A stretch of DNA of 64,000 bases from a virus, in the IMG/VR virus record IMGVR_UViG_3300039098_000035, positions 17,832-81,831 of that record. One strand, given 5' to 3'. Position numbers and translations under genes: made by a program. A model generated the notes under the pieces. It was given only the letters and a program-made list of their open reading frames with translations. It made no database searches and was not told where the DNA came from. Shown here piece by piece: positions 1 through 64,000 of this stretch; position 1 is the stretch's first letter; the number at the start of each line of letters is the position of its first letter.

Positions 1-551
1 TAAAAAGCCACAACGCAGGTGCGCCAAAGTATAAGTACGACAGGAATAATATAGGAGGTATGGTTACACCCTATGATTCAGCTGAACGATACAATACTTT
101 AGTTGTGTGTGAAGGTGAGAAGGATATGTTAACAGCGCTATCAATGGGAGTTGTTAATGCAGTAGCAAAAGTAGGTGGAGCAAAATCCTACATTATGGGT
201 GGGCGTAACTTTGAAAACAAAAACATTATCATAGCTTATGACTGTGATAAGTATGGTAGATTAGGAGCAGAGCAAGATGCTACGCTATTAACAAACCGCT
301 TCAACTGTAAAGTAAAAGTAATAAACTTAGGCTTACAAGATAAGGAAGACTTGAATGATTACTTCATCAAGTATGGGCACACGGTCCAAGAATTTAATAC
401 CCTTATTAAAGCAACACCTATATTTGTACCAGTACCAGTGGTACCTCATGAAAAACTTCTAACGTATGTTAATGGTCTATCTGCGGATGACATAGACACA
501 CTAGAAAATATACTAAAAGAAAAGAAGGAGAAAGACAATGTCAAAAATTAG
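1..551 (+). CDS. DNA primase, C-terminal Toprim domain (5'-truncated by window)
   Basis: Toprim motifs VVCEGEKD, IIIAYDCDKYG and KEDLNDYF. The frame is open from position 3 (KSHNAGAPKYKYD...), so the ATG at 60 is probably internal. Confidence 0.85.
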   Translation, partial: KSHNAGAPKYKYDRNNIGGMVTPYDSAERYNTLVVCEGEKDMLTALSMGVVNAVAKVGGAKSYIMGGRNFENKNIIIAYDCDKYGRLGAEQDATLLTNRFNCKVKVINLGLQDKEDLNDYFIKYGHTVQEFNTLIKATPIFVPVPVVPHEKLLTYVNGLSADDIDTLENILKEKKEKDNVKN

Positions 552-993
552 TTTACAAGACATCTTAGTAGAAGATGCAAAGAATGCTAAGTCATCAGAC
601 TTCATTCAAGATACATTAGCACCAGGTAAATACCAGATACAAGTCTTAGAATTTGTAGAGGAAGATACGTATCAATATATTTCAACAATAGTTAATAAGA
701 AAAAGTATAACTTCTTCTATAACTATTATCTAAAAGATTCAACAGATCTTAATGCGGATACTATTAATTTTATTAAAGCGTTAGCTACTGTTGCAGTAAC
801 CGCTAAGACTACTCTATTAGAGATTGCTAATTCAGCTATCGGTTCTACCTATGAAGTTGAAATTTATAACTACGTATCTAAGAGTGGTAAAAATAAAGGA
901 AAGACTATGCATAACATTAATTACAGAGCATTACCTATACGTACAACAACTCAAGTTAATATTGATGTAGTGGAGGACGACCTACCTTTCTAA
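538..993 (+). CDS. Putative single-stranded DNA-binding protein
   Basis: 151 aa, acidic C-terminal tail ending EDDLPF, LAPGKY motif, lies between primase and helicase, AAGGAG RBS. Confidence 0.65.
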   Translation: MSKISLQDILVEDAKNAKSSDFIQDTLAPGKYQIQVLEFVEEDTYQYISTIVNKKKYNFFYNYYLKDSTDLNADTINFIKALATVAVTAKTTLLEIANSAIGSTYEVEIYNYVSKSGKNKGKTMHNINYRALPIRTTTQVNIDVVEDDLPF

Positions 994-996
994 AAA

Positions 997-1033
997 TATA
1001 AACCTTGGGGTGTATAGGTTAACCCCAAATAAT
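997..1033 (+). promoter_or_regulatory. Intergenic pseudoknot-like RNA motif, copy 1
   Basis: AACCT/AGGTT and TTGGGGT/ACCCCAA interleaved pairings. A similar sequence occurs at 31956-31996 on the - strand. Confidence 0.55.
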
Positions 1034-1047
1034 TTTAAGGAGGTATC

Positions 1048-1296
1048 ATGGATTACGGTGACGAAATTAAATTAGAAATGAAAATAAATAATACAGTATA
1101 CGCATATGAATATGAACAAGCAGTGCAAGAAAATAAATGGATAGATGTTGATGGACGTCATCTTGATATATCTGGAATGGGAATGCAGCACATAGCTAAT
1201 TGTATTAAGCTGTGTAGAACCAAACCAAATTGGCGTCCAGACATGTTAAGACTACTATTAATAGAATATAATAAAAGGAGGATACCAAACAAATGA
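1048..1296 (+). CDS. Hypothetical protein
   Basis: 82-aa ORF with AAGGAGG RBS; ATGA overlap with the next gene. Confidence 0.7.
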   Translation: MDYGDEIKLEMKINNTVYAYEYEQAVQENKWIDVDGRHLDISGMGMQHIANCIKLCRTKPNWRPDMLRLLLIEYNKRRIPNK

Positions 1297-2618
1297 AACA
1301 CGGTTATCTATTATACACAGGGTATGGTAAGACTAAGTTAGTACTAGATAAAATTTTAGCTGTACCCCACAAACCAAGAACATTATTAATATCTACAAAA
1401 AATGTTGTTGAGTCTTCTTGGATTGAACAGATTAATGAATGGTATCCAGGACAAATCAGTTATGATTATATAACAGGGTCTATCAAAGAAAAAGATAGAC
1501 TGAATATTATCAACAAACTTACTGATATCCTAGCGATGAATACATCTATGTTAAATTGGTACATATCACATACGTGTACCATTAAACGTAAAGCAAAACT
1601 TAAGAATGGAGAGATTAAAATATACTATAATGATCACGAAATCTTAAGTCGTTTTGATTTACTCATTATAGATGAATCAAGCCTGTTTAAAAATTCACAA
1701 TCAGAACGGTTTAAACTAATTAAGAAGTGGGCACATAAGATAAAGCATGTCATCATCCTTAGTGCTACACCTACACCTAAAAACATAGAAGATCTATGGG
1801 CACAGATATATCTATTAGATGGTGGCCAACGATTAGGTAAAAATATTACAGCATTTAGAAATAAATGGGGCATACCTGTACCATTACCTAATGGGCATAA
1901 CAAGTATCAATACTCACAAGAAGCTATTGATGAGATACTTAATCTAGTACGTGATATCACTACCAGTATACCTAAACCTGATAAGCCTTTGTTCCCTGAA
2001 CCTATACTAACTAAAGGTATGATTACACCTGATGCTAGTACAGCTGCATTGCTTAAAGAATTCAAGCGTGATTATATTACACGATTAGATTCTACTAAAA
2101 TGTTAGTAGCGTTCAGTGTTAATCAACTCATAACTAAAGTAAATCAAATAGCAAGTGGTGATGTGTATTATAAGAAGAATGTATTCCCACTTAACGATCT
2201 TAAAATGAAAGTATTAAAGAAACGTTTATCATTACAAACAACACCGGTAATGATTATGTATACATATAAGTTTGACAAAGTTAAACTATTAGAACTACCA
2301 GGTGCAAGGTTACTATCCAAGCCACAAGACTTTAAAGATTGGAACAACAACCTAATACCTATAGGTATACTGTCACCCTTTAGTGCAGCACATGGACTTA
2401 ACTTACAACACAGTGACTGTCGTGAAATGATATGGTTCTCTCCTATATGGGACACAGAGAAATGGATACAGACAAACGCACGTGTGTGTAGACGTGGTCA
2501 AAAATATATTATAAATATTCTTGTATTAATTATGCGAGGTAGCTATGATGACTACGCATTTAATCTATGTATAGATAAATTTAAAATACAGTATAATAAT
2601 TTAGAATTTCTAAGATAG
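1293..2618 (+). CDS. SNF2-family (SF2) phage helicase
   Basis: Motif I TGYGKT, motif II IIDESS, motif III LSATP, DLWAQIYLLDGG, motif V HGLNLQ, motif VI QTNARVCRRGQ. Confidence 0.9.
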   Translation: MKHGYLLYTGYGKTKLVLDKILAVPHKPRTLLISTKNVVESSWIEQINEWYPGQISYDYITGSIKEKDRLNIINKLTDILAMNTSMLNWYISHTCTIKRKAKLKNGEIKIYYNDHEILSRFDLLIIDESSLFKNSQSERFKLIKKWAHKIKHVIILSATPTPKNIEDLWAQIYLLDGGQRLGKNITAFRNKWGIPVPLPNGHNKYQYSQEAIDEILNLVRDITTSIPKPDKPLFPEPILTKGMITPDASTAALLKEFKRDYITRLDSTKMLVAFSVNQLITKVNQIASGDVYYKKNVFPLNDLKMKVLKKRLSLQTTPVMIMYTYKFDKVKLLELPGARLLSKPQDFKDWNNNLIPIGILSPFSAAHGLNLQHSDCREMIWFSPIWDTEKWIQTNARVCRRGQKYIINILVLIMRGSYDDYAFNLCIDKFKIQYNNLEFLR

Positions 2619-2628
2619 GAGATAGACG

Positions 2629-4656
2629 ATGCTTAAGTATTTAATATTTGATACAGAAACAACAGGCTTACATATAATATCTGATCGTCCATTCCTATTT
2701 CAGTATGGATTGGTTGATGAAAATTTAAACTTAGTATTAACAAAAGTGTTCCGCCCTAATAATGTTGCTGACTTAGCAACATTTATAACATATTTAGATT
2801 CAGTTGAAGTGTTAGTAGGAGCTAATATTAAATTCGATGTTAATCAAACTATTAACATAGGTGTACCTGCAAATGTCTTTAAAGATAAACATTACATAGA
2901 CACTGCTGTCCTTGCACGTTTAGTAATATCTCATGATACACAAAAGGACAAGACTTTTTCAGTAGCCTTAAAGAAATTAGCTCAGCGATACCTTAACATA
3001 GACGCCGCTGATGAAGAGCGTAAGCTTAAAGCAGAGCTTAGTAAGTTAACGATGGCACACAAAGCATTAATGAAAGAGCACTATATAAACCAAGGTGTAT
3101 GGGACACTACATTGAAAGCCCGTGAGCAAACACAAATCATCAATGAGGTATATAATAAATGGAATAAAGTATTCCATAAATACCCACGATTGAAACAACC
3201 TCGTAAGACTTTCCTTGCACATAACCGTACACCTAATTATTCTGATGTGGCTAACATTGAGACTTATGGTAGAAAAGATATAACATTAACACATGGTTTA
3301 CTTAAATTATTTTATCCTGATGTAATTAGGTTACAACAAATTCCTGCGTTTATAAGAACAAGTGCAGCTACATATCCTTTAATAGATATGGAACGTGCTG
3401 GTTTAACAGTAGATGTACAACGTCTCTTACAAGACAGAGCTATGATAGTTAAAGAACAAGCAGTAACACATATCATAGATCCTCGTACTAACACAAGGTT
3501 AAACATTGGTCAACACGCTAAACTTAGAGCACTCTATGAGTATGAATCAGGTATGCTTCTTACAAGTGCTGATAAAGAAACGCGTGCACGCATAGAAGCT
3601 AAGTCACCTGCAGCTAAAGCAGCTAATTATTTAGCTAAGATGGATAAGTATTTATCTACATATATTACAGGGATTCTTAATAAACTAACTAAGGTAGGAA
3701 CAGAGTATAATGTATACACTCAATACAATCTAGCCGGTACGATAACGGGTAGACTATCATCAGACTTCCAACAATTTCCAAGAGACCCATTGGTATTAAA
3801 AAACGGGTATGAAGTTAACATACGCTCATGGTTTATAGTTCCTAAAAAATATAAGTATATGTTTTACTTTGACTATAGTCAGATGGAACTACGGCTTCAA
3901 TGTGAATGGACTAACATAGTAAACGGACAGCCTGATGAAAATATGGCACGTGCTTTTTATCCTTATCATTGTTATCGTATGGATAAAGGACAGTTAATAC
4001 CTTATAAAGGAGGTGTTAAGTGGGAGCAATATACATGGTATCTTAATGAATGTGTTAATACATTGTGGAAACCTGTAGATTTACATGCCCTTACTACGAA
4101 AAATGCTTTTCCTGGTATAGATGAAACGCATCCTGATTGGAAACATTACAGAGGGTTGGGTAAACGTACTAACTTTGCAGTAAACTATGGAGCATCAGCA
4201 CCTAGAATAGCTCAAGCATTGCATGTAGATTTACCTACAGCTAGAGCTTTAGTTAAAGGATATAGAGATGCATTTCAAGGTGTAGTTAAATTTGGTAAGT
4301 GGTTACAAAACAGATGCTATGTTACTACTAGTATACCTAACTTATTATTTAGACGTTACTACTCACGTAACAAACATCTTATGCAGAACTGGTTAGTTCA
4401 AGGTAGTGGAGCAGACATACTGTTAGAAAAAATTAAAGAAGTGTGGGACTACATACAAGACAAACCTCATTGGAAATTATTCTTATCCGTCCATGATGAG
4501 TTAGGTTTATATTGTAAAGACATACCTCAAGCACAGCTTAAGAAAGAAGTAGAAGAACTTAAACAAGTTATGATGTATCGTCTATCAGCTGTAGATATTA
4601 CAGTAGACGTAGAGTATACAACAACTAAATGGTCTGAGAAAAAGGAGTGGAAATAA
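2629..4656 (+). CDS. polA: DNA polymerase family A with 3'-5' exonuclease
   Basis: ExoI FDTETTGL, ExoII NIKFD, TGRLSS, motif A FDYSQMELR, motif B KRTNFAVNYG, VQGSGAD, motif C VHDE. Confidence 0.95.
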   Translation: MLKYLIFDTETTGLHIISDRPFLFQYGLVDENLNLVLTKVFRPNNVADLATFITYLDSVEVLVGANIKFDVNQTINIGVPANVFKDKHYIDTAVLARLVISHDTQKDKTFSVALKKLAQRYLNIDAADEERKLKAELSKLTMAHKALMKEHYINQGVWDTTLKAREQTQIINEVYNKWNKVFHKYPRLKQPRKTFLAHNRTPNYSDVANIETYGRKDITLTHGLLKLFYPDVIRLQQIPAFIRTSAATYPLIDMERAGLTVDVQRLLQDRAMIVKEQAVTHIIDPRTNTRLNIGQHAKLRALYEYESGMLLTSADKETRARIEAKSPAAKAANYLAKMDKYLSTYITGILNKLTKVGTEYNVYTQYNLAGTITGRLSSDFQQFPRDPLVLKNGYEVNIRSWFIVPKKYKYMFYFDYSQMELRLQCEWTNIVNGQPDENMARAFYPYHCYRMDKGQLIPYKGGVKWEQYTWYLNECVNTLWKPVDLHALTTKNAFPGIDETHPDWKHYRGLGKRTNFAVNYGASAPRIAQALHVDLPTARALVKGYRDAFQGVVKFGKWLQNRCYVTTSIPNLLFRRYYSRNKHLMQNWLVQGSGADILLEKIKEVWDYIQDKPHWKLFLSVHDELGLYCKDIPQAQLKKEVEELKQVMMYRLSAVDITVDVEYTTTKWSEKKEWK

Positions 4657-5072
4657 TGTATATAAAAGATCTTACTAAAGATACAAAGTTATTAAAGAAA
4701 CAAGGTGATGGATTCTTAGTTGATGTATTAATTAAGGACGGTATAAAAACTATACGTACTACTACTGATCCTTTTCTTGCTAAACAATATACTGTAAAAG
4801 AAATGTTTGAAGAAGTATATCATAACATGAGTGCTAATGACATTAAAGATGTTCGTACTGCACATGCTAAAGGTAATGATAGTTATCGTACTGTACTTGC
4901 TTATCGTTGTGATAACTACTATGCCCTTAAAACGTCAAATATAAGTTATGGGTATAATAAAGATATGGAAGCAGAGAAAAAATTATTAATAGAATTAGAT
5001 TTATCTTATATGATTGAACAAGAAGAGACTGTAATAGAATCTATTGATATCTTAGGAGGCGGCGATGAGTAA
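4647..5072 (+). CDS. Hypothetical protein
   Basis: 141-aa ORF overlapping both neighbours in operon orientation; start uncertain (GTG 4647 or ATG 4656). Confidence 0.65.
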   Translation: MEIMYIKDLTKDTKLLKKQGDGFLVDVLIKDGIKTIRTTTDPFLAKQYTVKEMFEEVYHNMSANDIKDVRTAHAKGNDSYRTVLAYRCDNYYALKTSNISYGYNKDMEAEKKLLIELDLSYMIEQEETVIESIDILGGGDE

Positions 5073-6021
5073 AATAATATTTAATGTAGCGCGTCATGAG
5101 TACCAGGTTAATGGTGTAATATATATGAGTACAACACAGCTTATGAAAAAGTATGGGTTGTCTGTAGACTATGGTACGATACCTGCAGCTGTATTAGCTA
5201 AGGCAGCGAAGAAAGGTAATGCAATACACAAAGCATTAGAAGAACATATCAAAGGAGATAAAACTATGATTGGTTTATTCGATGAGGTTAAACTCTTTGA
5301 TAGCTTTATTAAAGCTCGTGGTGTAGACTCTACATGTTTAGTGCCTGAAGAAATAATAGCAGATAATACTTATCAAGTAGCAGGTACTGTAGATTTACAA
5401 TACATAGATGGACAAGATGATGTACTTGCAGATTTTAAAACTACTTCCTCATTGCATATGGATGCAGTAGCGTGGCAGTTAAGCATATACAACTATATTA
5501 AATGTAAAGGAGATCTACTTGCATATTATTTTAAAAAATTAAAAGTCTTTCATTTTAATGGTGTACGTATGTATGTTAAAGATGTATACACCGTAGACTA
5601 TGATGCAGTGGTAGCGTTATTAGAAACACATAAGCGTAGAGATAAAACCTATACTTATATTAAACCTAATAAAGTAATCTTACCTACAGAAGAGGTATAC
5701 CTTAATCAAATTATGACAGAGATAAAGTTACATGAGGATGCTGTAATTAAACTTAAAGCAGAATCACTTATAATTTTAGAAAAAGTTAAAAAGAATTTTA
5801 TTAAACAAAAAGATTATGCATTTACTAACGGTGTAATAAACATTAAGTATACTGGTGCAATACATAGACGTAGTCTTAATCAAAGCAAAGCTAAGAAATT
5901 CATTACAGATAATGGGGGCATATTAGAAACATTTATGAACGAAACAATTAGTGCAGATAAAGCAACAGCTAAGCTGTGTAAACAAACAAGTCAAGATGGT
6001 GATCAAGATGCTATGCCCTGA
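5065..6021 (+). CDS. PD-(D/E)XK (Cas4/RecB-like) exonuclease
   Basis: HEY..., KGNAIHKALE, VAGTVDL, ADFKT, WQLSIY motifs; AGGAGG RBS. Confidence 0.85.
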   Translation: MSKIIFNVARHEYQVNGVIYMSTTQLMKKYGLSVDYGTIPAAVLAKAAKKGNAIHKALEEHIKGDKTMIGLFDEVKLFDSFIKARGVDSTCLVPEEIIADNTYQVAGTVDLQYIDGQDDVLADFKTTSSLHMDAVAWQLSIYNYIKCKGDLLAYYFKKLKVFHFNGVRMYVKDVYTVDYDAVVALLETHKRRDKTYTYIKPNKVILPTEEVYLNQIMTEIKLHEDAVIKLKAESLIILEKVKKNFIKQKDYAFTNGVINIKYTGAIHRRSLNQSKAKKFITDNGGILETFMNETISADKATAKLCKQTSQDGDQDAMP

Positions 6022-6090
6022 TGATATGATAACACAAGATGTTATGTTAGACGCAATAGAAAAAATGAAAAAACAATTAAGGAGATAACT

Positions 6091-6387
6091 ATGGACAACC
6101 CTAAAGGCTATATGAATGCAGTACATGTATTCGGACGCAGCATGATGGGAAGACTTGGACAGACGCGTCACTTGCAATGGCAGTGGCGCAACAAGTCTAA
6201 ACCCTTACAAACAATATCACTTACAAAGAAACAGTATGATGATATTAAAAAATTATTAGGTCCTATAGATAGTAAAGCGGTAAATACTTTAACAGAGTAC
6301 AGTAATAGTATCCGTATATACCATACACATACTGCTAAATATTATATGAGAGTAAAAAGATACATAAAGAAAGAAGGTTTAATATGA
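6091..6387 (+). CDS. Hypothetical basic protein
   Basis: 98-aa ORF with AAGGAG RBS; ATGA overlap with the next gene. Confidence 0.65.
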   Translation: MDNPKGYMNAVHVFGRSMMGRLGQTRHLQWQWRNKSKPLQTISLTKKQYDDIKKLLGPIDSKAVNTLTEYSNSIRIYHTHTAKYYMRVKRYIKKEGLI

Positions 6388-7250
6388 AAGAAATGTTTAT
6401 CACTAAAAAATTTAGAGATAAAAGTTTAAGCCTTATTAATGCTATTAATAATATTATTGTAGAATATCAAAATCAAGGGTACGAGTTAACACTACGACAA
6501 ATATATTATCAATTAGTTGCTAGAGGAAGTATACCTAATACAGAACGTAGTTATAAGAACATAGGTTCATTGGTTAATAGTGGCAGGCTCGCAGGTATGA
6601 TAGATTGGGATGCTGTAGTTGATAGGACTAGACATATTAGAAAAAATCAGCATTGGAATACTCCGGAACAAATTGTAAAAGCTGCTCTTAATTCTTATAA
6701 AATTGATATGCGAGAAAATCAACCCATATATATAGAAGTATGGGTAGAAAAAGATGCATTGATATCCATTGTTGAGGGTGTCGCTAATGAACATGATGTT
6801 ACATGTTTTAGTTGTAGAGGATACGTATCTCAAAGTGAGATGTATCAGGCAGCGCAGCGTTTTATTGATCAAGGCCATTTAATTGATAGGTATATTTTAC
6901 ATCTTGGAGATCACGATCCATCAGGTATGGATATGACAAGAGATATTCAAGACCGCTTAGAAATGTTTGGTGCAGATGTAATTGTAAAACGCTTAGCTTT
7001 AAATTGGGAACAGATAGAGTTGTACAATCCTCCTACCAACCCTGCTAAGTTAAGTGATAGTAGAGCTGAAGGATATATTAATTTATATGGGTCTTACTCC
7101 TGGGAATTGGATGCTTTAGAACCTAAAGTAATAGAAGTTTTAATTCAAGATGCAATAGAAGAATTAACAGATGAAGATTTACTTATAGATAAACAGAAGG
7201 ATTTAAAAGCGGACCAAAATAAATTAAAACGAATGCTTAAATTAAACTAA
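6384..7250 (+). CDS. Spo11/topoisomerase VI A-like protein (5Y-CAP + Toprim; Mini-A-type)
   Basis: LTLRQIYYQL resembles the Spo11/TopoVI-A RxxYY catalytic-Tyr motif. Toprim VWVEKDA, CRGY, LGDHDPSG, and C-terminal WELDAL. Confidence 0.8.
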   Translation: MKEMFITKKFRDKSLSLINAINNIIVEYQNQGYELTLRQIYYQLVARGSIPNTERSYKNIGSLVNSGRLAGMIDWDAVVDRTRHIRKNQHWNTPEQIVKAALNSYKIDMRENQPIYIEVWVEKDALISIVEGVANEHDVTCFSCRGYVSQSEMYQAAQRFIDQGHLIDRYILHLGDHDPSGMDMTRDIQDRLEMFGADVIVKRLALNWEQIELYNPPTNPAKLSDSRAEGYINLYGSYSWELDALEPKVIEVLIQDAIEELTDEDLLIDKQKDLKADQNKLKRMLKLN

Positions 7251-7275
7251 GAAGTATAAAGAAAGAAGGTCTAAT

Positions 7276-7407
7276 ATGAAAGACGAAGTAGTAACGTTAT
7301 TTAAAGAAGCGGGTATGCCTATACCAGATGCATACTTCGATGTAACAGAGGATGGTACTGAGATAGTAATCATCCAGAAAGAGGAGGAAGTAAATGGAAA
7401 AACTTAA
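7276..7407 (+). CDS. Small acidic hypothetical protein (43 aa, not in ORF track)
   Basis: ATG 7276 after GAAGG; MKDEVVTLFKEAGMPIPDAYFDVTEDGTEIVIIQKEEEVNGKT*; fills the intergenic gap. Confidence 0.55.
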   Translation: MKDEVVTLFKEAGMPIPDAYFDVTEDGTEIVIIQKEEEVNGKT

Positions 7408-8317
7408 CTTTACACCTATTGTACAGTACAAGAAACCGATGAAGAGTTTATTGTTCGGACCCCAACATGCAGGTAAGACTTGGAATAGCTTAGATTTAGC
7501 GGCAGGTATTGTTATGGAAGAACGTGGATACAAAGATATTAAAAAAGTATGGAAACATATAGCTGTATTAGACACAGAGAACAGACGTGCTATTTTAGTA
7601 CTGCGTAAGAAAGGTGCCATGGATGTTAACTATCAAGAAATTAAACCACCGTTTAATAGTAATAAAGTTGTTGAACTTCAGCAACAGTTAGATCTTTTAG
7701 ATAACATTGATGTTATTATACATGATTCATTGACACACTACTGGGCTAAAAAGGGTGGAGTGTTAGATGAGAAGGCACAAAAAGATAAACAAGGTGGTAA
7801 CTCATACACTAACTGGCAAGAGTATAGTGCTAAGTTTAATGATATGATTGATACTTTATTACAATCTCCTAAACATATTATTATTACTGCCCGTTCAAAG
7901 AATGATGTAGTAATGGAAGAGAATCATAAGGGTAAGATGGCGCCTGTAACATATGGATTAAAGCCTATGTTGCGTGACGATATTGAATATGATTTTGATA
8001 TGGTATTTAATGTGGATAAAGATACACATAGTCTTATCGTAGATAAAGGTGTGCCTGATATAATGCCTATCTATTCTAATGTAACTGTAGATACTGGTAG
8101 AGAACTATATCAACTGTTTAATGCAGGTACTGTAATCCAATCACGTACAATGGATCACATTAAAGAAAGTATTAAATCTTTAACACGCGCAAATAATATG
8201 GTAACCTTTGTAATGCAGAAACTACAAGGTAAAAAATTAGATGAATTAGATATTGATGAATTAATTACCATAGAAAAAATATTGATTGATGAAGTAAAGA
8301 AACAACAACTTAAATAA
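7394..8317 (+). CDS. Sak4-like / AAA_24 P-loop ATPase (recombinase-type)
   Basis: Walker A GPQHAGKT, LDTEN, Walker B IIHDSLTHYW, IEYDFD; GAGGAGG RBS. Confidence 0.8.
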   Translation: MEKLNFTPIVQYKKPMKSLLFGPQHAGKTWNSLDLAAGIVMEERGYKDIKKVWKHIAVLDTENRRAILVLRKKGAMDVNYQEIKPPFNSNKVVELQQQLDLLDNIDVIIHDSLTHYWAKKGGVLDEKAQKDKQGGNSYTNWQEYSAKFNDMIDTLLQSPKHIIITARSKNDVVMEENHKGKMAPVTYGLKPMLRDDIEYDFDMVFNVDKDTHSLIVDKGVPDIMPIYSNVTVDTGRELYQLFNAGTVIQSRTMDHIKESIKSLTRANNMVTFVMQKLQGKKLDELDIDELITIEKILIDEVKKQQLK

Positions 8318-8333
8318 CTTGGAGGTATTGTAC

Positions 8334-8639
8334 ATGTTACTACATGTATTATTAAAAGTATTAGATTTAACATCTATATATACATTTAAACTAGATAATA
8401 AAGAATATTCTCTTAGGTATCTTCGAGATAATTATGACACAATAGATATTGTACGGGCTAGAATTACTGTTGAACATAGAACGTTATTCAAAGAAGACAT
8501 TAGTATTTTATTAGATGTTGATAACTTAGAACACCTGGATAAATATACTGATGCTGAAATTATAATCCCTGAAGCATCTATCTATGCTCATATGGTACTA
8601 AATATATTCACAGATATAAAGTATATACCCACAGTTTAA
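8334..8639 (+). CDS. Hypothetical protein
   Basis: GGAGG at 8321 favours ATG 8334 over the TTG 8319 start in the track. Confidence 0.65.
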   Translation: MLLHVLLKVLDLTSIYTFKLDNKEYSLRYLRDNYDTIDIVRARITVEHRTLFKEDISILLDVDNLEHLDKYTDAEIIIPEASIYAHMVLNIFTDIKYIPTV

Positions 8640-8675
8640 ACCATATGCCATGTGTTTCTACGATTCAGGGTATAT

Positions 8676-8720
8676 ATAAATAACCCCTTACTCTTATGAG
8701 TAGGGGGTTTATTTTTTTTT
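8676..8720. terminator. Intrinsic terminator between the convergent replication and virion modules
   Basis: Hairpin AACCCCTTACTC-TTAT-GAGTAGGGGGTT followed by a long T run on + and preceded by an A-rich tract. Confidence 0.85.
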
Positions 8721-11700
8721 ATCTCATTGCTTGTGACTGACGATGACGTACGTACTGTTTCCATTGTATGTCTTTAACTAATCCTATTGGATCTACCTTA
8801 GGTTGTCGCATACGTCCGTACTTATTAAACCAGTTCTTATATATATTTTCATATCGTTTGTATCTACCGTTATTGTTTCTATACTTATAAGGAGTGTATT
8901 TATTGTTTCCTTCACTGTAATTATATAAGAAGTTAAACGTATTTCCTAGTGTACGTTCTCTCTGTTGTACAGGTTTACGTACCCCAGGAGTAGGTGGTGT
9001 TACATTACGAGGCCCTAGTGTATTAGCTGACCTTGTAAGTACGCCTACTGTAGCTAAATTCTTCATAGCTTCTCCTACATCTTTAGTTGTTGCTAATGTG
9101 TGCAGAGATCTAAGTATTGGATTACGTCTTTGTTCTATAGTAGCTGCAGTGTTATTGAGAATGTTCTGTACATCGTATAGTCCAAATCCTAAACGAAGTC
9201 CTACGCCTCCTCCTACAGGTAGCCAACCATTCATAATTTGAAACTGTTCATACTGATCATATTGTCCATCTTCATCTGCATATTGTCCATATACGCCATC
9301 AACTATATCACTGATTAATCTATTGTATGATGGATCAAGCATTCTATCTAACCAGTTATCAACTGTACGTATTGGGAAAGATAGGTATGGTATATCTGCA
9401 AGTAGCTGTGTTTCTACAGGTGTACGTTGTCCATAATTAAACCAACGTTTTAAAGATCTGTTAACTGTTTCATTAAAAGAGTATCCATATAGGTATCTAT
9501 CAAATAGAAACCCACCTATACGTGCAGTATTTTCAATGGTCTCATTCATGTTCGCGTATAATTTATAAGGTTGGAATGCAAGTTCAGCTAATTTATTTTC
9601 AAAAGTACGTGAAGCATCGTTAACTTCTTTTGAAACTTCTTCATATGTTTTATCTGTTGTATTGTTGAAGTTGTCTGATACACGTTTCTCTACAATACGT
9701 CTTAAGTATGTGTAGTGTTCTTGTTTGTATGTATCTATCTGTGCATTTGTTTGCATGAATGCAGAAATTTCAAATAGAATATGTTCTACATCATTGTATA
9801 TTGGTTTATCTTTTTTACCTTTGTCTTTGTTATATTTTTCCATCCATTTTTTTATACGTTTACGGGGTTTGTTTGGTGTGCTAGGGTCGAACATTAAGGA
9901 ATCATGTAGTGTTAAGTATTCTGCAAAGTTAATGTTAAGTATAAATGCAGCACTGTCTTTAATATCTTTACGTCCATCTAATACTTGTAGTTTTTCTTTA
10001 GCTTTAAACCTAAATGTAGGGTCTTCTATTTTCTCAATTTCTTTTAAGTTTTTAAATCCAACAATATCTTTAACTACAAAATTCATAAGAGTGTCTAAAC
10101 TTTTTAATACTTTAGTAGCTCTGTCAGACCTGTGCTTAATACGCGATTTAACATTGTTGAGTTTTTTAACACCTTCAGTGTAGCTGTATATTCTATTGCG
10201 AATATCTACTAAATTTTTAACTAATGTAATAGCATCATTGTGGGTAATACTACCGTGGTTGTTTTTAATACGAGTAAATACTTGTTGCATTTCTTCAAAT
10301 TTACTTTTGATATCTATCTGTACTGTTAATCTTTCTTCATATACATCTTGGTAAAGTTTATATAGTTGTCCAGTAAGCCCTGTAATTCTAAGTATTTCTG
10401 GAGCTTTTGTTATGGTACCGTATAATCCTTCTTGGGTGTATAGTTCACTGTATATTTGTGTCCATGTATCCATGTAGTTACGGAACAGAAAGCCTAGTGA
10501 TAGTCTCATCATAAGTTTTTGAGAATACTGTAACGAAGATACTAAATCAGGTATCATACCTTTACCTTCTAATCTTGCAGGTTTGTATGCAATATCATAT
10601 GAACTCATAAAATCATCTAAGGTTACAAATCCTATACTTAATTCTTCTGTTGTATTATTATTCTTCATATGATCTTCCATCATCTTTAATACTCTAGCAA
10701 AATCTTCAGGAGTTTTAATATTAATTTCTTTTAATGTAGGTGACACATCATCTTTAAAATCTATACCGTTAAGGTCTACTGTTTTATAACGCTTACCGTT
10801 AATTTTAATACCGTCTTCTTTAGTTATACCTTTGTTTAAATCTTTCACATACTTTATAATGTCTTCAAACGAATCGAAGCGAGTAGTTTTTCTATGTTTA
10901 TATATATTCCAAGGCATCATCTTAGCCCAGTTAGATTTGTTATCATACTCTGTAATGTTTTTCCTTAGTTGATCTCCAAGATTTCTTACTAAAGTTTCAT
11001 TATCATAGGCATCCATTACCACTGTTAACCTTAAGAACTTTCGGTTTCCTCTGTAGTAATCGAATAATTTATCCCAGTCATAGGTGTCGTCATCGTTTTT
11101 AAACAATGAAGCCATTGTTAAGAATGGTGTTTGATACTTTTGCATGTTCATTAAGTTTGTATCTTTAATTTTTTGTACATCTTTACTGGTAAACTCTGGG
11201 TCATCTCCTATATATTTAGGTGCGTTTTCATAAAGATCGAATATAGTTCTACCTTTAGGGTCGTGTAGTAGGAACGTACCTTTACTGAAACTTTTACTGA
11301 ATGCTGCTTTAGCTGTAATCTCTTTCATCTTTTTAATCTTACTTCTAACTTCTTTTTCTTTAGCGTTAAGGTCAGCTATGTGTTTAGTAACGTCTTTATT
11401 TTTATCAATGTAAGCTATAGCTTTGTCTTTATGTGTAACGTCATCTTTGATGTGTATTATTTTACCACGTATGTTAAGTAATTCTGCTGATAATTCTTTT
11501 AACTCTTGCTCATTTTGTTTATACATAGTATATGCTGTCGTTATTTCTCTTATTGAATTTCCTACATTATGATAACTAAATTTATTACGGTTAGCTATTT
11601 TAATTTTGATATCGTTAGATGATAACTTTTTAATTCCGTCATCATATTGCTCTGCTTTGTCACCATGTATAGAGCGTAGTGTGCTGAACTCTGTCTTAAC

Positions 11701-14700
11701 ATTCTCAAGCAAGTCATCTAATGTCTCTTGGTTACGTATACTTTTAATACCTTTTTCTTCTAGGTATGTAGTAAATAATTTCTGTTCTAATGGTGTACTT
11801 TCGTTATACATTTTAGTATAGTTAGCTACGTTATTACGGGCATCACTACCTGTGCTTAGGTTGGATAACATTTCTTGTGAGTAATGTGCAGGTACTTTTA
11901 TACTGTTATTACTTACTGTATTAGTTTTTCTAGTTACATTACCTTCAAGATCCATAGTTAAATATTCGTAGTCTACATCTTTATTGTTTAATAGAAAATC
12001 TTTAGCTGCTTGGTGTTCATCCCCAAGTAATGCATCTAATCTAGTACGTTCATGTTTGCTTTTAAGCGTAATTAACTGTGCAAATAATCCATATCCTTTA
12101 GCTATAAATGGAATCTTATCTTTAGATAATGCAGCATGGTTTGTTAAATGGTACGTATCGTTAACACTACGGTATAGACTATATGATGTAGTAAGTACTC
12201 TAAGTACTCTATATGCAGGTATGTTATATGTTAACAACGTCTGCATGTATTCATTAACTGTCTTAACTGTACCTCTTACCTTAATTTTTTTGTCCAAGAT
12301 TTGTTTGATAGGTAGCTCAGCATTGAATGCTTTAGTAATTGCTTCAAGTACATCGGATACTTCATAATATATACTGTCAGCAAAATGGGCATCATTAAAG
12401 AACTCAGCCTTAGCGTATTCATTAATACGTTTAGTTAAGTTTATTCTTGCATCAGTTTCATTGTTGTAATAATCTTTACGTTGTGTGTTAGACATATCTT
12501 TATTCAATGCCTCACGTCTAGCTTTAACAACTTCATCTGATATACGTACACCATTTTTTTCAAATGGATTTGAATCCATAGCTATTGCTAATGACCTTGA
12601 ATGGTTTCTATCTACACCTGTTGTAACTTTACGTATACTTTCTTCAGCAGTTTTCGCCCCTACTTTTTTATTATAGTTGTTATAGAATACAGTCTTATCG
12701 ATGTCACGTCCAGCATGTTTAGCTAGACCAATGATAGTACTTGCATCCTCTGATTGTACCCCTAATTTTCTACGATCAATAATAATTTGATCGAGATAGT
12801 TGTCCCCTGCTTTTTTAATAAATTTTTTAACATTTTTATCTTTAGTAAAATTTTCAGCAACCTTAATGTTCTTACCAAAGTAAAATACATCGATGAACAT
12901 TTTATCTGATTCAGATAATGTAACGGTGCCATGGTCCTTATGGTCTTCAGTTATCTTTTCTAACATGTCCTTGTAGAATACATTTAGATCTTTAGGGTAG
13001 TACTTGTTGAAGTGTGCTACTATACCTATCTGATCTGTGCTGTCGTATACATCTTTAAGACTTGTAAGTTCTTCTGTTACTCTAACAGATTCATTGATAG
13101 TGGTGTGGATATCTCCTAATACTTTAATCATATCATCTGCCCACATATCTTTGTATGTTTCAGTGTTGCCACTGGTGTAGTAGTCTGCTATGTTTCCTAT
13201 TTCTTTCTTAGCTAATGATATAAACTTAGACTTGTTCATCTTCTTAGCTTTGGCTATATGCTTAGCACTTAATAGTTTTGTTACTAACGATCTAGTAGTT
13301 AAGTTACCATTACTACCTCTAAATGGATCCCATACATTACCCTCAGGGTCTCTATTCAAGCTGTTGTATCTACTTAATATTGATGCAGCTACACGGTTCT
13401 TTCTGTTACCACCGAACAGGTTGATACCACGTTTAGATGTTTGGATACGTTCTACTGTACCAAGCACACTATCAGTGTATACCTTACTGTTTGCTACCTT
13501 AAGGAATAATTCCTTATACTTATCAGCATTAACCATGATGTTCTCTATACCAACCTCTCTAATTGTAGCATTGTCTGCTTTAGATAGGTGTAATGTTTGA
13601 TACTTAAAGTCTTCACTACTTACGTGCTTAGATATGTCATACTTACCTGCACCTACTAACTTATCAAATATATAATACTTCGATGCTATATCTAATATCT
13701 TACTGCGTTTAAACATAGCGGCAACCTTAGCAGGGTTGTCATAGTCTTCTATTTTAAACCCATCTATAGTATTGGCACCTTTTGTTAGCTTACGTATTGC
13801 TACGTTCAAGAAGAACTTTCTATTATCGTTGTTCCATTTAATGTTAGCTTTACTTACGTCAGCATCATCGATATCTTTTTGAATACTGTCGAACGTACTA
13901 CCGTAAATTTCTCCCCAAGTATAGTGCGTTCTAATTTCTTTAAACGTGTGCTTACCTACTGATGAGTAACGTAGATCTACATTGTCAAATGTTATACGCT
14001 TGTTACTTGTTTGCATTTTTTTATTAATTTTCTCTATGTACCCGTGATCATAGTAGTTATCTTCAGTAGCATCTAAGTTCTTAAACAAAGTTTTTTGTGT
14101 AACACCTGGTTCAATTTCTTTATGGCTATCCACTGCTAACATACCGATAGTATCACCATCATTATCTCCACCTATTAATTTGTATAGGTAAGCATTAGCT
14201 TCTACTGCATGGTGTGTATGGTACCCTATAACTTTAAGCATAGGTACTGCATTATAATCCTGTACTGGTGAACGTGCAGCTACAACCCAACCATACTTCT
14301 GTCCGAAGTTTTCAAATGTAAACACTCCATCTTTCTCAGTGTACATTGTGTGGTCTACGCCATTAATCTTGTCGTTCGTTACACCTATACTGTTAAGGTA
14401 ATCAATAAATTTTTTCTTATTCTTAACTGTTGCTGTAGTACCATCATTAGACACTAAGTCCTGTGCTTTAGCAGACTTAATATCGAATCCATTGATGAGC
14501 TTTTTCCATATGGTCTTGTCTACTTTACCATACTCTAAGAATCCACCTTTTAAATCTTGGAATGCTTCCCATCCATCTTTAGATGTACGTATTTCTCCTT
14601 GACCTAACCTTAAGTTAGCAAGTAACTGTTGACGTACACCATCATGTCTTCTATATATAGACTCATACATTACACCTGTGTTACCATGTATAATTTCAAG

Positions 14701-17700
14701 TGCTTTATTTCTTGCACGATTCTCCATCTCTTCTAACATAACTTCTATTTGTTCTATCTCTCTAGGGTCTTTAAGAGTTTCTAATTTATTTTTATACAGT
14801 AGATATGTTTCAATATCATCCACTAGTATATTATTGAATAGGTCTTTAATATTTCCTATGGTCTCTGCTACGTTGTACTCCCCCTTGGTATCTTTGACAC
14901 CATGTACTGCTAATACTTTTTTGAATCCATAGTGATAGATGTTAGAGTATGTGCTTAATCCTTTATAATCTCCACCTAACAAAGCTTTCTGCCAATCTAC
15001 ATCTTTAGTTTCCATTACATCTGTCACAGAAGGAGACATAGATACACCACCACGTACGCTACCTTTGATATCTTTAACTGATAGCTTAATTTCTCCTGCT
15101 TCAGTTAACTCTGTTTTAGTAGACATGTGATCGGCAGTATGATCGGCATCCATAATTACATACAGCCCACCTTTATACATGTTCATACCTTTAAAATTAT
15201 ATTCTCCTACACTATTAGGTTTACTTATGTCTACAAACTCTACTTTTAAATCTTCTTTAAATGTTATATCAATAAGGCTTCGCCATTTACCTTTAACACC
15301 TTTGAATAGTTCAGAAAGAACTACATCATAGTCAGTACCAGGATCTAGAATAAGTTTACCTTTAGTTACATTGAACATTTTCTTAAGTTTAGCATTGTAC
15401 TGTTTAAGTGCTGGTACTTTTTTAGCTCCCGTCATATGCATACGTATTGTATCTAATGCCTGGTCTAGCATAGCACCGTATGCGCCCCTTTCTTGGATAG
15501 AAGATTTACTACCTATTATAGATACACCGAATTTAGCTCTTAGTCCTTCTACATACTTAACTCCACCTTTGAATCCATATAAACCTAACCAAGTTTTATT
15601 ACCTTCATCCCAGCCTAATGCACGTGCATCTGCTGAATCTATTAGTAATGTATCTTCAAATGCATCAGGATGATCTATGAATCCTACTTGCAGATTAAGT
15701 CCTATCTTATGTAGTACGTCATCTTCATACATATCAAATTGTTTTTGAGTAAGGATGTTAGGTGTGTATGTATTAACTTGTTTAACTACCTTATCATCCT
15801 TGTATGTCTCTAATAATAGCTCAGTAAGTTTCTTTTTCTTTGTTCCTTTTTGTTTGTTTACGTAATCTGTTATGTGCTCCTCGAAAGTTTTAGAAGGATC
15901 AGCATCTTCTAAGACATATGTTTCATTAATTGCACCTATAGGTGTATAGTTTAAGTGCATCTTAGATAACGACAGTATACTACGTATCGCATTCGTATTG
16001 AATGTGTGTAATTTATCTGCGTTAGCTTGTGTTCTAATATTTGTTGCAGACCCTGCACTACCTTCAGCAGATAGCTCAAGGTTCATACCTAATTCATATG
16101 CACGTTTTGCTGTCCACTTAGCTATGTAGTTAGTAGAATAATCTGCAGGTATTAAGTTCAAATGTTTACCGGGATCGTTAGAAGAAAACTTAGACATAAC
16201 TGTATCCACTATACCACGGTATACTTTGTGTATATCTCCTGCATTTTCCTTACGCTTAGCGTATTGAATTACATCTAGGTAACTATAGAACCTATGACGT
16301 AATAACTTGCTTAGATCGTATTTAACAAGGCTTGTATCTTTCATGTCTTTATCATTAACAGTACCTTCAAGTGCAGCTTTCATAGCTTTAGCTTGGTCTG
16401 CTTCTTCTTTATAGTACTTGAATGCACCTTTCTTCTGCATACTCTTCAATGTTTCTACAAGTTTGTTGATTGATTCATACGCATCATCAATACCATTCTC
16501 AGTAAAGATATTTTCTTTTCTTAGTCCTGTAAGTCCGCGTACTGTCTTACCATCTTTGTCTTTATGGATGTATAATGTCTTCAATAATTTCTTAAGTTCG
16601 CTAGGTTTAATCTTACGCTCTATAACTAAAGGTTTTTTATATATTAAATCTGTATCAGTCTCAGTGTAGTAGTACGCAAGTTTAACCGTACCTTTTGTAG
16701 GGTACTTAGTGTTATATGTGTACTGTTGTACGTATGTATTACCAAACTTATCAGGTGGAGTAGGTACGGATACAGTAATAATGTTTCCATTATCTGTTTC
16801 ATGTACAGTGTTGAATACTACATCAGGATTTAATCCAATACCACTCTTGTTTATACCCTCATTGTAATCGTTGTATGCACGTTCAACACGTTTAACATTC
16901 ATGTCTTTAATAAATTGTTTATCTTTACGTTTAGTTGCTGCGGCTTTTAAACCTTCGTAATCTTCTATGGTTATATCGTTAGCTCTACCTTGTAGTATGT
17001 TAAAAATGTCTTCATATTCAATCTCTTTCTTAACATTTGATATAACTTCTACTTTACTTAGGATCTCATTAAATTTATTTGTAATACTCTTTAGTGATGC
17101 GTTGTAACTCTTATCATCACCAGGTGTTTTGTTTTTAAGTATATCTATACTATGTTCATAATGTGCTATGTCTTTTTGTATGGCTATAGCCACCATTGAT
17201 GATATGTTCCTAGTCTCTAGTTTACCTACAGTTGTGTCCTTAGTGTTAAGTACTTCTAATACTTTATGGATTCCTCCTGTTGTACTGGTATTAGTTAATA
17301 ATGTATTGAATACTGTGTTACCTTGCCATTTAGGCACTGCCGTTAATAGGCTGTCGTACATACCCTTAAGCTCCACTGTAATATCTTTATCAGTAAGATC
17401 GATCTTGTTGTTTGCTTTAGGTAAGAACCTATGTATGTATTTGTTCCAACTTTTTTGTAGGTCTTTTACACGGATGTCTTTTATAGTTTTTATATCCTTT
17501 ATAACATCTGTAAGTTTAGTTTCTAACAGCGTTGTAAGTTCCTTACTCACTGTGATGTCTGAACCTTTATTAATTTTAGTAACTAACTTAGACATATTAG
17601 TTATTTTGTCAGTGTATCCTTTGATAAGTTTATTGATTGCTGCCTCTGACTTAGCTTTAATTACTTCAGGCTCTAATGTTTTCTCAAGCATCGCCTTAAC

Positions 17701-20700
17701 TTTAGGACTTTCCAATACTTTCTTAACATCAGCTTCGTTATCGATGTCTGTAGTCTTAAGTATATTAGCAATCTCTGTTAGATCCTTGATAGCTATGTTC
17801 ATACCACGTACTTGCTCATCCATCTGCATTTGAATAAGTCCAAGGTTAGTTGTATGTGTACGGGCTAGGTCCCTTTTACTTATCTCAAGTGCAAGCTCTC
17901 TATTTACTGCTATGTTTACATCATATGTCATAGTATCTGTGAAGTTCTGTATAACTCTAGTAGCACGTTGGATATCTCTAATGTACTCTTCTTTAAGATT
18001 TTCAATGTCTACTATTTTTGTAGTGATTTCACTGATACGATCTTCAAGAACTACTGCAGTATCTAATAGATCTTTTTGTTCTGCTCTTAATTGTGTAGAT
18101 CGTTCACCAGGTGCACTAGATGCAGGACTTTTAAGATACTCTATGTGTTGTAGTATTTGTTTTAACTTAACTTCAAAGTTTGTTATCATCTTAGCTGGTG
18201 CTAGTGTAGAATTATTCTCTTTAGAAATACCGAGCGCATCATTAACAGTACCTACAACAGTGTTGTGGTAACTTTCATACGCTGTTTGTGTGTTGTAGTC
18301 TAGTATAGTTTCTACGCTTAGTATGTGTAGATATTCTTTCTCTGATTTTTCTAATAATTCTTCAGTAACCCACTTCTCTATCTCTTTATACTGCTCTAAT
18401 TTAGAGTGTATTGAGAACCCTTTTGTAAAGTATTGTACTAGCTCATGCTTGATACTTTCTTTACTTACAAGTGTATCTGCGTCTACATAATTAAAGAACA
18501 GTTCATTGATGTAGTCTATCTGTGAGTTAACCCCAGTAAATAACGCTTCTTTAACTTCTACGTTTTGTATAATACTTAGAGATTCTTGTGTATCCTTTAT
18601 AACTTTAAGAGACATTATCTTAAGTATTTCGCTATAGAACTTATCAATCATATCAAGTTCATTTGCTGTTACTTCCATACCTCTATTGTATTTCTTGCGT
18701 ACCTCTTGTATTGCTTTATGGTACTGCTCTATAAGCTTACGCTCTTTACCCATGTTAACTAGGTTATCTTTACTAGTCCAGTCTAATCCAGTAGCTCTTA
18801 GCTTAGCTTCTATGGTATCTGCATCCATACTGTTGATCGCTTTGTGGTACATGTTATTTAATAATGTGTTTGCTATACGCTGTATGAATTTATCATAGTA
18901 CACGAAGTCAAAGCTCTCACCATTGTGTGCAATGATAGGTGTATTCTTAGACGCTGCATTCATTTCATCTACAAATGTTTTAACAAATAGTAAGTCATTA
19001 CCTTGACCTTTAACTTTTTCAATAGTCATGGCTGTAATTGCATCTACATCTGCTCTTACTGCAGTAGGATTTTCCTTGATAGCTATTTTCCACTGTTGCT
19101 CATAGAAATCCTCAATTTGTTTTGATTTAGTTATTAGTATAGCTCCATCAGGTTGCATCAGTTCTTCTGTACCAGCTACAAACATTTGATTACTTATGTA
19201 TTGGTTGACGATTTTTATTACAGGGCTTCCCTTATGCATAACTTGTTTAACTAATGTCATTTGATATGGTGTAGGTACCCCGTAATTATTCTTAATTGTT
19301 TCCATATCTAAAACGATGAATGCTTCAGGTATTTTTCTACCTAGTTTTTTCATTTGTGCAACGTAGTTTAATCTTGTAATGATGGCATCCATGATAGGGT
19401 TATGTAATTCTACTTTGTTAGATACACTAGCATCCTTTATTAATTCTTCTAATGTTTCTTTACCACCCTTGAATAGTCCTGAAGTTCTATTGATAACATC
19501 TTGTAAAACTTGCTCTTTTATTAGGGCAACCTCTTCAGGTGTCTCGCCTTTCTTGAATCCATACAAGTTCATGTATGTACCGAGGTTACTATTACTGTGA
19601 GGTTTCTCAAGTAAACGTGCTTCAACTAGTTTATCATATGAATCTTTATACCCCTGTGCTTCCACACTAAGTTCATCAATTTCTCCTTGAATTTTCTCAG
19701 TCTTAGCTATGTTACCTTTAGTGTATGTATAGTAACTTGCTTGTCTAAGTCTTGCTTTATCTTTAAGAACTTTAGCTTCTTTAATTTTTGTGCGACTGGC
19801 TACTAGTGTTTCATTCATAGTTTCGATGTCACTATCAGAGAGGTATGTTACTACATCCATAGTATTTATAGTAGGATTATCTATTTTAATTTCATTAGAC
19901 GCTTCCATCAATAATTTCTTAACTGATGTAGGCTTCGCTTTATCTAAGGCTTCTACTATTTTATTATTATTCTCCAGTGCTGCACGTGTTTTACTTATAT
20001 TAGCTTTAAGTTTCTCTAACGATACTACATCTTTCCTAACTTTAGCATTGTGTACTTTATCAATACTAAAGTCTAAACGCCCATCAATGTATGTATCTAC
20101 ATCTGTAGGAAGTTCTTCTGATTTAGTGTATGTATACCCTGGCTTGTACTTAATCATGTTGTTTAAATCTTTAACAGTCTTAGCAAGGAGGGTACTTGTT
20201 TTAAGATGCTTGCTTTTCTTAATAGCATTCTCTCTTAAGCTATTAGCTTTCATATCTGATAATTTAGAACGTTCGATCTTCATCTTACTTGCGAATGTAT
20301 CAACCGCTATGTTCGCATGTACTTTAATAAGTTTAGTCTTATATTCATCTTCATGTTTCTCCATGTCAGGTTTAGGTGTACGAATTAATGTTCTAGTACT
20401 TGCTTGTAATGCCAACACTTTAGCATCTATTATGTTTTCATAGGCAGCACCATCCATAGTTATACCTGCTAATAATTTCAATGAAGCATATTGTGAATCT
20501 AGCTGAGCTTCAACACGATCTTTAAATTTAGTAGTAGTTTCCAATATCTCTGTGATATCCCTCTTAGTTAGCTTGCCTACAGTTTCTGTTTCAAATACAT
20601 TTTTTTTAGCCGTAGTAATATTATCTTTGTATTTTTTATCTATGCTGTATATGAATCTATTTATAATTGCGAATTGGTTTTTATCTAATGTTGCACCTTT

Positions 20701-23700
20701 TAAATCTGCTATACCTTGGAACCCTGCTAGGTATGCGTCTAATCCATCAATACGTTTGTTTGTTATGTCTTCAGATTTTTTTAAACCTTTGTAATGATGT
20801 ATCCACTTAAGTGTATTACCTTTTGCACTTATGATCTTAGGGGTAGCCTCTAGATCTCTATCAATAATATCAATACTGTTCTCTATGAACTCATACCATT
20901 TCTTATATTTAGCTACTGATGTTATCTGTAGTATTGCTAATTCATTTTTGAATGTATTGAACGTATCTTTAGCTGTTACAAATTTACTTGAACGTACACG
21001 TCTAAACAGGATGCCTTCATCGGATTGAATCAGGGTATCTCGTTTAAGTTCTAGTGCTTTTCTTCTATCATACTCTTTAAGTATCCCTATATCCTTCTTA
21101 GCACGTACACCATCTACTTCTTTTTGTGCGGCTAAAGTTTTATTACGTACGAATGTTTCAGTATCTTCAATGAATTCTTTTATTAGTGTTGGGTTGTTCA
21201 TGAATATTTTTTGTAAGTATTCTTGCTTTTTGTTACGTCTATCTTCTAATAGTTTAATATAACTTTCTTCAAGATCTTCAACTGCTTTAGTAGTGGCTGC
21301 TACATTATCTTCAACCTCTTTAAGTTTCTCTTCAGCAACAGTAGTATCACTAAGTGCGAACTTAAAACTACTCTTAAGTCCACCTTGAGAACTTACTATA
21401 CGTTTTTTAATTGTTTCAAGTTCTGCCATTTTACGCTCAGTGTTAGTGTAGTCTATAGCTAAAGGCGTTTCTTCTATACGGATGCTATCATCAAATGATT
21501 GTGCTATTAACATAGTGTCTTCTGTTTGTGCATTTGTTATAGATAGGTCATTAAGTAATATCATCTTAAGATCTTTAGTAGCTTCAATTATTTTTTCAGC
21601 TTCTTTACGTTCTGTTGGTGTCATAGCTGCTAATGATTCTTTAGGGTACATTTTGTTTACAAGTTTTTGTACATCCTGGACCCCACTTAACATAGTAGTT
21701 ATGTTATTAATATCTTGTTTAGCTAACCTACTTTTACGTCTTAAATGTTTTTTAATGTATGTAAACATACGTTCTTGTCTATCAGCGAACTCTGCTTTAC
21801 CTACATTATATTTATTAACAATAATATAACCTAGTACCCCGCGTATGAACCCTTCTTTAACGTTGTTTGCTAAGAATCCTTCACTCTCAAACTTGTTAAG
21901 AATCCCTTTAAGTGAAGCATCAAGTCCTTTGATACGTGCAGTTTCATGTTTAGGTATTAGACTTATATACCTACCAAGTTCTTCCTTGTATGCGCCTATA
22001 AGATTGTTGTCTGCTTTCAATACTTGAAAGGCTATACCAATATCTTGCATACGGATGAAATCTTTTTCTTTAAAATCTTTACGCATGTGTCTAGTAAAAT
22101 CTGTAAACAGTTCACGTAGTTCATTGTATACTTTGTTCTTAGACTGTACTTGTGTTACATCATCTGCATAGTCTTCATCTATGATATCAAAACTAACATC
22201 TGCTAATGCATTGTTTAGGTCATGTTGTATCTTAGACATAGGTGACACTGAGTTTTGCTTAGACATTACGTTAGAATATATTCTTCTTTGTATATTACGT
22301 GTTACTTGATTCATTTTTGTTTCTGCAGTTAAGATATATTTAGGATCTATTCCTATTACTTCATTGACTGTATCAGTCTTAGGTATGCGTACCATCTTAA
22401 GCTTATCATTCATACTATCAGCATAGCTTCTAGCATCATTGATAAAGTTTAGTGAATCGTCAATACTATTTATAACGCTGTTATCGAACTTATCTTTTTT
22501 ATAGTCTCTACCAAGTGCGTTTGTTATTTCAACATCATTAATAGCTCTCATATTACCTTGTACTACTATATCTCTGTATGTATAACGTGCATCTTTAAAG
22601 TTCCATTTAGACCCTAGCTCTTTAAATAAGAATTGTATTTTAAGTTCGTTTAAAACTCTAGTAAATGCGTACATCTTACTAGTTGTTGTGAACTTAGCCT
22701 GTATCACAGATACAATACTGTCCATAGTTTTATAATTACGGAATAGGGATTCAACTTCTTCGTATTCTAAGCCAAACGCACTTAAAAATTTCTTAACTTG
22801 TATGCGTTTAGCGTCTGCTTTTAATTTAATACTTTTACCATCCATAGATTTAATGGCGAATAGATAATCATGCACAGCTTCTTTAAATATTATATTGTCA
22901 TCCAGTAGGGATATGCCCATAAGATGGTATACCTCATAGTTATTTTCAAACTTTCTATTTGTATGTTTTTTACCTGCTCTTAAGATATCGTATGCTTGTT
23001 GGAATACGTCACCTTGTACACGTACCCAAGCACCATCGAAGTCTTTATCCTTAAGGTTGTGTTTAGTTAATAACTCTGCAATATCGTAGCCTTTGGTAGT
23101 CTTCTTAAGGATCTCTATATCAACAAAGAATGCTGTAGCATTACGAACATCTATATCTTTGATACTGTCTAGGTATTCTTGGATTGATTTGAATCGTGAG
23201 GGTACGATCTCTTTCAATGTCTTAGGATCCACAGTGTAGTTCTGTTTATCTTTAAATGTTGTGTATTCTACCGCATCTAATAATTCTTTAATAACTATTT
23301 GTAAATCTCCATAAGATTCAGGGCTTAAGAAATCTAAAATACCTGCAGGGAATACTTGTTTAGTTATCCAACTATCCATTGTTACACTCCCTATATTACG
23401 GAAGTATTCAGGTCCTTCACTCCTAGCTGTTTTTGTTTTATCTTTTTGTTCTGTTAACAATTTTTGATAGTACTCATTAAATGTTAGCTTATTGCTTTCA
23501 GGTAATTCTGAGTACGCAAAGTTAGCTCTCATAACAAGTTCCATGAATGGTACCTTCTGTATGTTTCTTAAACTGTAATCTACATATGTATCTATTACTT
23601 CACGTTTAAACATATCTATATACTCTTCTACTTTACTTGTGTCTGATGTATCCATACCTTTCATAAAGAGTCTTCTAGGATCCCCTACAGTACTTTTAAG

Positions 23701-26700
23701 TGCAGTGACTATATCTTTTTTAAGACTGTCTGATATTTTAACGTTTACATCAAGTTCTTTAAGTAGGCTTTCTGTATTTTTAGTGCTGTGCAAGTCTTTA
23801 AGTTTCTTAAGACTGTAGTAGTTAATACCTCTAATCTTACCTAGCTTACGTGCGTTTTTATGTGCATTCTTTTTCTTGTGTCCTGCACGTATAGTTTTAT
23901 ACGTAGATACTAATCTATGCTGTAGTGTAACTCCATCTTTTTTCTTATCGAACTCATCTTGCATTTTAATAATAGTTTTAACAGCTTGATTTATTTTATT
24001 AGGACCGTAAGGTTTAATATATGCTTTAGCATGTGGAGGCGCTACTTCTAGTAGTGCTTGTTGTCTTTCACGCATTTCATCAGGTGTGATGTACCATTCT
24101 AGTCCTTCTTTATGCTTGCGTTTTAAAATGTGCATCATGTCTGTATGTAGCTTATGTCCACGTTTAAGCTTGTGCATGAAATCGTATACAGTATCACGTA
24201 CATTGTTAAGGTTCCTTAAGAAGTCCTGGTTCAATACATTAGAGAAATCAAATGACATCTCAGATGCATTGTACTTAGTCTGCATCTTTTCTAATGCAGT
24301 ACGGATGTTCTCAAGTAGTGTTTTAGATCCTACAGTAATACCTTTAAGCTCTGCTAGTTTAACGGTATCGATTTTATCTTCTAGTTTACTAAGGTCAAAC
24401 AGATCCCCATTAGAATTTCTACGGATGTACTCGTCTTTAAAGAATAGATTAGCTATCACATCGATAGAATATTTATCGAACTCAGTGTCAGCTCCTACAT
24501 ACTTCAGGAACTCCATGAAAGCTGCTTCAAGTTCAGCATCTTTTTCTAACTGCTTATATACTGAAGAACTATTGAATGCTACATTAGTTAACGTACCTTT
24601 ATTAATTGCTGTATGTTTCTCTTTTAGTTCGGAGTATTTCAAGAACTCATCTACAGTTTCATCAATGCTCATTTTCTTTTTCTTAGCTACACTTATAAGT
24701 TTGTTTATATCATTGAGGTATTTTTCAATACGTACCTTGCTACCTTTAACATTAATTATATTTGGGTTAACTTCACCTAGTATCTTACCGTTTACTACTT
24801 TAGTAGTGTACTTGTATACATTAACGTATTTACCTATCTTATGCATTTTAGTAATGTCGCCATGCTCTTCATCAGTTAATATGAATACTTTACCTATGTT
24901 GGCTACACCTTGTGTCTCTCTAATAGTTGCTTTGATTTTATTTATAACTCTTTCTGGGAATACATCTTTATTGTCAGTAACGATTGTAATACCATAGTCA
25001 CTAGCACTGCGTACTTCGAAAGAAGCTCCTTCAAAGGAACCTTTCATTGTTGCTTTTAAATGCGTTGTAAGTCTATTAGCGTATACTATATCATTCTCAT
25101 CTATAATGTTCTCACCTATCTCAGTGTTGTAGTTAGGTAACCCTTTAACATTCTTATCATTGACGTTCAATTTACCATTGATATCTTTACGTTTAACAAC
25201 TACATACTTCTTAGACTTAACGTCAAATGCCATAGCATAGTCTTCAAAATCTGTGCTGTATGTGCTGTGTATGATTGATGATATACTACTTGGGTTTGCT
25301 TTAAGGAACTTGAAGAATGGCACAGGATCTTTTAACTTAGCATCCTTAGCTATTTTTTGTATCCTAGTATATGCACTGATACGCTCAGTAAGATCTTTAA
25401 CTTCAGTACCAACTCTTTTAATACGTACTTTGTACTTATCAGGATTCTTTTTAAATCCATCAAGTATTTTTTTTGAATGTTTTAATCTCTTTTGTAATTT
25501 AGTTATGTTTCTATCCAATGCAAAACCTTTAGATACTTGGTGTTTATAAAAGAATATCTCACGGAACAGTCCTTGTTTAGTTTCTTCAGGCATCTTAGAG
25601 CCCATGATATACAATGCAAACAATGCATCAGGATCTTTAGGCTTGGCTACTTGTTTGCCATTAACATCGATTGTTTGTATCTTCTTGTTGAGTATATCTT
25701 TAGTTGCTTTAGTATACAGCCCTGTAACATTCTCTTTAAGATATTCAGCTATGTTAGCTTTGAAATCTTTCTGTGCCTTACTACGTTTACGCGTGTTAAG
25801 GAATGTATCTAAGGATAGTGATCGTTGGAGATAGTTGTACTGTGGGTCCACAAGTAGATTGTAGTCTTCTTCAGTACTATCACGTAAGTAAGCTTCCTTA
25901 GGGATGTCTACTATATCCTCTATCAATAGGTTTCCATATTTATTAATTAACCCATTGTATTCTATTTCAATTCTGTTATTGATGTCTTGTACTACCTTGA
26001 TATCTTTATTCTTACCTACCCTGATACGTAGGCCATAGATATCTTTTATATTAACATGGTACTCAAGTAACATTGTGAACATATTTATTGTTCTGACACC
26101 AGTATCAGTCTTAATAGTAAATATTACTTCATCATTCTTAAGTCCATAGTCTGTAACTTTTCCAGGATCTAACTTAAGTTTACTTGCACGATCTGTTTCA
26201 ATATATTTATTCAATAGGAACATTACCTGGAATAGTGGAACCTCAAGTTTGTTTATATCTGTATCATTATTGAAATCCAGCTTACCGTAGTTCATTATGT
26301 CTTTAATTAGTGTATCATACTTAGCGTCCCCTATTATCATAGCCTTTACTACGTCTCTAGCTAGGGTATAGTATCTGTCGGACAGTCCTACAATATCTTT
26401 TTGTTCATATGCACGTATGGATGCCATGATACTAGATATTTTTTTGTGGGTTCTATTGAAACTGTTAGTAAGAAGCGCTTCATTAGTCTTAGCTATTGCA
26501 TCTTTAAAGATGCCCTCATAGACACCTGCTTTAAAGTGTCCATCAGGATCATTGATTAAGTTTTCAATAAACACATCTATATCTTCTTCTTCAAAGCCTA
26601 GGTCTTTATTTAATTGGAAGATATCTAGGTAAGGGCTGTTAGTATGTGTACTCATATATTCTTCTACAGAGGTATACATACTTTTATAAAGCATTTCTTT

Positions 26701-29700
26701 GTATTTAGATTCCTGCTTTTTATTTACTTCTACGTATGTGCTTATTTTTCTACCGCGTTTATAGTTTTCTGCAAGTACTCTTACTTTGAACGCTTGGTCT
26801 ACTTCATTGGGGTACCTCTTAAGTCCTACACGGTTTAAGTACTTCCAATCAAATTTAATATTGTCTCCAATGTCTAGCATTTGTCCGAACATCTTTATAA
26901 CATAATCATAATGTCCTTTCGATACACGTCCTTCAACTTTCAGTACCTTGAAATAATCTGTAAGTTTACTGATGTCTTTTGTGTTGTGATCTATATACTT
27001 AGACGGGACTACACCAAACTCTATAGGTACTACTTTAGTAGTGTACTTGTTACTTAAGATACCCTTAACATACTTCACAGTTTTAGTGGTGCCTTTTCCC
27101 CCCACTACTGTACTGTGTTTAATGGATGGTATCAGGTTAAACATATTCTTTTTCTTAATTTTATTTACAATAGACGCTTTACTGTTCTCTAGTCTAGTGT
27201 CTACTCTACCTTTAATACGTTCCTTACGTGCTTGCTCAAGCTTACGTCTGGATTTTATTTCTTTAAGAGCTACTGATTTTGTAACAGCACGCTGTTCTAC
27301 TGCAGTAGCATTATCGTTATGCTTGTTTAAAATATATGCCGCTTCTTCAGTTACACTTCTTGTATTTAGTAAGTATTTAACTACTGTACCTTCTTTATAC
27401 GTGTTGATATAGTCTGTCTCCGTGTATACTGCTTTAGTTCCCCTTATTTTTTTAACTTCATTTTTAGTAGGTATTCTAGGAAGGATCTCACGATCAACAT
27501 CTGCTGACATAAATAAACTAATGTCTTCTTTAACTACTCTACCTGAATACATATATGATTTAAAGAATTCATATGTAGGGTTCTTACGCATGAGAGTATT
27601 TACAAGATTTATTTCAGCTTGTAAGACATTTTTGAATTCTTCATAAGCATCGGTTCCTTTTTTAGACTGTAGCAATGTTACAAGTTCTTTATCTGCCTCT
27701 GTGAATAATTTAATAGCAGCATTCATCTTGTCTCGGAACAGTGAGTTACCTTTACCATACATTTTACCGTACACTATTTCTTGTAGCTTAGCTTCAGTTA
27801 GGTCCTGTAATTGTACACGTTCAATATGTATTCCATCAGACATCATAATTTTATTTATGTTAGTATATATCTTATTAAGTACATCTCCAGAAAGAACTTC
27901 AGCTACATTGTCTTCAGTTACAAGGTTAGTTTTGTTTATAAGCTCACGTATAGTATCTATACGTTTCTTTGCATCCCACTTTCTCCAGTTGGGTTTAGTT
28001 ATATTTACAGGTACTTTAACAATACCTGCCATTAATAAACTTACATCAGATGTTTTTAATGTTTTGTATATTGCTTTAGTAACCGCTTGTTGTAATGTTG
28101 GCCTGTATTCTATATCTATATTTCCTTTTACTTTTAATTTTCCTAGCAAGATTGTTTTAAGTGATGCCCCTTTTTGGGTTACTCCCTGTGCATCTTCATA
28201 GTAGTATGCTGCATCAATACCAAACATAGCTGCTATTTTATCCAGCTCATCTAGTGCTTTCGTATCCTTACTGAAGTAATCTTGTAGCAGTTTAGATACA
28301 TCCATTGTGGCTTCTTTAATTTTTACGTTTGTACCAGGTACCGCTGTAGTTGTGCTTACATTAGTATATGCTTTATATACATTAACAAGTCGCAGTAAAT
28401 TAATAAGTGTTTTGTTTAAATCGGAAGCGGTATCAGACATAACACCATTTGCTGTATGTAAAAGAGATAACACTTTATTAACTGCCGTGCTATATTTAGT
28501 GTGGTACAAGTAATAAGTAACAGCACTATTTTGTGCCAAGTATTTTTTAAGGTCATCATTTTTAAACCTTCGTTTAACAACTTCTTCTATTGTTTGTCCC
28601 GTGCGTTCAATGGCATCTTTGTATAGTTTTATCTCTTTTTGTATATCTTTTAAAGTGTCCTTATTTACCCTTACTTTAATACCACTTCCGCTTAAGTATT
28701 CAATAGGGGCAAGATCTATAAGGGCTTTGTCCTTTTCATACGTACGTTTTCTTTTTTCAATTAGGCGTTTAGATTCTTCTATATCTCTGCGTATATCTGC
28801 ATACTCTTTTTTAACATCCTCACTAAGTAGCTCTGCTTTGTCTGATAGTATTTTGTCTAAGTGCTCATTCAAGTTTGCAACACGTTTAAACATATCGTCA
28901 AGTGTGTCATTACTTTTGTTAACGTCATCTTTATTATTTAATGCCTCTGATATTTGTGGGTTCTTGTATATGGTATCTATATTAGTAATTAATTTTTCTA
29001 AGTTAGTTATTGTTTCTGCTTGCATTTTTGTAGATGTGGAAGTACGTCTAGATTCTACCCATTTACCTACAGCAAAACGTAACCCTTTTATTGCGGTGGA
29101 TACAGGGTTCGTTACATGAGTGATAGCAGTAGCCACGGTATCGATAGTGTCCATATGTGCACGCATACCAGCGTACCTACTGTACATAATTGCTGCGTTT
29201 TTAGTATCAATAGTAATATCCATATCTTGTATAAATTTAGCCACTAATGTACTTTCATCAGCTCTATCTTTATAGACTTCTTTAAGGGCTCCTAATGTTC
29301 TAGTAACACCTCGTACAAATAGTCTACTCTCGTCATCAAGATCTTTACGTCCTTTGATACGCTTGTATTTATTGTATGCTTTTTGGAATGCTGTTTTTTG
29401 TGCATCAGATCCTACGTTATATTTAAAAGTACCTTTAGTAAATATTTCATTAAACATTTTTACTATTGCTTTATACTGTACATCTATATCTATAGTACGG
29501 TATTCAGCTTTACCGGTCGCATCTTTAACATTGTTCCCTGTTAAATCCATCAATAGTTTACGGACACCTTCAGGACCTTCTTTGATATAGCTGTGGACAA
29601 GACGTTGCATTTGTGAACGCCTATAATCTGCGCCATATTTATGTGCAAAAATACCGTGGTTATCTACAAGCTTACCAATATCATTTGTTTTAGCGATGCC

Positions 29701-31509
29701 GCCTTCTGTCTGTATTTTGGCGGCTTCATAATCCATAACACGATTAATTAATTGTGATGTACTCTTTACAATTTCAGTAGTACTATATTTATCGAAAGCC
29801 TCATTGAAGTTTTGAGGATCTATTATAAGTTCTCCTAATGTAGATATTAAAGAGTTTCCTAAATTTCCGATGTCTACTCCAGCAGCTTCACGGATGTCAT
29901 CAAACATAACTGATTTATATATCTCGTCACTGTATCCCCATGAACGTGCCATAGCATCTATCATATCAGCAGAATTTCCAGATACAAGTCCTAATAATAT
30001 TGCTTTGTTTCTAGTGGCTCCATAAAGGTTGTCATTGATATCTCCATATAAAGATATGGCTGAAACAAAACTTACATCTTCAGGATTGTCAGGGGCCCAA
30101 GGTAACGCATCATCTATAATTCCTGTAAATGCAGACACACCTTGTAAAGCCATCATAGATAGACCTGCTCTGGCTTGGTTACCTAGTGCACTAGTTGTTA
30201 GCCATTGAGACGCACCATGAATACCAGGTATGTTTCCGATAGCTCCGCGTCCTGATGCCATTGAGTTCAGCATTACAGGAACTCCTAGCATAGTTACAGC
30301 TGCTGCCAGTGTAGATATAGGTCTATTAATAATACCTGCATTTAAATTTTTAATAAACATTTCCTGTGCTTTAGCACCTTCAGGTGAAAGGGATTTACCT
30401 AGGGTTTGTCCGACCAACCAACCTTGGATGGCGCTGACACCTAGAGAAACCACACCACCTATAGTAGATATAGTTGTACCTAATACTCCTACACCTGCTC
30501 CTACACCAGTAAACCAAGAAGAGTACCCCGCTATTTCCATAGCACTCCCAGCTACAGCTACAGAATCACCTAGCAGCGCTAGACTATTAAGTCCTATATT
30601 TAACAAGTCTTTCTGTTCTATACTTTGGGATAGTCCTGCTATTGATAGCCCTAGCGATGCTAGATCTGCAGTAGCTCCGATATAAGGTACAAGCCCTGTA
30701 CCCTTAGTGGCAGCTTTACTTCCAGTTTTTATTATATCTGTTGTAATTCCTGCACTACGTAATGTATCGCCTGTTATATTAGCAGCACGTGCTGCGTCAT
30801 CAGCTGTGTAATATGCCTTGCGTGCTTTTTGCAATGCTTTTTTACCTGCATTGGAATTATTTCTATACTTGTATTTAGTCCATAAATTTTCTACTATGTC
30901 TTGTGTAAGGTTAGCATCTTTGTCCATCATTTCTGCGGCTACAAGAGCGTCTTTTGTACCTAAAAATGCTTCATTTACTTTATTATAATTAGTGATTAAC
31001 GCATCATATTTATCATATACTTTTTTATTATCAGATATTAAACGCATTCGTGAGAATGAACTGTTATGGAACGCAGTACGTTTTGGGTTTAGTTCCCCAG
31101 TCCACCCTGACTTAGGGTTAATAGTATTACTGCTCCAAAATCTTTTTGATATAGGGTTCTTATATTTAAGCCCTAATGCAGGTAGCGTTGCAACGCCACT
31201 GCTTAATAGCGAGCTTACTCCAGCACCTACAACTCCACCTATAATTCCAAATGTATCATATATCCCTGCATCTTTATACGCATACTCTTTACGAATACGT
31301 TCCATATAAGCTTCATTATTTACAGCAAATGGAGATGCTGCCATTTGTTCCAATGTATATTGGAATTGTGAAGCATTGTATGCACCTGCTTGACCGTAAC
31401 CAAGTACCCCGGTATACAGAGGATTCATAGCAGGTCTACTGTATAAGTTAGCAACCTCTAAATGGTTACGGTTATACACATAAGGTTTTCTAGGTTTCAT
31501 TACAGCCAT
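8719..31509 (-). CDS. Giant (7596 aa) virion/ejection polyprotein containing a fused beta-beta' two-barrel RNA polymerase core and DEDD exonuclease motifs
   Basis: Uninterrupted 22.8-kb ORF with AAGGAG RBS. Beta-like GLNLQVGFI..AFEDTLLI, EGNK..GFKGG, IQERGAYG, GLYVIMDADH. Beta'-like IIHGNTG..RRHD..LRLGQ, RSP, GGDNDGD (14152-14172). Exonuclease VLDMET and IIAHNGESFDF. Confidence 0.85.
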   Translation of the reverse strand: MAVMKPRKPYVYNRNHLEVANLYSRPAMNPLYTGVLGYGQAGAYNASQFQYTLEQMAASPFAVNNEAYMERIRKEYAYKDAGIYDTFGIIGGVVGAGVSSLLSSGVATLPALGLKYKNPISKRFWSSNTINPKSGWTGELNPKRTAFHNSSFSRMRLISDNKKVYDKYDALITNYNKVNEAFLGTKDALVAAEMMDKDANLTQDIVENLWTKYKYRNNSNAGKKALQKARKAYYTADDAARAANITGDTLRSAGITTDIIKTGSKAATKGTGLVPYIGATADLASLGLSIAGLSQSIEQKDLLNIGLNSLALLGDSVAVAGSAMEIAGYSSWFTGVGAGVGVLGTTISTIGGVVSLGVSAIQGWLVGQTLGKSLSPEGAKAQEMFIKNLNAGIINRPISTLAAAVTMLGVPVMLNSMASGRGAIGNIPGIHGASQWLTTSALGNQARAGLSMMALQGVSAFTGIIDDALPWAPDNPEDVSFVSAISLYGDINDNLYGATRNKAILLGLVSGNSADMIDAMARSWGYSDEIYKSVMFDDIREAAGVDIGNLGNSLISTLGELIIDPQNFNEAFDKYSTTEIVKSTSQLINRVMDYEAAKIQTEGGIAKTNDIGKLVDNHGIFAHKYGADYRRSQMQRLVHSYIKEGPEGVRKLLMDLTGNNVKDATGKAEYRTIDIDVQYKAIVKMFNEIFTKGTFKYNVGSDAQKTAFQKAYNKYKRIKGRKDLDDESRLFVRGVTRTLGALKEVYKDRADESTLVAKFIQDMDITIDTKNAAIMYSRYAGMRAHMDTIDTVATAITHVTNPVSTAIKGLRFAVGKWVESRRTSTSTKMQAETITNLEKLITNIDTIYKNPQISEALNNKDDVNKSNDTLDDMFKRVANLNEHLDKILSDKAELLSEDVKKEYADIRRDIEESKRLIEKRKRTYEKDKALIDLAPIEYLSGSGIKVRVNKDTLKDIQKEIKLYKDAIERTGQTIEEVVKRRFKNDDLKKYLAQNSAVTYYLYHTKYSTAVNKVLSLLHTANGVMSDTASDLNKTLINLLRLVNVYKAYTNVSTTTAVPGTNVKIKEATMDVSKLLQDYFSKDTKALDELDKIAAMFGIDAAYYYEDAQGVTQKGASLKTILLGKLKVKGNIDIEYRPTLQQAVTKAIYKTLKTSDVSLLMAGIVKVPVNITKPNWRKWDAKKRIDTIRELINKTNLVTEDNVAEVLSGDVLNKIYTNINKIMMSDGIHIERVQLQDLTEAKLQEIVYGKMYGKGNSLFRDKMNAAIKLFTEADKELVTLLQSKKGTDAYEEFKNVLQAEINLVNTLMRKNPTYEFFKSYMYSGRVVKEDISLFMSADVDREILPRIPTKNEVKKIRGTKAVYTETDYINTYKEGTVVKYLLNTRSVTEEAAYILNKHNDNATAVEQRAVTKSVALKEIKSRRKLEQARKERIKGRVDTRLENSKASIVNKIKKKNMFNLIPSIKHSTVVGGKGTTKTVKYVKGILSNKYTTKVVPIEFGVVPSKYIDHNTKDISKLTDYFKVLKVEGRVSKGHYDYVIKMFGQMLDIGDNIKFDWKYLNRVGLKRYPNEVDQAFKVRVLAENYKRGRKISTYVEVNKKQESKYKEMLYKSMYTSVEEYMSTHTNSPYLDIFQLNKDLGFEEEDIDVFIENLINDPDGHFKAGVYEGIFKDAIAKTNEALLTNSFNRTHKKISSIMASIRAYEQKDIVGLSDRYYTLARDVVKAMIIGDAKYDTLIKDIMNYGKLDFNNDTDINKLEVPLFQVMFLLNKYIETDRASKLKLDPGKVTDYGLKNDEVIFTIKTDTGVRTINMFTMLLEYHVNIKDIYGLRIRVGKNKDIKVVQDINNRIEIEYNGLINKYGNLLIEDIVDIPKEAYLRDSTEEDYNLLVDPQYNYLQRSLSLDTFLNTRKRSKAQKDFKANIAEYLKENVTGLYTKATKDILNKKIQTIDVNGKQVAKPKDPDALFALYIMGSKMPEETKQGLFREIFFYKHQVSKGFALDRNITKLQKRLKHSKKILDGFKKNPDKYKVRIKRVGTEVKDLTERISAYTRIQKIAKDAKLKDPVPFFKFLKANPSSISSIIHSTYSTDFEDYAMAFDVKSKKYVVVKRKDINGKLNVNDKNVKGLPNYNTEIGENIIDENDIVYANRLTTHLKATMKGSFEGASFEVRSASDYGITIVTDNKDVFPERVINKIKATIRETQGVANIGKVFILTDEEHGDITKMHKIGKYVNVYKYTTKVVNGKILGEVNPNIINVKGSKVRIEKYLNDINKLISVAKKKKMSIDETVDEFLKYSELKEKHTAINKGTLTNVAFNSSSVYKQLEKDAELEAAFMEFLKYVGADTEFDKYSIDVIANLFFKDEYIRRNSNGDLFDLSKLEDKIDTVKLAELKGITVGSKTLLENIRTALEKMQTKYNASEMSFDFSNVLNQDFLRNLNNVRDTVYDFMHKLKRGHKLHTDMMHILKRKHKEGLEWYITPDEMRERQQALLEVAPPHAKAYIKPYGPNKINQAVKTIIKMQDEFDKKKDGVTLQHRLVSTYKTIRAGHKKKNAHKNARKLGKIRGINYYSLKKLKDLHSTKNTESLLKELDVNVKISDSLKKDIVTALKSTVGDPRRLFMKGMDTSDTSKVEEYIDMFKREVIDTYVDYSLRNIQKVPFMELVMRANFAYSELPESNKLTFNEYYQKLLTEQKDKTKTARSEGPEYFRNIGSVTMDSWITKQVFPAGILDFLSPESYGDLQIVIKELLDAVEYTTFKDKQNYTVDPKTLKEIVPSRFKSIQEYLDSIKDIDVRNATAFFVDIEILKKTTKGYDIAELLTKHNLKDKDFDGAWVRVQGDVFQQAYDILRAGKKHTNRKFENNYEVYHLMGISLLDDNIIFKEAVHDYLFAIKSMDGKSIKLKADAKRIQVKKFLSAFGLEYEEVESLFRNYKTMDSIVSVIQAKFTTTSKMYAFTRVLNELKIQFLFKELGSKWNFKDARYTYRDIVVQGNMRAINDVEITNALGRDYKKDKFDNSVINSIDDSLNFINDARSYADSMNDKLKMVRIPKTDTVNEVIGIDPKYILTAETKMNQVTRNIQRRIYSNVMSKQNSVSPMSKIQHDLNNALADVSFDIIDEDYADDVTQVQSKNKVYNELRELFTDFTRHMRKDFKEKDFIRMQDIGIAFQVLKADNNLIGAYKEELGRYISLIPKHETARIKGLDASLKGILNKFESEGFLANNVKEGFIRGVLGYIIVNKYNVGKAEFADRQERMFTYIKKHLRRKSRLAKQDINNITTMLSGVQDVQKLVNKMYPKESLAAMTPTERKEAEKIIEATKDLKMILLNDLSITNAQTEDTMLIAQSFDDSIRIEETPLAIDYTNTERKMAELETIKKRIVSSQGGLKSSFKFALSDTTVAEEKLKEVEDNVAATTKAVEDLEESYIKLLEDRRNKKQEYLQKIFMNNPTLIKEFIEDTETFVRNKTLAAQKEVDGVRAKKDIGILKEYDRRKALELKRDTLIQSDEGILFRRVRSSKFVTAKDTFNTFKNELAILQITSVAKYKKWYEFIENSIDIIDRDLEATPKIISAKGNTLKWIHHYKGLKKSEDITNKRIDGLDAYLAGFQGIADLKGATLDKNQFAIINRFIYSIDKKYKDNITTAKKNVFETETVGKLTKRDITEILETTTKFKDRVEAQLDSQYASLKLLAGITMDGAAYENIIDAKVLALQASTRTLIRTPKPDMEKHEDEYKTKLIKVHANIAVDTFASKMKIERSKLSDMKANSLRENAIKKSKHLKTSTLLAKTVKDLNNMIKYKPGYTYTKSEELPTDVDTYIDGRLDFSIDKVHNAKVRKDVVSLEKLKANISKTRAALENNNKIVEALDKAKPTSVKKLLMEASNEIKIDNPTINTMDVVTYLSDSDIETMNETLVASRTKIKEAKVLKDKARLRQASYYTYTKGNIAKTEKIQGEIDELSVEAQGYKDSYDKLVEARLLEKPHSNSNLGTYMNLYGFKKGETPEEVALIKEQVLQDVINRTSGLFKGGKETLEELIKDASVSNKVELHNPIMDAIITRLNYVAQMKKLGRKIPEAFIVLDMETIKNNYGVPTPYQMTLVKQVMHKGSPVIKIVNQYISNQMFVAGTEELMQPDGAILITKSKQIEDFYEQQWKIAIKENPTAVRADVDAITAMTIEKVKGQGNDLLFVKTFVDEMNAASKNTPIIAHNGESFDFVYYDKFIQRIANTLLNNMYHKAINSMDADTIEAKLRATGLDWTSKDNLVNMGKERKLIEQYHKAIQEVRKKYNRGMEVTANELDMIDKFYSEILKIMSLKVIKDTQESLSIIQNVEVKEALFTGVNSQIDYINELFFNYVDADTLVSKESIKHELVQYFTKGFSIHSKLEQYKEIEKWVTEELLEKSEKEYLHILSVETILDYNTQTAYESYHNTVVGTVNDALGISKENNSTLAPAKMITNFEVKLKQILQHIEYLKSPASSAPGERSTQLRAEQKDLLDTAVVLEDRISEITTKIVDIENLKEEYIRDIQRATRVIQNFTDTMTYDVNIAVNRELALEISKRDLARTHTTNLGLIQMQMDEQVRGMNIAIKDLTEIANILKTTDIDNEADVKKVLESPKVKAMLEKTLEPEVIKAKSEAAINKLIKGYTDKITNMSKLVTKINKGSDITVSKELTTLLETKLTDVIKDIKTIKDIRVKDLQKSWNKYIHRFLPKANNKIDLTDKDITVELKGMYDSLLTAVPKWQGNTVFNTLLTNTSTTGGIHKVLEVLNTKDTTVGKLETRNISSMVAIAIQKDIAHYEHSIDILKNKTPGDDKSYNASLKSITNKFNEILSKVEVISNVKKEIEYEDIFNILQGRANDITIEDYEGLKAAATKRKDKQFIKDMNVKRVERAYNDYNEGINKSGIGLNPDVVFNTVHETDNGNIITVSVPTPPDKFGNTYVQQYTYNTKYPTKGTVKLAYYYTETDTDLIYKKPLVIERKIKPSELKKLLKTLYIHKDKDGKTVRGLTGLRKENIFTENGIDDAYESINKLVETLKSMQKKGAFKYYKEEADQAKAMKAALEGTVNDKDMKDTSLVKYDLSKLLRHRFYSYLDVIQYAKRKENAGDIHKVYRGIVDTVMSKFSSNDPGKHLNLIPADYSTNYIAKWTAKRAYELGMNLELSAEGSAGSATNIRTQANADKLHTFNTNAIRSILSLSKMHLNYTPIGAINETYVLEDADPSKTFEEHITDYVNKQKGTKKKKLTELLLETYKDDKVVKQVNTYTPNILTQKQFDMYEDDVLHKIGLNLQVGFIDHPDAFEDTLLIDSADARALGWDEGNKTWLGLYGFKGGVKYVEGLRAKFGVSIIGSKSSIQERGAYGAMLDQALDTIRMHMTGAKKVPALKQYNAKLKKMFNVTKGKLILDPGTDYDVVLSELFKGVKGKWRSLIDITFKEDLKVEFVDISKPNSVGEYNFKGMNMYKGGLYVIMDADHTADHMSTKTELTEAGEIKLSVKDIKGSVRGGVSMSPSVTDVMETKDVDWQKALLGGDYKGLSTYSNIYHYGFKKVLAVHGVKDTKGEYNVAETIGNIKDLFNNILVDDIETYLLYKNKLETLKDPREIEQIEVMLEEMENRARNKALEIIHGNTGVMYESIYRRHDGVRQQLLANLRLGQGEIRTSKDGWEAFQDLKGGFLEYGKVDKTIWKKLINGFDIKSAKAQDLVSNDGTTATVKNKKKFIDYLNSIGVTNDKINGVDHTMYTEKDGVFTFENFGQKYGWVVAARSPVQDYNAVPMLKVIGYHTHHAVEANAYLYKLIGGDNDGDTIGMLAVDSHKEIEPGVTQKTLFKNLDATEDNYYDHGYIEKINKKMQTSNKRITFDNVDLRYSSVGKHTFKEIRTHYTWGEIYGSTFDSIQKDIDDADVSKANIKWNNDNRKFFLNVAIRKLTKGANTIDGFKIEDYDNPAKVAAMFKRSKILDIASKYYIFDKLVGAGKYDISKHVSSEDFKYQTLHLSKADNATIREVGIENIMVNADKYKELFLKVANSKVYTDSVLGTVERIQTSKRGINLFGGNRKNRVAASILSRYNSLNRDPEGNVWDPFRGSNGNLTTRSLVTKLLSAKHIAKAKKMNKSKFISLAKKEIGNIADYYTSGNTETYKDMWADDMIKVLGDIHTTINESVRVTEELTSLKDVYDSTDQIGIVAHFNKYYPKDLNVFYKDMLEKITEDHKDHGTVTLSESDKMFIDVFYFGKNIKVAENFTKDKNVKKFIKKAGDNYLDQIIIDRRKLGVQSEDASTIIGLAKHAGRDIDKTVFYNNYNKKVGAKTAEESIRKVTTGVDRNHSRSLAIAMDSNPFEKNGVRISDEVVKARREALNKDMSNTQRKDYYNNETDARINLTKRINEYAKAEFFNDAHFADSIYYEVSDVLEAITKAFNAELPIKQILDKKIKVRGTVKTVNEYMQTLLTYNIPAYRVLRVLTTSYSLYRSVNDTYHLTNHAALSKDKIPFIAKGYGLFAQLITLKSKHERTRLDALLGDEHQAAKDFLLNNKDVDYEYLTMDLEGNVTRKTNTVSNNSIKVPAHYSQEMLSNLSTGSDARNNVANYTKMYNESTPLEQKLFTTYLEEKGIKSIRNQETLDDLLENVKTEFSTLRSIHGDKAEQYDDGIKKLSSNDIKIKIANRNKFSYHNVGNSIREITTAYTMYKQNEQELKELSAELLNIRGKIIHIKDDVTHKDKAIAYIDKNKDVTKHIADLNAKEKEVRSKIKKMKEITAKAAFSKSFSKGTFLLHDPKGRTIFDLYENAPKYIGDDPEFTSKDVQKIKDTNLMNMQKYQTPFLTMASLFKNDDDTYDWDKLFDYYRGNRKFLRLTVVMDAYDNETLVRNLGDQLRKNITEYDNKSNWAKMMPWNIYKHRKTTRFDSFEDIIKYVKDLNKGITKEDGIKINGKRYKTVDLNGIDFKDDVSPTLKEINIKTPEDFARVLKMMEDHMKNNNTTEELSIGFVTLDDFMSSYDIAYKPARLEGKGMIPDLVSSLQYSQKLMMRLSLGFLFRNYMDTWTQIYSELYTQEGLYGTITKAPEILRITGLTGQLYKLYQDVYEERLTVQIDIKSKFEEMQQVFTRIKNNHGSITHNDAITLVKNLVDIRNRIYSYTEGVKKLNNVKSRIKHRSDRATKVLKSLDTLMNFVVKDIVGFKNLKEIEKIEDPTFRFKAKEKLQVLDGRKDIKDSAAFILNINFAEYLTLHDSLMFDPSTPNKPRKRIKKWMEKYNKDKGKKDKPIYNDVEHILFEISAFMQTNAQIDTYKQEHYTYLRRIVEKRVSDNFNNTTDKTYEEVSKEVNDASRTFENKLAELAFQPYKLYANMNETIENTARIGGFLFDRYLYGYSFNETVNRSLKRWFNYGQRTPVETQLLADIPYLSFPIRTVDNWLDRMLDPSYNRLISDIVDGVYGQYADEDGQYDQYEQFQIMNGWLPVGGGVGLRLGFGLYDVQNILNNTAATIEQRRNPILRSLHTLATTKDVGEAMKNLATVGVLTRSANTLGPRNVTPPTPGVRKPVQQRERTLGNTFNFLYNYSEGNNKYTPYKYRNNNGRYKRYENIYKNWFNKYGRMRQPKVDPIGLVKDIQWKQYVRHRQSQAMR

Positions 31510-31548
31510 GGTATCAAGCTCCTTTGTATAGGGTTTATCTCACTACAT

Positions 31549-31590
31549 AGTATACCATAAAAAAACCACCCTTTCAAAGAGTGGTTTTAA
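31549..31590 (-). promoter_or_regulatory. Overlapping intrinsic terminator and sigmaA-type promoter for the giant gene
   Basis: On -: hairpin AAAACCACTC...GGGTGGTTTTTTT. TTGAAA (31577-31572), 17 nt, TATACT (31554-31549) with TG extension. Confidence 0.75.
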
Positions 31591-31594
31591 TTTA

Positions 31595-31933
31595 CTAAAT
31601 CTTTTTGAAATCGCCAGTAGCAGTTTCTTTCATAAACTTAGCATTAGTTTGCGATACTTTGATCTGACGATCAATGTGGTGCAAGTACTTAGTAAGAGCA
31701 TTGTAGTGCCCTTTTGAGAGTTGGAATCTAGATCCATCTACAGGGAACTTACGAAAGTTTCCATTGTATGCTACAGTCACTTGAGTACCAATGTATCTTT
31801 GGTACAGCGGTGATATAGAATACTCTGTAGGTTTGGCTCTATATAACTTAGCATCATTACGTTTAGCTGCATTCTCTCTTGCAGTTACACCCTTAATTAA
31901 TTTGGATGTTAGTTCAAATGTGTCTTTTGCCAT
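31595..31933 (-). CDS. Hypothetical protein downstream of the capsid gene (possible head accessory)
   Basis: 112 aa, AAGGAGG RBS, directly after MCP. Confidence 0.7.
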   Translation of the reverse strand: MAKDTFELTSKLIKGVTARENAAKRNDAKLYRAKPTEYSISPLYQRYIGTQVTVAYNGNFRKFPVDGSRFQLSKGHYNALTKYLHHIDRQIKVSQTNAKFMKETATGDFKKI

Positions 31934-31955
31934 TTGAGTGCTTCCTCCTTTTTAG

Positions 31956-31996
31956 ATTATTTGAGAGTTTAACCTGTACCACTCCCAAGGTCTATA
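31956..31996 (-). promoter_or_regulatory. Intergenic pseudoknot-like RNA motif, copy 2
   Basis: On -: GACCT-TGGGAGT-GGTAC-AGGTT-AA-ACTCTCAA-ATAAT; same layout as 997-1033 with pairing-preserving changes. Confidence 0.55.
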
Positions 31997-32005
31997 GGAC
32001 AACTA

Positions 32006-33838
32006 TTATTTAATGTTAGATAGTGGATCGTTTCCACTGTTTTCTAACACATTAGTCTCTAAACTAATTTTAACTTGTGCTACATCTGTACCGATCCAAG
32101 CTGTGCTTGAATGATTAGCTGTAAATACGTAAGGTACGCCTGCATAAAGCACAGTGTCTCCTATTACATAATCAACGTCAGTAGCGAATACTGGATAAAC
32201 ACCAGCACCATTAATGAATGGAGATAATGGTACGATAGTGTCAGAGTTGACACCGTCAACACGAAGGATCATTTCACCTGCAGTGTTTACTCTATTTGCA
32301 TCTGATGATGCTGCGTCAGGATTTAAATCATCCATTAACGTATACTCACCAGTTAAGAATTGGTCAGTTAACGCTGCAAGCTCAGCAAATTTAGGGATAC
32401 CATATGTAATACAGATTGCTTCAGGACGCTTAATAGCTAATCCAAAACCATCTACTTTAAATCCGATTGATTGACGTTGGTCTAAAGGATCCCCAACACC
32501 ACTTGAACCTAAAGGTTTGATAATCATTTGAGGGGCATCAGAGATACCATCTTGTGCTAATTTCAGCAATGCTTCCATACCGAATAAGATTCCTCTATGT
32601 ACAGGTAATTGCATAAATCCACCTGCATCTATTAATGCATTTACTGCAGCAATGTCAGCAGCTAAGAAAGTACCATCAGTTGTACCGAACGCAGAAGTTA
32701 ACGTACTATAACTAACAGTTCTTACACCGTTAACCATCGATACAGTTTTGGTAGATTTTCTTAAAACAACTTTACAAGTACCCGCAGCACCACCAACAGA
32801 TTCGCCAGTGTATACACAGTCTGTATCTTTAACAATAGTTTTAGTAGCTACAGGAATTTCCCACACAACGTGGTTTTCTACTGCAGTACCATCATCTAAG
32901 TACGAAGTACCTGAGCCAGTTACTTTTGCATGTACTCCACCTGATACAACTACTTCAAACTCTTCATGTACATCCATGTAATAAATAGTATCGCCAGATA
33001 CAGCGTACAATCTAATAACTTCAGTACCATCTGATTTCTCATATACTCCAGGGAACTCAGTGTCAGGATAAGCGAACTCATCTAACATTGTAGGAATAAA
33101 CATTAAATCAAACATTGGGAATGGTTCACCACTACCCCAAAGTTTTCCAGTAGTTTGTTCAAGAGCCATGTATTGCTTAACTCTAGGATCATCAATCAAA
33201 CCATTAATAAATTCTGTACTACAGATGTAGTTGAACTTACCACTGATAGGTTTTACTAACATTCTTTTCATTCTTGCAATTAAGAATCTTAAATCATCTA
33301 ACAATACTTCGTCACCAAATGCAAGATTAGCAAATGATTTAAAGTTTGCAAAGAATTCATTCGGTGATGCTAACCAAGTTTTTCTTGCATATAATTCTTT
33401 TGTTTGGTTGGCAAGGTCACCATAATGTAAAGATCTTTCTGCTACTATTTCTGATATTACAGATAAATTAATTTTATCAGTATACTCACTCCATCTACCG
33501 AACGAGAACACATTCCCAACTTCAATAGTTTCGTAAGCATGTTTATCTGGTGCTGGTGGTACTCCTTCACGCAATGGTCTAAGCGTTGGTGTCATACCAG
33601 CCCATCTACGGAATCTTGCAACTGTATCCCCTTTACGGATACTTAAATTTTCAGCATATTTTAAATGTACAAAGTTCTCTTCACCATATTTTAAAGTGTC
33701 AAGTAAGATTGTATTATAAAATTCGCCTGGTTCAAACGCGGCTCTGTATACGCCATCAGCATCATACAGCATACCTAATACAGTATTTACATTTTGCAAA
33801 TCATGTAAAGGTAGTAATTCGCCAGTGATTACAGCCAT
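32006..33838 (-). CDS. Major capsid protein, N4-gp56-type, with C-terminal carbohydrate-binding-like extension
   Basis: ARFRRW, LREGVPP, IIKPLGSSGVGDPLDQRQSIGFK (typical DPLxQRxxxGxK). C-terminal YVIGDTVLYAGVPY..HSS..W resembles CBM5/12. Confidence 0.85.
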   Translation of the reverse strand: MAVITGELLPLHDLQNVNTVLGMLYDADGVYRAAFEPGEFYNTILLDTLKYGEENFVHLKYAENLSIRKGDTVARFRRWAGMTPTLRPLREGVPPAPDKHAYETIEVGNVFSFGRWSEYTDKINLSVISEIVAERSLHYGDLANQTKELYARKTWLASPNEFFANFKSFANLAFGDEVLLDDLRFLIARMKRMLVKPISGKFNYICSTEFINGLIDDPRVKQYMALEQTTGKLWGSGEPFPMFDLMFIPTMLDEFAYPDTEFPGVYEKSDGTEVIRLYAVSGDTIYYMDVHEEFEVVVSGGVHAKVTGSGTSYLDDGTAVENHVVWEIPVATKTIVKDTDCVYTGESVGGAAGTCKVVLRKSTKTVSMVNGVRTVSYSTLTSAFGTTDGTFLAADIAAVNALIDAGGFMQLPVHRGILFGMEALLKLAQDGISDAPQMIIKPLGSSGVGDPLDQRQSIGFKVDGFGLAIKRPEAICITYGIPKFAELAALTDQFLTGEYTLMDDLNPDAASSDANRVNTAGEMILRVDGVNSDTIVPLSPFINGAGVYPVFATDVDYVIGDTVLYAGVPYVFTANHSSTAWIGTDVAQVKISLETNVLENSGNDPLSNIK

Positions 33839-33849
33839 AATTTTTCCTC

Positions 33850-34014
33850 CTATTTTTATTTTTGATACGGGACATGGATATATAAAAAGCCAGAAATAAA
33901 TACGATAACAAAAGCCGTTATACGATTTTAATTTCTGACATCAGTAATCCATATATAGTCTGCCGAGCTCTATATACTTCGCTCAAGGCACTAAAGTAGC
34001 CCGCTACTATCTTC
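33850..34014 (-). promoter_or_regulatory. Long structured 5' leader of the capsid gene
   Basis: Inverted repeats 33874-79/33947-52, 33891-97/33931-37, 33961-68/33981-90 and 33995-34000/34003-08 between promoter and RBS. Confidence 0.5.
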
Positions 34015-34020
34015 AATTCC

Positions 34021-34060
34021 ATTATATTGGCTTGTAAAGCATTTGTCAAGATGATATAAT
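34021..34060. promoter_or_regulatory. Overlapping divergent sigma70/sigmaA promoters
   Basis: - strand perfect consensus TTGACA (34049-44), 17 nt, TATAAT (34026-21) toward MCP. + strand TTGTAA (34032-37), 17 nt, TG-extended TATAAT (34055-60) toward 34104. Confidence 0.85.
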
Positions 34061-34103
34061 AAATTGTACCAAAATATATTATAAGAGAGAGAGAGGAGAA
34101 ATT

Positions 34104-34814
34104 ATGAATTATTTACGAAGAATTGTAGTACCTTATGCTGAACGTGATAAAGCGTACATAGCATTGAATACCCTTAGAGGTCCTGTACATGCGGACAATG
34201 TACTGATTAACAAGTTACCGTACACAGTGTTTAAAGCAATGGGGATAGCACCTATCATATTGCAGAAAGACATAGTGACTATGGCACGTAATGGAACGAT
34301 ACCTCTAGAAGAAGTAATACGTAGAGCTATCATTGCATCTGACTTAGACATTGGAGGTACTGTGTTAGTAGATGCTTCTGACTTGGCAGCAGTTACAGAG
34401 GAGACAGCAGGAGACTATGCTGTAACATGTACCGCTACAGATCCTTGGGACGGTACAAGTACTATTGAATTTATAGTACGTGTTATTGATGCAACTATTG
34501 CATTGATTACTTTAACCGCAACCGCTATAGATATTGAAGATCAAAACGTAGCGGCATTTGATCCTACAGCGAATATTGCTTCAGCAGTAGATGATACAGA
34601 CGATGTATCAGCTAGTGTATTACTTACATTTAAAGAAGATGATGCTGCGGGTGCAGATATATTTGACACCGATTACGCAGGTAGTTTAGCGTTAGCTAAG
34701 ACACATCTAGGTACTGAAACAAATAAAGTATTTGTAATGTACAATTACTCAGATGCTTCAGGAAACCCTGCAGTAGAAAAAACTGCAACGTGGACAGCAA
34801 TCGCAGATACATAA
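34104..34814 (+). CDS. Ig-like (DUF5011-type) domain protein, possible virion decoration
   Basis: GDYAVTCTATD...IVRVID and YNYSDASGNPA are typical bacterial Ig-like repeat endings; has its own promoter, GAGGAG RBS and terminator. Confidence 0.65.
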   Translation: MNYLRRIVVPYAERDKAYIALNTLRGPVHADNVLINKLPYTVFKAMGIAPIILQKDIVTMARNGTIPLEEVIRRAIIASDLDIGGTVLVDASDLAAVTEETAGDYAVTCTATDPWDGTSTIEFIVRVIDATIALITLTATAIDIEDQNVAAFDPTANIASAVDDTDDVSASVLLTFKEDDAAGADIFDTDYAGSLALAKTHLGTETNKVFVMYNYSDASGNPAVEKTATWTAIADT

Positions 34815-34816
34815 AA

Positions 34817-34849
34817 TTAAAAGAGACCTAATCGGTCTCTTTTTCTTTT
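34817..34849. terminator. Bidirectional intrinsic terminator
   Basis: AAAAGAGACC-TAATC-GGTCTCTTTT with T tracts on both strands, between convergent genes. Confidence 0.85.
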
Positions 34850-34935
34850 GCTTCTACATTAGATTCAATGTACTCTAATACTTCGGCATCGACAAGTTCC
34901 CCTGTCTGAAGATCGTAACGTAGCTGATAATTCAT
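34828..34935 (-). CDS. Small acidic protein (35 aa, not in ORF track)
   Basis: AGGAGG 5 nt before ATG; MNYQLRYDLQTGELVDAEVLEYIESNVEAKEKETD*; stop lies within the terminator hairpin. Confidence 0.55.
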   Translation of the reverse strand: MNYQLRYDLQTGELVDAEVLEYIESNVEAKEKETD

Positions 34936-34944
34936 AGTGCCCTC

Positions 34945-35514
34945 CTATTCTAATATTTCTGTTAAAGGTATTTCATAATGAAATGTGTATGAGAAAAATA
35001 TAATCGTGACATCTTCAGGGTCTACAACATCTCCTAATGATGCTTGTATAGCTGTCCGTAGAGGGTCTTCTACCATGTTTAAGGTATACCCAGGAGTATC
35101 AATAACATATTGAAGGTTGAAATATATTCTAACTTCATAGTCATTGTTTGTGTCAATGTACATAATATGAGTGAACCCATGCTGTTCTAACAGCTGATAG
35201 ATAGGACTTTCAGCTGTTAGTATAGTATCGACTAAGTTCTCTCTATCTTCTAGTGCTTGTATTCTGGTCTCATGATCTTCGAGACGGGCTTCAGCGTCTT
35301 GCAGACGTGCTTCATGGTCTGCAATAGTTGCTTGTATCTCTACAATAAGTTCGGCTTCTGTCAGGCCTTCTTCAATTAAGTCATCTATTTTAGTAGAGCA
35401 ACTCTCAATCATTTGACAAGCGTCTAGCCACCACTGCATTTCTGTAGCGGTGTTTTCATCAGGTGCACACGCTGTCATAAAGAGGACCATAAGTAGTATT
35501 AATAATTTTTTCAT
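34945..35514 (-). CDS. Lipoprotein with coiled coil
   Basis: Signal MKKLLILLMVLFMTA-C (lipobox-like), heptads DHEARLQDAEARLEDHETRIQALE; TAATG coupling to the tail fibre. Confidence 0.75.
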   Translation of the reverse strand: MKKLLILLMVLFMTACAPDENTATEMQWWLDACQMIESCSTKIDDLIEEGLTEAELIVEIQATIADHEARLQDAEARLEDHETRIQALEDRENLVDTILTAESPIYQLLEQHGFTHIMYIDTNNDYEVRIYFNLQYVIDTPGYTLNMVEDPLRTAIQASLGDVVDPEDVTIIFFSYTFHYEIPLTEILE

Positions 35515-38500
35515 TATAAATCTTCTCCTTCTTCTTGTGTTATAAGCCCTTTAGATATTAGTAGTTCCACCATACGGTTGTGCTTATCTTCTAGTTTTTT
35601 AACTTTACTTTGTAAGTGTTTAATCATAACTGTTTTCAATGTGGCTATGTTATCTGTACGAATAGTGATGTCTTCTCTTTCATTTGTTCCATCACGGTCT
35701 GTAACTAATTCTCTAGATACCAACATTGCTAAAAGTACAGGATGGTCTTTAAGAATAATTTCAATTTCTTGTGCCATTACTCCAATCTTAAGGTCATCTG
35801 CTTCATCATCATTGTAATTGAAAGTATATATGTTAAGTTGTTCAAACAATAATTCAATCTGTCTAAACATAGTTCCGTCTTTGCCTTCAACATACCCTGC
35901 GATACTTGGGTTTATTTCTAAGTTATTATCTAATTGTATACGATTAATATCTTTCTTTCTAGTAATGTCTGATAAAGAATACTCAGCATTTCTATATACC
36001 CTATATGAGAATAAATATCCAAAATATTCTGTGGTACTTAGACCTAACATAAGTGCGGTGTTACTTGCATCTATATTAGCAGATACTGTAATACGTTGTG
36101 ATGGGGTGGTTCCTTCTATAAGACGTATCATCTCTACCCCACCTGCAGAGAACGCAAGTTGGTCTAATGAAGGGAAGAACATTCCTGTATCAGCGTCTCC
36201 ACTGAATCTATACGCAGGAGCAGTTAAAGTACCTTTAGTAGATGTCCGGAACTGCATTGTTTGCAGGTAAGTATTTGCCTGCATATATCCGTCTCCAAAT
36301 GTTACATTAGTTAAAGCTGTTTCAATCTTAGCTTCAGTTAAACTGTATTCTCCATCAGTTATTCCATAACCTGCTAAGGTAGTTGGTGTACCAGTTAAAC
36401 TACTGAATGCGCCATCGAAGGCATCAGTTATTCCATAACCTGCTAAGGTAGTCTGTGGCGTTTGATAATCAGTGTCAGCTACAAGAGGTGCTTGATAGTC
36501 TGTGCCCGCTACAAAGTTACCTTCGTGGAATATTTTATATTTATTTACACCCATAGACCATCCACCAACAAATAAATCATTAGTAGTGCCATCTAGTCCG
36601 AAGTGTAATGCGTAGTCTCCACCAACGTGGAATGTAATCATTGCATCTGTACTTGCAGTTGCTTGTTTAATTTGCAATGTATTTATTTCTGATGCTTGTG
36701 ACCCAAGCTGTCCAGCAGGTACAGTGAATACCGTTAACCCTGTGTCCGTTAAGTAGTCATCAGGATCGAAGTTATTTGCGTGCCACGCTGTATATCCTCC
36801 AATTTCTAATTCATCTGAGAAATAAAACACTTGCTCTGTTGCATCAAATTTTAAAAAGTGCGCTACAGCTGAAGCAACATCTCCAAAGAATACAACGGCG
36901 TTGTCATCACTTTGGTCGTAATTGATGTACAATGAATCATCAGCGATAATACTACCGCCAACATACAATATTCCTGTAGATGTTAAACGCATACGTTCTT
37001 CTATAGATGTACCGTCTCTAGTTTTAAATAGTAAATCAGTTGCAGTACTTGCAGGGTCATTAGTTCTATACGCTGTAATTTCTGCATAATTCTCACCTAC
37101 AACAGTGGTAGATAGTCTAAAGCCTATCGTTGCGTTGGAACCAACAGAAGCATAATTAGACCTTAATCGAAGTCCAGTCTCTCCTGAAGCGTTCACCAAC
37201 TCCAAGGAATTTTGTGGTGATGTAGTCCCTATACCTATTTTATCAGCAAAAGTAGTTTCTCCTGTTACAGCCCCACCTGTTAAAGGCAGAGCATAGTCAT
37301 CAAAATTACCCATATCTAATACTTCTAACCAGTCCATCCATGTTCCATTATTTTTACCACGTACTGCCATATGGCCTGTACGGAAATCTCCATATATTTC
37401 ATGTACCCAAGAACTTGAGTAAACTCCAGCATATAACCCACCATCTGTGTTACTAAAATTATCAAAATCTCCTGAAGGGAAACTGCTAGCATACCCTATT
37501 GTATTTCTTACAACATCATTAACAGGCATAGAGCCGCTATTATTGGTTGTAGTTAAATCAAGTAAATTTTGTACAGCTGCTTTATCCAACAAAGGTTGGA
37601 AGTAATTAGCAGCGTGTCCTTCTAAAGTTCCAGCGTCTAATTGAGTTCCTGTTTCAGAAATTTCAATAGTGTCAGTTCCAATACTTGTTACGTATGAAAT
37701 ACTTAAAGCATCCATCCATGCTACATTATCATCACCGCTGTGTCCTAATAACAGTTCTCTTACAGACACAATAGAATAATCCCATTCTTCTGTAGCATCT
37801 ACATCTCCTATATATATAACCCCATAGTTACTTGCATCTAAAGCAAAGTGTACTTGACGTGTAATATTCATTGCATCTGTTGATTCAAAGATTGCGAATG
37901 TGTTTGTCCATGAAGGAGCTGCGTGTAAATATCCACCTAATGTAACTGTGAAAGACGTATCATGAGCATAATTATAAACATCTACAACCATTCTAAGCAT
38001 TGTATTAGACTCTCCTTTTTGAGGAAGTTTAATTCTTATTGCTCCATCTATATTACTTACAGCTGTATTAAGAAGACCTCCTTTAGGATTAACTATTTTA
38101 CGTACTCCACCTTCATAAGAATATAAATGTGCATTTAACATACCAGCGATTGTTACATCTTCACTAACAACGATATTTCCACCAATTAATGCGTCTCCAC
38201 TTATATCTAAATCATATGTTGCACCTGGTACAGCTGTATCTGATGTACCATAACCGACTCTTAATGAGTGTGCTACTGTAAGTTTACCGCCTGTTGAAAG
38301 AGCCATAGCTCCTTGGCTTGTACTGTGGTTAGTATCTCTCCATAAAAAGCCACGATCAGCATCATCGTTAAATGTAAACGTCATGGCCCAGTCATTATTG
38401 ATTGCCCCAAAGGACAATCCACTAACCATACCTATACCATAATTATCGTCAGAATATACCCTGTATTTCATGTAGTTACTATCTGTATTATGTACAATTT

Positions 38501-41500
38501 CTGCGTCAGTATCAAATGTTAAATCTCCTGTCATAGTACCACCTGCTAGGGGTAGGTACGCATGTGTATGTGCAACAGGGTCTGGTTGTGTACCTGTTAA
38601 ATCTCCCCATGCTACACCAGTTAAGTATCCTTCTACTCCATGATCTCCCCAACCATAAGCTAGGTCCCAATTAACTATTAGTGCTGCAGTTACTGCGCTA
38701 GCATCATGGTCATCTTCTAATGCATACGTCCCTATGTTAGCTGATGTTAATATTTTATTCCATGTAGTTGTAGGCAAAACTGCATTTGCGTGTCTAGCAT
38801 AGAACTCTCCCCCTGCTGTATCAAACCACAACTGACTGAAGTAATTTCCTGGATGAGTATTAATACTAAGTAGTGCTCCAGCGTTATTCCCTGCAGGTCC
38901 TTTATTCGTCCATGTTCCTGTAGAACCAGGGTATAAACCTGTACCATTATCAGCATCAACATCTAGTGCTCCACCAGCAATTTGGGATAGGTAATTATGT
39001 GTATGTGCAACAGGGTCTGGTTGTGTACCTGTTAAATCTCCCCATGCTACTGATGTAAGATAATCCGTACCTGCCAAAAAGTTACCTTCATGGAATATAG
39101 CTTTAGCAATATTTCCTGTAAGTGCTGTGTACCCTGTTAAATCTGTTACTTGTGATACATTCCAGGAACCTTCCCAGTTTTGAGAATCATATGTAGGGTG
39201 GCTGATTACTTTAGTAACAGCAACTCTTCCGTAACTCCAAGATTTACTAACAGTACCTATGATAATACAATGCCTACCTCCAGGGGTAACTCCAAGTTGA
39301 ACTTCATCTATATTATTTCCTGAGCCAATTACGCTATAATTATACCAAGTAGAAGTGGTCCAATTATGTCCACTCATAGTATAAGTGCTGTGTGTGTTTG
39401 TGGTATACTCATATGTATCTATTGTAATAGTCATCATATCATACATAGCAACAGTGTTAGGAAGTTCTATTACAATGCATCCTGTTGTAGTCCCTCCAAC
39501 ACCCCATTGAGCTGTCGCATTTGGTATTACTATATCACCTATTCGTAATGAGTCATACATTCTTACACCCTGCCCAAATTGTGTAGGTAAGAATATTTTT
39601 ATATCTTGTGCATCTTCATCTACTAAAAGCACTGTATCGTCTCTTGGAGGTGTCAAGTTAGTGCCTGTATTATCATATACAGGTGCCATCCAAATATAGT
39701 CATCTGTCTCGTCACGCAGCCCAGTAAACATTTTAGCTGCAGTACCTCTTGCATATACTGTAGCAGCCCAACCAGTAGCATCTTCAATAATTAGCCCATC
39801 ATTCCAGGCTCCACCATTTGCATTTGTTATTTTTATTTGTCCGTCTACATGCAAAGTATACTCAGGATCTGTTGTGCCTATACCTACTTTACCTCTGTCT
39901 AAAACAAGTACATCATCGTATACTGTGTCAACATTTATCATACTGAAATTATATCTTACAACTCCACTTGACACAGTTTGCTTTAAAAATAATTGATATG
40001 CGTCATTATCATTATACTTTAGATTAAAGAAGACTTCATCATCTTCAGACCCTGTATTTATTTGTAATATCGCATCGTCAATAGTTAAGGCACCTGTTAA
40101 AGTACCTCCTACTAGAGGAAGTGCGTATGAATCATAGTTGCTACTATCTAATATAAAATTCTCAGAAGTCTCACTGTTATATAACAAGTCTCCAGTAGGA
40201 GCTTCTTCAATCATTGTTATTGTTATAAGGTTCAACATGTCTAGAGTTAACACAGCATTATCTGTGTAGTTACTCATTGTTATAAACCCTTCAAAGTTTG
40301 TACCTGTGTCATACAAACTAAAATACACAGGGTATGCATTGTCTTGCCCAAGTTGATAAGCATTAGCTGCCCAGTTTTCATTATAGAAACCTAGCATTAA
40401 ATGAACATCACTACGATCTGTAGCTGCATAGTTATTAGATGATAGGATTCTACCATGTAATATTCTATGTTGTGATCCAGTTTTATTGACTGAGAATATT
40501 TTGTATGTTTTACTTCTACCTGTTAGTCTGATCTTATTAACAACCTGAGTACTTAAATCTAAAGTTAAGTCTGCTAAAGCACCACTTCTACCAAGAGTTA
40601 CAACTCTATCTGCGAGTGTTATTGAATCAACGTAAGTATTAGTATCATCACTAGCATGTGTATGTCCTACTAATGAGACTGCTGTTCCATCTATTGTAGG
40701 TGTATTTACAAAGTCTGCGATACCATCAGAATCGATACGCAGTGCTAGGGTATTATTAACATCAAAAGATAGTTCATTAGTAGCGTGTGCGTAGTACATA
40801 CCTGCTACATAGCTATCTTCAGGATCAGCAAAACCATAATATCCTTTACCTGTGTTAGGTGTAAGAAGAGTTATCATTGCATATTCAGAACTTTCTATAA
40901 GTAAATCTGTATATGTATGTGCACTACCTCCTGAGCTATCTTCATATATGTGTAGTTTACGAGAAGGATTATCTGTTCCTATTCCTACATTCCCTGAAGT
41001 TGCAATTCGCATTTTTTCTGTATCGCTTGTAGTAAATACAAGTGGGTATGCTCCTATACTTCCTATAAACATTACATCATTCAATGCTGTACCTGTACCA
41101 GCATAACCAATATGTCCAGCATGTGTATTAGATGTATGCTTGAAGTGTATTGCACTATATCCTGCTGCATTTGTATTCTGTAACGTAAGTACAGGTTTTC
41201 CAGCTTGTGCACTTATAGCGTGTAATTTAGTTGAAGGACTGCTAGTTCCTATACCAAAATTATTTGCTAAGGCGTTTACATATGAATCCCCCGCACCATC
41301 AATTTTTGCATCAACAGCACCTGCTGCATTTCTTACATCAAAGTAGTATCCGTTACTGCTCCCCCATATTTCCATACGTTGCATTATTCTTATAACGGCA
41401 TCCCCATATATAGCTGGGTATACTCCATCTCTTCCTAATGTTAAAGCATAATCATATGTGTCATCAGTCCATATTTTTATTGAACCATTTTTAATTTCCA

Positions 41501-44500
41501 GTAGTTCATTAGGAGCATTGGTTCCTATCCCTACTTTACCATCATGTGCAACTGTTAATCTTTCTAAAGCATTTGTCCAAAGGGACAATGTACCTGTGGC
41601 TGTATCAAGGTTTTTAATTGCCATAGTTCCATCGTTACTTGTTTGGATTACTGAGTCTGTTCCACCAGGGATAAGATCTATGTAATCAATATCAGTCGTT
41701 GCAGAATAAGGCCCCACTCTAAGTGTGCCATTTATATGTGCTGCTCTATTAGTATGCATATCGCCTGTACCAACAAACAGTTTAGTTTCTATTGTTAAAT
41801 CACCAGTCATAGTATCACCGGTAACATCTACCCATAAGTCAGACCAATCCGTAAGGTCTGCTACAACATGAGTATGTCCTACTAATGATACTGCTACAGC
41901 ATTTACTGTAGGTGTGAATGCGAAATCTGCAATCCCACTAGGTGCTATGAATAATGCAGTTACATCAGGTACTCCATTACTTGTTGTATTGTCTTTAGTT
42001 CTAAATACTAATCCTCCACGATATCCTCCGTGTCCTGAAGCATAAATCCCTGCAAGGGTTGCTTGTTTCCCATCACTGTTCCAATCACGTCTGAATGTAA
42101 TACCATAAGAAGGTTTAGTTTCGTCAAAACTAGTTTGCGGCGATTCAGAATTTTCATTTGAACCTATAGTAAGCATACTTTTAAACACACTGTTATCTAA
42201 TGTTTCATTTTTTATATGTAACAAAGCTAGAGGTACAATAGTACCAATACCTATTTTACCATCATTTTTAATAATCATTTTAGTATCTGACGCAAGAGTG
42301 AATTCATCATAATCAGTAGCAGAATCTACAACAAAGTGTAAATCACTTAGTCCATGTGAGTCTACACCTTTACTAATTATAGCTGTCTTGTCTCCAACAC
42401 CTGAACCAGGATTAAGTCTGTGTCTGAATACATACCCAACTTCTCCTACATCATAAGCATTGTGGGAGACAACTATCCTTGCATTTGCTCCATATACTTC
42501 TAAGTTTTTAGTTGGTGACGCTGTACCTATTCCTATATTTCCATTAGATAAAATACGCATCTTCTCTGTAAGAGCTGAACCTGTCCATGTTGAGAAATAC
42601 AAATCATAACCTGTTTCGCCTATACGTGCGTTCCCTGATTGCCATTGTAGGTGGTCCCCGCTAGGAATGTTAATACTACCAGCTATGTCAAGATTACCTA
42701 GTATATCTTGTTTGAACGCAGAAGGTAATCCTGTAGGGCCGAAGTTAAGAGCACCTGCGGCATCTTTCCAAATTCTGTGCGATGTTCCATGAGAACTTGT
42801 AATAGCGATACCATCTGCCAATGTGTCTCCACTTTGACGTATTCCTAGTATCCCTGTTGAAGCAGTTGACCCTCCATCAATAGTTAAGGCACCTGTTAAA
42901 GTACCTCCTACTAGAGGTAGGTAAGGATGAGAGTGTGTTTCTTCATAACCAGTAAGTAAGGTATCTACTTCTGCTTGTGTATATTTATCAAGGTCCGTAA
43001 TGTCGGCTTCTACATGAGTGTGAGCATTTGGATCACGATTATCAGATAGTCTACTGTCATCCGTTTTAACTAATGCAACTACTCCAACTTTAGGAGTTGA
43101 ATCAAATGAAACAATACCATCTTGGGTTATTCTTAATGCTCTATTTGTTGAACTGTGTATTTCATAACCATTTTCATTACCTGTTAGTTCTCCTGTGTAC
43201 CTATGAAACCAGCTAAAGGTTGCACCAGATGCTTCATAATTAATTTTAAGAAAATCTATAGTATTATTTACAGCAAGAAATTTCAAACTATTTGTACCTA
43301 ACTCAATGTCTCCTGTTAGTGTACCACCTATTAAAGGAAGGTAAGGATGTGAATGTTCGTCAGATTTAAGAAGTAACGCTGCATCTAGTTCTACTTCAGT
43401 ATAATATCTATCATCATGTATATGATCGCCAATACTTACTACAGCTGATGATACTTTATCTGAACGGTAGGTTTCAAACTCTTCAATCGTGTATGAACCG
43501 TTACCTGCTTTCATTAACAGCCTACCTAGTATGATAAATTCTTGCATCTCTAAAGCACCTGTTTCTAAAGTAGATAAATCATTTAATGCTTTAGCATCTG
43601 TTAAGTTATCTCCTTCATATTGTCCAGGCATCCAGATAACGGCACTGTCATTAGAATCATTTGTAATGACTAACCAGTATACAAAGTATTTATTATTGCT
43701 TACATCTTCAAGAGACCAAACACCAGCAGTGTTCAGGTTAACTTGAGGCTGTGTGTTTAAGTAACATGTTGCAGTTGTCCCTGCAATTTTTCGTATGTCA
43801 CCGTCTGCGTTTCTATATAAGATAGGTGCTACTAGTGCGTCTAAAGTCTGAGTTACTCCTATGTTTTCCCCTAGAGTTAATCTCAAATCTTCATCGTACA
43901 TTACACCTGGGTCTACTTTAATAGTTGTTGTAGTTAATGTAGTCACTGCGAACCCACTTGAATATCGAGTACCGTAAGTAAGATGTTCCATCTCATGATC
44001 TCTATCATCCATCATCCATCCATGCCACTCAGGCCCTAGAAGAATCATTTCTTTATTAGTAGCGTCCCATAGTCCATAAGCTACTAACGCTTTAGTTAAG
44101 TTAAACGTCCAAGCTGAATCACTAGCTATCAATCCTGCTGTGGTGTAGTAAAAGAATTTAAGTCCTTCAGTATCATCAAAAACAACTGATTCACTTCCTA
44201 TTTGTTTAGTTACTTTAACACTATTGATCCAATAATCTTCAACACTGTTAAATGTAATTGTAAATGTTCTAGTTGCATCAACACACGATACTTCTAAATC
44301 AGGCTGGTAATCCCACCCTGTTTTATTAAACTCATACTTATCATGATCGTGAGACAATAATGAGTATAGTCCACTATGGTCTCCCCAACCATAGGCTGTG
44401 TCCCAGTTACCGCTACTAGTTAATAAGGAATCTATTTCAGTTTCCGTGTAGTATCTATCATCATGTAATGTACCTAGAGGTTCATATATTGCAGCATGGT

Positions 44501-47183
44501 TATGAGATATGTCCGCATAATCAGCGTCATGATCGTGAGACAATAATGAGTATAGTCCACTATGGTCTCCCCAACCATAGGCTGTGTCCCAGTTAGTTAC
44601 TCCACCTTCTAATACACCTATAGCATCTTCATTAGCTTCTATGAAATCAGCGATTTCTCCAAGCGTGTCTAATAATGCAGGTGCATCCCCTAGAATGGCA
44701 GCAATCTCATCACCGATTTCAGTTGTAATTTGTGCCGCAGTCCTTCCTCCTAAATCTCCAACAGTAGTTGTATCTGCTAGGTAAGGATGAGTATGTATAA
44801 GAGCAAACTTGGCATCGGCCGCAGCTTGAGTATACTTATCTAGGTCCGTGATATCAGACTCAGTCCATGTTAGAGCTAAGACTTCTGCTTGAGTATATAA
44901 ACTAGGTTTACCAGTTACATCAGTCCATGCAGGTACCCAAGTATCTGCTCTATAAGGATGAGTATGGATTAATGCATACTTAGCATCAGCTTCAATCTCA
45001 GTATAATATCTATCATCATGAAGATGTGTAGTAGCTGAGTAATCAGAAGGATCAAATGAACCTGCATGCCATACTTTATTGGTCCCTACAAAGAAATCAC
45101 CGTTTTCAAGTACTACAGCCTGTGTTGATACAGGATCATGGCTTGTAAATGTAAACGTAGTATTATACAATCCTCCTGGACTAGCATCATCATGATATTC
45201 AAACTTAAAGATACCCCATTGGGTAGGTGTTGCGCGGTCACTAAACTTAATACCTACGCTTCCGGTACTTGTTGTTTTATGTAAGAATAGTGGAAGTTCT
45301 TCAGTACTTACTATATTCAACATTCCTGACATTGTATCTCCTGCCAATAGTACATAGGGATGAGTATGTATAAGAGCAAACTTGGCATCGGCCGCAGCTT
45401 GAGTATACTTATCTAGGTCCGTGATATCAGACTCAGTCCATGTTAGAGCTAAGACTTCTGCTTGAGTATACTTATCTAGGTCCGTGATATCTGCTTCGAC
45501 ATGAGTATGTACTATAGGTGCGTACACTGTACTAAGCCCACTGATTAAACTAGTTACTTCAGCTTGGGTATACTTATCTAGGTCCGTGATATCAGACTCA
45601 GTCCATGTTAGAGCTAAGACTTCTGCTTGAGTATACTTATCTAGGTCCGTGATATCAGACTCAGTCCATGTAAGTGCTAAGACTTCTGCTTGAGTATACT
45701 TATCTAAATCAGTTATTTGGGATTCTGTAATACTAATACCTGTAGACTTATCCCATGCTATAAATACAGGGTCTGTTTCAGTTACTATATATGCTTGTAA
45801 ATCTGTTATTTGCGATTCCGTTATAGTTATACCTGTACTTTTATCCCAGGCTATAAAGATAGGATCTGTTTCATCAGGAAATGCTAGGTCTGTTATCTGT
45901 GCCATAACAATACTGATACCGGTACTTTTATCCCATGCACTAAATATAGGGTCTGTCTCAGTAAATGAAGTTAGGTACCCTCCATCTCCATGATCGCCCC
46001 AGCCATAGGCTGTGTCCCAGTTAGTACTGTTGGTTAACATAGCATCTACTTCAGCTTGCGTATACTTATCTAATCCAACAATCTGTGCAGAAGGTATTTC
46101 AGTTATAGGAATACTCTGCATTAAATTAACTATCTGTCCTTCAGTAAAATCAACATAGTCTTCATTAGTAATATTTATGAATTTAATGCCACTGGCTATT
46201 TTAATTGTAGAATCTTCATTACCTGGATGGACACTTTGGTAGTCCACCTCAAAGTAATAAGTATCAGAACCAGCATAAGGGTATGTGTAGACTCCTTCTA
46301 ACACGCGCCATTCATGTGCATCAAGGTCTGAAAGGTCCGCTGTGCCTAAAGGAATAGTTCCTAATCCTACAAGGATAGCGTCACAGTTAGGAGTATCAGA
46401 AGAAAGAGTAATTTTAAAGTAATATTTATTGTTATAATTAAGAACTATAGGGGTGGTTAAATCCTGTCCTTTTGTGTTTGTTAGTGGCCCTGCTGCGGCG
46501 TTACCTATAACAACGACACCGTCCTCATAAGTTACATAGTTTCCGTCAGGGTGTGTCCACGTTCCCATACTGTACATGTTTGTACCTGTAGCAGCATTAT
46601 AGTATGTATTTTGTACAAGTTCTAAAGTAGGTACAGTACCATTTAGTATCGCTAAGTCGTCCGTATTATCTTCGACATCAAGTCCCAATAAATACAGGTT
46701 ATAATCTATAGTACCTACTGTTTCTGCTAGAGTATCTATATAATCTTTATCATAGGCATCAGTGATTCCATAACCTGCTAAGGTAGTTGGTGTATTTGAT
46801 ACAGCATCCCATGTAGTTTCAGGATGTATAACAGCCCATCCTCCTGGTTCAGATGTATCTTTTTGTACGATACGTCCAGTATAAGGTGTAAGCTCTTCTG
46901 CTGTATTGAACGTCAAAACAACATCCCATTCAATATGGCCTGCCGCATCTGCTTGTTCAGTTCCATAATAAGTGTATAAACCTTTTTTAATGTTAAGGTC
47001 GCCAAGAGGTATATCACCTATAGTTAAAGGTAAAAGGGAAGGATCGAGTAATCCATCCTCCCCTAGTAATCCTATAATTGCATCAATGTGTGATACTGGA
47101 AGAATTATGTGATCGCCTTCACCGAAGTCTGCTTCAGTGTCTGCCCTGTAATGCCATTCAAATATTGCGTATTTTTGTGACAT
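35514..47183 (-). CDS. Very long modular tail fibre (3889 aa) with C-terminal peptidase S74-like intramolecular chaperone
   Basis: Fibre repeats TTLAGYGITD, HTH/HDDRYYTE, WDTAYGWGDH, YLPLxGGTxTG, GNVGIGT. C-terminal SDITRKKDI...GVMAQEIE plus coiled coil. Confidence 0.9.
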   Translation of the reverse strand: MSQKYAIFEWHYRADTEADFGEGDHIILPVSHIDAIIGLLGEDGLLDPSLLPLTIGDIPLGDLNIKKGLYTYYGTEQADAAGHIEWDVVLTFNTAEELTPYTGRIVQKDTSEPGGWAVIHPETTWDAVSNTPTTLAGYGITDAYDKDYIDTLAETVGTIDYNLYLLGLDVEDNTDDLAILNGTVPTLELVQNTYYNAATGTNMYSMGTWTHPDGNYVTYEDGVVVIGNAAAGPLTNTKGQDLTTPIVLNYNNKYYFKITLSSDTPNCDAILVGLGTIPLGTADLSDLDAHEWRVLEGVYTYPYAGSDTYYFEVDYQSVHPGNEDSTIKIASGIKFINITNEDYVDFTEGQIVNLMQSIPITEIPSAQIVGLDKYTQAEVDAMLTNSTNWDTAYGWGDHGDGGYLTSFTETDPIFSAWDKSTGISIVMAQITDLAFPDETDPIFIAWDKSTGITITESQITDLQAYIVTETDPVFIAWDKSTGISITESQITDLDKYTQAEVLALTWTESDITDLDKYTQAEVLALTWTESDITDLDKYTQAEVTSLISGLSTVYAPIVHTHVEADITDLDKYTQAEVLALTWTESDITDLDKYTQAAADAKFALIHTHPYVLLAGDTMSGMLNIVSTEELPLFLHKTTSTGSVGIKFSDRATPTQWGIFKFEYHDDASPGGLYNTTFTFTSHDPVSTQAVVLENGDFFVGTNKVWHAGSFDPSDYSATTHLHDDRYYTEIEADAKYALIHTHPYRADTWVPAWTDVTGKPSLYTQAEVLALTWTESDITDLDKYTQAAADAKFALIHTHPYLADTTTVGDLGGRTAAQITTEIGDEIAAILGDAPALLDTLGEIADFIEANEDAIGVLEGGVTNWDTAYGWGDHSGLYSLLSHDHDADYADISHNHAAIYEPLGTLHDDRYYTETEIDSLLTSSGNWDTAYGWGDHSGLYSLLSHDHDKYEFNKTGWDYQPDLEVSCVDATRTFTITFNSVEDYWINSVKVTKQIGSESVVFDDTEGLKFFYYTTAGLIASDSAWTFNLTKALVAYGLWDATNKEMILLGPEWHGWMMDDRDHEMEHLTYGTRYSSGFAVTTLTTTTIKVDPGVMYDEDLRLTLGENIGVTQTLDALVAPILYRNADGDIRKIAGTTATCYLNTQPQVNLNTAGVWSLEDVSNNKYFVYWLVITNDSNDSAVIWMPGQYEGDNLTDAKALNDLSTLETGALEMQEFIILGRLLMKAGNGSYTIEEFETYRSDKVSSAVVSIGDHIHDDRYYTEVELDAALLLKSDEHSHPYLPLIGGTLTGDIELGTNSLKFLAVNNTIDFLKINYEASGATFSWFHRYTGELTGNENGYEIHSSTNRALRITQDGIVSFDSTPKVGVVALVKTDDSRLSDNRDPNAHTHVEADITDLDKYTQAEVDTLLTGYEETHSHPYLPLVGGTLTGALTIDGGSTASTGILGIRQSGDTLADGIAITSSHGTSHRIWKDAAGALNFGPTGLPSAFKQDILGNLDIAGSINIPSGDHLQWQSGNARIGETGYDLYFSTWTGSALTEKMRILSNGNIGIGTASPTKNLEVYGANARIVVSHNAYDVGEVGYVFRHRLNPGSGVGDKTAIISKGVDSHGLSDLHFVVDSATDYDEFTLASDTKMIIKNDGKIGIGTIVPLALLHIKNETLDNSVFKSMLTIGSNENSESPQTSFDETKPSYGITFRRDWNSDGKQATLAGIYASGHGGYRGGLVFRTKDNTTSNGVPDVTALFIAPSGIADFAFTPTVNAVAVSLVGHTHVVADLTDWSDLWVDVTGDTMTGDLTIETKLFVGTGDMHTNRAAHINGTLRVGPYSATTDIDYIDLIPGGTDSVIQTSNDGTMAIKNLDTATGTLSLWTNALERLTVAHDGKVGIGTNAPNELLEIKNGSIKIWTDDTYDYALTLGRDGVYPAIYGDAVIRIMQRMEIWGSSNGYYFDVRNAAGAVDAKIDGAGDSYVNALANNFGIGTSSPSTKLHAISAQAGKPVLTLQNTNAAGYSAIHFKHTSNTHAGHIGYAGTGTALNDVMFIGSIGAYPLVFTTSDTEKMRIATSGNVGIGTDNPSRKLHIYEDSSGGSAHTYTDLLIESSEYAMITLLTPNTGKGYYGFADPEDSYVAGMYYAHATNELSFDVNNTLALRIDSDGIADFVNTPTIDGTAVSLVGHTHASDDTNTYVDSITLADRVVTLGRSGALADLTLDLSTQVVNKIRLTGRSKTYKIFSVNKTGSQHRILHGRILSSNNYAATDRSDVHLMLGFYNENWAANAYQLGQDNAYPVYFSLYDTGTNFEGFITMSNYTDNAVLTLDMLNLITITMIEEAPTGDLLYNSETSENFILDSSNYDSYALPLVGGTLTGALTIDDAILQINTGSEDDEVFFNLKYNDNDAYQLFLKQTVSSGVVRYNFSMINVDTVYDDVLVLDRGKVGIGTTDPEYTLHVDGQIKITNANGGAWNDGLIIEDATGWAATVYARGTAAKMFTGLRDETDDYIWMAPVYDNTGTNLTPPRDDTVLLVDEDAQDIKIFLPTQFGQGVRMYDSLRIGDIVIPNATAQWGVGGTTTGCIVIELPNTVAMYDMMTITIDTYEYTTNTHSTYTMSGHNWTTSTWYNYSVIGSGNNIDEVQLGVTPGGRHCIIIGTVSKSWSYGRVAVTKVISHPTYDSQNWEGSWNVSQVTDLTGYTALTGNIAKAIFHEGNFLAGTDYLTSVAWGDLTGTQPDPVAHTHNYLSQIAGGALDVDADNGTGLYPGSTGTWTNKGPAGNNAGALLSINTHPGNYFSQLWFDTAGGEFYARHANAVLPTTTWNKILTSANIGTYALEDDHDASAVTAALIVNWDLAYGWGDHGVEGYLTGVAWGDLTGTQPDPVAHTHAYLPLAGGTMTGDLTFDTDAEIVHNTDSNYMKYRVYSDDNYGIGMVSGLSFGAINNDWAMTFTFNDDADRGFLWRDTNHSTSQGAMALSTGGKLTVAHSLRVGYGTSDTAVPGATYDLDISGDALIGGNIVVSEDVTIAGMLNAHLYSYEGGVRKIVNPKGGLLNTAVSNIDGAIRIKLPQKGESNTMLRMVVDVYNYAHDTSFTVTLGGYLHAAPSWTNTFAIFESTDAMNITRQVHFALDASNYGVIYIGDVDATEEWDYSIVSVRELLLGHSGDDNVAWMDALSISYVTSIGTDTIEISETGTQLDAGTLEGHAANYFQPLLDKAAVQNLLDLTTTNNSGSMPVNDVVRNTIGYASSFPSGDFDNFSNTDGGLYAGVYSSSWVHEIYGDFRTGHMAVRGKNNGTWMDWLEVLDMGNFDDYALPLTGGAVTGETTFADKIGIGTTSPQNSLELVNASGETGLRLRSNYASVGSNATIGFRLSTTVVGENYAEITAYRTNDPASTATDLLFKTRDGTSIEERMRLTSTGILYVGGSIIADDSLYINYDQSDDNAVVFFGDVASAVAHFLKFDATEQVFYFSDELEIGGYTAWHANNFDPDDYLTDTGLTVFTVPAGQLGSQASEINTLQIKQATASTDAMITFHVGGDYALHFGLDGTTNDLFVGGWSMGVNKYKIFHEGNFVAGTDYQAPLVADTDYQTPQTTLAGYGITDAFDGAFSSLTGTPTTLAGYGITDGEYSLTEAKIETALTNVTFGDGYMQANTYLQTMQFRTSTKGTLTAPAYRFSGDADTGMFFPSLDQLAFSAGGVEMIRLIEGTTPSQRITVSANIDASNTALMLGLSTTEYFGYLFSYRVYRNAEYSLSDITRKKDINRIQLDNNLEINPSIAGYVEGKDGTMFRQIELLFEQLNIYTFNYNDDEADDLKIGVMAQEIEIILKDHPVLLAMLVSRELVTDRDGTNEREDITIRTDNIATLKTVMIKHLQSKVKKLEDKHNRMVELLISKGLITQEEGEDL
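38562..39050. repeat. 54-bp exact direct repeat in tail fibre
   Basis: 38562-38615 = 38997-39050 (VAWGDLTGTQPDPVAHTH). Confidence 0.9.
44341..44595. repeat. 69-bp exact direct repeat in tail fibre
   Basis: 44341-44409 = 44527-44595 (NWDTAYGWGDHSGLYSLLSHDHD). Confidence 0.9.
44785..45707. repeat. 63-bp coding repeats (DKYTQAEVLALTWTESDITDL) including a 113-bp exact direct repeat
   Basis: 44785-44897 is identical to 45358-45470; further near-identical 63-bp units to about 45707. Confidence 0.9.
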
Positions 47184-47206
47184 ATGTAATTCCTCCTTTC
47201 AGTTTA

Positions 47207-47470
47207 TTATACGTTCTTTTCTTGTTCTAAAACTTTAATTAATTGTCCAAGATTCTGTGCTGCCATGTTGTGTAACTTGTTAGTTGATTTCAATGCACCG
47301 TCCATTTGTTTCAAGAAGTCTGCATTTGTTTCTAAAGTAGCTTTACTAAATGCTACTAATGATTCAACACGTTTCTCTGCAATCTCACAACGTTTCAGTA
47401 CGATGTCATGCTCCACTTTTAACTCATTTAATTCCTTTTGTTCTTTTGTTAACTTAGTTGTTTCAGCCAT
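47207..47470 (-). CDS. Small coiled-coil protein (possible fibre chaperone)
   Basis: 87 aa, heptad pattern, AGGAGG RBS, immediately upstream of the fibre. Confidence 0.65.
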   Translation of the reverse strand: MAETTKLTKEQKELNELKVEHDIVLKRCEIAEKRVESLVAFSKATLETNADFLKQMDGALKSTNKLHNMAAQNLGQLIKVLEQEKNV

Positions 47471-47518
47471 TTTTTAGTCCTCCTATAGGATATATTTTTT
47501 TACCAGGGCTTATTCTGG

Positions 47519-47890
47519 TTAAATCTCAAATGTGTTTAATACTTTACCGTAGTCACTACGGTTATAGTCTTCACTAGGTGTATCGAAAGTTAATACAAAA
47601 TCATCTGGTGGAGGGGCATCTCTAATCTCAGGATATACTTCCTCCATTGCTGTTTTAACTGCAGCAGTAAATGATGGAGTAACTACAAGTGCAGGTACAC
47701 TACCACCTATATAGCCTCCTATTGCACGTACCACTTCAATATCTAATGACTCTAAAAATCTAGTATTAGCATTAGCTTGTTCTTTTAGTATGTTAATATA
47801 TGCATTCCATTTCTTTACTGATAGTCCACCATTACCACTTAGGTTTTGTTGAGGGATGCTGTTACGTATTAATGCAGGGCGTAAAGGCAT
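47519..47890 (-). CDS. Hypothetical protein
   Basis: 123-aa ORF coupled (TAATG) to the upstream gene. Confidence 0.65.
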   Translation of the reverse strand: MPLRPALIRNSIPQQNLSGNGGLSVKKWNAYINILKEQANANTRFLESLDIEVVRAIGGYIGGSVPALVVTPSFTAAVKTAMEEVYPEIRDAPPPDDFVLTFDTPSEDYNRSDYGKVLNTFEI

Positions 47891-48360
47891 TATTTATTTA
47901 CAACCCCAAGTACATACCCTTTAGAGATTAAGTACAATTCTTTATATTTTAAATGGATGGCTTCAAAAATTGCTCCTGCTGCCATACCTCCGAATAGTAC
48001 TAAAACTGTTTCAAAGTATGTATTGAATGCTAAATTAATAGAACGTAATAACATATACCTAAGTGTAAGTCCCATAGTTATTAGTAGTATAAATAATAAT
48101 AACTTTGGTATGGCTTTGATTAAACCTTTCTTAAGGCTGGGTTCCCATGTACCCACCCAACTAGGTATGTCTACACCAAGGCGCACAATACCTAAGAAGC
48201 CTATCAGTACTACAGGGAATACCAGTGAAGTTGTTTCTTTAGTAATTCCTAACTTAGTAGCGAAATATACGAAGGGTCCTACGTAACTTAGTAGGTAGAA
48301 TAAGAGATAATTGATCTTCTTCTTTCTCTTATATTCTTTCTGAAGATCTGTTTCAACCAT
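47890..48360 (-). CDS. Integral membrane protein (~4 TM; holin-like candidate)
   Basis: Four hydrophobic stretches, basic N-terminus, GGAGG RBS. Confidence 0.65.
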   Translation of the reverse strand: MVETDLQKEYKRKKKINYLLFYLLSYVGPFVYFATKLGITKETTSLVFPVVLIGFLGIVRLGVDIPSWVGTWEPSLKKGLIKAIPKLLLFILLITMGLTLRYMLLRSINLAFNTYFETVLVLFGGMAAGAIFEAIHLKYKELYLISKGYVLGVVNK

Positions 48361-48363
48361 AGT

Positions 48364-48870
48364 TTAACCCTCCTTTACAGTATACTTATCTAAAAGGCTA
48401 GCTGCAACTTCAGTAGCATCTTCTATAATTTCTATAATAGGATTTTTATTTGCTTCTAATTTTTCAATAATGTCTCCTTCAGCTTCAAACACACCTGCAG
48501 CAATCTCAACGAGTTTAAGTGCATACCCATCTTGAAGGGCTTTAGCATCTTCCACTAACTCAATCTTTTGTGCACCGTCCAGTTTGGAAGCCACAGTAAG
48601 ATAGTTAAGGTATTTAAAAGTAAGGGCCATGGATTTTTGAAGGTACTCATTTTCAGCAACTACTTGTGCTTTTTCATACGTCTCACTATCTTTAGCTTTT
48701 AAGGCATCTGCAACTTTGTCCATCAAAAGATTGACAAGTACATTGTTTGATTTCTCTTTAATAATCATACGTGCCATTAACACACTAAATGTAATAAGCG
48801 TCCCTACTGTGACAGTACCAAATACGGTAACTCCCCAGTATGCATCCATAAATTCAATTATCTGTTCCAT
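48364..48870 (-). CDS. Single-TM membrane-anchored helical protein
   Basis: N-terminal WGVTVFGTVTVGTLITFSVLMA followed by helical acidic region; GAGGAG RBS. Confidence 0.65.
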   Translation of the reverse strand: MEQIIEFMDAYWGVTVFGTVTVGTLITFSVLMARMIIKEKSNNVLVNLLMDKVADALKAKDSETYEKAQVVAENEYLQKSMALTFKYLNYLTVASKLDGAQKIELVEDAKALQDGYALKLVEIAAGVFEAEGDIIEKLEANKNPIIEIIEDATEVAASLLDKYTVKEG

Positions 48871-48888
48871 AAGTTTTCTCCTCTCATA

Positions 48889-49782
48889 TTATTGTGTCTG
48901 TCCTGTTACTATTTTATATGCTTCAGCATATGAAATACCTGTTTGTGACGCATACTGTTGTGCCATGAAGTTAGCATTTCCAGCATCAGCAGCACTGTAC
49001 GCTGCAGCATTTTGTCCACGGGCATTAGCTTGATCTAAGTATGACATATACGCTTGATCTTTTGCTGTTGCTTGTGCCCCTTGTGCCATAATACGATTCT
49101 GGCCAAGTACTTTATTATTTTCATTAAGGGCATTTACATTAGACATCATCATTTGCATATCTTGATTTGCAATCTGTGATTCACTCATCCCTGCCTTTAA
49201 TCTAGACATACGTTCATTACGTACAGAATCTGTAATCTGTTTAATAACAGCGGCTTGATTCATAGCTTGGTCTTGGAACTGTACGTCTGCCAACTGTACT
49301 CCTACATTAGCTTCCCGTTGGAATACTCCTTCAAGCTCATTTCTTAAACGATATCCTCCTGTACCAGGAGTTTCAGATTCGTATAAATCCTTATAATATG
49401 TATTAAGGGCATCTAGTCTAGGATCATTTTCTTTCCCTGTCACAGGATCTATAGTAATTTTTTCAGGATCACCAACTACAGTACCATTACCTGCAGTAAA
49501 GTCATTAAAATTATGAGTATCTCTAAATGCCATAAGACCTGTGCTTATGTTACGCATTGCAGGTCCTAGGCGCCCAACATCCCCGCCTTCAGGCATTGTA
49601 CCTGTGTTCAACCAATGTGAGATAGCCTGGTCTAAATCTTTTTTTGTTCCTAGGGTACCGCCTTTAACAGCAGTGTAATCGATAGGATATGTTTCATTCG
49701 TTGTGACGTCTGTTACATATCCGTTCTTTACAACATATCGAGGAGTGTCAAACCCAACAGCGTTTTTTAAAATACCAGCCAT
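48889..49782 (-). CDS. Putative internal virion / DNA ejection protein
   Basis: Q/A/N/M-rich helical C-half typical of podoviral ejection proteins; located after the nozzle. Positional and compositional inference only. Confidence 0.5.
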   Translation of the reverse strand: MAGILKNAVGFDTPRYVVKNGYVTDVTTNETYPIDYTAVKGGTLGTKKDLDQAISHWLNTGTMPEGGDVGRLGPAMRNISTGLMAFRDTHNFNDFTAGNGTVVGDPEKITIDPVTGKENDPRLDALNTYYKDLYESETPGTGGYRLRNELEGVFQREANVGVQLADVQFQDQAMNQAAVIKQITDSVRNERMSRLKAGMSESQIANQDMQMMMSNVNALNENNKVLGQNRIMAQGAQATAKDQAYMSYLDQANARGQNAAAYSAADAGNANFMAQQYASQTGISYAEAYKIVTGQTQ

Positions 49783-49783
49783 A

Positions 49784-50173
49784 CTAGATCACCTCTCCTT
49801 CATCTTGGAGTCTTTCGACTTCAGCTTCTAGTTCAACTATATACTTTTGAAAGTTGGGTAGCACAGGGCGTTTCCCAAACAAACAATATTTATGACAAGG
49901 GACTTCTCCAACATACGTACGAATAGGTATGCTGTCGGCATCCACCAATTCTACTTTAATTTTAACAGCAGCCCCTGGCAGTACAGGGATTAATGCTTGT
50001 GTTAAATCTACGTTAATACGGTTACCTATAAACACCTCTGTACCTATATAGAACCTTGGCTCCAAATGGTTTGTATTAAACTCAAACACATACTGTAAGT
50101 GGGTGCTATGTAGAGGTTCGGGAACAGGTTTACGTTTAATTTTAATTTTTCCTTTACCTAGATTTATTATCAT
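49784..50173 (-). CDS. Hypothetical protein
   Basis: 129-aa ORF, ATGA overlap with the upstream gene. Confidence 0.65.
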   Translation of the reverse strand: MIINLGKGKIKIKRKPVPEPLHSTHLQYVFEFNTNHLEPRFYIGTEVFIGNRINVDLTQALIPVLPGAAVKIKVELVDADSIPIRTYVGEVPCHKYCLFGKRPVLPNFQKYIVELEAEVERLQDEGEVI

Positions 50174-53100
50174 ATACGTCTCTCCTTATAGACAATTCCA
50201 AATGATTGTAATTTGAAATCTCCTTTTGATATGAACTGCATTTTTAACCGCAGTACTTTACCTTTGCCACGTATAGAAGTACGGTGTGTTAATAGTTTGC
50301 TTGATGTAAATTCAGCAAAATCTAAAAGTAAACTATCTTCTTCATACGTACGATTCTCCATAGCATATATAAACGCTGCAGATGCAGCATCTGATATTTG
50401 GTTATCTCCAATTAAATCAATTAGATCATTGTTATCTGTCTTAGGTACTGTTACGTAGTACGAGATTCCACCTATGTCATGCACTTCAAGTTGCGTATCA
50501 TAAAATGGATGTGATACGATATCATCTAATTCTGTCTCAACATTGAATAACAATTTACTAGTGCTCAGATTTTTAAATACAGTGTGCAGTGTTGCAAATC
50601 TTTTTCTTAAGTGGTTGTTTAAACTCATGTTACCTGTATCAATTAAAGGACTTATCGCTATCTTTTTAAAATTATTAATGATAGACATATCTGCATTTGA
50701 ATCCATTTGATTCAATTCTTTATAAGGCATCGTAAGATATAACTTAGCCTGGCTTTTTGTTATGTAAAGCTCGCCACTATCTAAATACATTTTATCATGT
50801 ATGTCGGTAAATGCAACAGTATCATATACAAAGAATCGATTATTAATAACATCGAAGACAAGGATATATGTGATATACCCAGGGATGTAATAAAATATTT
50901 TAATAAAGTTAACAGATAATAAAGCTTTAATGTTTACATCGTCTTTAGTTATTGTGTGTTGAATATTGTAATTAGCAAGACGTTCATTGATGTAATCATC
51001 ATAGTTTAATAATACATCATTTACACCTTGATTGAAATACTTAAGTGAAAACCTCGTTTCACTATCAATCATAGTGTTAGGTTTTATAAGGAACATTTGT
51101 CCATCTTCAGAATAGAATAGTATGAACTCATTAAATACTTGTATAACATCCTTATACTTTTCATTAGTACGTATGTTATAAAGTACTTTTTGTGTGGCCC
51201 AGTACTCAGTAGTAACAGTGACTTGTGTTTCACCTTCACCTGTTATTGTATCTAATGAATCTCTATACAACGCATACAAATGTTGGGACGTAAATATAAG
51301 TAATATATTTTTAAACTCAAGTACTTTAATAACTGTTTCAGCATACTCAAACTTATTTACTTCTTTATAGTAATTAAATCTTCCTGGTTCAGATATATAT
51401 ATTGTATTATTTTTCCACATTACAGTATACATCCCACCAAACTCCATCATATTTTCAGATTCTTGAATATACTCTGGATCATCTATCTGATACTCTGGGA
51501 TTTCTATAATTTGTAAAGAATCTACACCATATAATATTTGTTGTGAGTGCGCGTAATTAGCAGCATCAGCCCAGAAATCTTTAAGGATATTTGCTTCAGT
51601 TATATTTGTAGGTACTTCAGCAGGTAAGTAAGGTTTCATATAGAATGTAAAAGTAAAACCATCCTTTAAAAATTTTACAGCATCAAAGTCAGGCATGTTA
51701 GTACCTTGCAGTGTAGTAGATGATAGTTGAATAATAAATTCAGTATCTATCTCTGCGTTATGCATAGGTTTTTCTACAAGATTATCATAGTTATCATACG
51801 TGTTAACCATGAAGATATCATAAAAGTCCAGGTCATCTCCTGTATAATGCCCCCAATAATTAATACTTCTAAAATGATAACGCTTATCATCTGCGTCATC
51901 TGTCTCATCTAAGTACCACCCAAGTGGAAGCAGGCGCCATGCTATATTATAACTATCCATATTGTTGCCTTCAATGTACTCTCTAAACTCTTCCATAGTT
52001 ATGAAGAAGCCGTCATATACTTCATCACTGTTTGCAAAAGATCCTTTAACATAGTCATAAGGGTCGTCCCAAAGAGCGCTGATATAAAACACAGTTTCAG
52101 CATTACGTAGATCCTTTATATGTATCCTAGGGGAGTTTGCCAAATCTTCAAGAGCATCTATAGCTAAAAGTAATTCCCGTTTATCTGTGATTGTTCCATC
52201 TAGCACAGAGCGCCAAGCATCATAACGTGCTTCACCTAAAGTGTAATCTGCAGGTTCAACAGGACTTGGGGCTGCGTTGGAAATAACATCACAATAAGAA
52301 TTATCATTAGGCACTAGTGTTATAACATATTGAGCACCTTCATAATGTCTAGCTGAGCTTGCGCCTGTTGTTACTTTCCCTGTAGGTCTAGGAAATATAC
52401 GTACAGGTGCTTCACTTAATCCTTTATACTCTAGCCAGTTACCTCTAGAAATATTGTCAGGATCATTTATATTAGCTATATCAATACGGTAGGCCCACTT
52501 AGCGGTTTCATCTCCAAGTACAAGACTTGCAGGATCCAGTACAAAGTGCGGACGTATTTCTAAATCAACACGTGGGACATATTGGATATAGTACTTTGTC
52601 TTATCATCACTGCTGACATACAACAAGCCTAGCATATTTACATTACCAGCAGGTCTATTTTCTGTAGTGTATAATGTTTGCAAAGGATCGGGTATTATAG
52701 ACTTACTGCTAGCTATGTTACGTTCAGAAATTATATACGTAGGATGCGCGTCAAGATTTAAAATCTCAAACACTAAAGTATTTGCAGCAAGGCTTAAAGA
52801 TGGTACAGCATTTTTACGATAGTAGAATGCTAGCAGTAATGTTTGCTGTTCAATATTGTAAGCCTCATCTTCTTCTACTACAACTTTAATTAAATTCTTT
52901 TTTACTCCATACTCATTAGTAACATAGTTAAGTTGTGTGGCGTGTAGCAATGTTATATGTTGTAAGAAATAACTAGCAATAACGCTACGTGCTATGTTTA
53001 TAGTGTGTGCTTCAACTCCAGCATCATAGTATGCTGTGAATGCAGGAATCTCAGTTATAAGATAATCAACAACAGCGTTATAATCAGCTGCAATGTACTC

Positions 53101-53454
53101 ATCCGTTATAGGTATTAATTTATTATCATCAATATTATATGCGCTGATATCAACAGCGTACCCTCTGTTGTTACTAAAGTCATATATAATATGCTCTTGT
53201 AGGCTGTGCGCTTTAAATATTATTGCACGCTCACTAATTGATATGAGTGTCTTTGCTTCATTTGTCTTACGCGGCACTGTCGTTAAGAACCCTTTACGAG
53301 GTCTAACAGACAGCCCAGTATCAGATATGTTGAAGTTAACTAGATGCTTAAAATACCCTTCTTGTAAAGGGTCGTTAGTTGCCAGCATACCTAAGAACCT
53401 ACCATTTTCAAAATAGGTTTTATCAGTATACCCTTGTACTGCTCGCCTAGCCAT
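50170..53454 (-). CDS. Putative tail nozzle / tubular protein B (beta-propeller-type)
   Basis: ~1094 aa, beta-rich. N-terminal ..NFNISDTGLSVRPRKG and C-terminal LRKRF...GKVLRLKM pattern fit podoviral nozzle proteins. Follows the adaptor gene; start at ATG 53454 preferred. Confidence 0.55.
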   Translation of the reverse strand: MARRAVQGYTDKTYFENGRFLGMLATNDPLQEGYFKHLVNFNISDTGLSVRPRKGFLTTVPRKTNEAKTLISISERAIIFKAHSLQEHIIYDFSNNRGYAVDISAYNIDDNKLIPITDEYIAADYNAVVDYLITEIPAFTAYYDAGVEAHTINIARSVIASYFLQHITLLHATQLNYVTNEYGVKKNLIKVVVEEDEAYNIEQQTLLLAFYYRKNAVPSLSLAANTLVFEILNLDAHPTYIISERNIASSKSIIPDPLQTLYTTENRPAGNVNMLGLLYVSSDDKTKYYIQYVPRVDLEIRPHFVLDPASLVLGDETAKWAYRIDIANINDPDNISRGNWLEYKGLSEAPVRIFPRPTGKVTTGASSARHYEGAQYVITLVPNDNSYCDVISNAAPSPVEPADYTLGEARYDAWRSVLDGTITDKRELLLAIDALEDLANSPRIHIKDLRNAETVFYISALWDDPYDYVKGSFANSDEVYDGFFITMEEFREYIEGNNMDSYNIAWRLLPLGWYLDETDDADDKRYHFRSINYWGHYTGDDLDFYDIFMVNTYDNYDNLVEKPMHNAEIDTEFIIQLSSTTLQGTNMPDFDAVKFLKDGFTFTFYMKPYLPAEVPTNITEANILKDFWADAANYAHSQQILYGVDSLQIIEIPEYQIDDPEYIQESENMMEFGGMYTVMWKNNTIYISEPGRFNYYKEVNKFEYAETVIKVLEFKNILLIFTSQHLYALYRDSLDTITGEGETQVTVTTEYWATQKVLYNIRTNEKYKDVIQVFNEFILFYSEDGQMFLIKPNTMIDSETRFSLKYFNQGVNDVLLNYDDYINERLANYNIQHTITKDDVNIKALLSVNFIKIFYYIPGYITYILVFDVINNRFFVYDTVAFTDIHDKMYLDSGELYITKSQAKLYLTMPYKELNQMDSNADMSIINNFKKIAISPLIDTGNMSLNNHLRKRFATLHTVFKNLSTSKLLFNVETELDDIVSHPFYDTQLEVHDIGGISYYVTVPKTDNNDLIDLIGDNQISDAASAAFIYAMENRTYEEDSLLLDFAEFTSSKLLTHRTSIRGKGKVLRLKMQFISKGDFKLQSFGIVYKERRI

Positions 53455-54736
53455 TGTATCCCCACGTAACATTTACTACATAATTTACTAGCTCATTGCT
53501 AGCAGAATACCAGTTGGCTTGCCATCCATATTGAGGAGGCCCTTCATTATATACAGGTTCATTTTGTTCTAAAATTCTACATCTAATAGTTCTAGTTATA
53601 TCGTTGATAGCAGGAAACGCGCCTGTTTCAATAGTCCGTACATTCGCAGGAAGCGTAATACCAAGTAAGTTAGGACTTGCAATAAACGCATTAACTTCTA
53701 TAGTAATTCCTTCATAGGTAACATTATCTACAATGGTGTCAGGGAAAATAATTTCATCTCCTTGGAATCCATTAAAGGCCCCAGCTGCAATCCCTGTTAA
53801 ATAGTCAGGAAGTGTTATTGAAAGTAGTCTAGTAGCATGCTCATATTCTGCGTTAGTTGATAGTAAGAAGTCGGTAGGAATAGTACGTACCATATTGTTA
53901 CTGACAACACTAGGTATAATAAGTTGTGTAAGACTGTACTTATACTCATTCTTAATAGTTACTACACCATAAACAGTATTAGTTAAGGTAGATTCTACAT
54001 CCCAATGCGCGTAGTAGTGTACATCAGTAAGTAGTGTAATCTCAGTACCTACTGCACATTCGGCATCAGCTACTGAATTAGGATCACGCGACCACCCTGT
54101 AAAAGAGTATACTTTAATTCCGTCAGCAGATATTAGTTCCGTGTTCCAGCCTTTAACAACTGTAGTATCCTCATACAAATATGCACGGGTATCCTCTACA
54201 AAACGAATATCTCCTAGTGCGATATCTTCTTGGTTTATGTGGTAGTGTACTTTAAATTTATACACAGGTAAGTCCGCCTCTCCATTTCTAGCAACTTCGC
54301 TAAGTGCTGAATCAGCTGCAAAGAAAACACCTGCATCAGGATTTTGTCTGAATGCAAGTGGTACTCTATTAAATTCTTTTTGAAACATTTGAAAAAGGCC
54401 ATCTTCTAAATCATTGGCATACTTATTATACACTGTAGTGAACTCTTCATCACGTGCTAAAACTTCCATTGCAATGAATGGAATAACTACACCATATATG
54501 TGCTCATCAGGGAAGTAAGGAGTATCCACAGGACCATCCTCTTCAACACCACTACGAAAAGCATATGTCCTAGTAGGTGCATCTAGTACACTAGACATGC
54601 TAGGATACTTTGTACCTATAAAATTATTAATTTTTGTAATTGCTTTATCAGCATCTATTAAAATATCTAACCAAGTAATGTTATATTGTAAAGTTAGTCG
54701 ATTTATTTCATCAACTATTGCCTGTTGGGTTATCAT
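53447..54736 (-). CDS. Putative head-tail adaptor fused to an InlB B-repeat and BspA-type leucine-rich repeats
   Basis: Helical N-domain (DADKAITKIN..., FPDEHIYGVVIPFIA). YSFTGWS...YYAHW B-repeat. LLSITLPDYLTGIAAGAF and LLGITLPANVRTIETGAF LRR_5 units. Confidence 0.65.
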   Translation of the reverse strand: MITQQAIVDEINRLTLQYNITWLDILIDADKAITKINNFIGTKYPSMSSVLDAPTRTYAFRSGVEEDGPVDTPYFPDEHIYGVVIPFIAMEVLARDEEFTTVYNKYANDLEDGLFQMFQKEFNRVPLAFRQNPDAGVFFAADSALSEVARNGEADLPVYKFKVHYHINQEDIALGDIRFVEDTRAYLYEDTTVVKGWNTELISADGIKVYSFTGWSRDPNSVADAECAVGTEITLLTDVHYYAHWDVESTLTNTVYGVVTIKNEYKYSLTQLIIPSVVSNNMVRTIPTDFLLSTNAEYEHATRLLSITLPDYLTGIAAGAFNGFQGDEIIFPDTIVDNVTYEGITIEVNAFIASPNLLGITLPANVRTIETGAFPAINDITRTIRCRILEQNEPVYNEGPPQYGWQANWYSASNELVNYVVNVTWGYNG

Positions 54737-54757
54737 ACAATAACCTCCTTATCTTTA

Positions 54758-54913
54758 ATATATGAGAGGGAGGGTCACACTGTTTGCTGAATTGGCATTT
54801 ATTACTATTTTATTTTGGGTATGTTTCAACACCACACACTCCTGGTGGTCTTTTATCGTGCCGGACAACCTTTTACTTTCGACCGAAGCCGTAGACCGTG
54901 CCCTCTCATATAT
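54758..54913 (-). ncRNA. Candidate structured RNA (~150 nt, closed by terminal stem)
   Basis: 13-bp perfect inverted repeat 54758-70/54901-13, cUUCGg tetraloop hairpin at 54881-90 (reads UUCG on -), further nested pairings; starts just after TGCTATAAT. Confidence 0.55.
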
Positions 54914-54962
54914 ATTATAGCATAAATATCGAAAAAGAAAACACCTAAATTGTAGGTGTTTT
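54914..54962 (-). promoter_or_regulatory. Terminator of scaffold gene followed by extended -10 promoter
   Basis: On -: AAAACACCT-ACAATTT-AGGTGTTTTCTTTTT then TGCTATAAT (54922-54914); no good -35. Confidence 0.7.
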
Positions 54963-55824
54963 ACTTAGCTTTCTTAGCGGCCTCTGCTAACATGTCTTTC
55001 ATAGACATACCGTCTTTGTTTACTCCAGCCCCTGGTACAGGTATTCCTGGGTTAGGCAGTGGTGCTTTACCTGCCGCAGCAGCAGCAGCATCCCACTCAG
55101 CTTTAGCAGCGGCTACAGCCGCAGTAATTTCAGTTTGTTTAATTTTATCGGCGTATATAATATTGTACAAATCGCCAAGACTTCCACCTTGGGCAATCCA
55201 CAAATAAGGATTTCTTTCAGTCTGCATAGCGTCTTTAAAGAAGTTATTAATATCAGCTTGTTTTAGAGTCTTATCAATTTGTAGATTGGTTAAAGCTTTG
55301 TCCATATCTATTTGTAGTCTTTGCTTTTGTATTTCAATTTTGTCTTTTTCAACTTGCTCAACAGCGGCTTGTACTTCAGGAGTTAACCCTGATGTAGTAG
55401 CTCTAGTAGCAACATCAACTGTTTCCATAGCTGTACTCAATGATTTGTAATCAATCCCAGTACCGTCTTCAAGCATATGGTCTACTAATTTAATATCCGT
55501 ATAAGTTCCAGTTGCAAATTTATTCATAGTCTTTGTGACTAATTCTTTAGCATCTTTAGCTATTTTTAACTGGTCTCTAACTTCTTTGATTGGGTTTGGC
55601 GTAGGTGTAGGCGCAGGTACAGCCGTAACCATTGCTTTACCTTCAGTATCAAATCCTGGTTTAAGAGGATCTTCTACCTGTTCTGCTGGAACAGGGTCCG
55701 CTGGAACAGGGTCCGCTGGAACAGGGTCCGCTGGAACAGGGTCCGCTGGAACAGGGTCCGCTGGAGGGTTACCTGCGGCTTGTGATAGCATTTCATTTAA
55801 TCCTAATTTTTCATCTTCAGGCAT
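54961..55824 (-). CDS. Putative capsid scaffolding protein
   Basis: Pro/acidic disordered N-terminus, coiled coil, Ala/Pro linker and short C-terminal helix, which is scaffold architecture; GAGGAG RBS. Confidence 0.6.
   Translation of the reverse strand: MPEDEKLGLNEMLSQAAGNPPADPVPADPVPADPVPADPVPADPVPAEQVEDPLKPGFDTEGKAMVTAVPAPTPTPNPIKEVRDQLKIAKDAKELVTKTMNKFATGTYTDIKLVDHMLEDGTGIDYKSLSTAMETVDVATRATTSGLTPEVQAAVEQVEKDKIEIQKQRLQIDMDKALTNLQIDKTLKQADINNFFKDAMQTERNPYLWIAQGGSLGDLYNIIYADKIKQTEITAAVAAAKAEWDAAAAAAGKAPLPNPGIPVPGAGVNKDGMSMKDMLAEAAKKAK
55685..55765. repeat. 15-bp tandem repeat x5 (PADPV)
   Basis: GCTGGAACAGGGTCC five exact copies plus a partial copy. Confidence 0.95.
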
Positions 55825-56099
55825 TATTTTTCTCCTCTATATTTTCTTAGCAACTCTATATATATTGCTAGCTGGTGTGTGTGTATACGTATCTGTGTTT
55901 GTACATGTTCTATTGTGTCAAGTTCTAATCCATTTTCTAGAGGCTTAACAGGTACATCAATGGTTTTTCTACCACGCTTAAGCTTAGAGATATATGAAGG
56001 AGAGACTCCATATGCGTCTGCAATATCTTTGTTACGCATTCCCAGGCTCAAGTCCCCTAGGATCTTCATGTCTACTTCCGGTGATATCTTCACTGGCAT
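55824..56099 (-). CDS. Helix-turn-helix DNA-binding protein
   Basis: GMRNKDIADAYGVSPSYISKLKRG; AAGGAGG RBS inside the upstream gene. Confidence 0.8.
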   Translation of the reverse strand: MPVKISPEVDMKILGDLSLGMRNKDIADAYGVSPSYISKLKRGRKTIDVPVKPLENGLELDTIEHVQTQIRIHTHQLAIYIELLRKYRGEK

Positions 56100-57330
56100 G
56101 GGGTTCTACCTCCTTCTTTACTGTGTGCACTACTTCAGGAGGAAGTACAGGTTCTACTGAAACTTTCTCCCGCATGTCTGCCATGTATTGTAGTCCTATA
56201 GACTTACGTTCTATTAAATTTTTAATCAGATGTTTCTCCATAAAACTGTTATTGTAATCAAACGCCAAAGGAATTTGAATAAGTAAAGGAGCTAGTTTAG
56301 CCATGATATTTATAAATATCCACAGCGGAGACTGTCCTACAGACGATATGGCTGTTACAGTAAATAATGTTGAGAATATTAATGTGATACTTAAGCTGAA
56401 TATTATCTTAGCTCCAGCATCGTTCATAATTTTTTTGCTGTCAGAGTTAATCATAGAGTAACTATCCACAGTCCTACCAAGAATATTTACACCGTTATAC
56501 ACAAACATAGGATGAATGTATCTGAAATATTTAACCCGACCATTAGCGACATACGTTTTGATATACGCGTCTTCTAATAACGTTGTTAAGTGTTCCCTTT
56601 TGTTAAAATACTTTTTCTCTTTCTTAGACAGCTCTCCAAGTTTTAATAATTGGGCCTGCATAACTTCAGGAGTAGTCGCTAAGAAATAGCGTTTCAGCCT
56701 ATGCTTATGTTTGTACTTAGTCTTATGTTCAAGCTTGTCAATCCTATATTTAATATTTCCAATATGTTGTTTTACCTTACGTCTATAATTAAACACATTG
56801 TCCATCCAAGGTTCAAATGTAACAGGATCTAAACTATCATTAGACATTACATCTAAGTCTTTTTGTAGGTCTACATATTTCTTAACTGTGTCCTTACCTA
56901 CTGTAAGTAAGTAATTAAATAGACTGTAAAACAATAGCACTGCTGACAACAATGAGGTTGCTGTAGCAATATACCAGAAAGGATATTCAAAGAAGAACTT
57001 AGTATGTACCTTAACTTTAAAATTATCAGGGACATCTACAGAAACTGTTTGCTCTTGGGTAAGATTGTTCTTTACAATATACTCTTCTATGTACTCATCC
57101 ATTCTAATATTGGTTAGGTACGTTAGACTGTAGTTTACGTTTTGCGCTTTCATAACCTTATACTCAGCATAAGTTACTTCTACTGTTTCTACAGTGTAGT
57201 GTGCCTCTCCTTCTATAAGGGGAAGCACAGAGTTAATTCCTAAGATAATCATAAAAGATAGTAACATGAAGAAAAAACTTCTTGCTTTTTTATTTGTTAT
57301 TAGGCTTCTACCTTTTCCTGCACCTGCCAT
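56032..57330 (-). CDS. Multi-pass membrane protein with large basic soluble loop
   Basis: About four TM segments (aa ~18-38, 118-142, 308-330, 336-357) flanking a Lys-rich helical domain. Confidence 0.75.
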   Translation of the reverse strand: MAGAGKGRSLITNKKARSFFFMLLSFMIILGINSVLPLIEGEAHYTVETVEVTYAEYKVMKAQNVNYSLTYLTNIRMDEYIEEYIVKNNLTQEQTVSVDVPDNFKVKVHTKFFFEYPFWYIATATSLLSAVLLFYSLFNYLLTVGKDTVKKYVDLQKDLDVMSNDSLDPVTFEPWMDNVFNYRRKVKQHIGNIKYRIDKLEHKTKYKHKHRLKRYFLATTPEVMQAQLLKLGELSKKEKKYFNKREHLTTLLEDAYIKTYVANGRVKYFRYIHPMFVYNGVNILGRTVDSYSMINSDSKKIMNDAGAKIIFSLSITLIFSTLFTVTAISSVGQSPLWIFINIMAKLAPLLIQIPLAFDYNNSFMEKHLIKNLIERKSIGLQYMADMREKVSVEPVLPPEVVHTVKKEVEPHASEDITGSRHEDPRGLEPGNA

Positions 57331-57341
57331 ACTAGTACCTC

Positions 57342-57650
57342 CTAATCAATACATCTATCAAAGTCACGTTCTGCTTTAACAGCTTCGTGTATTTCTGCAT
57401 TCAGTGATTGAAATAGTGAATTTAAATACTTCTTACTTTGTTTAATTTGTCCTTTATAACCTTTAGTACGTGATGTATTATCAGTCTTAGCTACCTTTTC
57501 TTGCTTGTCTAAAATACCGTATATACACTGTCTAATACTGTTCAATGTACTTACGACATCTCCGTCTTCTTTTCTAAGTTTCTCGCGTAACACTTCTGAC
57601 ATTGTGGGTTTAGTTACTGCTCCAGTTATTTTATTTTCGGTAATAGGCAT
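57342..57650 (-). CDS. Hypothetical protein
   Basis: 102 aa, coupled TAATG, AAGGAGG RBS. Confidence 0.65.
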   Translation of the reverse strand: MPITENKITGAVTKPTMSEVLREKLRKEDGDVVSTLNSIRQCIYGILDKQEKVAKTDNTSRTKGYKGQIKQSKKYLNSLFQSLNAEIHEAVKAERDFDRCID

Positions 57651-58162
57651 TATGATTCCTCCTTTGAATCCTCGTCTTCTTCTACGATCGGATTACGAAT
57701 AGCTTCTGTTAGTTCTACTAACTCAGCATTATACGCTTCAGCTTCTTCTCTAGTCATATCAAAGATAAGCTCTTGTTGATTCTGAGTACACGTATCAATA
57801 TACTCTACATCAGGAAATAATACTTTAAGGGTGTTCTGAATAATATTTGCAACAGTATCATACATTTGTTTACGTTCCTTGTACAATTTGTTGTCTTTAA
57901 TTTGATCTTTAAAAACATAAACACTTTTCTCTATTTCTTGTGCAGATGCAGGACGTAGTACAGGTAGTGCTCCTAATAATTCTTTTAAGCCCATGTCCAT
58001 TCCAGCTAATGTAAGATTTACAAAAACTTGATGATCCTGTAAAGTTACAAGCTTAATACTAGGGATGTATGACACTTTAACTGTGTTCGCATCCACGTCC
58101 GCACTGATGTTAATCTTGTGTGTATACGCACGTTTTCTGCTTTTTTGTTTACCTTTTGGCAT
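57650..58162 (-). CDS. Hypothetical protein
   Basis: 170 aa, AGGAGG RBS, first gene after the promoter at 58192-58220. Confidence 0.7.
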   Translation of the reverse strand: MPKGKQKSRKRAYTHKINISADVDANTVKVSYIPSIKLVTLQDHQVFVNLTLAGMDMGLKELLGALPVLRPASAQEIEKSVYVFKDQIKDNKLYKERKQMYDTVANIIQNTLKVLFPDVEYIDTCTQNQQELIFDMTREEAEAYNAELVELTEAIRNPIVEEDEDSKEES

Positions 58163-58191
58163 AATAGTTCCTCCTATTTTTGTGATATATT

Positions 58192-58235
58192 ATTATACCA
58201 TAAAAAACACAGACTGTAAATAGTCTGTGTTTATT
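58192..58235 (-). promoter_or_regulatory. Overlapping intrinsic terminator and sigmaA-type promoter
   Basis: On -: AAACACAGACT-ATTTAC-AGTCTGTGTTTTTT. TTTACA (58220-15), 17 nt, TG-extended TATAAT (58197-92). Confidence 0.8.
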
Positions 58236-59999
58236 TTATTTAAACCCTTGTCCAATACTTGGATTCTGCTTCATAGCATTCTTCTCTTCAAGTAGTAGTT
58301 GTATCGCTTGTTGAGCTGCCTGTTCTTCAGATAATCCTTTAGCCAGCATCTTACTAAATATAGATGCAAAGTTTGTAAGGTCTGCTACTAAATTTTCAGC
58401 AGTGTTACTTTGTGCTTGTTTAGCTAAACGTTGGAGCCATAATTCTTTTTGTGGGAAATCAGAAAACTCAACCAAATCTCTAGCGGTTATAATTTCTTGT
58501 GGGAATTGGTACTGCCCTTGCATCTCATACAACGCCTTAGCTGATTCGAATAGATTAGCTTGGTTCATTGGAAGTAGTGTAGATGCAGCGATGTGATAAT
58601 CAAACTCTAATTTTTTAGCATTAGGTCCGGACCCATCTTTAGGTCCAAGGCCGGAACCGTTATGCTCATTGAATTTAAGTTTATGAGTATCCACTACTTT
58701 ATTAGTTCCTGTGGCTGAAAGCTGAGGAATTTTATACTCCGTCTCTCCACCGTGTTGGAAATAATTCTCTAGAACTAATCTAGTTAAATCTTCACAAAAC
58801 TCTTCTAACATTGTAATACGTGCGTTATCAGTTAACATAGTTACTCTAGCTTGAAACGCTTGAGTAGCTCCTGTAGTTTGTAGTGAGTTTGTAGTCCTAC
58901 CTTTATAGTGAGGATCCACCCCAGTTACAGAGAAGATTGAATTTTCTAATCTGTTCTTTAGGTTTGATTGATCAGGAATTGTAGGAACGTCTGCATACAT
59001 TATAATACCTTTTGGGTCACCTTTAACTTCGAAGGAAGCTCCAGGTGTTTCTCCGTAATCCGCAAATGATCTCATATTCAAACGCCCATCCACGTTTACA
59101 AAACGTACTCTATTCAACAGCCTGTAAGGTTGTGTAGCTTCCATTGAATCAATCATGTTCAACGCTATAACTGTGTTCATAATCTTAATTAGTTTAGAAG
59201 TTCCATAAGGGTTACCGTCAGGTCTTTGAGGTGCGTAGCATACTACAGGGAACCTGCTAGGCAGTATGTTTAATTTTTCATATATAATCTCAGCTTCATC
59301 CAAGATATATACCTGATCGATTCCTCCTTTACTATTTCTTACAAAGCATTCTATTAGAGATACCATACTATTCTCAGATGTTTCTATATTCTCATGGCCT
59401 GCCATGCGATTTTGTGTTGTCTTATCTTGCACTTTAGGCTTCTTAATAAGGTACTCCTTTACCAAGTCAGCAAAATCTTCATTGTTCTTAATTGTATTTA
59501 AATTAACAGAGCGTTCGATAAATAATTTATCGCCGTCTTTATAATTATCTACAGCGGGATCAAAGTACAACTCATCAGGAGAGATAGCTAAAAGTTTTAT
59601 ATCTTTAGCACCCCAATCTACCCGCACTGCACCTAGATTATATAGTTCACCGTTCTCACCAATATGTAAAAACTTATTCTTCATTCCCCACTTATTCCAC
59701 TTGTATCTTAAGAAAGCATTCAATCTCATAACGACATCCGCATCGTCTTCGTTACGAGGTGTTACAGTTCCAATAAAAGCTCCACTATATACAGAGTTTG
59801 AATAAGCCTGCACCACATACTCAAAATAATTCCAGTCAGGGGTAATGCTATAATCTTTTAAATATTTTTTAAAGACTTGCCAAAACGAGCCTTTATATAA
59901 GGAGCGTGTTAAACGCCACTCTTGTAGCGTGCTTTCTTTATACGTACGATATTCTCCGAACTGTCTTAGTAGCCCGGACACCTCATAAGTAATCTTCAT
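58236..59999 (-). CDS. Portal protein (podoviral type)
   Basis: 587 aa downstream of terminase; ISPDELYFDPA, FPVV..PYGTS, IFSVTGVD..G..QTTGA and helical C-terminus fit P22-like portals. Confidence 0.8.
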   Translation of the reverse strand: MKITYEVSGLLRQFGEYRTYKESTLQEWRLTRSLYKGSFWQVFKKYLKDYSITPDWNYFEYVVQAYSNSVYSGAFIGTVTPRNEDDADVVMRLNAFLRYKWNKWGMKNKFLHIGENGELYNLGAVRVDWGAKDIKLLAISPDELYFDPAVDNYKDGDKLFIERSVNLNTIKNNEDFADLVKEYLIKKPKVQDKTTQNRMAGHENIETSENSMVSLIECFVRNSKGGIDQVYILDEAEIIYEKLNILPSRFPVVCYAPQRPDGNPYGTSKLIKIMNTVIALNMIDSMEATQPYRLLNRVRFVNVDGRLNMRSFADYGETPGASFEVKGDPKGIIMYADVPTIPDQSNLKNRLENSIFSVTGVDPHYKGRTTNSLQTTGATQAFQARVTMLTDNARITMLEEFCEDLTRLVLENYFQHGGETEYKIPQLSATGTNKVVDTHKLKFNEHNGSGLGPKDGSGPNAKKLEFDYHIAASTLLPMNQANLFESAKALYEMQGQYQFPQEIITARDLVEFSDFPQKELWLQRLAKQAQSNTAENLVADLTNFASIFSKMLAKGLSEEQAAQQAIQLLLEEKNAMKQNPSIGQGFK

Positions 60000-60400
60000 T
60001 ATTCACCGCCACCTTTCTCTGCTTTAACTCTAGGCTTACCGTGTGCGATTTCATACATAGTGTCTTGAAAAGCAACCTTATGTTTATTCATGTTTTCATC
60101 GATAGCTTTCTGAATTGCTTTACGGGTAAGCTTCTCTGCTTTTAGTCTATCATCTTCAGTTTGTTTCTTCAACTGTTCTTTTGATAGTAGAGGATCATCT
60201 CCTATGACATTTGCTTTAGCCATTGTGGATTTCTCTTCTTCAGGTGCGGGGTATATAGGCATGTAGGGGTCTGTTAACGTTCTCGGTATCCCGATCTTCG
60301 TCAGTGTCCCACCTCTCATCAAATATGCTATGGACAGTGTTGCCATTATGATGACCAGGGATAATAGGATTATTAATAAAGCCATAATTACTTCTAACAT
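59999..60400 (-). CDS. Single-TM membrane protein
   Basis: GGAGG 6 nt before ATG 60400; MLEVIMALLIILLSLVIIMATLSIAYL; overlaps the terminase 3' end. Confidence 0.7.
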   Translation of the reverse strand: MLEVIMALLIILLSLVIIMATLSIAYLMRGGTLTKIGIPRTLTDPYMPIYPAPEEEKSTMAKANVIGDDPLLSKEQLKKQTEDDRLKAEKLTRKAIQKAIDENMNKHKVAFQDTMYEIAHGKPRVKAEKGGGE

Positions 60401-62150
60401 TGTTAGCCTCCAGTGGGTTATATTGCTTAACCTTTTTCTTTTTAACGACTTGTACATCGTGTTGAATCTCCATACCATTTGGTAGGTATGCGCTAAGTCT
60501 AAGTTCTTGTAGGTTATGAGGAAGTTCTACTACTACAAATTCTAATGCTGTAATACCGTGGTCCTTTTTATCGACAGGTTTCTTAGTAGGTGCACCTTGT
60601 TTATCTAGTTTAAACTTATAGTTCAAGGCTTCTTCAATTAAGAATTCACAGGTAGAGAACACTTCAATCTGATCATGATTAATTAGGGCGTTCATTTTAA
60701 TTATGCGGGCTTCATGAGATGCGAATGATGGTTGGAAATAAAGCCCTTGTGCTTCAAACATTCCCCCTATTGTTTTTAAATCGCTCTCACGTTTATTATA
60801 ACTTCTGCCATCAAACGGTGGTTGCATAAGTAAACCATTTACATCAGTTGCATTTAGCCTGATTGCATTTCGATACCCTTTAGCTATATTCTTAACATCG
60901 GTATCGTTAACACGGTACTCATCAAACACATATAGCTTCCTAGTTTCTATAGAGAACGCAGTAAACACTACGTGTGTAGGGTCATTGATTCCATAATCAA
61001 GCCCTGGTATAAAGAACAGAACTCTTCTGCCTCTTTCATCAAATTCTCTAGGCAGTGGATGCGGCGCTACAATGCAAACTCCAAAGTTAGGGAACACCAG
61101 ATTACTTGAGAAGTTAAACGATCCTTTATAAAATTGCTGCACGTATGCTTTAGTTTTGTTACGTGTCTGCTCTTCCTCATATGTTTCAGGTAAATAAGGA
61201 TTGGCACTTGTTGAGACTACTTGTACATATTTGTACTTGTCTCTGGTTTTGTGGTATTTATATCCTTCGTTATATGCATCACCATAAAACTCTACAGTCT
61301 TAGCGTCTAACAAAAATTCTGTTTTAACCCACCCACTATCAGGGTTGGTCTCTAATGAAATATGCCGAACATCAATACGATACTTAATCTTCATCTCGCC
61401 TGATCTAGAATCGTAGTACTTAACAACTGCGCCGTTATGGTCGTATTCAGGAATCATTGCAGCTGTATTTCTAATACGAGACTGCATCATAGTAAACCCT
61501 GCAAAAGGACAATCAGATGCTTCTACAATAACTACCATGGTTAGGTTCATAGATTTCATCTTAGTGAAATCATCAAACGATCTGAACCATATCTCTGAAC
61601 CGTTCGTAAGTACAATCTCATGTTTACTTTCGTTCTTGCTTCTAACCAAACGAGCAGGGAACATAGCGTAGAACTCTTTAATAAATGTACTCTGCAGTGC
61701 TGGGTATGATCTACCTGTTACAGCCACACGCGCACCTTGGATAAGGAGAACATGTTTGATAACATCTTCAAGATTTACCCTAGATTTACCTGTACCAAAA
61801 CCTCCGGCAGACATCTTATAGCGCTCACGTCTACGAAGAAACTCTGCTTGGTACGTTGTAGGTCTAAAGGTATTTATTAACGTTCCGCATTCAGGACACT
61901 CATTGAAAGAAGGACTAGGTGTCCCATCTATTGCAGGAGATTTTATTAAAGGTTTGTTACAGCGAGGACAGTTAGTTAAGTCCTCAAGTACAGATATCCT
62001 GTGGGGAACTACAGCATCTTTGATTACTTCTGTAATTCCGTGCGTAGTTCTTACAGCATCTCTCAATGACATTCCTTTAGAGGGCGCGAGTATTTTAAAA
62101 GACACATCATCAACGGGTGTGCCTTTAATTGTAATAGGTTTATCTGTCAT
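60240..62150 (-). CDS. terL: Terminase large subunit with N-terminal zinc ribbon
   Basis: PTTYQ, Walker A GGFGTGKS, NGSEIWF, ETNPD, ANPYLP, RNase H-like GLDYGINDPT, KKDHG; CPRC...CPECG at the N-terminus. Confidence 0.92.
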   Translation of the reverse strand: MTDKPITIKGTPVDDVSFKILAPSKGMSLRDAVRTTHGITEVIKDAVVPHRISVLEDLTNCPRCNKPLIKSPAIDGTPSPSFNECPECGTLINTFRPTTYQAEFLRRRERYKMSAGGFGTGKSRVNLEDVIKHVLLIQGARVAVTGRSYPALQSTFIKEFYAMFPARLVRSKNESKHEIVLTNGSEIWFRSFDDFTKMKSMNLTMVVIVEASDCPFAGFTMMQSRIRNTAAMIPEYDHNGAVVKYYDSRSGEMKIKYRIDVRHISLETNPDSGWVKTEFLLDAKTVEFYGDAYNEGYKYHKTRDKYKYVQVVSTSANPYLPETYEEEQTRNKTKAYVQQFYKGSFNFSSNLVFPNFGVCIVAPHPLPREFDERGRRVLFFIPGLDYGINDPTHVVFTAFSIETRKLYVFDEYRVNDTDVKNIAKGYRNAIRLNATDVNGLLMQPPFDGRSYNKRESDLKTIGGMFEAQGLYFQPSFASHEARIIKMNALINHDQIEVFSTCEFLIEEALNYKFKLDKQGAPTKKPVDKKDHGITALEFVVVELPHNLQELRLSAYLPNGMEIQHDVQVVKKKKVKQYNPLEANNVRSNYGFINNPIIPGHHNGNTVHSIFDERWDTDEDRDTENVNRPLHAYIPRT

Positions 62151-62584
62151 TAGATTGGGGACCTATTATTTTCAGGCACGTTAGGTAGAAATTCTTTCTC
62201 ATCCTTAGTTAAAGGAGTCTGTATATATATGTACTGTGTCGGTACTGCAAATGATGGTTTATGATCATCCCGATACCTGATAGCACTGTTGAGTTTAGCA
62301 GAGTCTGCCATTCCAACATGTATATCAGGGTCCATATATTTACTGACTATAATACCCGCCTGAGTATAGTGTATTTTATCTATATAATCTTGTACCCGAC
62401 TATCCGTAATAAACATCTGCCAATCACTAAATTGGGTGGCCTGTCCTATAAGTACGGCAAGCTCATGAGGATTGGAAACAAATAGTTTATCATATTGTGT
62501 AGAAAGCCCCTCTGCATAATTCCACAGATTAGCCAGGTGTAACATCTTCGGTTCTGTCTTACTGAACAATGCCAATGAAATCAT
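62150..62584 (-). CDS. Hypothetical protein (terminase small subunit candidate by position)
   Basis: 144 aa, coupled (TAATG) directly upstream of terL. Confidence 0.45.
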   Translation of the reverse strand: MISLALFSKTEPKMLHLANLWNYAEGLSTQYDKLFVSNPHELAVLIGQATQFSDWQMFITDSRVQDYIDKIHYTQAGIIVSKYMDPDIHVGMADSAKLNSAIRYRDDHKPSFAVPTQYIYIQTPLTKDEKEFLPNVPENNRSPI

Positions 62585-62588
62585 ATTG

Positions 62589-63092
62589 TCACTTCCTTAA
62601 GTGAGGTAGGTTAAGAGCCCGTCCTCGTTTTGTTTCTTTAAGCAGTATTGGTACTTTGTCTCTATAGTAATATGTCTTGTCTTTCTTAGTATTCTTTCTT
62701 ATACGGTAAAGCGTAAATTCATCGATAGGGTAGAAGCGTGATAAGAGAAGTACTTCATGTCTAGCTTCACGTAGTGTATCAAACAAATACTCTTTACGTT
62801 TATGTACAAGCACTGCTCTTTGTTTAGTGCCTGCTTTAGGTTTATTACCTGTAATACCTCTAAAGTTATTATACCCTGTATATTTAATATTGTCTATATC
62901 GTCTTCTGTCGCCTGTGAAAAAACAAACTGAAATGTACTACGCAAAAATGCTAAGCTGTGCTTTGTAAACACGCTTAACAACCAATCAAGCCCACCATCT
63001 GTTAAATATAACTCATGATCTTCAAGCACGTTATAATCATTTGATATTGTATAAGGTACATGCGTTTCCACTGCGTATGCTTTTAAAACCAT
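62589..63092 (-). CDS. Hypothetical basic protein
   Basis: 167-aa ORF; the frame stays open ~48 codons upstream, so the start is uncertain. Confidence 0.6.
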   Translation of the reverse strand: MVLKAYAVETHVPYTISNDYNVLEDHELYLTDGGLDWLLSVFTKHSLAFLRSTFQFVFSQATEDDIDNIKYTGYNNFRGITGNKPKAGTKQRAVLVHKRKEYLFDTLREARHEVLLLSRFYPIDEFTLYRIRKNTKKDKTYYYRDKVPILLKETKRGRALNLPHLRK

Positions 63093-63187
63093 TGCAAGGT
63101 TTGTGCTACGTAAAGGATACTTACGAATTTCTTCAGCAGTAAGTATCCCTATATGTAAACACTTTTTAACGTACGCTTCTGAAAATT

Positions 63188-63460
63188 CTAGAATAATTGA
63201 TCCATAGCGCCTGCTTGCATAGTAGCAAGATCTTCTTCAGGCTCTTCTTCAAATTCCGCTACAGGTTCTACACCTGCTTGAATAATCAATGATGTTTCAT
63301 CTATTGTAAAGTCTAACCCAGAATCATTAGCCATACGGATAACCTGAATAAGCGCTAACTTATCCATAGCTGCAACGTCTACGCTTAACACTCCTGTGTC
63401 ATAGTCTTCAGTGTACTGTACACCAAGTTGATCCAGTTGTACAATAATATCTTCAAACAT
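63188..63460 (-). CDS. Small acidic hypothetical protein
   Basis: 90 aa, AAGGAG RBS, preceded by TGCTATAAT (63493-63485). Confidence 0.7.
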   Translation of the reverse strand: MFEDIIVQLDQLGVQYTEDYDTGVLSVDVAAMDKLALIQVIRMANDSGLDFTIDETSLIIQAGVEPVAEFEEEPEEDLATMQAGAMDQLF

Positions 63461-63502
63461 ATTACCAACTCCTTTTATATTTTTATTATAGCATACTACA
63501 TT

Positions 63503-63856
63503 TTATTCTTCTAACTCTTTTAGTAATTGTGTTTCATACGCTACAAGCTTCGCTCCTATAGCTATGAATTTCTCACACGCTGATTTAAGGTTTGCCAAGT
63601 CTTCATCGTTATCAATCACGAAGTATCTATTAAGGCTGGAATCAAGCAAGTATTCTTGCCACCACATCTGCATTGGTTGTAAGCCATAATAGCTGGAACC
63701 TTTGAACTCAACGTAGATAGTCCCACCTCCTGAAGGTAATCCAAGAAATCTATCAGGGATCCCTTTCGCCAAATTTGCTGGACCCTTTACAGGAACTATG
63801 TCACGTTCTTTACACCATGCACAAAAGTTCCGTTCCAGTCTTTTCTCGCCAGTCAT
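63503..63856 (-). CDS. VRR-NUC family nuclease
   Basis: EKRLE..., GIPDRF, IYVEFK, LQPMQ..W motifs. Confidence 0.85.
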   Translation of the reverse strand: MTGEKRLERNFCAWCKERDIVPVKGPANLAKGIPDRFLGLPSGGGTIYVEFKGSSYYGLQPMQMWWQEYLLDSSLNRYFVIDNDEDLANLKSACEKFIAIGAKLVAYETQLLKELEE

Positions 63857-64000
63857 TAATCTATGATACCATTCTTACGCAGGGCATCGACTGTTAATTT
63901 ATATAAGTCTGCGCGTTCATTTGCACGTTCAACATTATCTGTTAATTTATTTAATTGGGCTCCAGTATTCCTAAGTACGTTGAGTAATAAGATGTACACT
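63856..64000 (-). CDS. 3' end of a hypothetical protein (truncated by window)
   Basis: Open frame ...LYKLTVDALRKNGIID* with TAATG coupling to VRR-NUC. Confidence 0.55.
   Translation of the reverse strand, partial: VYILLLNVLRNTGAQLNKLTDNVERANERADLYKLTVDALRKNGIID

What the first reader, a model, noticed from the sequence alone, without database searches (positions are those of the whole stretch)
8719..31509. Overall architecture of the 22.8-kb gene: membrane-type N-terminus, long helical rods, exonuclease, RNAP, polyvalent-type C-terminus
Seen: one ORF occupies over a third of the window, sits just downstream of the capsid genes and has its own sigmaA-type promoter. Roughly 3400 aa between the N-terminal hydrophobic region and the exonuclease have no motif I can recognise. 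Inference: an all-in-one ejection machine that forms a channel and then pulls in or transcribes the genome, possibly processed as a polyprotein. The unassigned region may hide further effector or anti-defence domains.
Basis: partly seen in the sequence, partly recalled or inferred. Interest (0 to 1): 0.75.

Follow-up and report, generated by a model that had tools for sequence, protein, structure and literature searches.

The report
Giant phage protein carrying RNA polymerase
One real 7,596-residue gene, over a quarter of an uncultured marine-sediment phage genome, encodes a conserved giant protein whose core is a single-chain copy of the cellular-type RNA polymerase, probably carried in the virus particle and injected to start phage transcription.

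Summary
The ORF is real: 8719-31509 (-), 7,596 aa, 27.9% of an 81.8-kb phage contig. It is not an artefact. 26 further full-length relatives (7,377-8,057 aa, about 21-50% identical) are colinear from end to end with conserved landmark spacing.

The RNA polymerase claim is strongly supported. AlphaFold of aa 5100-6299 (pLDDT 83.5) matches beta-type subunits (Z 13.4-15.0) and then beta'-type subunits (Z 9.7-11.8). Both score better than crAss gp66 (Z 6.6). DNDGD is invariant.

- **Exonuclease:** two DEDD motifs are invariant, but only weak profile hits were found and no Exo III motif.
- **N-terminus:** Gly/Ala-rich hydrophobic segments are present; membrane insertion is untested.
- **'Polyvalent-type' C-terminus:** weak leads only.
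- **aa 620-3990:** no recognisable domain; the 'helical rods' were not folded.
- **Own promoter:** a consensus-like site exists, but such sites are no more frequent than chance.

Best reading: a virion-delivered transcription machine, functionally like N4 gp50, crAss gp66 or P23-45 gp96. Packaging is inferred, not shown.

The scan had already reported the 8,057-aa relative on other DNA (e1-5869563). I class this as a new variant of a known kind.

The parts
8719..31509 (-). Whole gene: 7,596 codons plus the stop codon (8719-8721)
   Evidence: Colinear with 15 relatives over its full length.
29650..31509 (-). N-terminal conserved region, aa 1-620. Invariant blocks lie at aa 23-105, 355-397, 489-502 and 524-570.
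   Evidence: No family or PDB hit. Atlas best score 0.87 to unnamed viral clusters.
30262..31245 (-). Span holding the three Gly/Ala-rich hydrophobic segments (aa 89-107, 336-354, 398-416). These are the only such segments in the protein.
   Evidence: Kyte-Doolittle 19-aa window means of 1.54-1.67. Similar segments occur at similar places in the 5 relatives examined.
19540..29649 (-). Poorly conserved, length-conserved spacer, aa 621-3990, with no recognisable domain
   Evidence: 13-30% identity per 100-aa bin. The DxET landmark lies at 4172 +/- 123 in 27 of 27 members. No hits. No internal repeats. Not folded.
18715..19422 (-). DnaQ/TREX-like exonuclease-like region, aa 4030-4265. Exo I-like D4068-x-E4070; Exo II-like H4195-N-G-x-x-F-D4201.
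   Evidence: Invariant residues. TREX1/2 profile hits at the Exo II motif, E 0.9-2.3. PF13482 RNase_H_2 in 1 of 6 members, E 1.5e-5. Exo III not found; fold not predicted.
16213..18714 (-). Linker between the exonuclease-like region and the polymerase, aa 4266-5099; unassigned
   Evidence: 15-28% identity. No hits.
14965..16212 (-). Beta (Rpb2)-type polymerase module with a double-psi beta-barrel, aa 5100-5515. Invariant E5285-D5286, K5305-T-W and G5312-F-K-G.
   Evidence: AF2 model. VIA-align Z 15.7, rmsd 4.6, 259 aligned to Rpb2 488-1078. Z 13.4-15.0 to nine beta-type chains on model 10-414.
12613..14919 (-). Beta' (Rpb1)-type polymerase module, aa 5531-6299. It includes the catalytic double-psi beta-barrel and long helices after it.
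   Evidence: Foldseek: all 50 listed rows are chain A-type chains of multisubunit RNAP entries, E from 5e-5. VIA-align Z 9.7-11.8 on model 432-1200.
14152..14166 (-). Metal-binding loop D-N-D-G-D, aa 5782-5786. It is preceded by invariant R5746-x-P-V-Q-D-Y-N.
   Evidence: Invariant in A1. Present in 27 of 27 full-length members and in 5 distinct loci.
8722..11412 (-). C-terminal region, aa 6700-7596: the best-conserved part (34-56% identity, 20 invariant residues per 100 aa near the end). Mostly helical, fold unassigned.
   Evidence: AF2 pLDDT 63.3. No PDB match at E<=0.001. Best Z 8.4, generic helical bundle. Weak LPD38 leads.
31549..31588 (-). Terminator-like hairpin (31588-31562) overlapping a promoter-like TTGAAA-17-TG-TATACT (31577-31549). 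An AAGGAG ribosome-binding site follows, 8 nt before the ATG.
   Evidence: The count of promoter-like sites is not above shuffles.
31595..31933 (-). Conserved 112-aa ORF between the capsid gene and the giant gene
   Evidence: 63% identical in G001, same position.
32006..33838 (-). Major-capsid-like gene immediately upstream in the same operon
8682..8709 (.). 12-bp-stem hairpin with a T run, between the convergent ends of the giant gene and the replication module
   Evidence: 1 found; 0.1 +/- 0.3 in shuffles.

Best explanation
The gene encodes an approximately 860-kDa (my estimate from its length) multidomain protein. It is made late with the structural proteins, packed into the capsid, and ejected into the host with or ahead of the DNA.

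Its catalytic core (aa ~5100-6300) is a single-chain DNA-dependent RNA polymerase. In it, a beta-type module and a beta'-type module of the cellular two-barrel enzyme are fused in that order. Once inside the cell it would transcribe the phage's early genes independently of the host polymerase.

The other parts, as I read them:
- A DnaQ/TREX-like exonuclease-like domain lies about 1,700 aa upstream of the active site.
- A conserved N-terminal region with three Gly/Ala-rich hydrophobic helices is the candidate for envelope contact.
- About 3,400 aa of fast-evolving but length-conserved sequence acts as a spacer.
- The strongly conserved C-terminal ~900 aa is the candidate packaging or docking part.

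Shown here: the ORF, its conservation, the polymerase fold and its catalytic loop, and the gene's position. Inferred: packaging, ejection, early-gene transcription, and the roles of every non-polymerase part.
For: - **ORF intact**. Logan contigs of run X1 tile 11600-31599 with 0 differences at even depth of about 9.5-10; this run is probably the same sample.
- **Family size.** 15 of 15 'near-length' hits are 7,377-7,964 aa. 18 of the 35 hits among 1.84 billion representatives are 6,661-7,998 aa; the other 17 are short pieces. G001 has an 8,058-aa open frame without stops.
- **Landmark spacing** is conserved in 27 of 27 full-length members.
- **Polymerase model.** AF2 pLDDT 83.5, pTM 0.81.
- **Foldseek.** 97 PDB matches at E<=0.001; all 50 listed are chain A-type chains of multisubunit RNAP entries.
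- **VIA-align.** Z 15.7 to Rpb2. In the Foldseek-independent search of 48,161 chains, ranks 1-20 are all two-barrel polymerases: beta-type Z 13.4-15.0, beta'-type Z 9.7-11.8, QDE-1 9.3, P23-45 gp96 8.5, with crAss gp66 at 6.6, rank 29.
- **DNDGD** is invariant.
- **Gene order.** Terminase, portal-like..., capsid, 112-aa ORF, then the giant gene as the last gene of the structural strand, convergent with the replication genes. The order is the same in G001.
- **No other polymerase gene** was recognised in the 81.8-kb contig.
- **Cysteine.** 0 Cys in 7,596 aa; 13 of 27 giants have none. Replication proteins of the same genome have 0.4-1.1%. The tail fibre (0.13%) and the 1,100-aa protein (0.09%) share the depletion.
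- **Precedent for virion two-barrel polymerases inside huge proteins.** crAss-like fused polyproteins (passage seen in bioRxiv 10.1101/2020.03.07.982082). P23-45 gp96 (abstract, passages and section 9 of 10.1101/2022.12.01.518664).
Against: - No proteomic, expression or activity data exist, and no RNA run was listed.
- The contig is only about 81% complete by CheckV. A second polymerase or other relevant genes could lie in the missing part.
- Pfam polymerase models PF00562 and PF00623 do not detect the region. Neither does a family profile searched against PDB sequences. The assignment therefore rests on a predicted structure plus motifs.
- Bridge helix and trigger loop were not mapped residue by residue.
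- The exonuclease lacks an identifiable Exo III motif, and the window's own copy gets no Pfam hit.
- Cysteine depletion is shared with other structural proteins. It argues only for an extracellular or virion life, not for ejection.
- The hydrophobic segments are weakly hydrophobic (1.5-1.7) and glycine-rich. They may not be transmembrane.
Confidence: 0.7

Rival explanations
1. Tape-measure-type protein fused to a polymerase, as in Thermus phage P23-45. In this reading the length-conserved ~3,400-aa stretch sets the length of a very long tail, and the polymerase travels down the tail with it.
For: - Landmark spacing and total length are tightly conserved (7718 +/- 153 aa) despite 13-30% identity, which is ruler-like behaviour.
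- Gly-rich hydrophobic segments are present.
- 6 of the 50 listed BFVD rows for the C-terminal model are tape measure proteins, at E 0.019-0.14.
- P23-45 gp96 is a real precedent and matches the polymerase model at Z 8.5.
Against: - The gene is not in a tail block. It follows the capsid gene as the last gene of the operon.
- No tail-tube, sheath or tape-measure family was hit in the scans.
- Terminase and capsid proteins are nearest to podophages of Paenibacillus and Bacillus.
- The BFVD rows are not significant and are typical of long helices.
- In P23-45 the polymerase is N-terminal; here it lies at aa 5100-6300.
Confidence: 0.1
2. A non-virion polymerase or replication-transcription scaffold. 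It would be made late and used inside the cell, for example for late transcription, and would not be packaged.
For: - Packaging is not shown.
- A terminator-like hairpin followed by a promoter-like site separates the gene from the capsid genes, so it might be regulated on its own.
- The structurally nearest phage chains include the non-virion polymerases of AR9 (Z 15.0) and PhiKZ (Z 13.9).
Against: - The position and strand among structural genes are conserved in G001.
- Near-total cysteine loss matches the other structural proteins, not the replication proteins.
- An 860-kDa enzyme with 5,000 aa of non-catalytic sequence is hard to explain for a purely intracellular polymerase.
- Every giant polymerase-carrying phage protein whose location was reported in the papers read here is in the virion: N4 and DEV (abstracts only), crAss, P23-45.
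Confidence: 0.12
3. A polyprotein: the ORF is translated once and cut into several virion proteins (N-terminal envelope part, spacer, exonuclease, polymerase, C-terminal part). This is compatible with the best explanation rather than exclusive of it.
For: - For crAss-like phages, a paper states that three virion proteins are fused in some phages into one huge polyprotein that is 'likely cleaved' (passage seen).
- The conserved islands here are separated by poorly conserved stretches.
Against: - No protease domain was found in P0001 or in tiles of three relatives.
- No genuinely split homologue was seen. All shorter hits look like pieces of family members, mostly on short contigs.
- In 27 of 27 full-length members the gene is kept as one frame.
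Confidence: 0.3
4. Assembly or gene-calling artefact: a chimeric contig or read-through of several genes.
For: Only one sequencing run holds the stretch, and it is probably the source sample.
Against: - 26 further full-length colinear relatives come from several sources (ena, jgi, lgn).
- An 8,058-aa open frame without stops lies in a fully syntenic genome.
- 22.8 kb without a stop codon in 33% G+C DNA.
- Contig re-assembly is consistent, with no differences.
Confidence: 0.01

Closest known systems
Catalytic subunits of multisubunit RNA polymerases (beta/Rpb2 and beta'/Rpb1), including the split enzymes of jumbo phages AR9 and PhiKZ (PDB 7s00, 7ogp)
   Same: Best structural matches. The beta-type module scores Z 13.4-15.7 and the beta'-type module Z 9.7-11.8. 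The order is beta then beta'. There is a DxDGD-type loop in the second barrel.
   Different: - Here both modules are in one chain, embedded in a 7,596-aa protein.
- No Pfam polymerase model detects it.
- Only part of each subunit is matched: about 250-316 of ~1,100 residues for beta and 171-283 for beta'. It is therefore a reduced core.
- No alpha- or omega-like partners were seen.
Virion RNA polymerase gp66 of crAss-like Cellulophaga phage phi14:2 (PDB 6VR4), and the fused 'huge polyprotein' forms in other crAss-like phages
   Same: Single-chain two-barrel polymerase. It is encoded with giant neighbouring or fused proteins at the edge of the structural genes, is virion-packaged and transcribes early genes (passage; Yutin 2021 passages). 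It matches the model over 409 residues.
   Different: - It is a weaker structural match (Z 6.6, rank 29) than cellular-type subunits.
- There is no sequence relation.
- The motif here is DNDGD, against DFDxD as stated in that abstract.
- Capsid and terminase of this phage are nearest to Firmicutes podophages, not crAss-like phages.
- No zincin protease domain was found.
Thermus phage P23-45 gp96, a virion two-barrel RNA polymerase fused to the 5,002-aa tape measure protein (PDB 8H2M/8H2N)
   Same: A polymerase hidden inside a giant virion protein and delivered with the DNA. Structural match Z 8.5, 322 aligned.
   Different: - In P23-45 the polymerase is N-terminal and the rest is a tape measure in a tail module.
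- It belongs to the second clade of two-barrel enzymes according to that paper (section 9). This one resembles the cellular-type clade more closely.
- This gene follows the capsid gene.
Coliphage N4 gp50 and other Schitoviridae virion RNA polymerases (~3,400-3,500 aa)
   Same: A giant polymerase packed in the capsid and expelled into the cell with other ejection proteins (abstracts of PMC13434306 and PMC11445570, seen in the listing). From my own recall, not from a call: the central polymerase is flanked by N- and C-terminal domains needed for injection and packaging, and the gene lies at the end of the late gene block.
   Different: - The N4 enzyme is a T7-like single-subunit polymerase (recalled), a different fold from the two-barrel core predicted here.
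- It is half the size.
- No sequence relation was found in any scan.
TREX1/TREX2 and DnaQ-like DEDD 3'-5' exonucleases
   Same: The Exo II-like 'vAHNGxrFDfp' segment aligns with the TREX1 'VAHNGDRYDFP' segment (alignment printed). An Exo I-like D-x-E lies 123 +/- 9 aa upstream in 27 of 27 members.
   Different: - E-values of 0.9-2.3 are not significant.
- No Exo III (H/Y ... D) motif was identified.
- The window's own copy has no Pfam hit.
- The fold was not predicted.

Membership tests
Two-barrel (double-psi beta-barrel) RNA polymerase superfamily, cellular-type clade | Two DPBB-containing modules homologous to beta and beta' | tested here: met
   AF2 model pLDDT 83.5. Beta-type Z 13.4-15.7 on model 1-415; beta'-type Z 9.7-11.8 on model 432-1200. 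Isolated DPBB domains (Cdc48-N, VAT-N and a designed DPBB) match model ~522-729 at Z 6.3-7.7.
Two-barrel (double-psi beta-barrel) RNA polymerase superfamily, cellular-type clade | DxDxD metal-binding loop in the beta'-type barrel | tested here: met
   DNDGD at aa 5782-5786 (model 683-687), inside the DPBB match. It is invariant in 16 of 16 sequences and present in 27 of 27 full-length members.
Two-barrel (double-psi beta-barrel) RNA polymerase superfamily, cellular-type clade | Conserved basic/glycine motif of the beta-type barrel (E. coli 'GDK..GRHGNKG', recalled) | tested here: inconclusive
   Invariant K5305-T-W....G-F-K-G5315 and E5285-D5286 lie within the beta-type match. The residue-by-residue equivalence to E. 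coli is from recall, not from a printed alignment.
Two-barrel (double-psi beta-barrel) RNA polymerase superfamily, cellular-type clade | Bridge helix and trigger loop after the catalytic barrel | tested here: inconclusive
   Long helices at model 900-942 and 1018-1057, with invariant T6018..R..SK..G..RK6037, lie within the beta' match range. They were not mapped to the named elements.
Two-barrel (double-psi beta-barrel) RNA polymerase superfamily, cellular-type clade | Detection by curated sequence models (Pfam RNA_pol_Rpb2_6, RNA_pol_Rpb1_2) | tested here: not met
   PF00562 and PF00623 give no match in the whole contig at E<=10, while both ring in 14 of 14 control genomes. Tile scans found nothing. 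Sequence membership of these Pfam families therefore fails; the fold-level relation stands.
Two-barrel (double-psi beta-barrel) RNA polymerase superfamily, cellular-type clade | Template-dependent RNA synthesis | not testable with these tools
   Needs biochemistry.
crAss-like virion RNAP (phi14:2 gp66 family) | Sequence or profile relation to gp66 orthologues | tested here: not met
   No PHROG hit on any tile. No match in 50,697 phage records. None of the 35 hits in the exhaustive search lies outside this family.
crAss-like virion RNAP (phi14:2 gp66 family) | Closest structural neighbour is gp66/QDE-1-type | tested here: not met
   6vr4_B scores Z 6.6 (rank 29) and QDE-1 Z 9.3, against Z 13.4-15.0 for beta-type and 9.7-11.8 for beta'-type cellular or jumbo-phage subunits.
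crAss-like virion RNAP (phi14:2 gp66 family) | Presence in virions and early-gene transcription | not testable with these tools
   No cultured member and no proteome.
DEDD (DnaQ-like) 3'-5' exonuclease | Exo I (DxE) and Exo II (NxxxFD-type) acidic motifs | tested here: met
   D4068, E4070, H4195, N4196 (in 6 of 6 sequences of A8), F4200 and D4201 are conserved. The spacing is 123 +/- 9 aa in 27 of 27 members.
DEDD (DnaQ-like) 3'-5' exonuclease | Exo III motif (H or Y, plus the fourth acidic residue) | tested here: inconclusive
   No invariant H/Y...D was found downstream. The only conserved residues there are F4208, N4219, Y4221 and Y4263.
DEDD (DnaQ-like) 3'-5' exonuclease | Significant match to a curated model or solved exonuclease | tested here: inconclusive
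   19 of 20 PDB profile hits are TREX1/TREX2 or a related exonuclease, but at E 0.86-2.3. PF13482 is hit in 1 of 6 members at E 1.5e-5 and not in the window's copy.
DEDD (DnaQ-like) 3'-5' exonuclease | RNase H-like fold | not tested
Phage 'polyvalent protein' C-terminal module (Pfam LPD38, PF18857) | Match to the Pfam model | tested here: inconclusive
   hmmscan found it in 0 of 7 family members even at E<=10. The six-frame search of the contig found nothing, but the control rang in 0 of 14 genomes.
Phage 'polyvalent protein' C-terminal module (Pfam LPD38, PF18857) | Fold or feature similarity to LPD38 proteins | tested here: inconclusive
   - Atlas: 6 of 30 nearest clusters carry LPD38; best score 0.93, 149 of 256 features shared, recognition 1802, which the tool calls weak.
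- BFVD: 7 of the 50 listed rows are named LPD or PolyVal, at E 0.008-0.13. There are 0 rows at E<=0.001, and 6 tape-measure rows appear in the same list.
- The model's pLDDT is only 63.3.
Tail tape measure protein | Gene placed in the tail block, and a match to a tape-measure family | tested here: not met
   The gene follows the capsid gene as the last gene of the operon, in G000 and in G001. No tape-measure family was hit in Pfam or PHROGs.

The most novel reading that the evidence does not exclude
The protein is a complete, self-contained genome-delivery and start-up machine made from one chain.
- It leaves the capsid largely unfolded; the cysteine-free composition prevents trapping by disulfides.
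- The N-terminal Gly/Ala-rich helices enter the envelope.
- The length-conserved ~3,700-aa stretch refolds into a conduit or strut of fixed length across the cell envelope.
- The fused beta-beta' polymerase, a reduced descendant of a cellular-type or jumbo-phage-type multisubunit enzyme rather than of the crAss/QDE-1 type, pulls the genome in by transcribing it.
- The attached exonuclease-like domain trims the DNA end or the transcript.

This would be an independent, third or fourth invention of the virion polymerase. It would also be the largest single phage gene product that I found mentioned: a 2016 paper called a 14,256-bp gene the second largest phage gene (passage), and the P23-45 tape measure has 5,002 aa.
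Probability: 0.15. Interest if true: 0.9.

Novelty: new variant of a known kind. Interest (0 to 1): 0.7.

Why it matters
Virion-carried RNA polymerases let a phage start its programme without the host enzyme. Three solutions are documented in the papers I saw (N4, crAss-like, P23-45).

This family would add a fourth. It has a polymerase core that looks like a fused, stripped-down cellular or jumbo-phage beta-beta' pair. That bears on how single-chain two-barrel polymerases arose.

It also shows three further things:
- A podophage-related lineage with an 80-kb genome spends 28-30% of its DNA on one protein.
- The protein's length is conserved to about 2% while most of its sequence drifts.
- Curated models (Pfam, PHROGs, NCBIfam) miss all of its domains.

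A cultured member would give a tractable system for asking how an 860-kDa chain is packed and passed through a tail.

Tried and rejected
SCANS THAT FOUND NOTHING USABLE
- Pfam, PHROGs and NCBIfam on three overlapping tiles of P0001 gave no family at the thresholds used. The only rows were DUF6673 at E 0.076 and DUF5743 at E 0.0014, both below their cut-offs.
- Pfam on 3,000-aa tiles of L003, L001 and G001: nothing.
- phmmer of both halves against PDB sequences: nothing usable.
- Family profiles against PDB: the polymerase region (A5) returned only a chance release-factor row at E 0.28. The C-terminus (A7) returned one row at E 1.8.
- tblastn of aa 5001-6500 and aa 6900-7596 against 50,697 phage records: no match.
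- A single-protein scan of viral contigs found no relative. With an alignment it found one locus. Metagenome contigs gave five loci, one of them the same contig as the viral one.

SEARCH FOR SPLIT OR STAND-ALONE FORMS
- 'Shorter' searches with the C-terminus gave 20 hits and with the N-terminus 6 hits. All look like pieces of family members and none has a Pfam domain.
- Whether pieces on long contigs are cut at contig ends could not be checked. An example is P0039: 1,500 aa, longest contig 77,687 bp.

C-TERMINAL MODEL
- Foldseek against PDB gave 0 matches at E<=0.001.
- VIA-wide gave a best Z of 8.4, generic helical bundles only.
- BFVD gave 0 matches at E<=0.001.

OTHER NEGATIVES
- Atlas on the N-terminus: best score 0.87. 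An RTX pore-forming-domain cluster at 0.80 is at chance level.
- The giant-family HMM against seven structural proteins of Paenibacillus phage API480: nothing.
- Self-BLAST of P0001: no internal repeats.
- My crude hydrophobic-periodicity measure for helix against strand was uninformative. I make no claim from it.
- No RNA holder was listed. The only holder is one DNA run, probably the source.

LITERATURE
- The searches found no paper describing this family.
- 16 papers contain the string DNDGD. None of the 10 listed looked related to polymerases by title or abstract start.
The 23 polymerase family alignments of Chaban et al. and the gene tables of Yutin et al. were not seen and might include relatives.
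Full report
**1. The observation**

The window holds one ATG-started open frame at 8719..31509 on the minus strand. It is 7,596 codons long with no internal stop. The window is bases 17832-81831 of a single 81,831-bp virus contig. That contig is linear and about 81% complete by CheckV. The gene is therefore 27.9% of the known genome. G+C is 31-34% across most of the gene (39% in its last 2-kb window), so a 22.8-kb frame free of stops cannot be chance.

Logan contigs of the only run that holds the stretch tile 11600-31599 with no differences, at even depth of about 9.5-10. That run is a marine sediment metagenome and is probably the source. It is therefore not independent support.

**2. It is a conserved gene family, not an artefact**

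- A word-indexed search restricted to proteins of similar length gave 15 hits. All 15 are 7,377-7,964 aa and 27-50% identical over the polymerase region.
- An exhaustive HMMER search of 1.84 billion representatives with aa 5100-6299 gave only 35 hits at E<=0.001. Of these, 18 are 6,661-7,998 aa. The other 17 are short pieces that map to various parts of the reference.
- No known polymerase was among the hits.
- A MAFFT alignment of 16 full-length proteins is colinear from the first to the last residue.
- A more distant relative sits in an 80,585-bp viral contig (G001). It has an 8,058-aa open frame without stops.

In 27 of 27 full-length members the landmarks are present with conserved spacing:

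| Landmark or distance | Value (aa) |
|---|---|
| Position of DxET | 4172 +/- 123 |
| DxET to HxGxxFD | 123 +/- 9 |
| DxET to DNDGD | 1729 +/- 59 |
| DNDGD to the end | 1818 +/- 51 |
| Total length | 7718 +/- 153 |

**3. Genome context**

The plus strand of the contig up to window position 8317 encodes replication functions:
- primase/helicase, a clamp-loader-like protein and an SSB-like protein;
- an SNF2-type helicase and a family A DNA polymerase;
- an exonuclease, a phrog_6247 'topoisomerase' and an AAA_24 ATPase.

The minus strand from about 62150 down to 8719 encodes the large terminase, a 587-aa portal-position protein, a 1,100-aa protein with a weak internal-virion-protein hit, a 3,889-aa tail fibre, a major-capsid-like protein (32006-33838), a 112-aa ORF and then the giant gene as the last gene. 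The two strands converge at a strong hairpin at 8682-8709.

G001 has the same order throughout:

| Protein | Identity between G000 and G001 |
|---|---|
| Capsid-like | 60% |
| Portal-position | 64% |
| Terminase | 57% |
| DNA polymerase | 51% |
| 112-aa ORF | 63% |
| Giant protein | about 21-32% |

The giant protein therefore evolves faster than the core.

Terminase and capsid are nearest, at 25-30% identity, to podophages of Paenibacillus (API480, SV21), and for the capsid also to Bacillus Page-like phages. They are not nearest to crAss-like or N4-like phages. No other RNA polymerase gene was recognised on the contig.

**4. The polymerase**

I built an alignment of the window's aa 5100-6299 with pieces from five loci, ten fragments and seven full-length relatives (23 rows). 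AlphaFold2 gave mean pLDDT 83.5 and pTM 0.81.

- **Foldseek against the PDB** gave 97 matches at E<=0.001. All 50 listed are chain A-type chains of multisubunit RNA polymerase entries, with E from 5e-5 and probability up to 0.99.
- **VIA-align on Foldseek's list** put model residues 1-415 on Rpb2 residues about 490-1110. The scores were Z 15.0-15.7, rmsd 3.8-5.4, with 242-316 residues aligned.
- **The Foldseek-independent VIA search** covered 48,161 representative chains, and ranks 1-20 were all two-barrel polymerases:
  - Nine beta-type chains matched model 10-414 at Z 13.4-15.0. These were AR9 non-virion RNAP, Pol I, Pol IV, plastid PEP, PhiKZ non-virion RNAP, bacterial beta, vaccinia, ASFV and Pol III.
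  - Seven beta'-type chains matched model 432-1200 at Z 9.7-11.8.
  - The single-chain enzymes followed: QDE-1 (Z 9.3), P23-45 gp96 (8.5), P74 gp62 (8.4) and RDR2 (8.2).
  - Phi14:2 gp66 came at rank 29 (Z 6.6, 409 aligned).
  - Isolated double-psi beta-barrels (Cdc48-N, VAT-N, a designed DPBB) matched model ~522-729. That stretch contains DNDGD at model 683-687.

The region is thus a beta-type module followed by a beta'-type module in one chain. It is closer in predicted structure to cellular and jumbo-phage subunits than to the crAss/QDE-1 group.

Chaban et al. divide two-barrel polymerases into two clades. [quoted passage not shown] On structure this protein looks like the first kind.

Sequence models do not see it. 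Pfam PF00562 and PF00623 find nothing in the contig while ringing in 14 of 14 controls. A family profile finds no polymerase in PDB sequences.

**5. The exonuclease-like region**

D4068-x-E4070 and H4195-N-G-x-x-F-D4201 are conserved. A six-row family profile searched against PDB sequences returned 20 rows. Of these, 19 are TREX1, TREX2 or a related exonuclease aligned at the second motif, but at E 0.86-2.3. Scanning the six members singly, one hits Pfam RNase_H_2 at E 1.5e-5; the window's own copy does not.

I found no third (H/Y...D) motif. I read it as a probable DnaQ-like fold whose catalytic completeness is open.

**6. The N-terminus**

Residues 1-100 and 300-600 are among the best conserved, at 45-51% identity per bin. 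The only hydrophobic 19-residue windows above 1.5 in the whole protein are at aa 89-107, 336-354 and 398-416. They are Gly/Ala-rich. Comparable segments sit at comparable places in the five relatives examined.

Nothing was found in Pfam, PHROGs or PDB. The 'shorter' search gave only family pieces. The Atlas gave 0.87 at best. 'Membrane-type' is a reasonable reading of composition, not a result.

**7. The middle**

Residues 620-3990 are 13-30% identical per 100-aa bin, with 16 invariant columns. This stretch has no family hit in P0001 or in tiles of three relatives. It has no internal repeats and 4-7% Pro+Gly. Its length is conserved. I could not fold it, so 'helical rods' is untested. I saw no sign of hidden effector or defence domains.

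**8. The C-terminus**

Residues 6900-7596 are the most conserved, at 34-56% identity with up to 20 invariant residues per 100 aa.

- AlphaFold2 of aa 6401-7596 was only moderate: pLDDT 63.3 and pTM 0.44. The model is mostly helical, with better-defined parts at model 380-560 and 600-830.
- The PDB searches gave nothing specific.
- BFVD gave no row at E<=0.001. Among the 50 listed rows, 7 are named large-polyvalent-protein-associated or PolyVal, 6 are tape measure proteins and 1 is an internal virion protein.
- The Atlas put 6 of 30 nearest clusters in Pfam LPD38, with a best score of 0.93 and a low shared-feature count.
- The LPD38 model itself hits 0 of 7 members.
- The contig search for LPD38 had a silent control.

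**9. Other points of the finding**

The 86-nt gap before the ATG holds, in order, a terminator-like hairpin, an overlapping TTGAAA-17-TG-TATACT site and an AAGGAG ribosome-binding site. Promoter-like sites are not enriched over shuffles there, so 'own promoter' is possible but unproven.

The protein has no cysteine at all. Of the 27 giants, 13 have none, 10 have 1-6 and 4 have 18-28. Replication proteins of the same genome have 0.4-1.1% cysteine, and the tail fibre has 0.13%. This fits a protein that lives outside the cytoplasm or passes through the envelope, but it does not prove ejection.

**10. Mechanism and comparison**

The best-supported reading is a virion-delivered polymerase-carrying giant protein (confidence 0.7). 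Three points support it: its place as the last late gene, the absence of another polymerase on the contig, and the precedents.

- In P23-45 the polymerase is the N-terminus of the 5,002-aa tape measure.
- In N4-like phages a ~3,500-aa polymerase is expelled with ejection proteins (abstracts).

This family differs in five ways:
- its size, 7.4-8.1 thousand residues;
- the cellular-type beta-beta' character of its core;
- the attached exonuclease-like domain;
- its podophage-related head genes;
- the lack of any recognisable protease.

The rivals are a tape-measure fusion, a non-virion enzyme, a polyprotein and an artefact. They are weighed in their own sections.

**11. Earlier notes of this scan**

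Notes on this window had already listed the polymerase motifs, the exonuclease motifs and the N-terminal helices. I tested these independently. A follow-up on other DNA had already reported the 8,057-aa gene of G001 as a polymerase-carrying giant protein (e1-5869563). I confirmed that frame and its synteny myself. Notes on unrelated giant polymerase-carrying phage proteins also call them cysteine-free. I did not check those.

**12. Verdict**

The thing is a new variant of a known kind, virion-type giant proteins carrying a two-barrel polymerase. Its unusual features make it well worth experimental follow-up.

Noticed in passing
window 8719-31509 (P0001) and relatives: The protein has 0 cysteines in 7,596 residues. 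Of 27 giants, 13 have none, 10 have 1-6 and 4 have 18-28. Replication proteins of the same genome have 0.4-1.1% cysteine. Other notes of this scan call unrelated giant polymerase-carrying phage proteins cysteine-free too.
   Followed up: partly
window 31595-31933 (-): A 112-aa ORF with a strong AAGGAGG ribosome-binding site lies between the capsid gene and the giant gene. It is 63% identical and in the same place in G001, which makes it more conserved than most neighbours. Its function is unknown.
   Followed up: partly
window 35514-47183 (-): The 3,889-aa tail fibre (phrog_18345, with a Peptidase_S74 chaperone end) has no counterpart of 600 aa or more in the otherwise syntenic G001. The receptor-binding module appears to have been swapped between relatives.
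   Followed up: no
alignment A8 (exonuclease-like region of six family members): One of six members has a CBM_5_12 carbohydrate-binding hit (E 7e-6) inside this region. This is a lineage-specific insertion into the giant protein. The capsid-like protein of the window also has a weak CBM_5_12 hit at its C-terminus (E 0.0047).
   Followed up: no
window 8682-8709: A 12-bp-stem hairpin with a T run sits between the convergent ends of the replication module and the giant gene. It is likely a terminator (1 found against 0.1 +/- 0.3 in shuffles).
   Followed up: no
G000 versus G001, whole genomes: Core genes are 50-65% identical, but the giant protein is only about 21-32% identical while keeping its length. 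This points to fast sequence drift under a length constraint.
   Followed up: partly
window 6384-7250 (+): A 288-aa protein matches phrog_6247 ('DNA topoisomerase') at E 7e-106 but has no Pfam hit.
   Followed up: no

Follow-up and report, generated by a model that had tools for sequence, protein, structure and literature searches.

A giant phage protein with a predicted single-chain two-barrel RNA polymerase of a new family

Results

The giant gene and its neighbours

The window analysed here is a stretch of 64,000 nucleotides (positions 17,832 to 81,831) of the 81,831-base record IMGVR_UViG_3300039098_000035, which derives from an uncultured marine-sediment phage. On the minus strand, a single frame is open across 7,596 codons, with AAGGAG 9 nt upstream of its ATG; with its stop codon it takes up 27.9% of the record. 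Twenty-one homologues of the protein are 5,689-7,828 aa long, and 25 of the 56 representative proteins matched by the family profile have 6,661-7,998 aa. The giant ORF is real, and to our knowledge its product is among the longest phage proteins. The features of the locus are as follows (window coordinates; aa numbers are those of the giant protein).

32006..33838, minus strand: N4-type major capsid-like protein, 610 aa (phrog_1357), upstream of the giant gene
31549..31588, minus strand: terminator-like hairpin 40 nt ahead of the ATG of the giant gene; it overlaps a sigma-70-like site (TTGAAA-17-TATACT plus TG), and both are matches to consensus only
8719..31509, minus strand: giant ORF, identified by its open frame and homologues of like length
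29710..31509, minus strand: N-terminal region, aa 1-600, conserved; two of its segments (aa 89-107 and 340-358) are rich in Gly/Ala and moderately hydrophobic
18520..19422, minus strand: DEDD/DnaQ-like exonuclease-like domain, aa 4030-4330, ~860 residues N-terminal of the polymerase module
12640..15948, minus strand: predicted RNA polymerase module, aa 5188-6290, the part modelled confidently by AlphaFold2 (AF2) and matched in structure searches
15511..15807, minus strand: beta-type double-psi barrel (DPBB-B), aa 5235-5333
15652-15660, minus strand: FED, aa 5284-5286, in DPBB-B
15568-15597, minus strand: two invariant lysines, K5305 and K5314, in DPBB-B
15010..15270, minus strand: beta-type C-terminal strands with GxxYxxxD (G5447, Y5450, D5454) and G5488, then a low-confidence loop
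14650..15009, minus strand: helical connector joining the two barrels, aa 5501-5620
14131..14643, minus strand: beta'-type double-psi barrel (DPBB-A) with an insertion, aa 5623-5793, holding RQQLLA (5626-5631)
14260-14274, minus strand: RSPVQ, aa 5746-5750, in DPBB-A
14152-14166, minus strand: DNDGD, aa 5782-5786, in DPBB-A
13387..13515, minus strand: candidate bridge helix of 43 residues, aa 5999-6041
12643..12774, minus strand: candidate trigger-loop helices, aa 6246-6289
8722..9762, minus strand: C-terminal domain, aa 7250-7596, the best-conserved part of the giant protein

Within the C-terminal domain, aa 7301-7596 have a mean identity of 52-54% to P0001 across 36 sequences. In the exonuclease-like domain, D4068, E4070 and D4201 are invariant (36/36). 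An Atlas look-up places this domain with RNase_T clusters (score 0.91), Pfam DNA_pol_B_exo2 matches one of 11 members, and a profile search of the PDB aligns it with the ExoII motif of family-B polymerases at a non-significant E of 0.03.

The giant gene is the last of the structural operon, directly follows the capsid gene on the same strand, and converges on the replication genes. The capsid gene adjoins it in all five IMG/VR relatives, where the capsid is 62-65% identical. This layout mirrors gp56...gp50 of phage N4, whose gene 50 likewise converges on replication genes. The sequence-only reading of this DNA had called the capsid N4-type, and this is borne out weakly but specifically: the 610-aa protein matches phrog_1357 over residues 76-223 (E 2.1e-9), to which N4 gp56 also belongs (E 4.2e-151), while the capsid protein of phi14:2, a crAss-like phage, is phrog_11589. 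The terminase falls into phrog_979, as against phrog_38 in N4 and phrog_6681 in phi14:2, and of the 93 records in a tblastn search with it, none belongs to Crassvirales. The structural gene set is hence not that of Crassvirales. The phage also encodes its own family-A DNA polymerase (phrog_17, E 1.6e-60).

Catalytic residues are invariant in a divergent family

The sequence-only reading had proposed that RNA polymerase motifs lie hidden in the giant protein. All of them are present in the translation of one ORF, in the order given (aa 5267-6267), and GGDNDGD lies exactly at 14152-14172. A lone D.DGD is within chance for a protein of this length and composition (0.157 expected, 1 found). Conservation is more telling: among 36 full-length homologues, with an overall column identity of ~20-30%, all 36 retain D5286, D5291, K5305, G5312, K5314, G5315 and R5341 on the beta side; R5626, Q5628, R5746, P5748, Q5750 and D5782-N-D-G-D5786 in the beta' barrel; and R6021, K6026, G6033, R6036, K6037, K6264 and H6265 after it. 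What goes beyond chance is this invariance, together with the predicted fold and a significant profile match with a beta' barrel certified by Pfam, both described below.

The order and spacing of the motifs are collinear with E. coli beta and beta'. K5305 and K5314 are 9 residues apart, compared with 8 for K1065 and K1073 of E. coli beta; GxxYxxxD and G5488 are collinear with, and probably equivalent to, LNHLVDDK (1235) and GGQRF (1266) of beta; and the G..RK motif of the 43-residue helix is collinear with GARKGL 778 of beta'. This helix is a candidate bridge helix, and the helix pair carrying K6264-H6265 is a candidate trigger-loop element.

In E. coli beta, FED (812-814) and GDK (1063-1065) are separated by ~250 residues, whereas only 18 separate FED from K5305. 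Hence, a flap-sized insertion is absent from the giant protein, in agreement with the sequence-only reading. In the paper on SPbeta YonO, the flap is regarded as a regulatory element that multisubunit enzymes gained later (PMC5467207), and the earlier claim is to be refined in that flaplessness is not peculiar to the giant-protein enzyme.

The predicted fold appears nearer to multisubunit beta and beta'

AF2 modelled aa 5101-6290 with a pLDDT of 81.1 and a pTM of 0.78 (18 sequences, no templates), and the beta half alone with a pLDDT of 83.8; the alignments behind these models are shallow, at 16-18 sequences. In the models, a beta-type double-psi beta-barrel holds the two lysines and a second, beta'-type one holds the DxDGD loop, as expected of the two-barrel RNA polymerase superfamily. 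Both AF2 models and the structure searches thus agree with the proposed single chain in which a beta-type barrel precedes a beta'-type barrel.

When the whole module was searched against 48,161 PDB representatives, the best 21 matches were all two-barrel RNA polymerases, and the first 16 were large subunits of multisubunit enzymes. With the beta half alone, nine beta/Rpb2 chains score 10.2-12.2 and generic barrels drop to 5.8; QDE-1, RDR2, gp66 of phi14:2 and P74 gp62 do not appear among the best 50 matches listed. In model numbering, the 43-residue helix is 899-941, and the alignment with 2pmz_A, an archaeal A' subunit, extends to model position 953 (chain 858); the candidate trigger-loop helices are 1146-1189, and alignments with largest subunits run to 1188-1190. 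Of beta, the module has a counterpart of the C-terminal part alone, and no equivalent of the lobe or protrusion, or of the N-terminal half of beta, was identified. The sequence-only reading had taken YonO, the crAss enzymes and QDE-1 as comparators; the two-barrel class itself stands, but the predicted fold appears nearer to multisubunit beta/beta'.

A single sequence link leads to known polymerases

With E values of up to 0.1 admitted, the giant protein has no Pfam match; with values of up to 1, none of 18 members matches a Pfam RNA polymerase family, the QDE-1 family PF05183 included (0/18). A six-frame search of the genome with PF00623 (RNA_pol_Rpb1_2) returned nothing, while its control matched in 14/14 genomes; the corresponding PF00940 search is uninformative, its control having matched nowhere. 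Searches of PHROGs, and of the PDB by phmmer and hmmsearch, gave no match to the polymerase domain, and hhalign against the single E. coli beta and beta' sequences was not significant.

The family profile, in contrast, found 56 proteins at E <= 0.001 among 1.84 billion representatives. One of these, P0067 (E 3.6e-4), which resembles phage genes annotated rpoC, carries Pfam RNA_pol_Rpb1_2 at E 1.4e-12. Across RSPVQ...DNDGD, hhalign joins the family to P0067 with a probability of 95.5 (E 1.6e-8), aligning DNDGD with ADFDGD; the link to known polymerases is this single protein, over 59 columns. An Atlas protein-language-model look-up pointed instead to phage clusters with PF05183 (QDE-1-type RdRP) at 0.90, with recognition below the reliability mark, a lead that conflicts with the multisubunit-type placement.

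Two further candidate families gave no match by profile. Against one gp66 sequence, hhalign gave a probability of 0.2, and the 36-sequence profile has no match among phi14:2 ORFs; the same profile has no match on N4 gp50-gp53, and the predicted fold is two-barrel rather than T7-like. The suggestion of a distinct lineage is upheld by these results and by the absence of Pfam RNA polymerase matches.

Discussion

A packaged polymerase and the alternatives

We consider it likely that aa ~5188-6290 form a fused, pared-down, multisubunit-type single-chain two-barrel DNA-dependent RNA polymerase that is packaged, injected and used for sigma-independent early transcription. The fold and the strict conservation of catalytic residues suggest RNA polymerase activity. 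The compact beta-type barrel would supply the two lysines contacting substrate and RNA; the helical connector would lead to the beta'-type barrel, whose DNDGD loop would bind the catalytic Mg2+; and the bridge helix and a trigger-loop-like element would follow. That the gene closes the structural operon, comes next after an N4-type capsid gene and converges as in N4 points to packaging in the head and to injection. The protein may pass through the tail like beads on a string, the polymerase travelling together with the N-terminal, exonuclease-like and C-terminal modules, and transcription of the first phage genes by the injected enzyme would need no host sigma.

A true two-barrel RNA polymerase could also act outside the virion, made early or late in the cell or residing in a transcription/replication factory, the adjacency to the capsid gene being incidental. 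The giant gene does have its own promoter-like site, and the 36-sequence profile returned only noise against all ORFs of the N4 and phi14:2 regions, as PHROGs returned nothing; thus no known internal or ejection protein was matched. Against this, a place directly after the capsid gene on the same strand in 5/5 relatives is cargo- or ejection-like, the synteny is N4-like, and a 7,596-aa protein with the only polymerase domain detected in the phage fits the polyproteins described for crAss-like phages (bioRxiv 10.1101/2020.03.07.982082). We therefore regard a non-virion role as unlikely. It should be noted that promoter-like sites are not enriched in the genome relative to shuffles; given the sigma-70-like sites that are present, a large share of transcription may fall to the host polymerase.

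It is less probable still that the enzyme is a very diverged single-subunit member of the crAss/YonO/QDE-1 clade and that its multisubunit-like scores arise artefactually, from matching a model to subunits that are large and well ordered. The null comparisons with gp66 and PF05183 speak against this, as do the nine beta/Rpb2 chains at the head of the beta-half search, although absence from its best 50 matches listed does not amount to exclusion. Furthermore, the one protein linked to the family by significant sequence similarity is of beta' type (Rpb1 domain 2), and phi14:2 has other PHROGs for its capsid and terminase. Even fainter is the prospect that the protein is the tape measure, fused to a polymerase, of a phage with a very long tail, like gp96 of Thermus phage P23-45, in place of an internal head protein of a short-tailed one. 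Finally, shared fold does not prove function, PolD likewise has two double-psi barrels (PMC10770324) and an exonuclease-like domain sits in the same chain, but that the barrels are a structural relic or another enzyme (a PolD-like DNA polymerase or a primase) is highly improbable with every catalytic hallmark invariant at so low an overall identity, 21 RNA polymerases as top structural matches, no PolD chain among the best 50 listed, and a separate family-A DNA polymerase in the phage.

Relation to known enzymes

Multisubunit enzymes, including the split non-virion RNA polymerases of AR9 and phiKZ, distribute beta and beta' (Rpb2 and Rpb1) over two to four chains, whereas the giant protein is one chain, its polymerase module begins at residue ~5188 of 7,596, and no Pfam RNA polymerase model reaches threshold. 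Judged by the models, its beta half nevertheless resembles multisubunit beta/Rpb2 far more than QDE-1 or crAss-type enzymes, and by predicted fold it is probably unrelated to the enzymes of the crAss, QDE-1 or T7/N4 kinds.

Coliphage N4 gp50 (Schitoviridae), which we take to be a T7-like, right-hand single-subunit enzyme, shares with the giant protein the phrog_1357 capsid, the last place in the late operon, the convergence on replication genes and, by analogy, a proposed logic in which a giant enzyme of many domains is ejected. It differs in lacking the predicted two-barrel fold, in being half as long and in its terminase. The N4 enzyme is described as being expelled with ejection proteins and built like beads on a string (PMC13434306).

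Like gp66 of Cellulophaga phage phi14:2 (PDB 6VR4), the predicted polymerase is a single-chain two-barrel enzyme in a very large virion-module protein, encoded at the end of the structural operon of a phage of ~80-100 kb, and the same working model, ejection with the DNA and transcription of early genes, may apply by analogy. According to the crAss preprint, some crAss-like phages have the homologues of gp65-67 joined in one huge polyprotein (bioRxiv 10.1101/2020.03.07.982082). P23-45 gp96 (PDB 8H2M/8H2N), a tape-measure-fused virion RNA polymerase, is similar in holding a two-barrel polymerase within a giant protein, and its paper proposes that it acts during DNA entry (PMC10770324).

The comparison with YonO, of which no solved structure is known to us, follows its published description. 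Both are single chains free of the regulatory domains that multisubunit enzymes have; YonO is set apart by being free-standing, at ~100 kDa, and by a reported lack of detectable trigger-loop homology (PMC5467207), whereas the giant protein has an invariant K-H element at the expected place.

Implications

Virion-delivered RNA polymerases are known in three designs: T7-like in N4, single-chain two-barrel in crAss-like phages and P23-45, and multisubunit in phiKZ-type phages. The present family would add a fourth combination, a single chain with a multisubunit-like beta half in phages with an N4-type capsid gene. What is new is thus the family and the architecture, inside a giant protein; virion-type two-barrel RNA polymerases are themselves a known kind. 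An independent origin is conceivable, though we hold it only tentatively: a lineage with an N4-type capsid may have replaced, or never had, a T7-like enzyme, and instead fused a pared-down beta-beta' core, welded to a DEDD exonuclease and ejection machinery in one 7,596-residue chain. If so, the chain threading through the tail would be a self-contained ejectosome-transcription machine, and the pairing of exonuclease and polymerase would be functional, for example in uncovering, at the DNA end that enters, a template or promoter in single-stranded form, or in proofreading.

Sequence searches with Pfam, PHROGs and the PDB miss the family, and such phages are therefore now annotated as being without a polymerase. 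Its minimal, flapless beta-beta' core of ~1,100 residues may be used to study what the cellular enzyme needs for catalysis, and the chain of ~870 kDa (a rough figure from its length) offers a test case for packaging and for passage through a tail. The phage probably brings a transcription enzyme of its own into the host cell, as is known for a few other phage groups.

The giant gene and its family

The giant gene makes up 27.9% of the 81,831-base IMG/VR record, which is one contig without end repeats and has a CheckV completeness of 81. AAGGAG, a signal of bacterial type, stands 9 nt 5' of its ATG, and the G+C content is about 34%. No tRNA genes were found. Among public runs, one DNA run contains the sequence, and no RNA run was listed as containing it; the DNA run is a metagenome of marine sediment and may represent the source sample. 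The features discussed below are as follows.

Features of the window, with strand
8719-31509, minus: giant gene, a single open frame of 7,596 codons
8722-9762, minus: C-terminal domain of the giant protein (aa 7250-7596), no family match
18520-19422, minus: exonuclease-like domain, DEDD/DnaQ-like (aa 4030-4330), with conserved acidic motifs
32006-33838, minus: capsid-like gene, 610 aa, 5' of the giant gene on the same strand; phrog_1357, E 2.1e-9
31549-31588, minus: terminator-like hairpin, 12-bp stem and T run, between the capsid-like and giant genes
8682-8709, plus: GC-rich hairpin, 12 bp and T run, flanked by the stop codon of the giant gene and the replication genes converging on that gene
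35514-47183, minus: second giant gene, 3,889 aa, with tail-fibre PHROG matches (phrog_18345, E 1.9e-39)

Among 4,775 candidates, a word-indexed search recovered 21 homologues of 5,689-7,828 aa, with 26-50% identity across the polymerase region. When 1.84 billion representatives were searched exhaustively with the profile, 56 proteins reached E <= 0.001: 25 are 6,661-7,998 aa long, 30 are shorter pieces (42-2,662 aa) that mostly match from their first residues, from which we infer that they are truncated ORFs, and the last, P0067, is a protein of a different kind. This size breakdown indicates that the polymerase family is small and closed, with full-length members of ~6,700-8,000 residues. Two of the matches, P0053 (1,829 aa) and P0054 (1,612 aa), align internally and only with the final third of the profile (813-1141); they carry no Pfam domain and perhaps represent remoter relatives whose architecture differs. 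Scanning IMG/VR with a single sequence gave no match, whereas alignment-based scans did find relatives: 21 loci were collected from IMG/VR and metagenomes, and the homologous stretch was cut out. The resulting 18-sequence alignment omits L003, L012, L016 and L020, which are near-duplicates of retained rows.

Conserved polymerase motifs in a single chain

The sequence-only reading had proposed that beta- and beta'-like polymerase motifs follow one another in the giant protein. All of them were found, in the proposed order, at aa 5267-6267, with GGDNDGD exactly at window 14152-14172. The flap-sized insertion is indeed absent, 18 residues separating FED from the first Lys against ~250 in E. coli beta. 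Save for this gap, the motifs follow the E. coli subunits beta and beta' (K-12 record) collinearly in both order and spacing. FED 812, GDK 1063, GNKG 1071 and LNH 1235 of E. coli beta correspond to FED 5284, GNK 5303, FKG 5313 and DADH 5454 of the giant protein. On the beta' side, RQNLLG 339, NRAPTLH 424, NADFDGD 458, GARKGL 778 and HIGG 936 correspond to RQQLLA 5626, RSPVQ 5746, DNDGD 5782, GGNRK 6033 and KH 6264.

Given that the chance expectation for a lone D.DGD in such a protein is 0.157, that motif by itself is little proof. When 36 full-length members were aligned, windowed identity to the reference member (P0001) was mostly 15-30%. Identical in 36/36 are D5286, D5291, K5305, G5312, K5314, G5315, R5341, G5447, D5454 and G5488 on the beta side; R5626, Q5628, R5746, P5748, Q5750, Y5776 and D5782-N-D-G-D5786 on the beta' side; and R6021, K6026, G6033, R6036, K6037, K6264 and H6265 downstream.

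Sequence libraries are blind to this domain. With both halves of the giant protein, Pfam returned nothing and PHROGs a sole match of unknown function (phrog_11175, E 0.0038), and none of 18 family members matched the Pfam RNA polymerase families at E up to 1. Searches of the PDB gave nothing by phmmer with aa 5000-6400 and, by hmmsearch with the 18-sequence profile, only a chance match to CENP-U (E 1.9). The polymerase region found nothing by tblastn in 50,697 phage records, and an HMM of the 36 proteins found only noise when run against all ORFs of at least 80 aa from the retrieved portions of the N4 and phi14:2 genomes and of the E. coli rpoBC region. Comparison of the family profile by hhalign with the single sequences of phi14:2 gp66 (the crAss virion polymerase), E. 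coli beta' and E. coli beta yielded no significant alignment; the top local one on E. coli beta' covers NADFDGD (E 0.34, not significant). A genome search with PF00940 gave no match and is uninformative, its control being positive in 0/14 genomes.

Predicted fold and placement among two-barrel polymerases

AlphaFold2 modelled aa 5101-6290 with a pLDDT of 81.1 and a pTM of 0.78. The proposed polymerase identity was supported when this model was matched to 48,161 PDB representatives: each of the best 16 matches is a large subunit of a multisubunit RNA polymerase, and together they divide cleanly into two groups. The largest-subunit group aligns with model residues 426-1190 and includes (scores in brackets) 7ob9_A (12.5), 9mu7_A (12.5) and vaccinia 6rfl_A (12.2), together with archaeal A' 2pmz_A (12.0, model 445-953) and M. 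tuberculosis beta' 6edt_D (11.1). PolD chains are not among the best 50 matches listed for the whole model, nor are QDE-1, RDR2, gp66 or P74 gp62 among the best 50 listed for the beta half, which was modelled separately; absence from such lists is no proof of dissimilarity.

A bridge to annotated polymerases is provided by P0067, a 503-aa protein and the weakest significant profile match (E 3.6e-4 library-wide). It carries Pfam RNA_pol_Rpb1_2 above the cut-off (E 1.4e-12) and is weakly similar to rpoC-annotated genes of large phages. The family matches it by hhalign over 59 columns (probability 95.5, E 1.6e-8), aligning YGyVlA-RSPVQ...GaDNDGDT with YVMIIRSPVL...GADFDGDT.

Chaban et al. (2024) describe two clades of two-barrel polymerases, one holding the multisubunit enzymes and some fused derivatives, the other the phage and plasmid single-subunit enzymes and the RNAi polymerases (PMC10770324). 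The giant protein has a glycine in DNDGD, unlike the DFDID motif reported for gp66 (bioRxiv 10.1101/2020.03.07.982082). Given the beta-half result, the link to P0067 and this glycine, the family probably lies nearer the multisubunit and fused-derivative clade than the phage, plasmid and RNAi clade. It is improbable that the family belongs instead to the crAss/YonO/QDE-1 clade of single-subunit enzymes, its multisubunit-like scores being an artefact; a language-model look-up did return phage clusters with PF05183, the QDE-1-type RdRP family, at 0.90 and 0.89 (recognition below the reliability mark), but the structural and profile evidence is given more weight.

Other modules of the giant protein

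Conservation in the 36-member alignment rises to peaks in the polymerase region and at aa 1-100, 300-600, 4000-4300 and 6900-7596. The segment aa 4030-4330 is probably a DEDD exonuclease. It has the motifs D4068-x-E4070 and H4195-N-G-x-x-F-D4201: D4068, E4070, G4197 and D4201 are kept in 36/36 and the other named residues in 33-35/36. An ExoIII motif was not located in this segment. In the PDB profile search, the H4195-D4201 motif aligns with family-B polymerase ExoII (E 0.03) and TREX1 (E ~0.6), neither significantly; Pfam DNA_pol_B_exo2 matches 1/11 members, and the Atlas gives RNase_T-bearing clusters at 0.90-0.91.

The last ~300 residues are the best conserved part of the protein (52-54% mean identity, 36 sequences) and, by analogy with the C-terminal domain of N4 gp50, the N4 virion polymerase, might act as a signal for packaging or portal contact. 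Segments exceeding a Kyte-Doolittle mean of 1.6 are confined to aa 89-107 and 340-358, and with only these two the idea of membrane insertion is weakly supported.

Capsid gene and genomic context

The phrog_1357 match of the capsid-like protein is confined to residues 76-223; the remainder could represent an insertion or a decoration domain. N4 gp56, the N4 capsid protein, matches phrog_1357 with E 4.2e-151; the capsid protein of phi14:2 belongs to phrog_11589. In 5/5 IMG/VR relatives the capsid-like protein is 62-65% identical, the polymerase region 24-37%, and the capsid-like gene adjoins the giant-gene start in each (~2 kb at the loosest, calculated from coordinates). The giant gene is the last of the late operon and convergent with a set of replication genes (helicase, family-A DNA polymerase, exonuclease and topoisomerase-like), the same arrangement as N4 gp56...gp50; the GC-rich hairpin could be a shared terminator. 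The terminase (phrog_979) differs in type from that of N4, its nearest being those of Paenibacillus phages API480 and SV21 (29%). Judged by terminase and capsid gene, the nearest isolate is API480; it lacks a giant gene, and no ORF in it is longer than 4,896 nt. The phage is neither a schitovirus in the strict sense nor a crassvirus.

The terminator-like hairpin overlaps a sigma-70-like site (10/12 consensus match, extended TG); the two, which are pattern matches only, would fit a low-copy protein made late in infection by the host polymerase. Repeated k-mers, examined as candidate promoters of the phage polymerase, were only coding repeats (the tail-fibre gene and one 15-nt repeat). Within the 3,889-aa gene, coding repeats with a 63-nt period occupy window ~44824-45694 (genome 62655-63525). 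A structural-module ORF contains five tandem 15-nt repeats (GCTGGAACAGGGTCC-like) at genome C1:73516-73594 (window ~55685-55763), perhaps a collagen-like repeat encoding Gly-X-Y.

Novelty and proposed mechanism

The analysis shows a single chain with the predicted two-barrel fold and a conserved set of catalytic residues, and it fixes the genomic position of this putative polymerase. The kind is a known one: a two-barrel polymerase hidden within a giant virion-module protein, as shared by crAss-like phages and P23-45. We found no description of the giant-protein family in the full-text literature searched, although it may be among the 23 two-barrel families aligned by Chaban et al.; the family, its beta/beta'-like character, N4-type capsid context, size and exonuclease companion are undescribed in the literature found.

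We propose that the giant protein would be packaged in the virion and would exit via the tail, its several domains drawn out into an extended chain. Such an exit has been proposed for N4 gp50 (PMC13434306) and for crAss cargo proteins (bioRxiv 10.1101/2020.03.07.982082). The polymerase module would then transcribe early genes without host sigma, and the host polymerase would succeed it later in infection.
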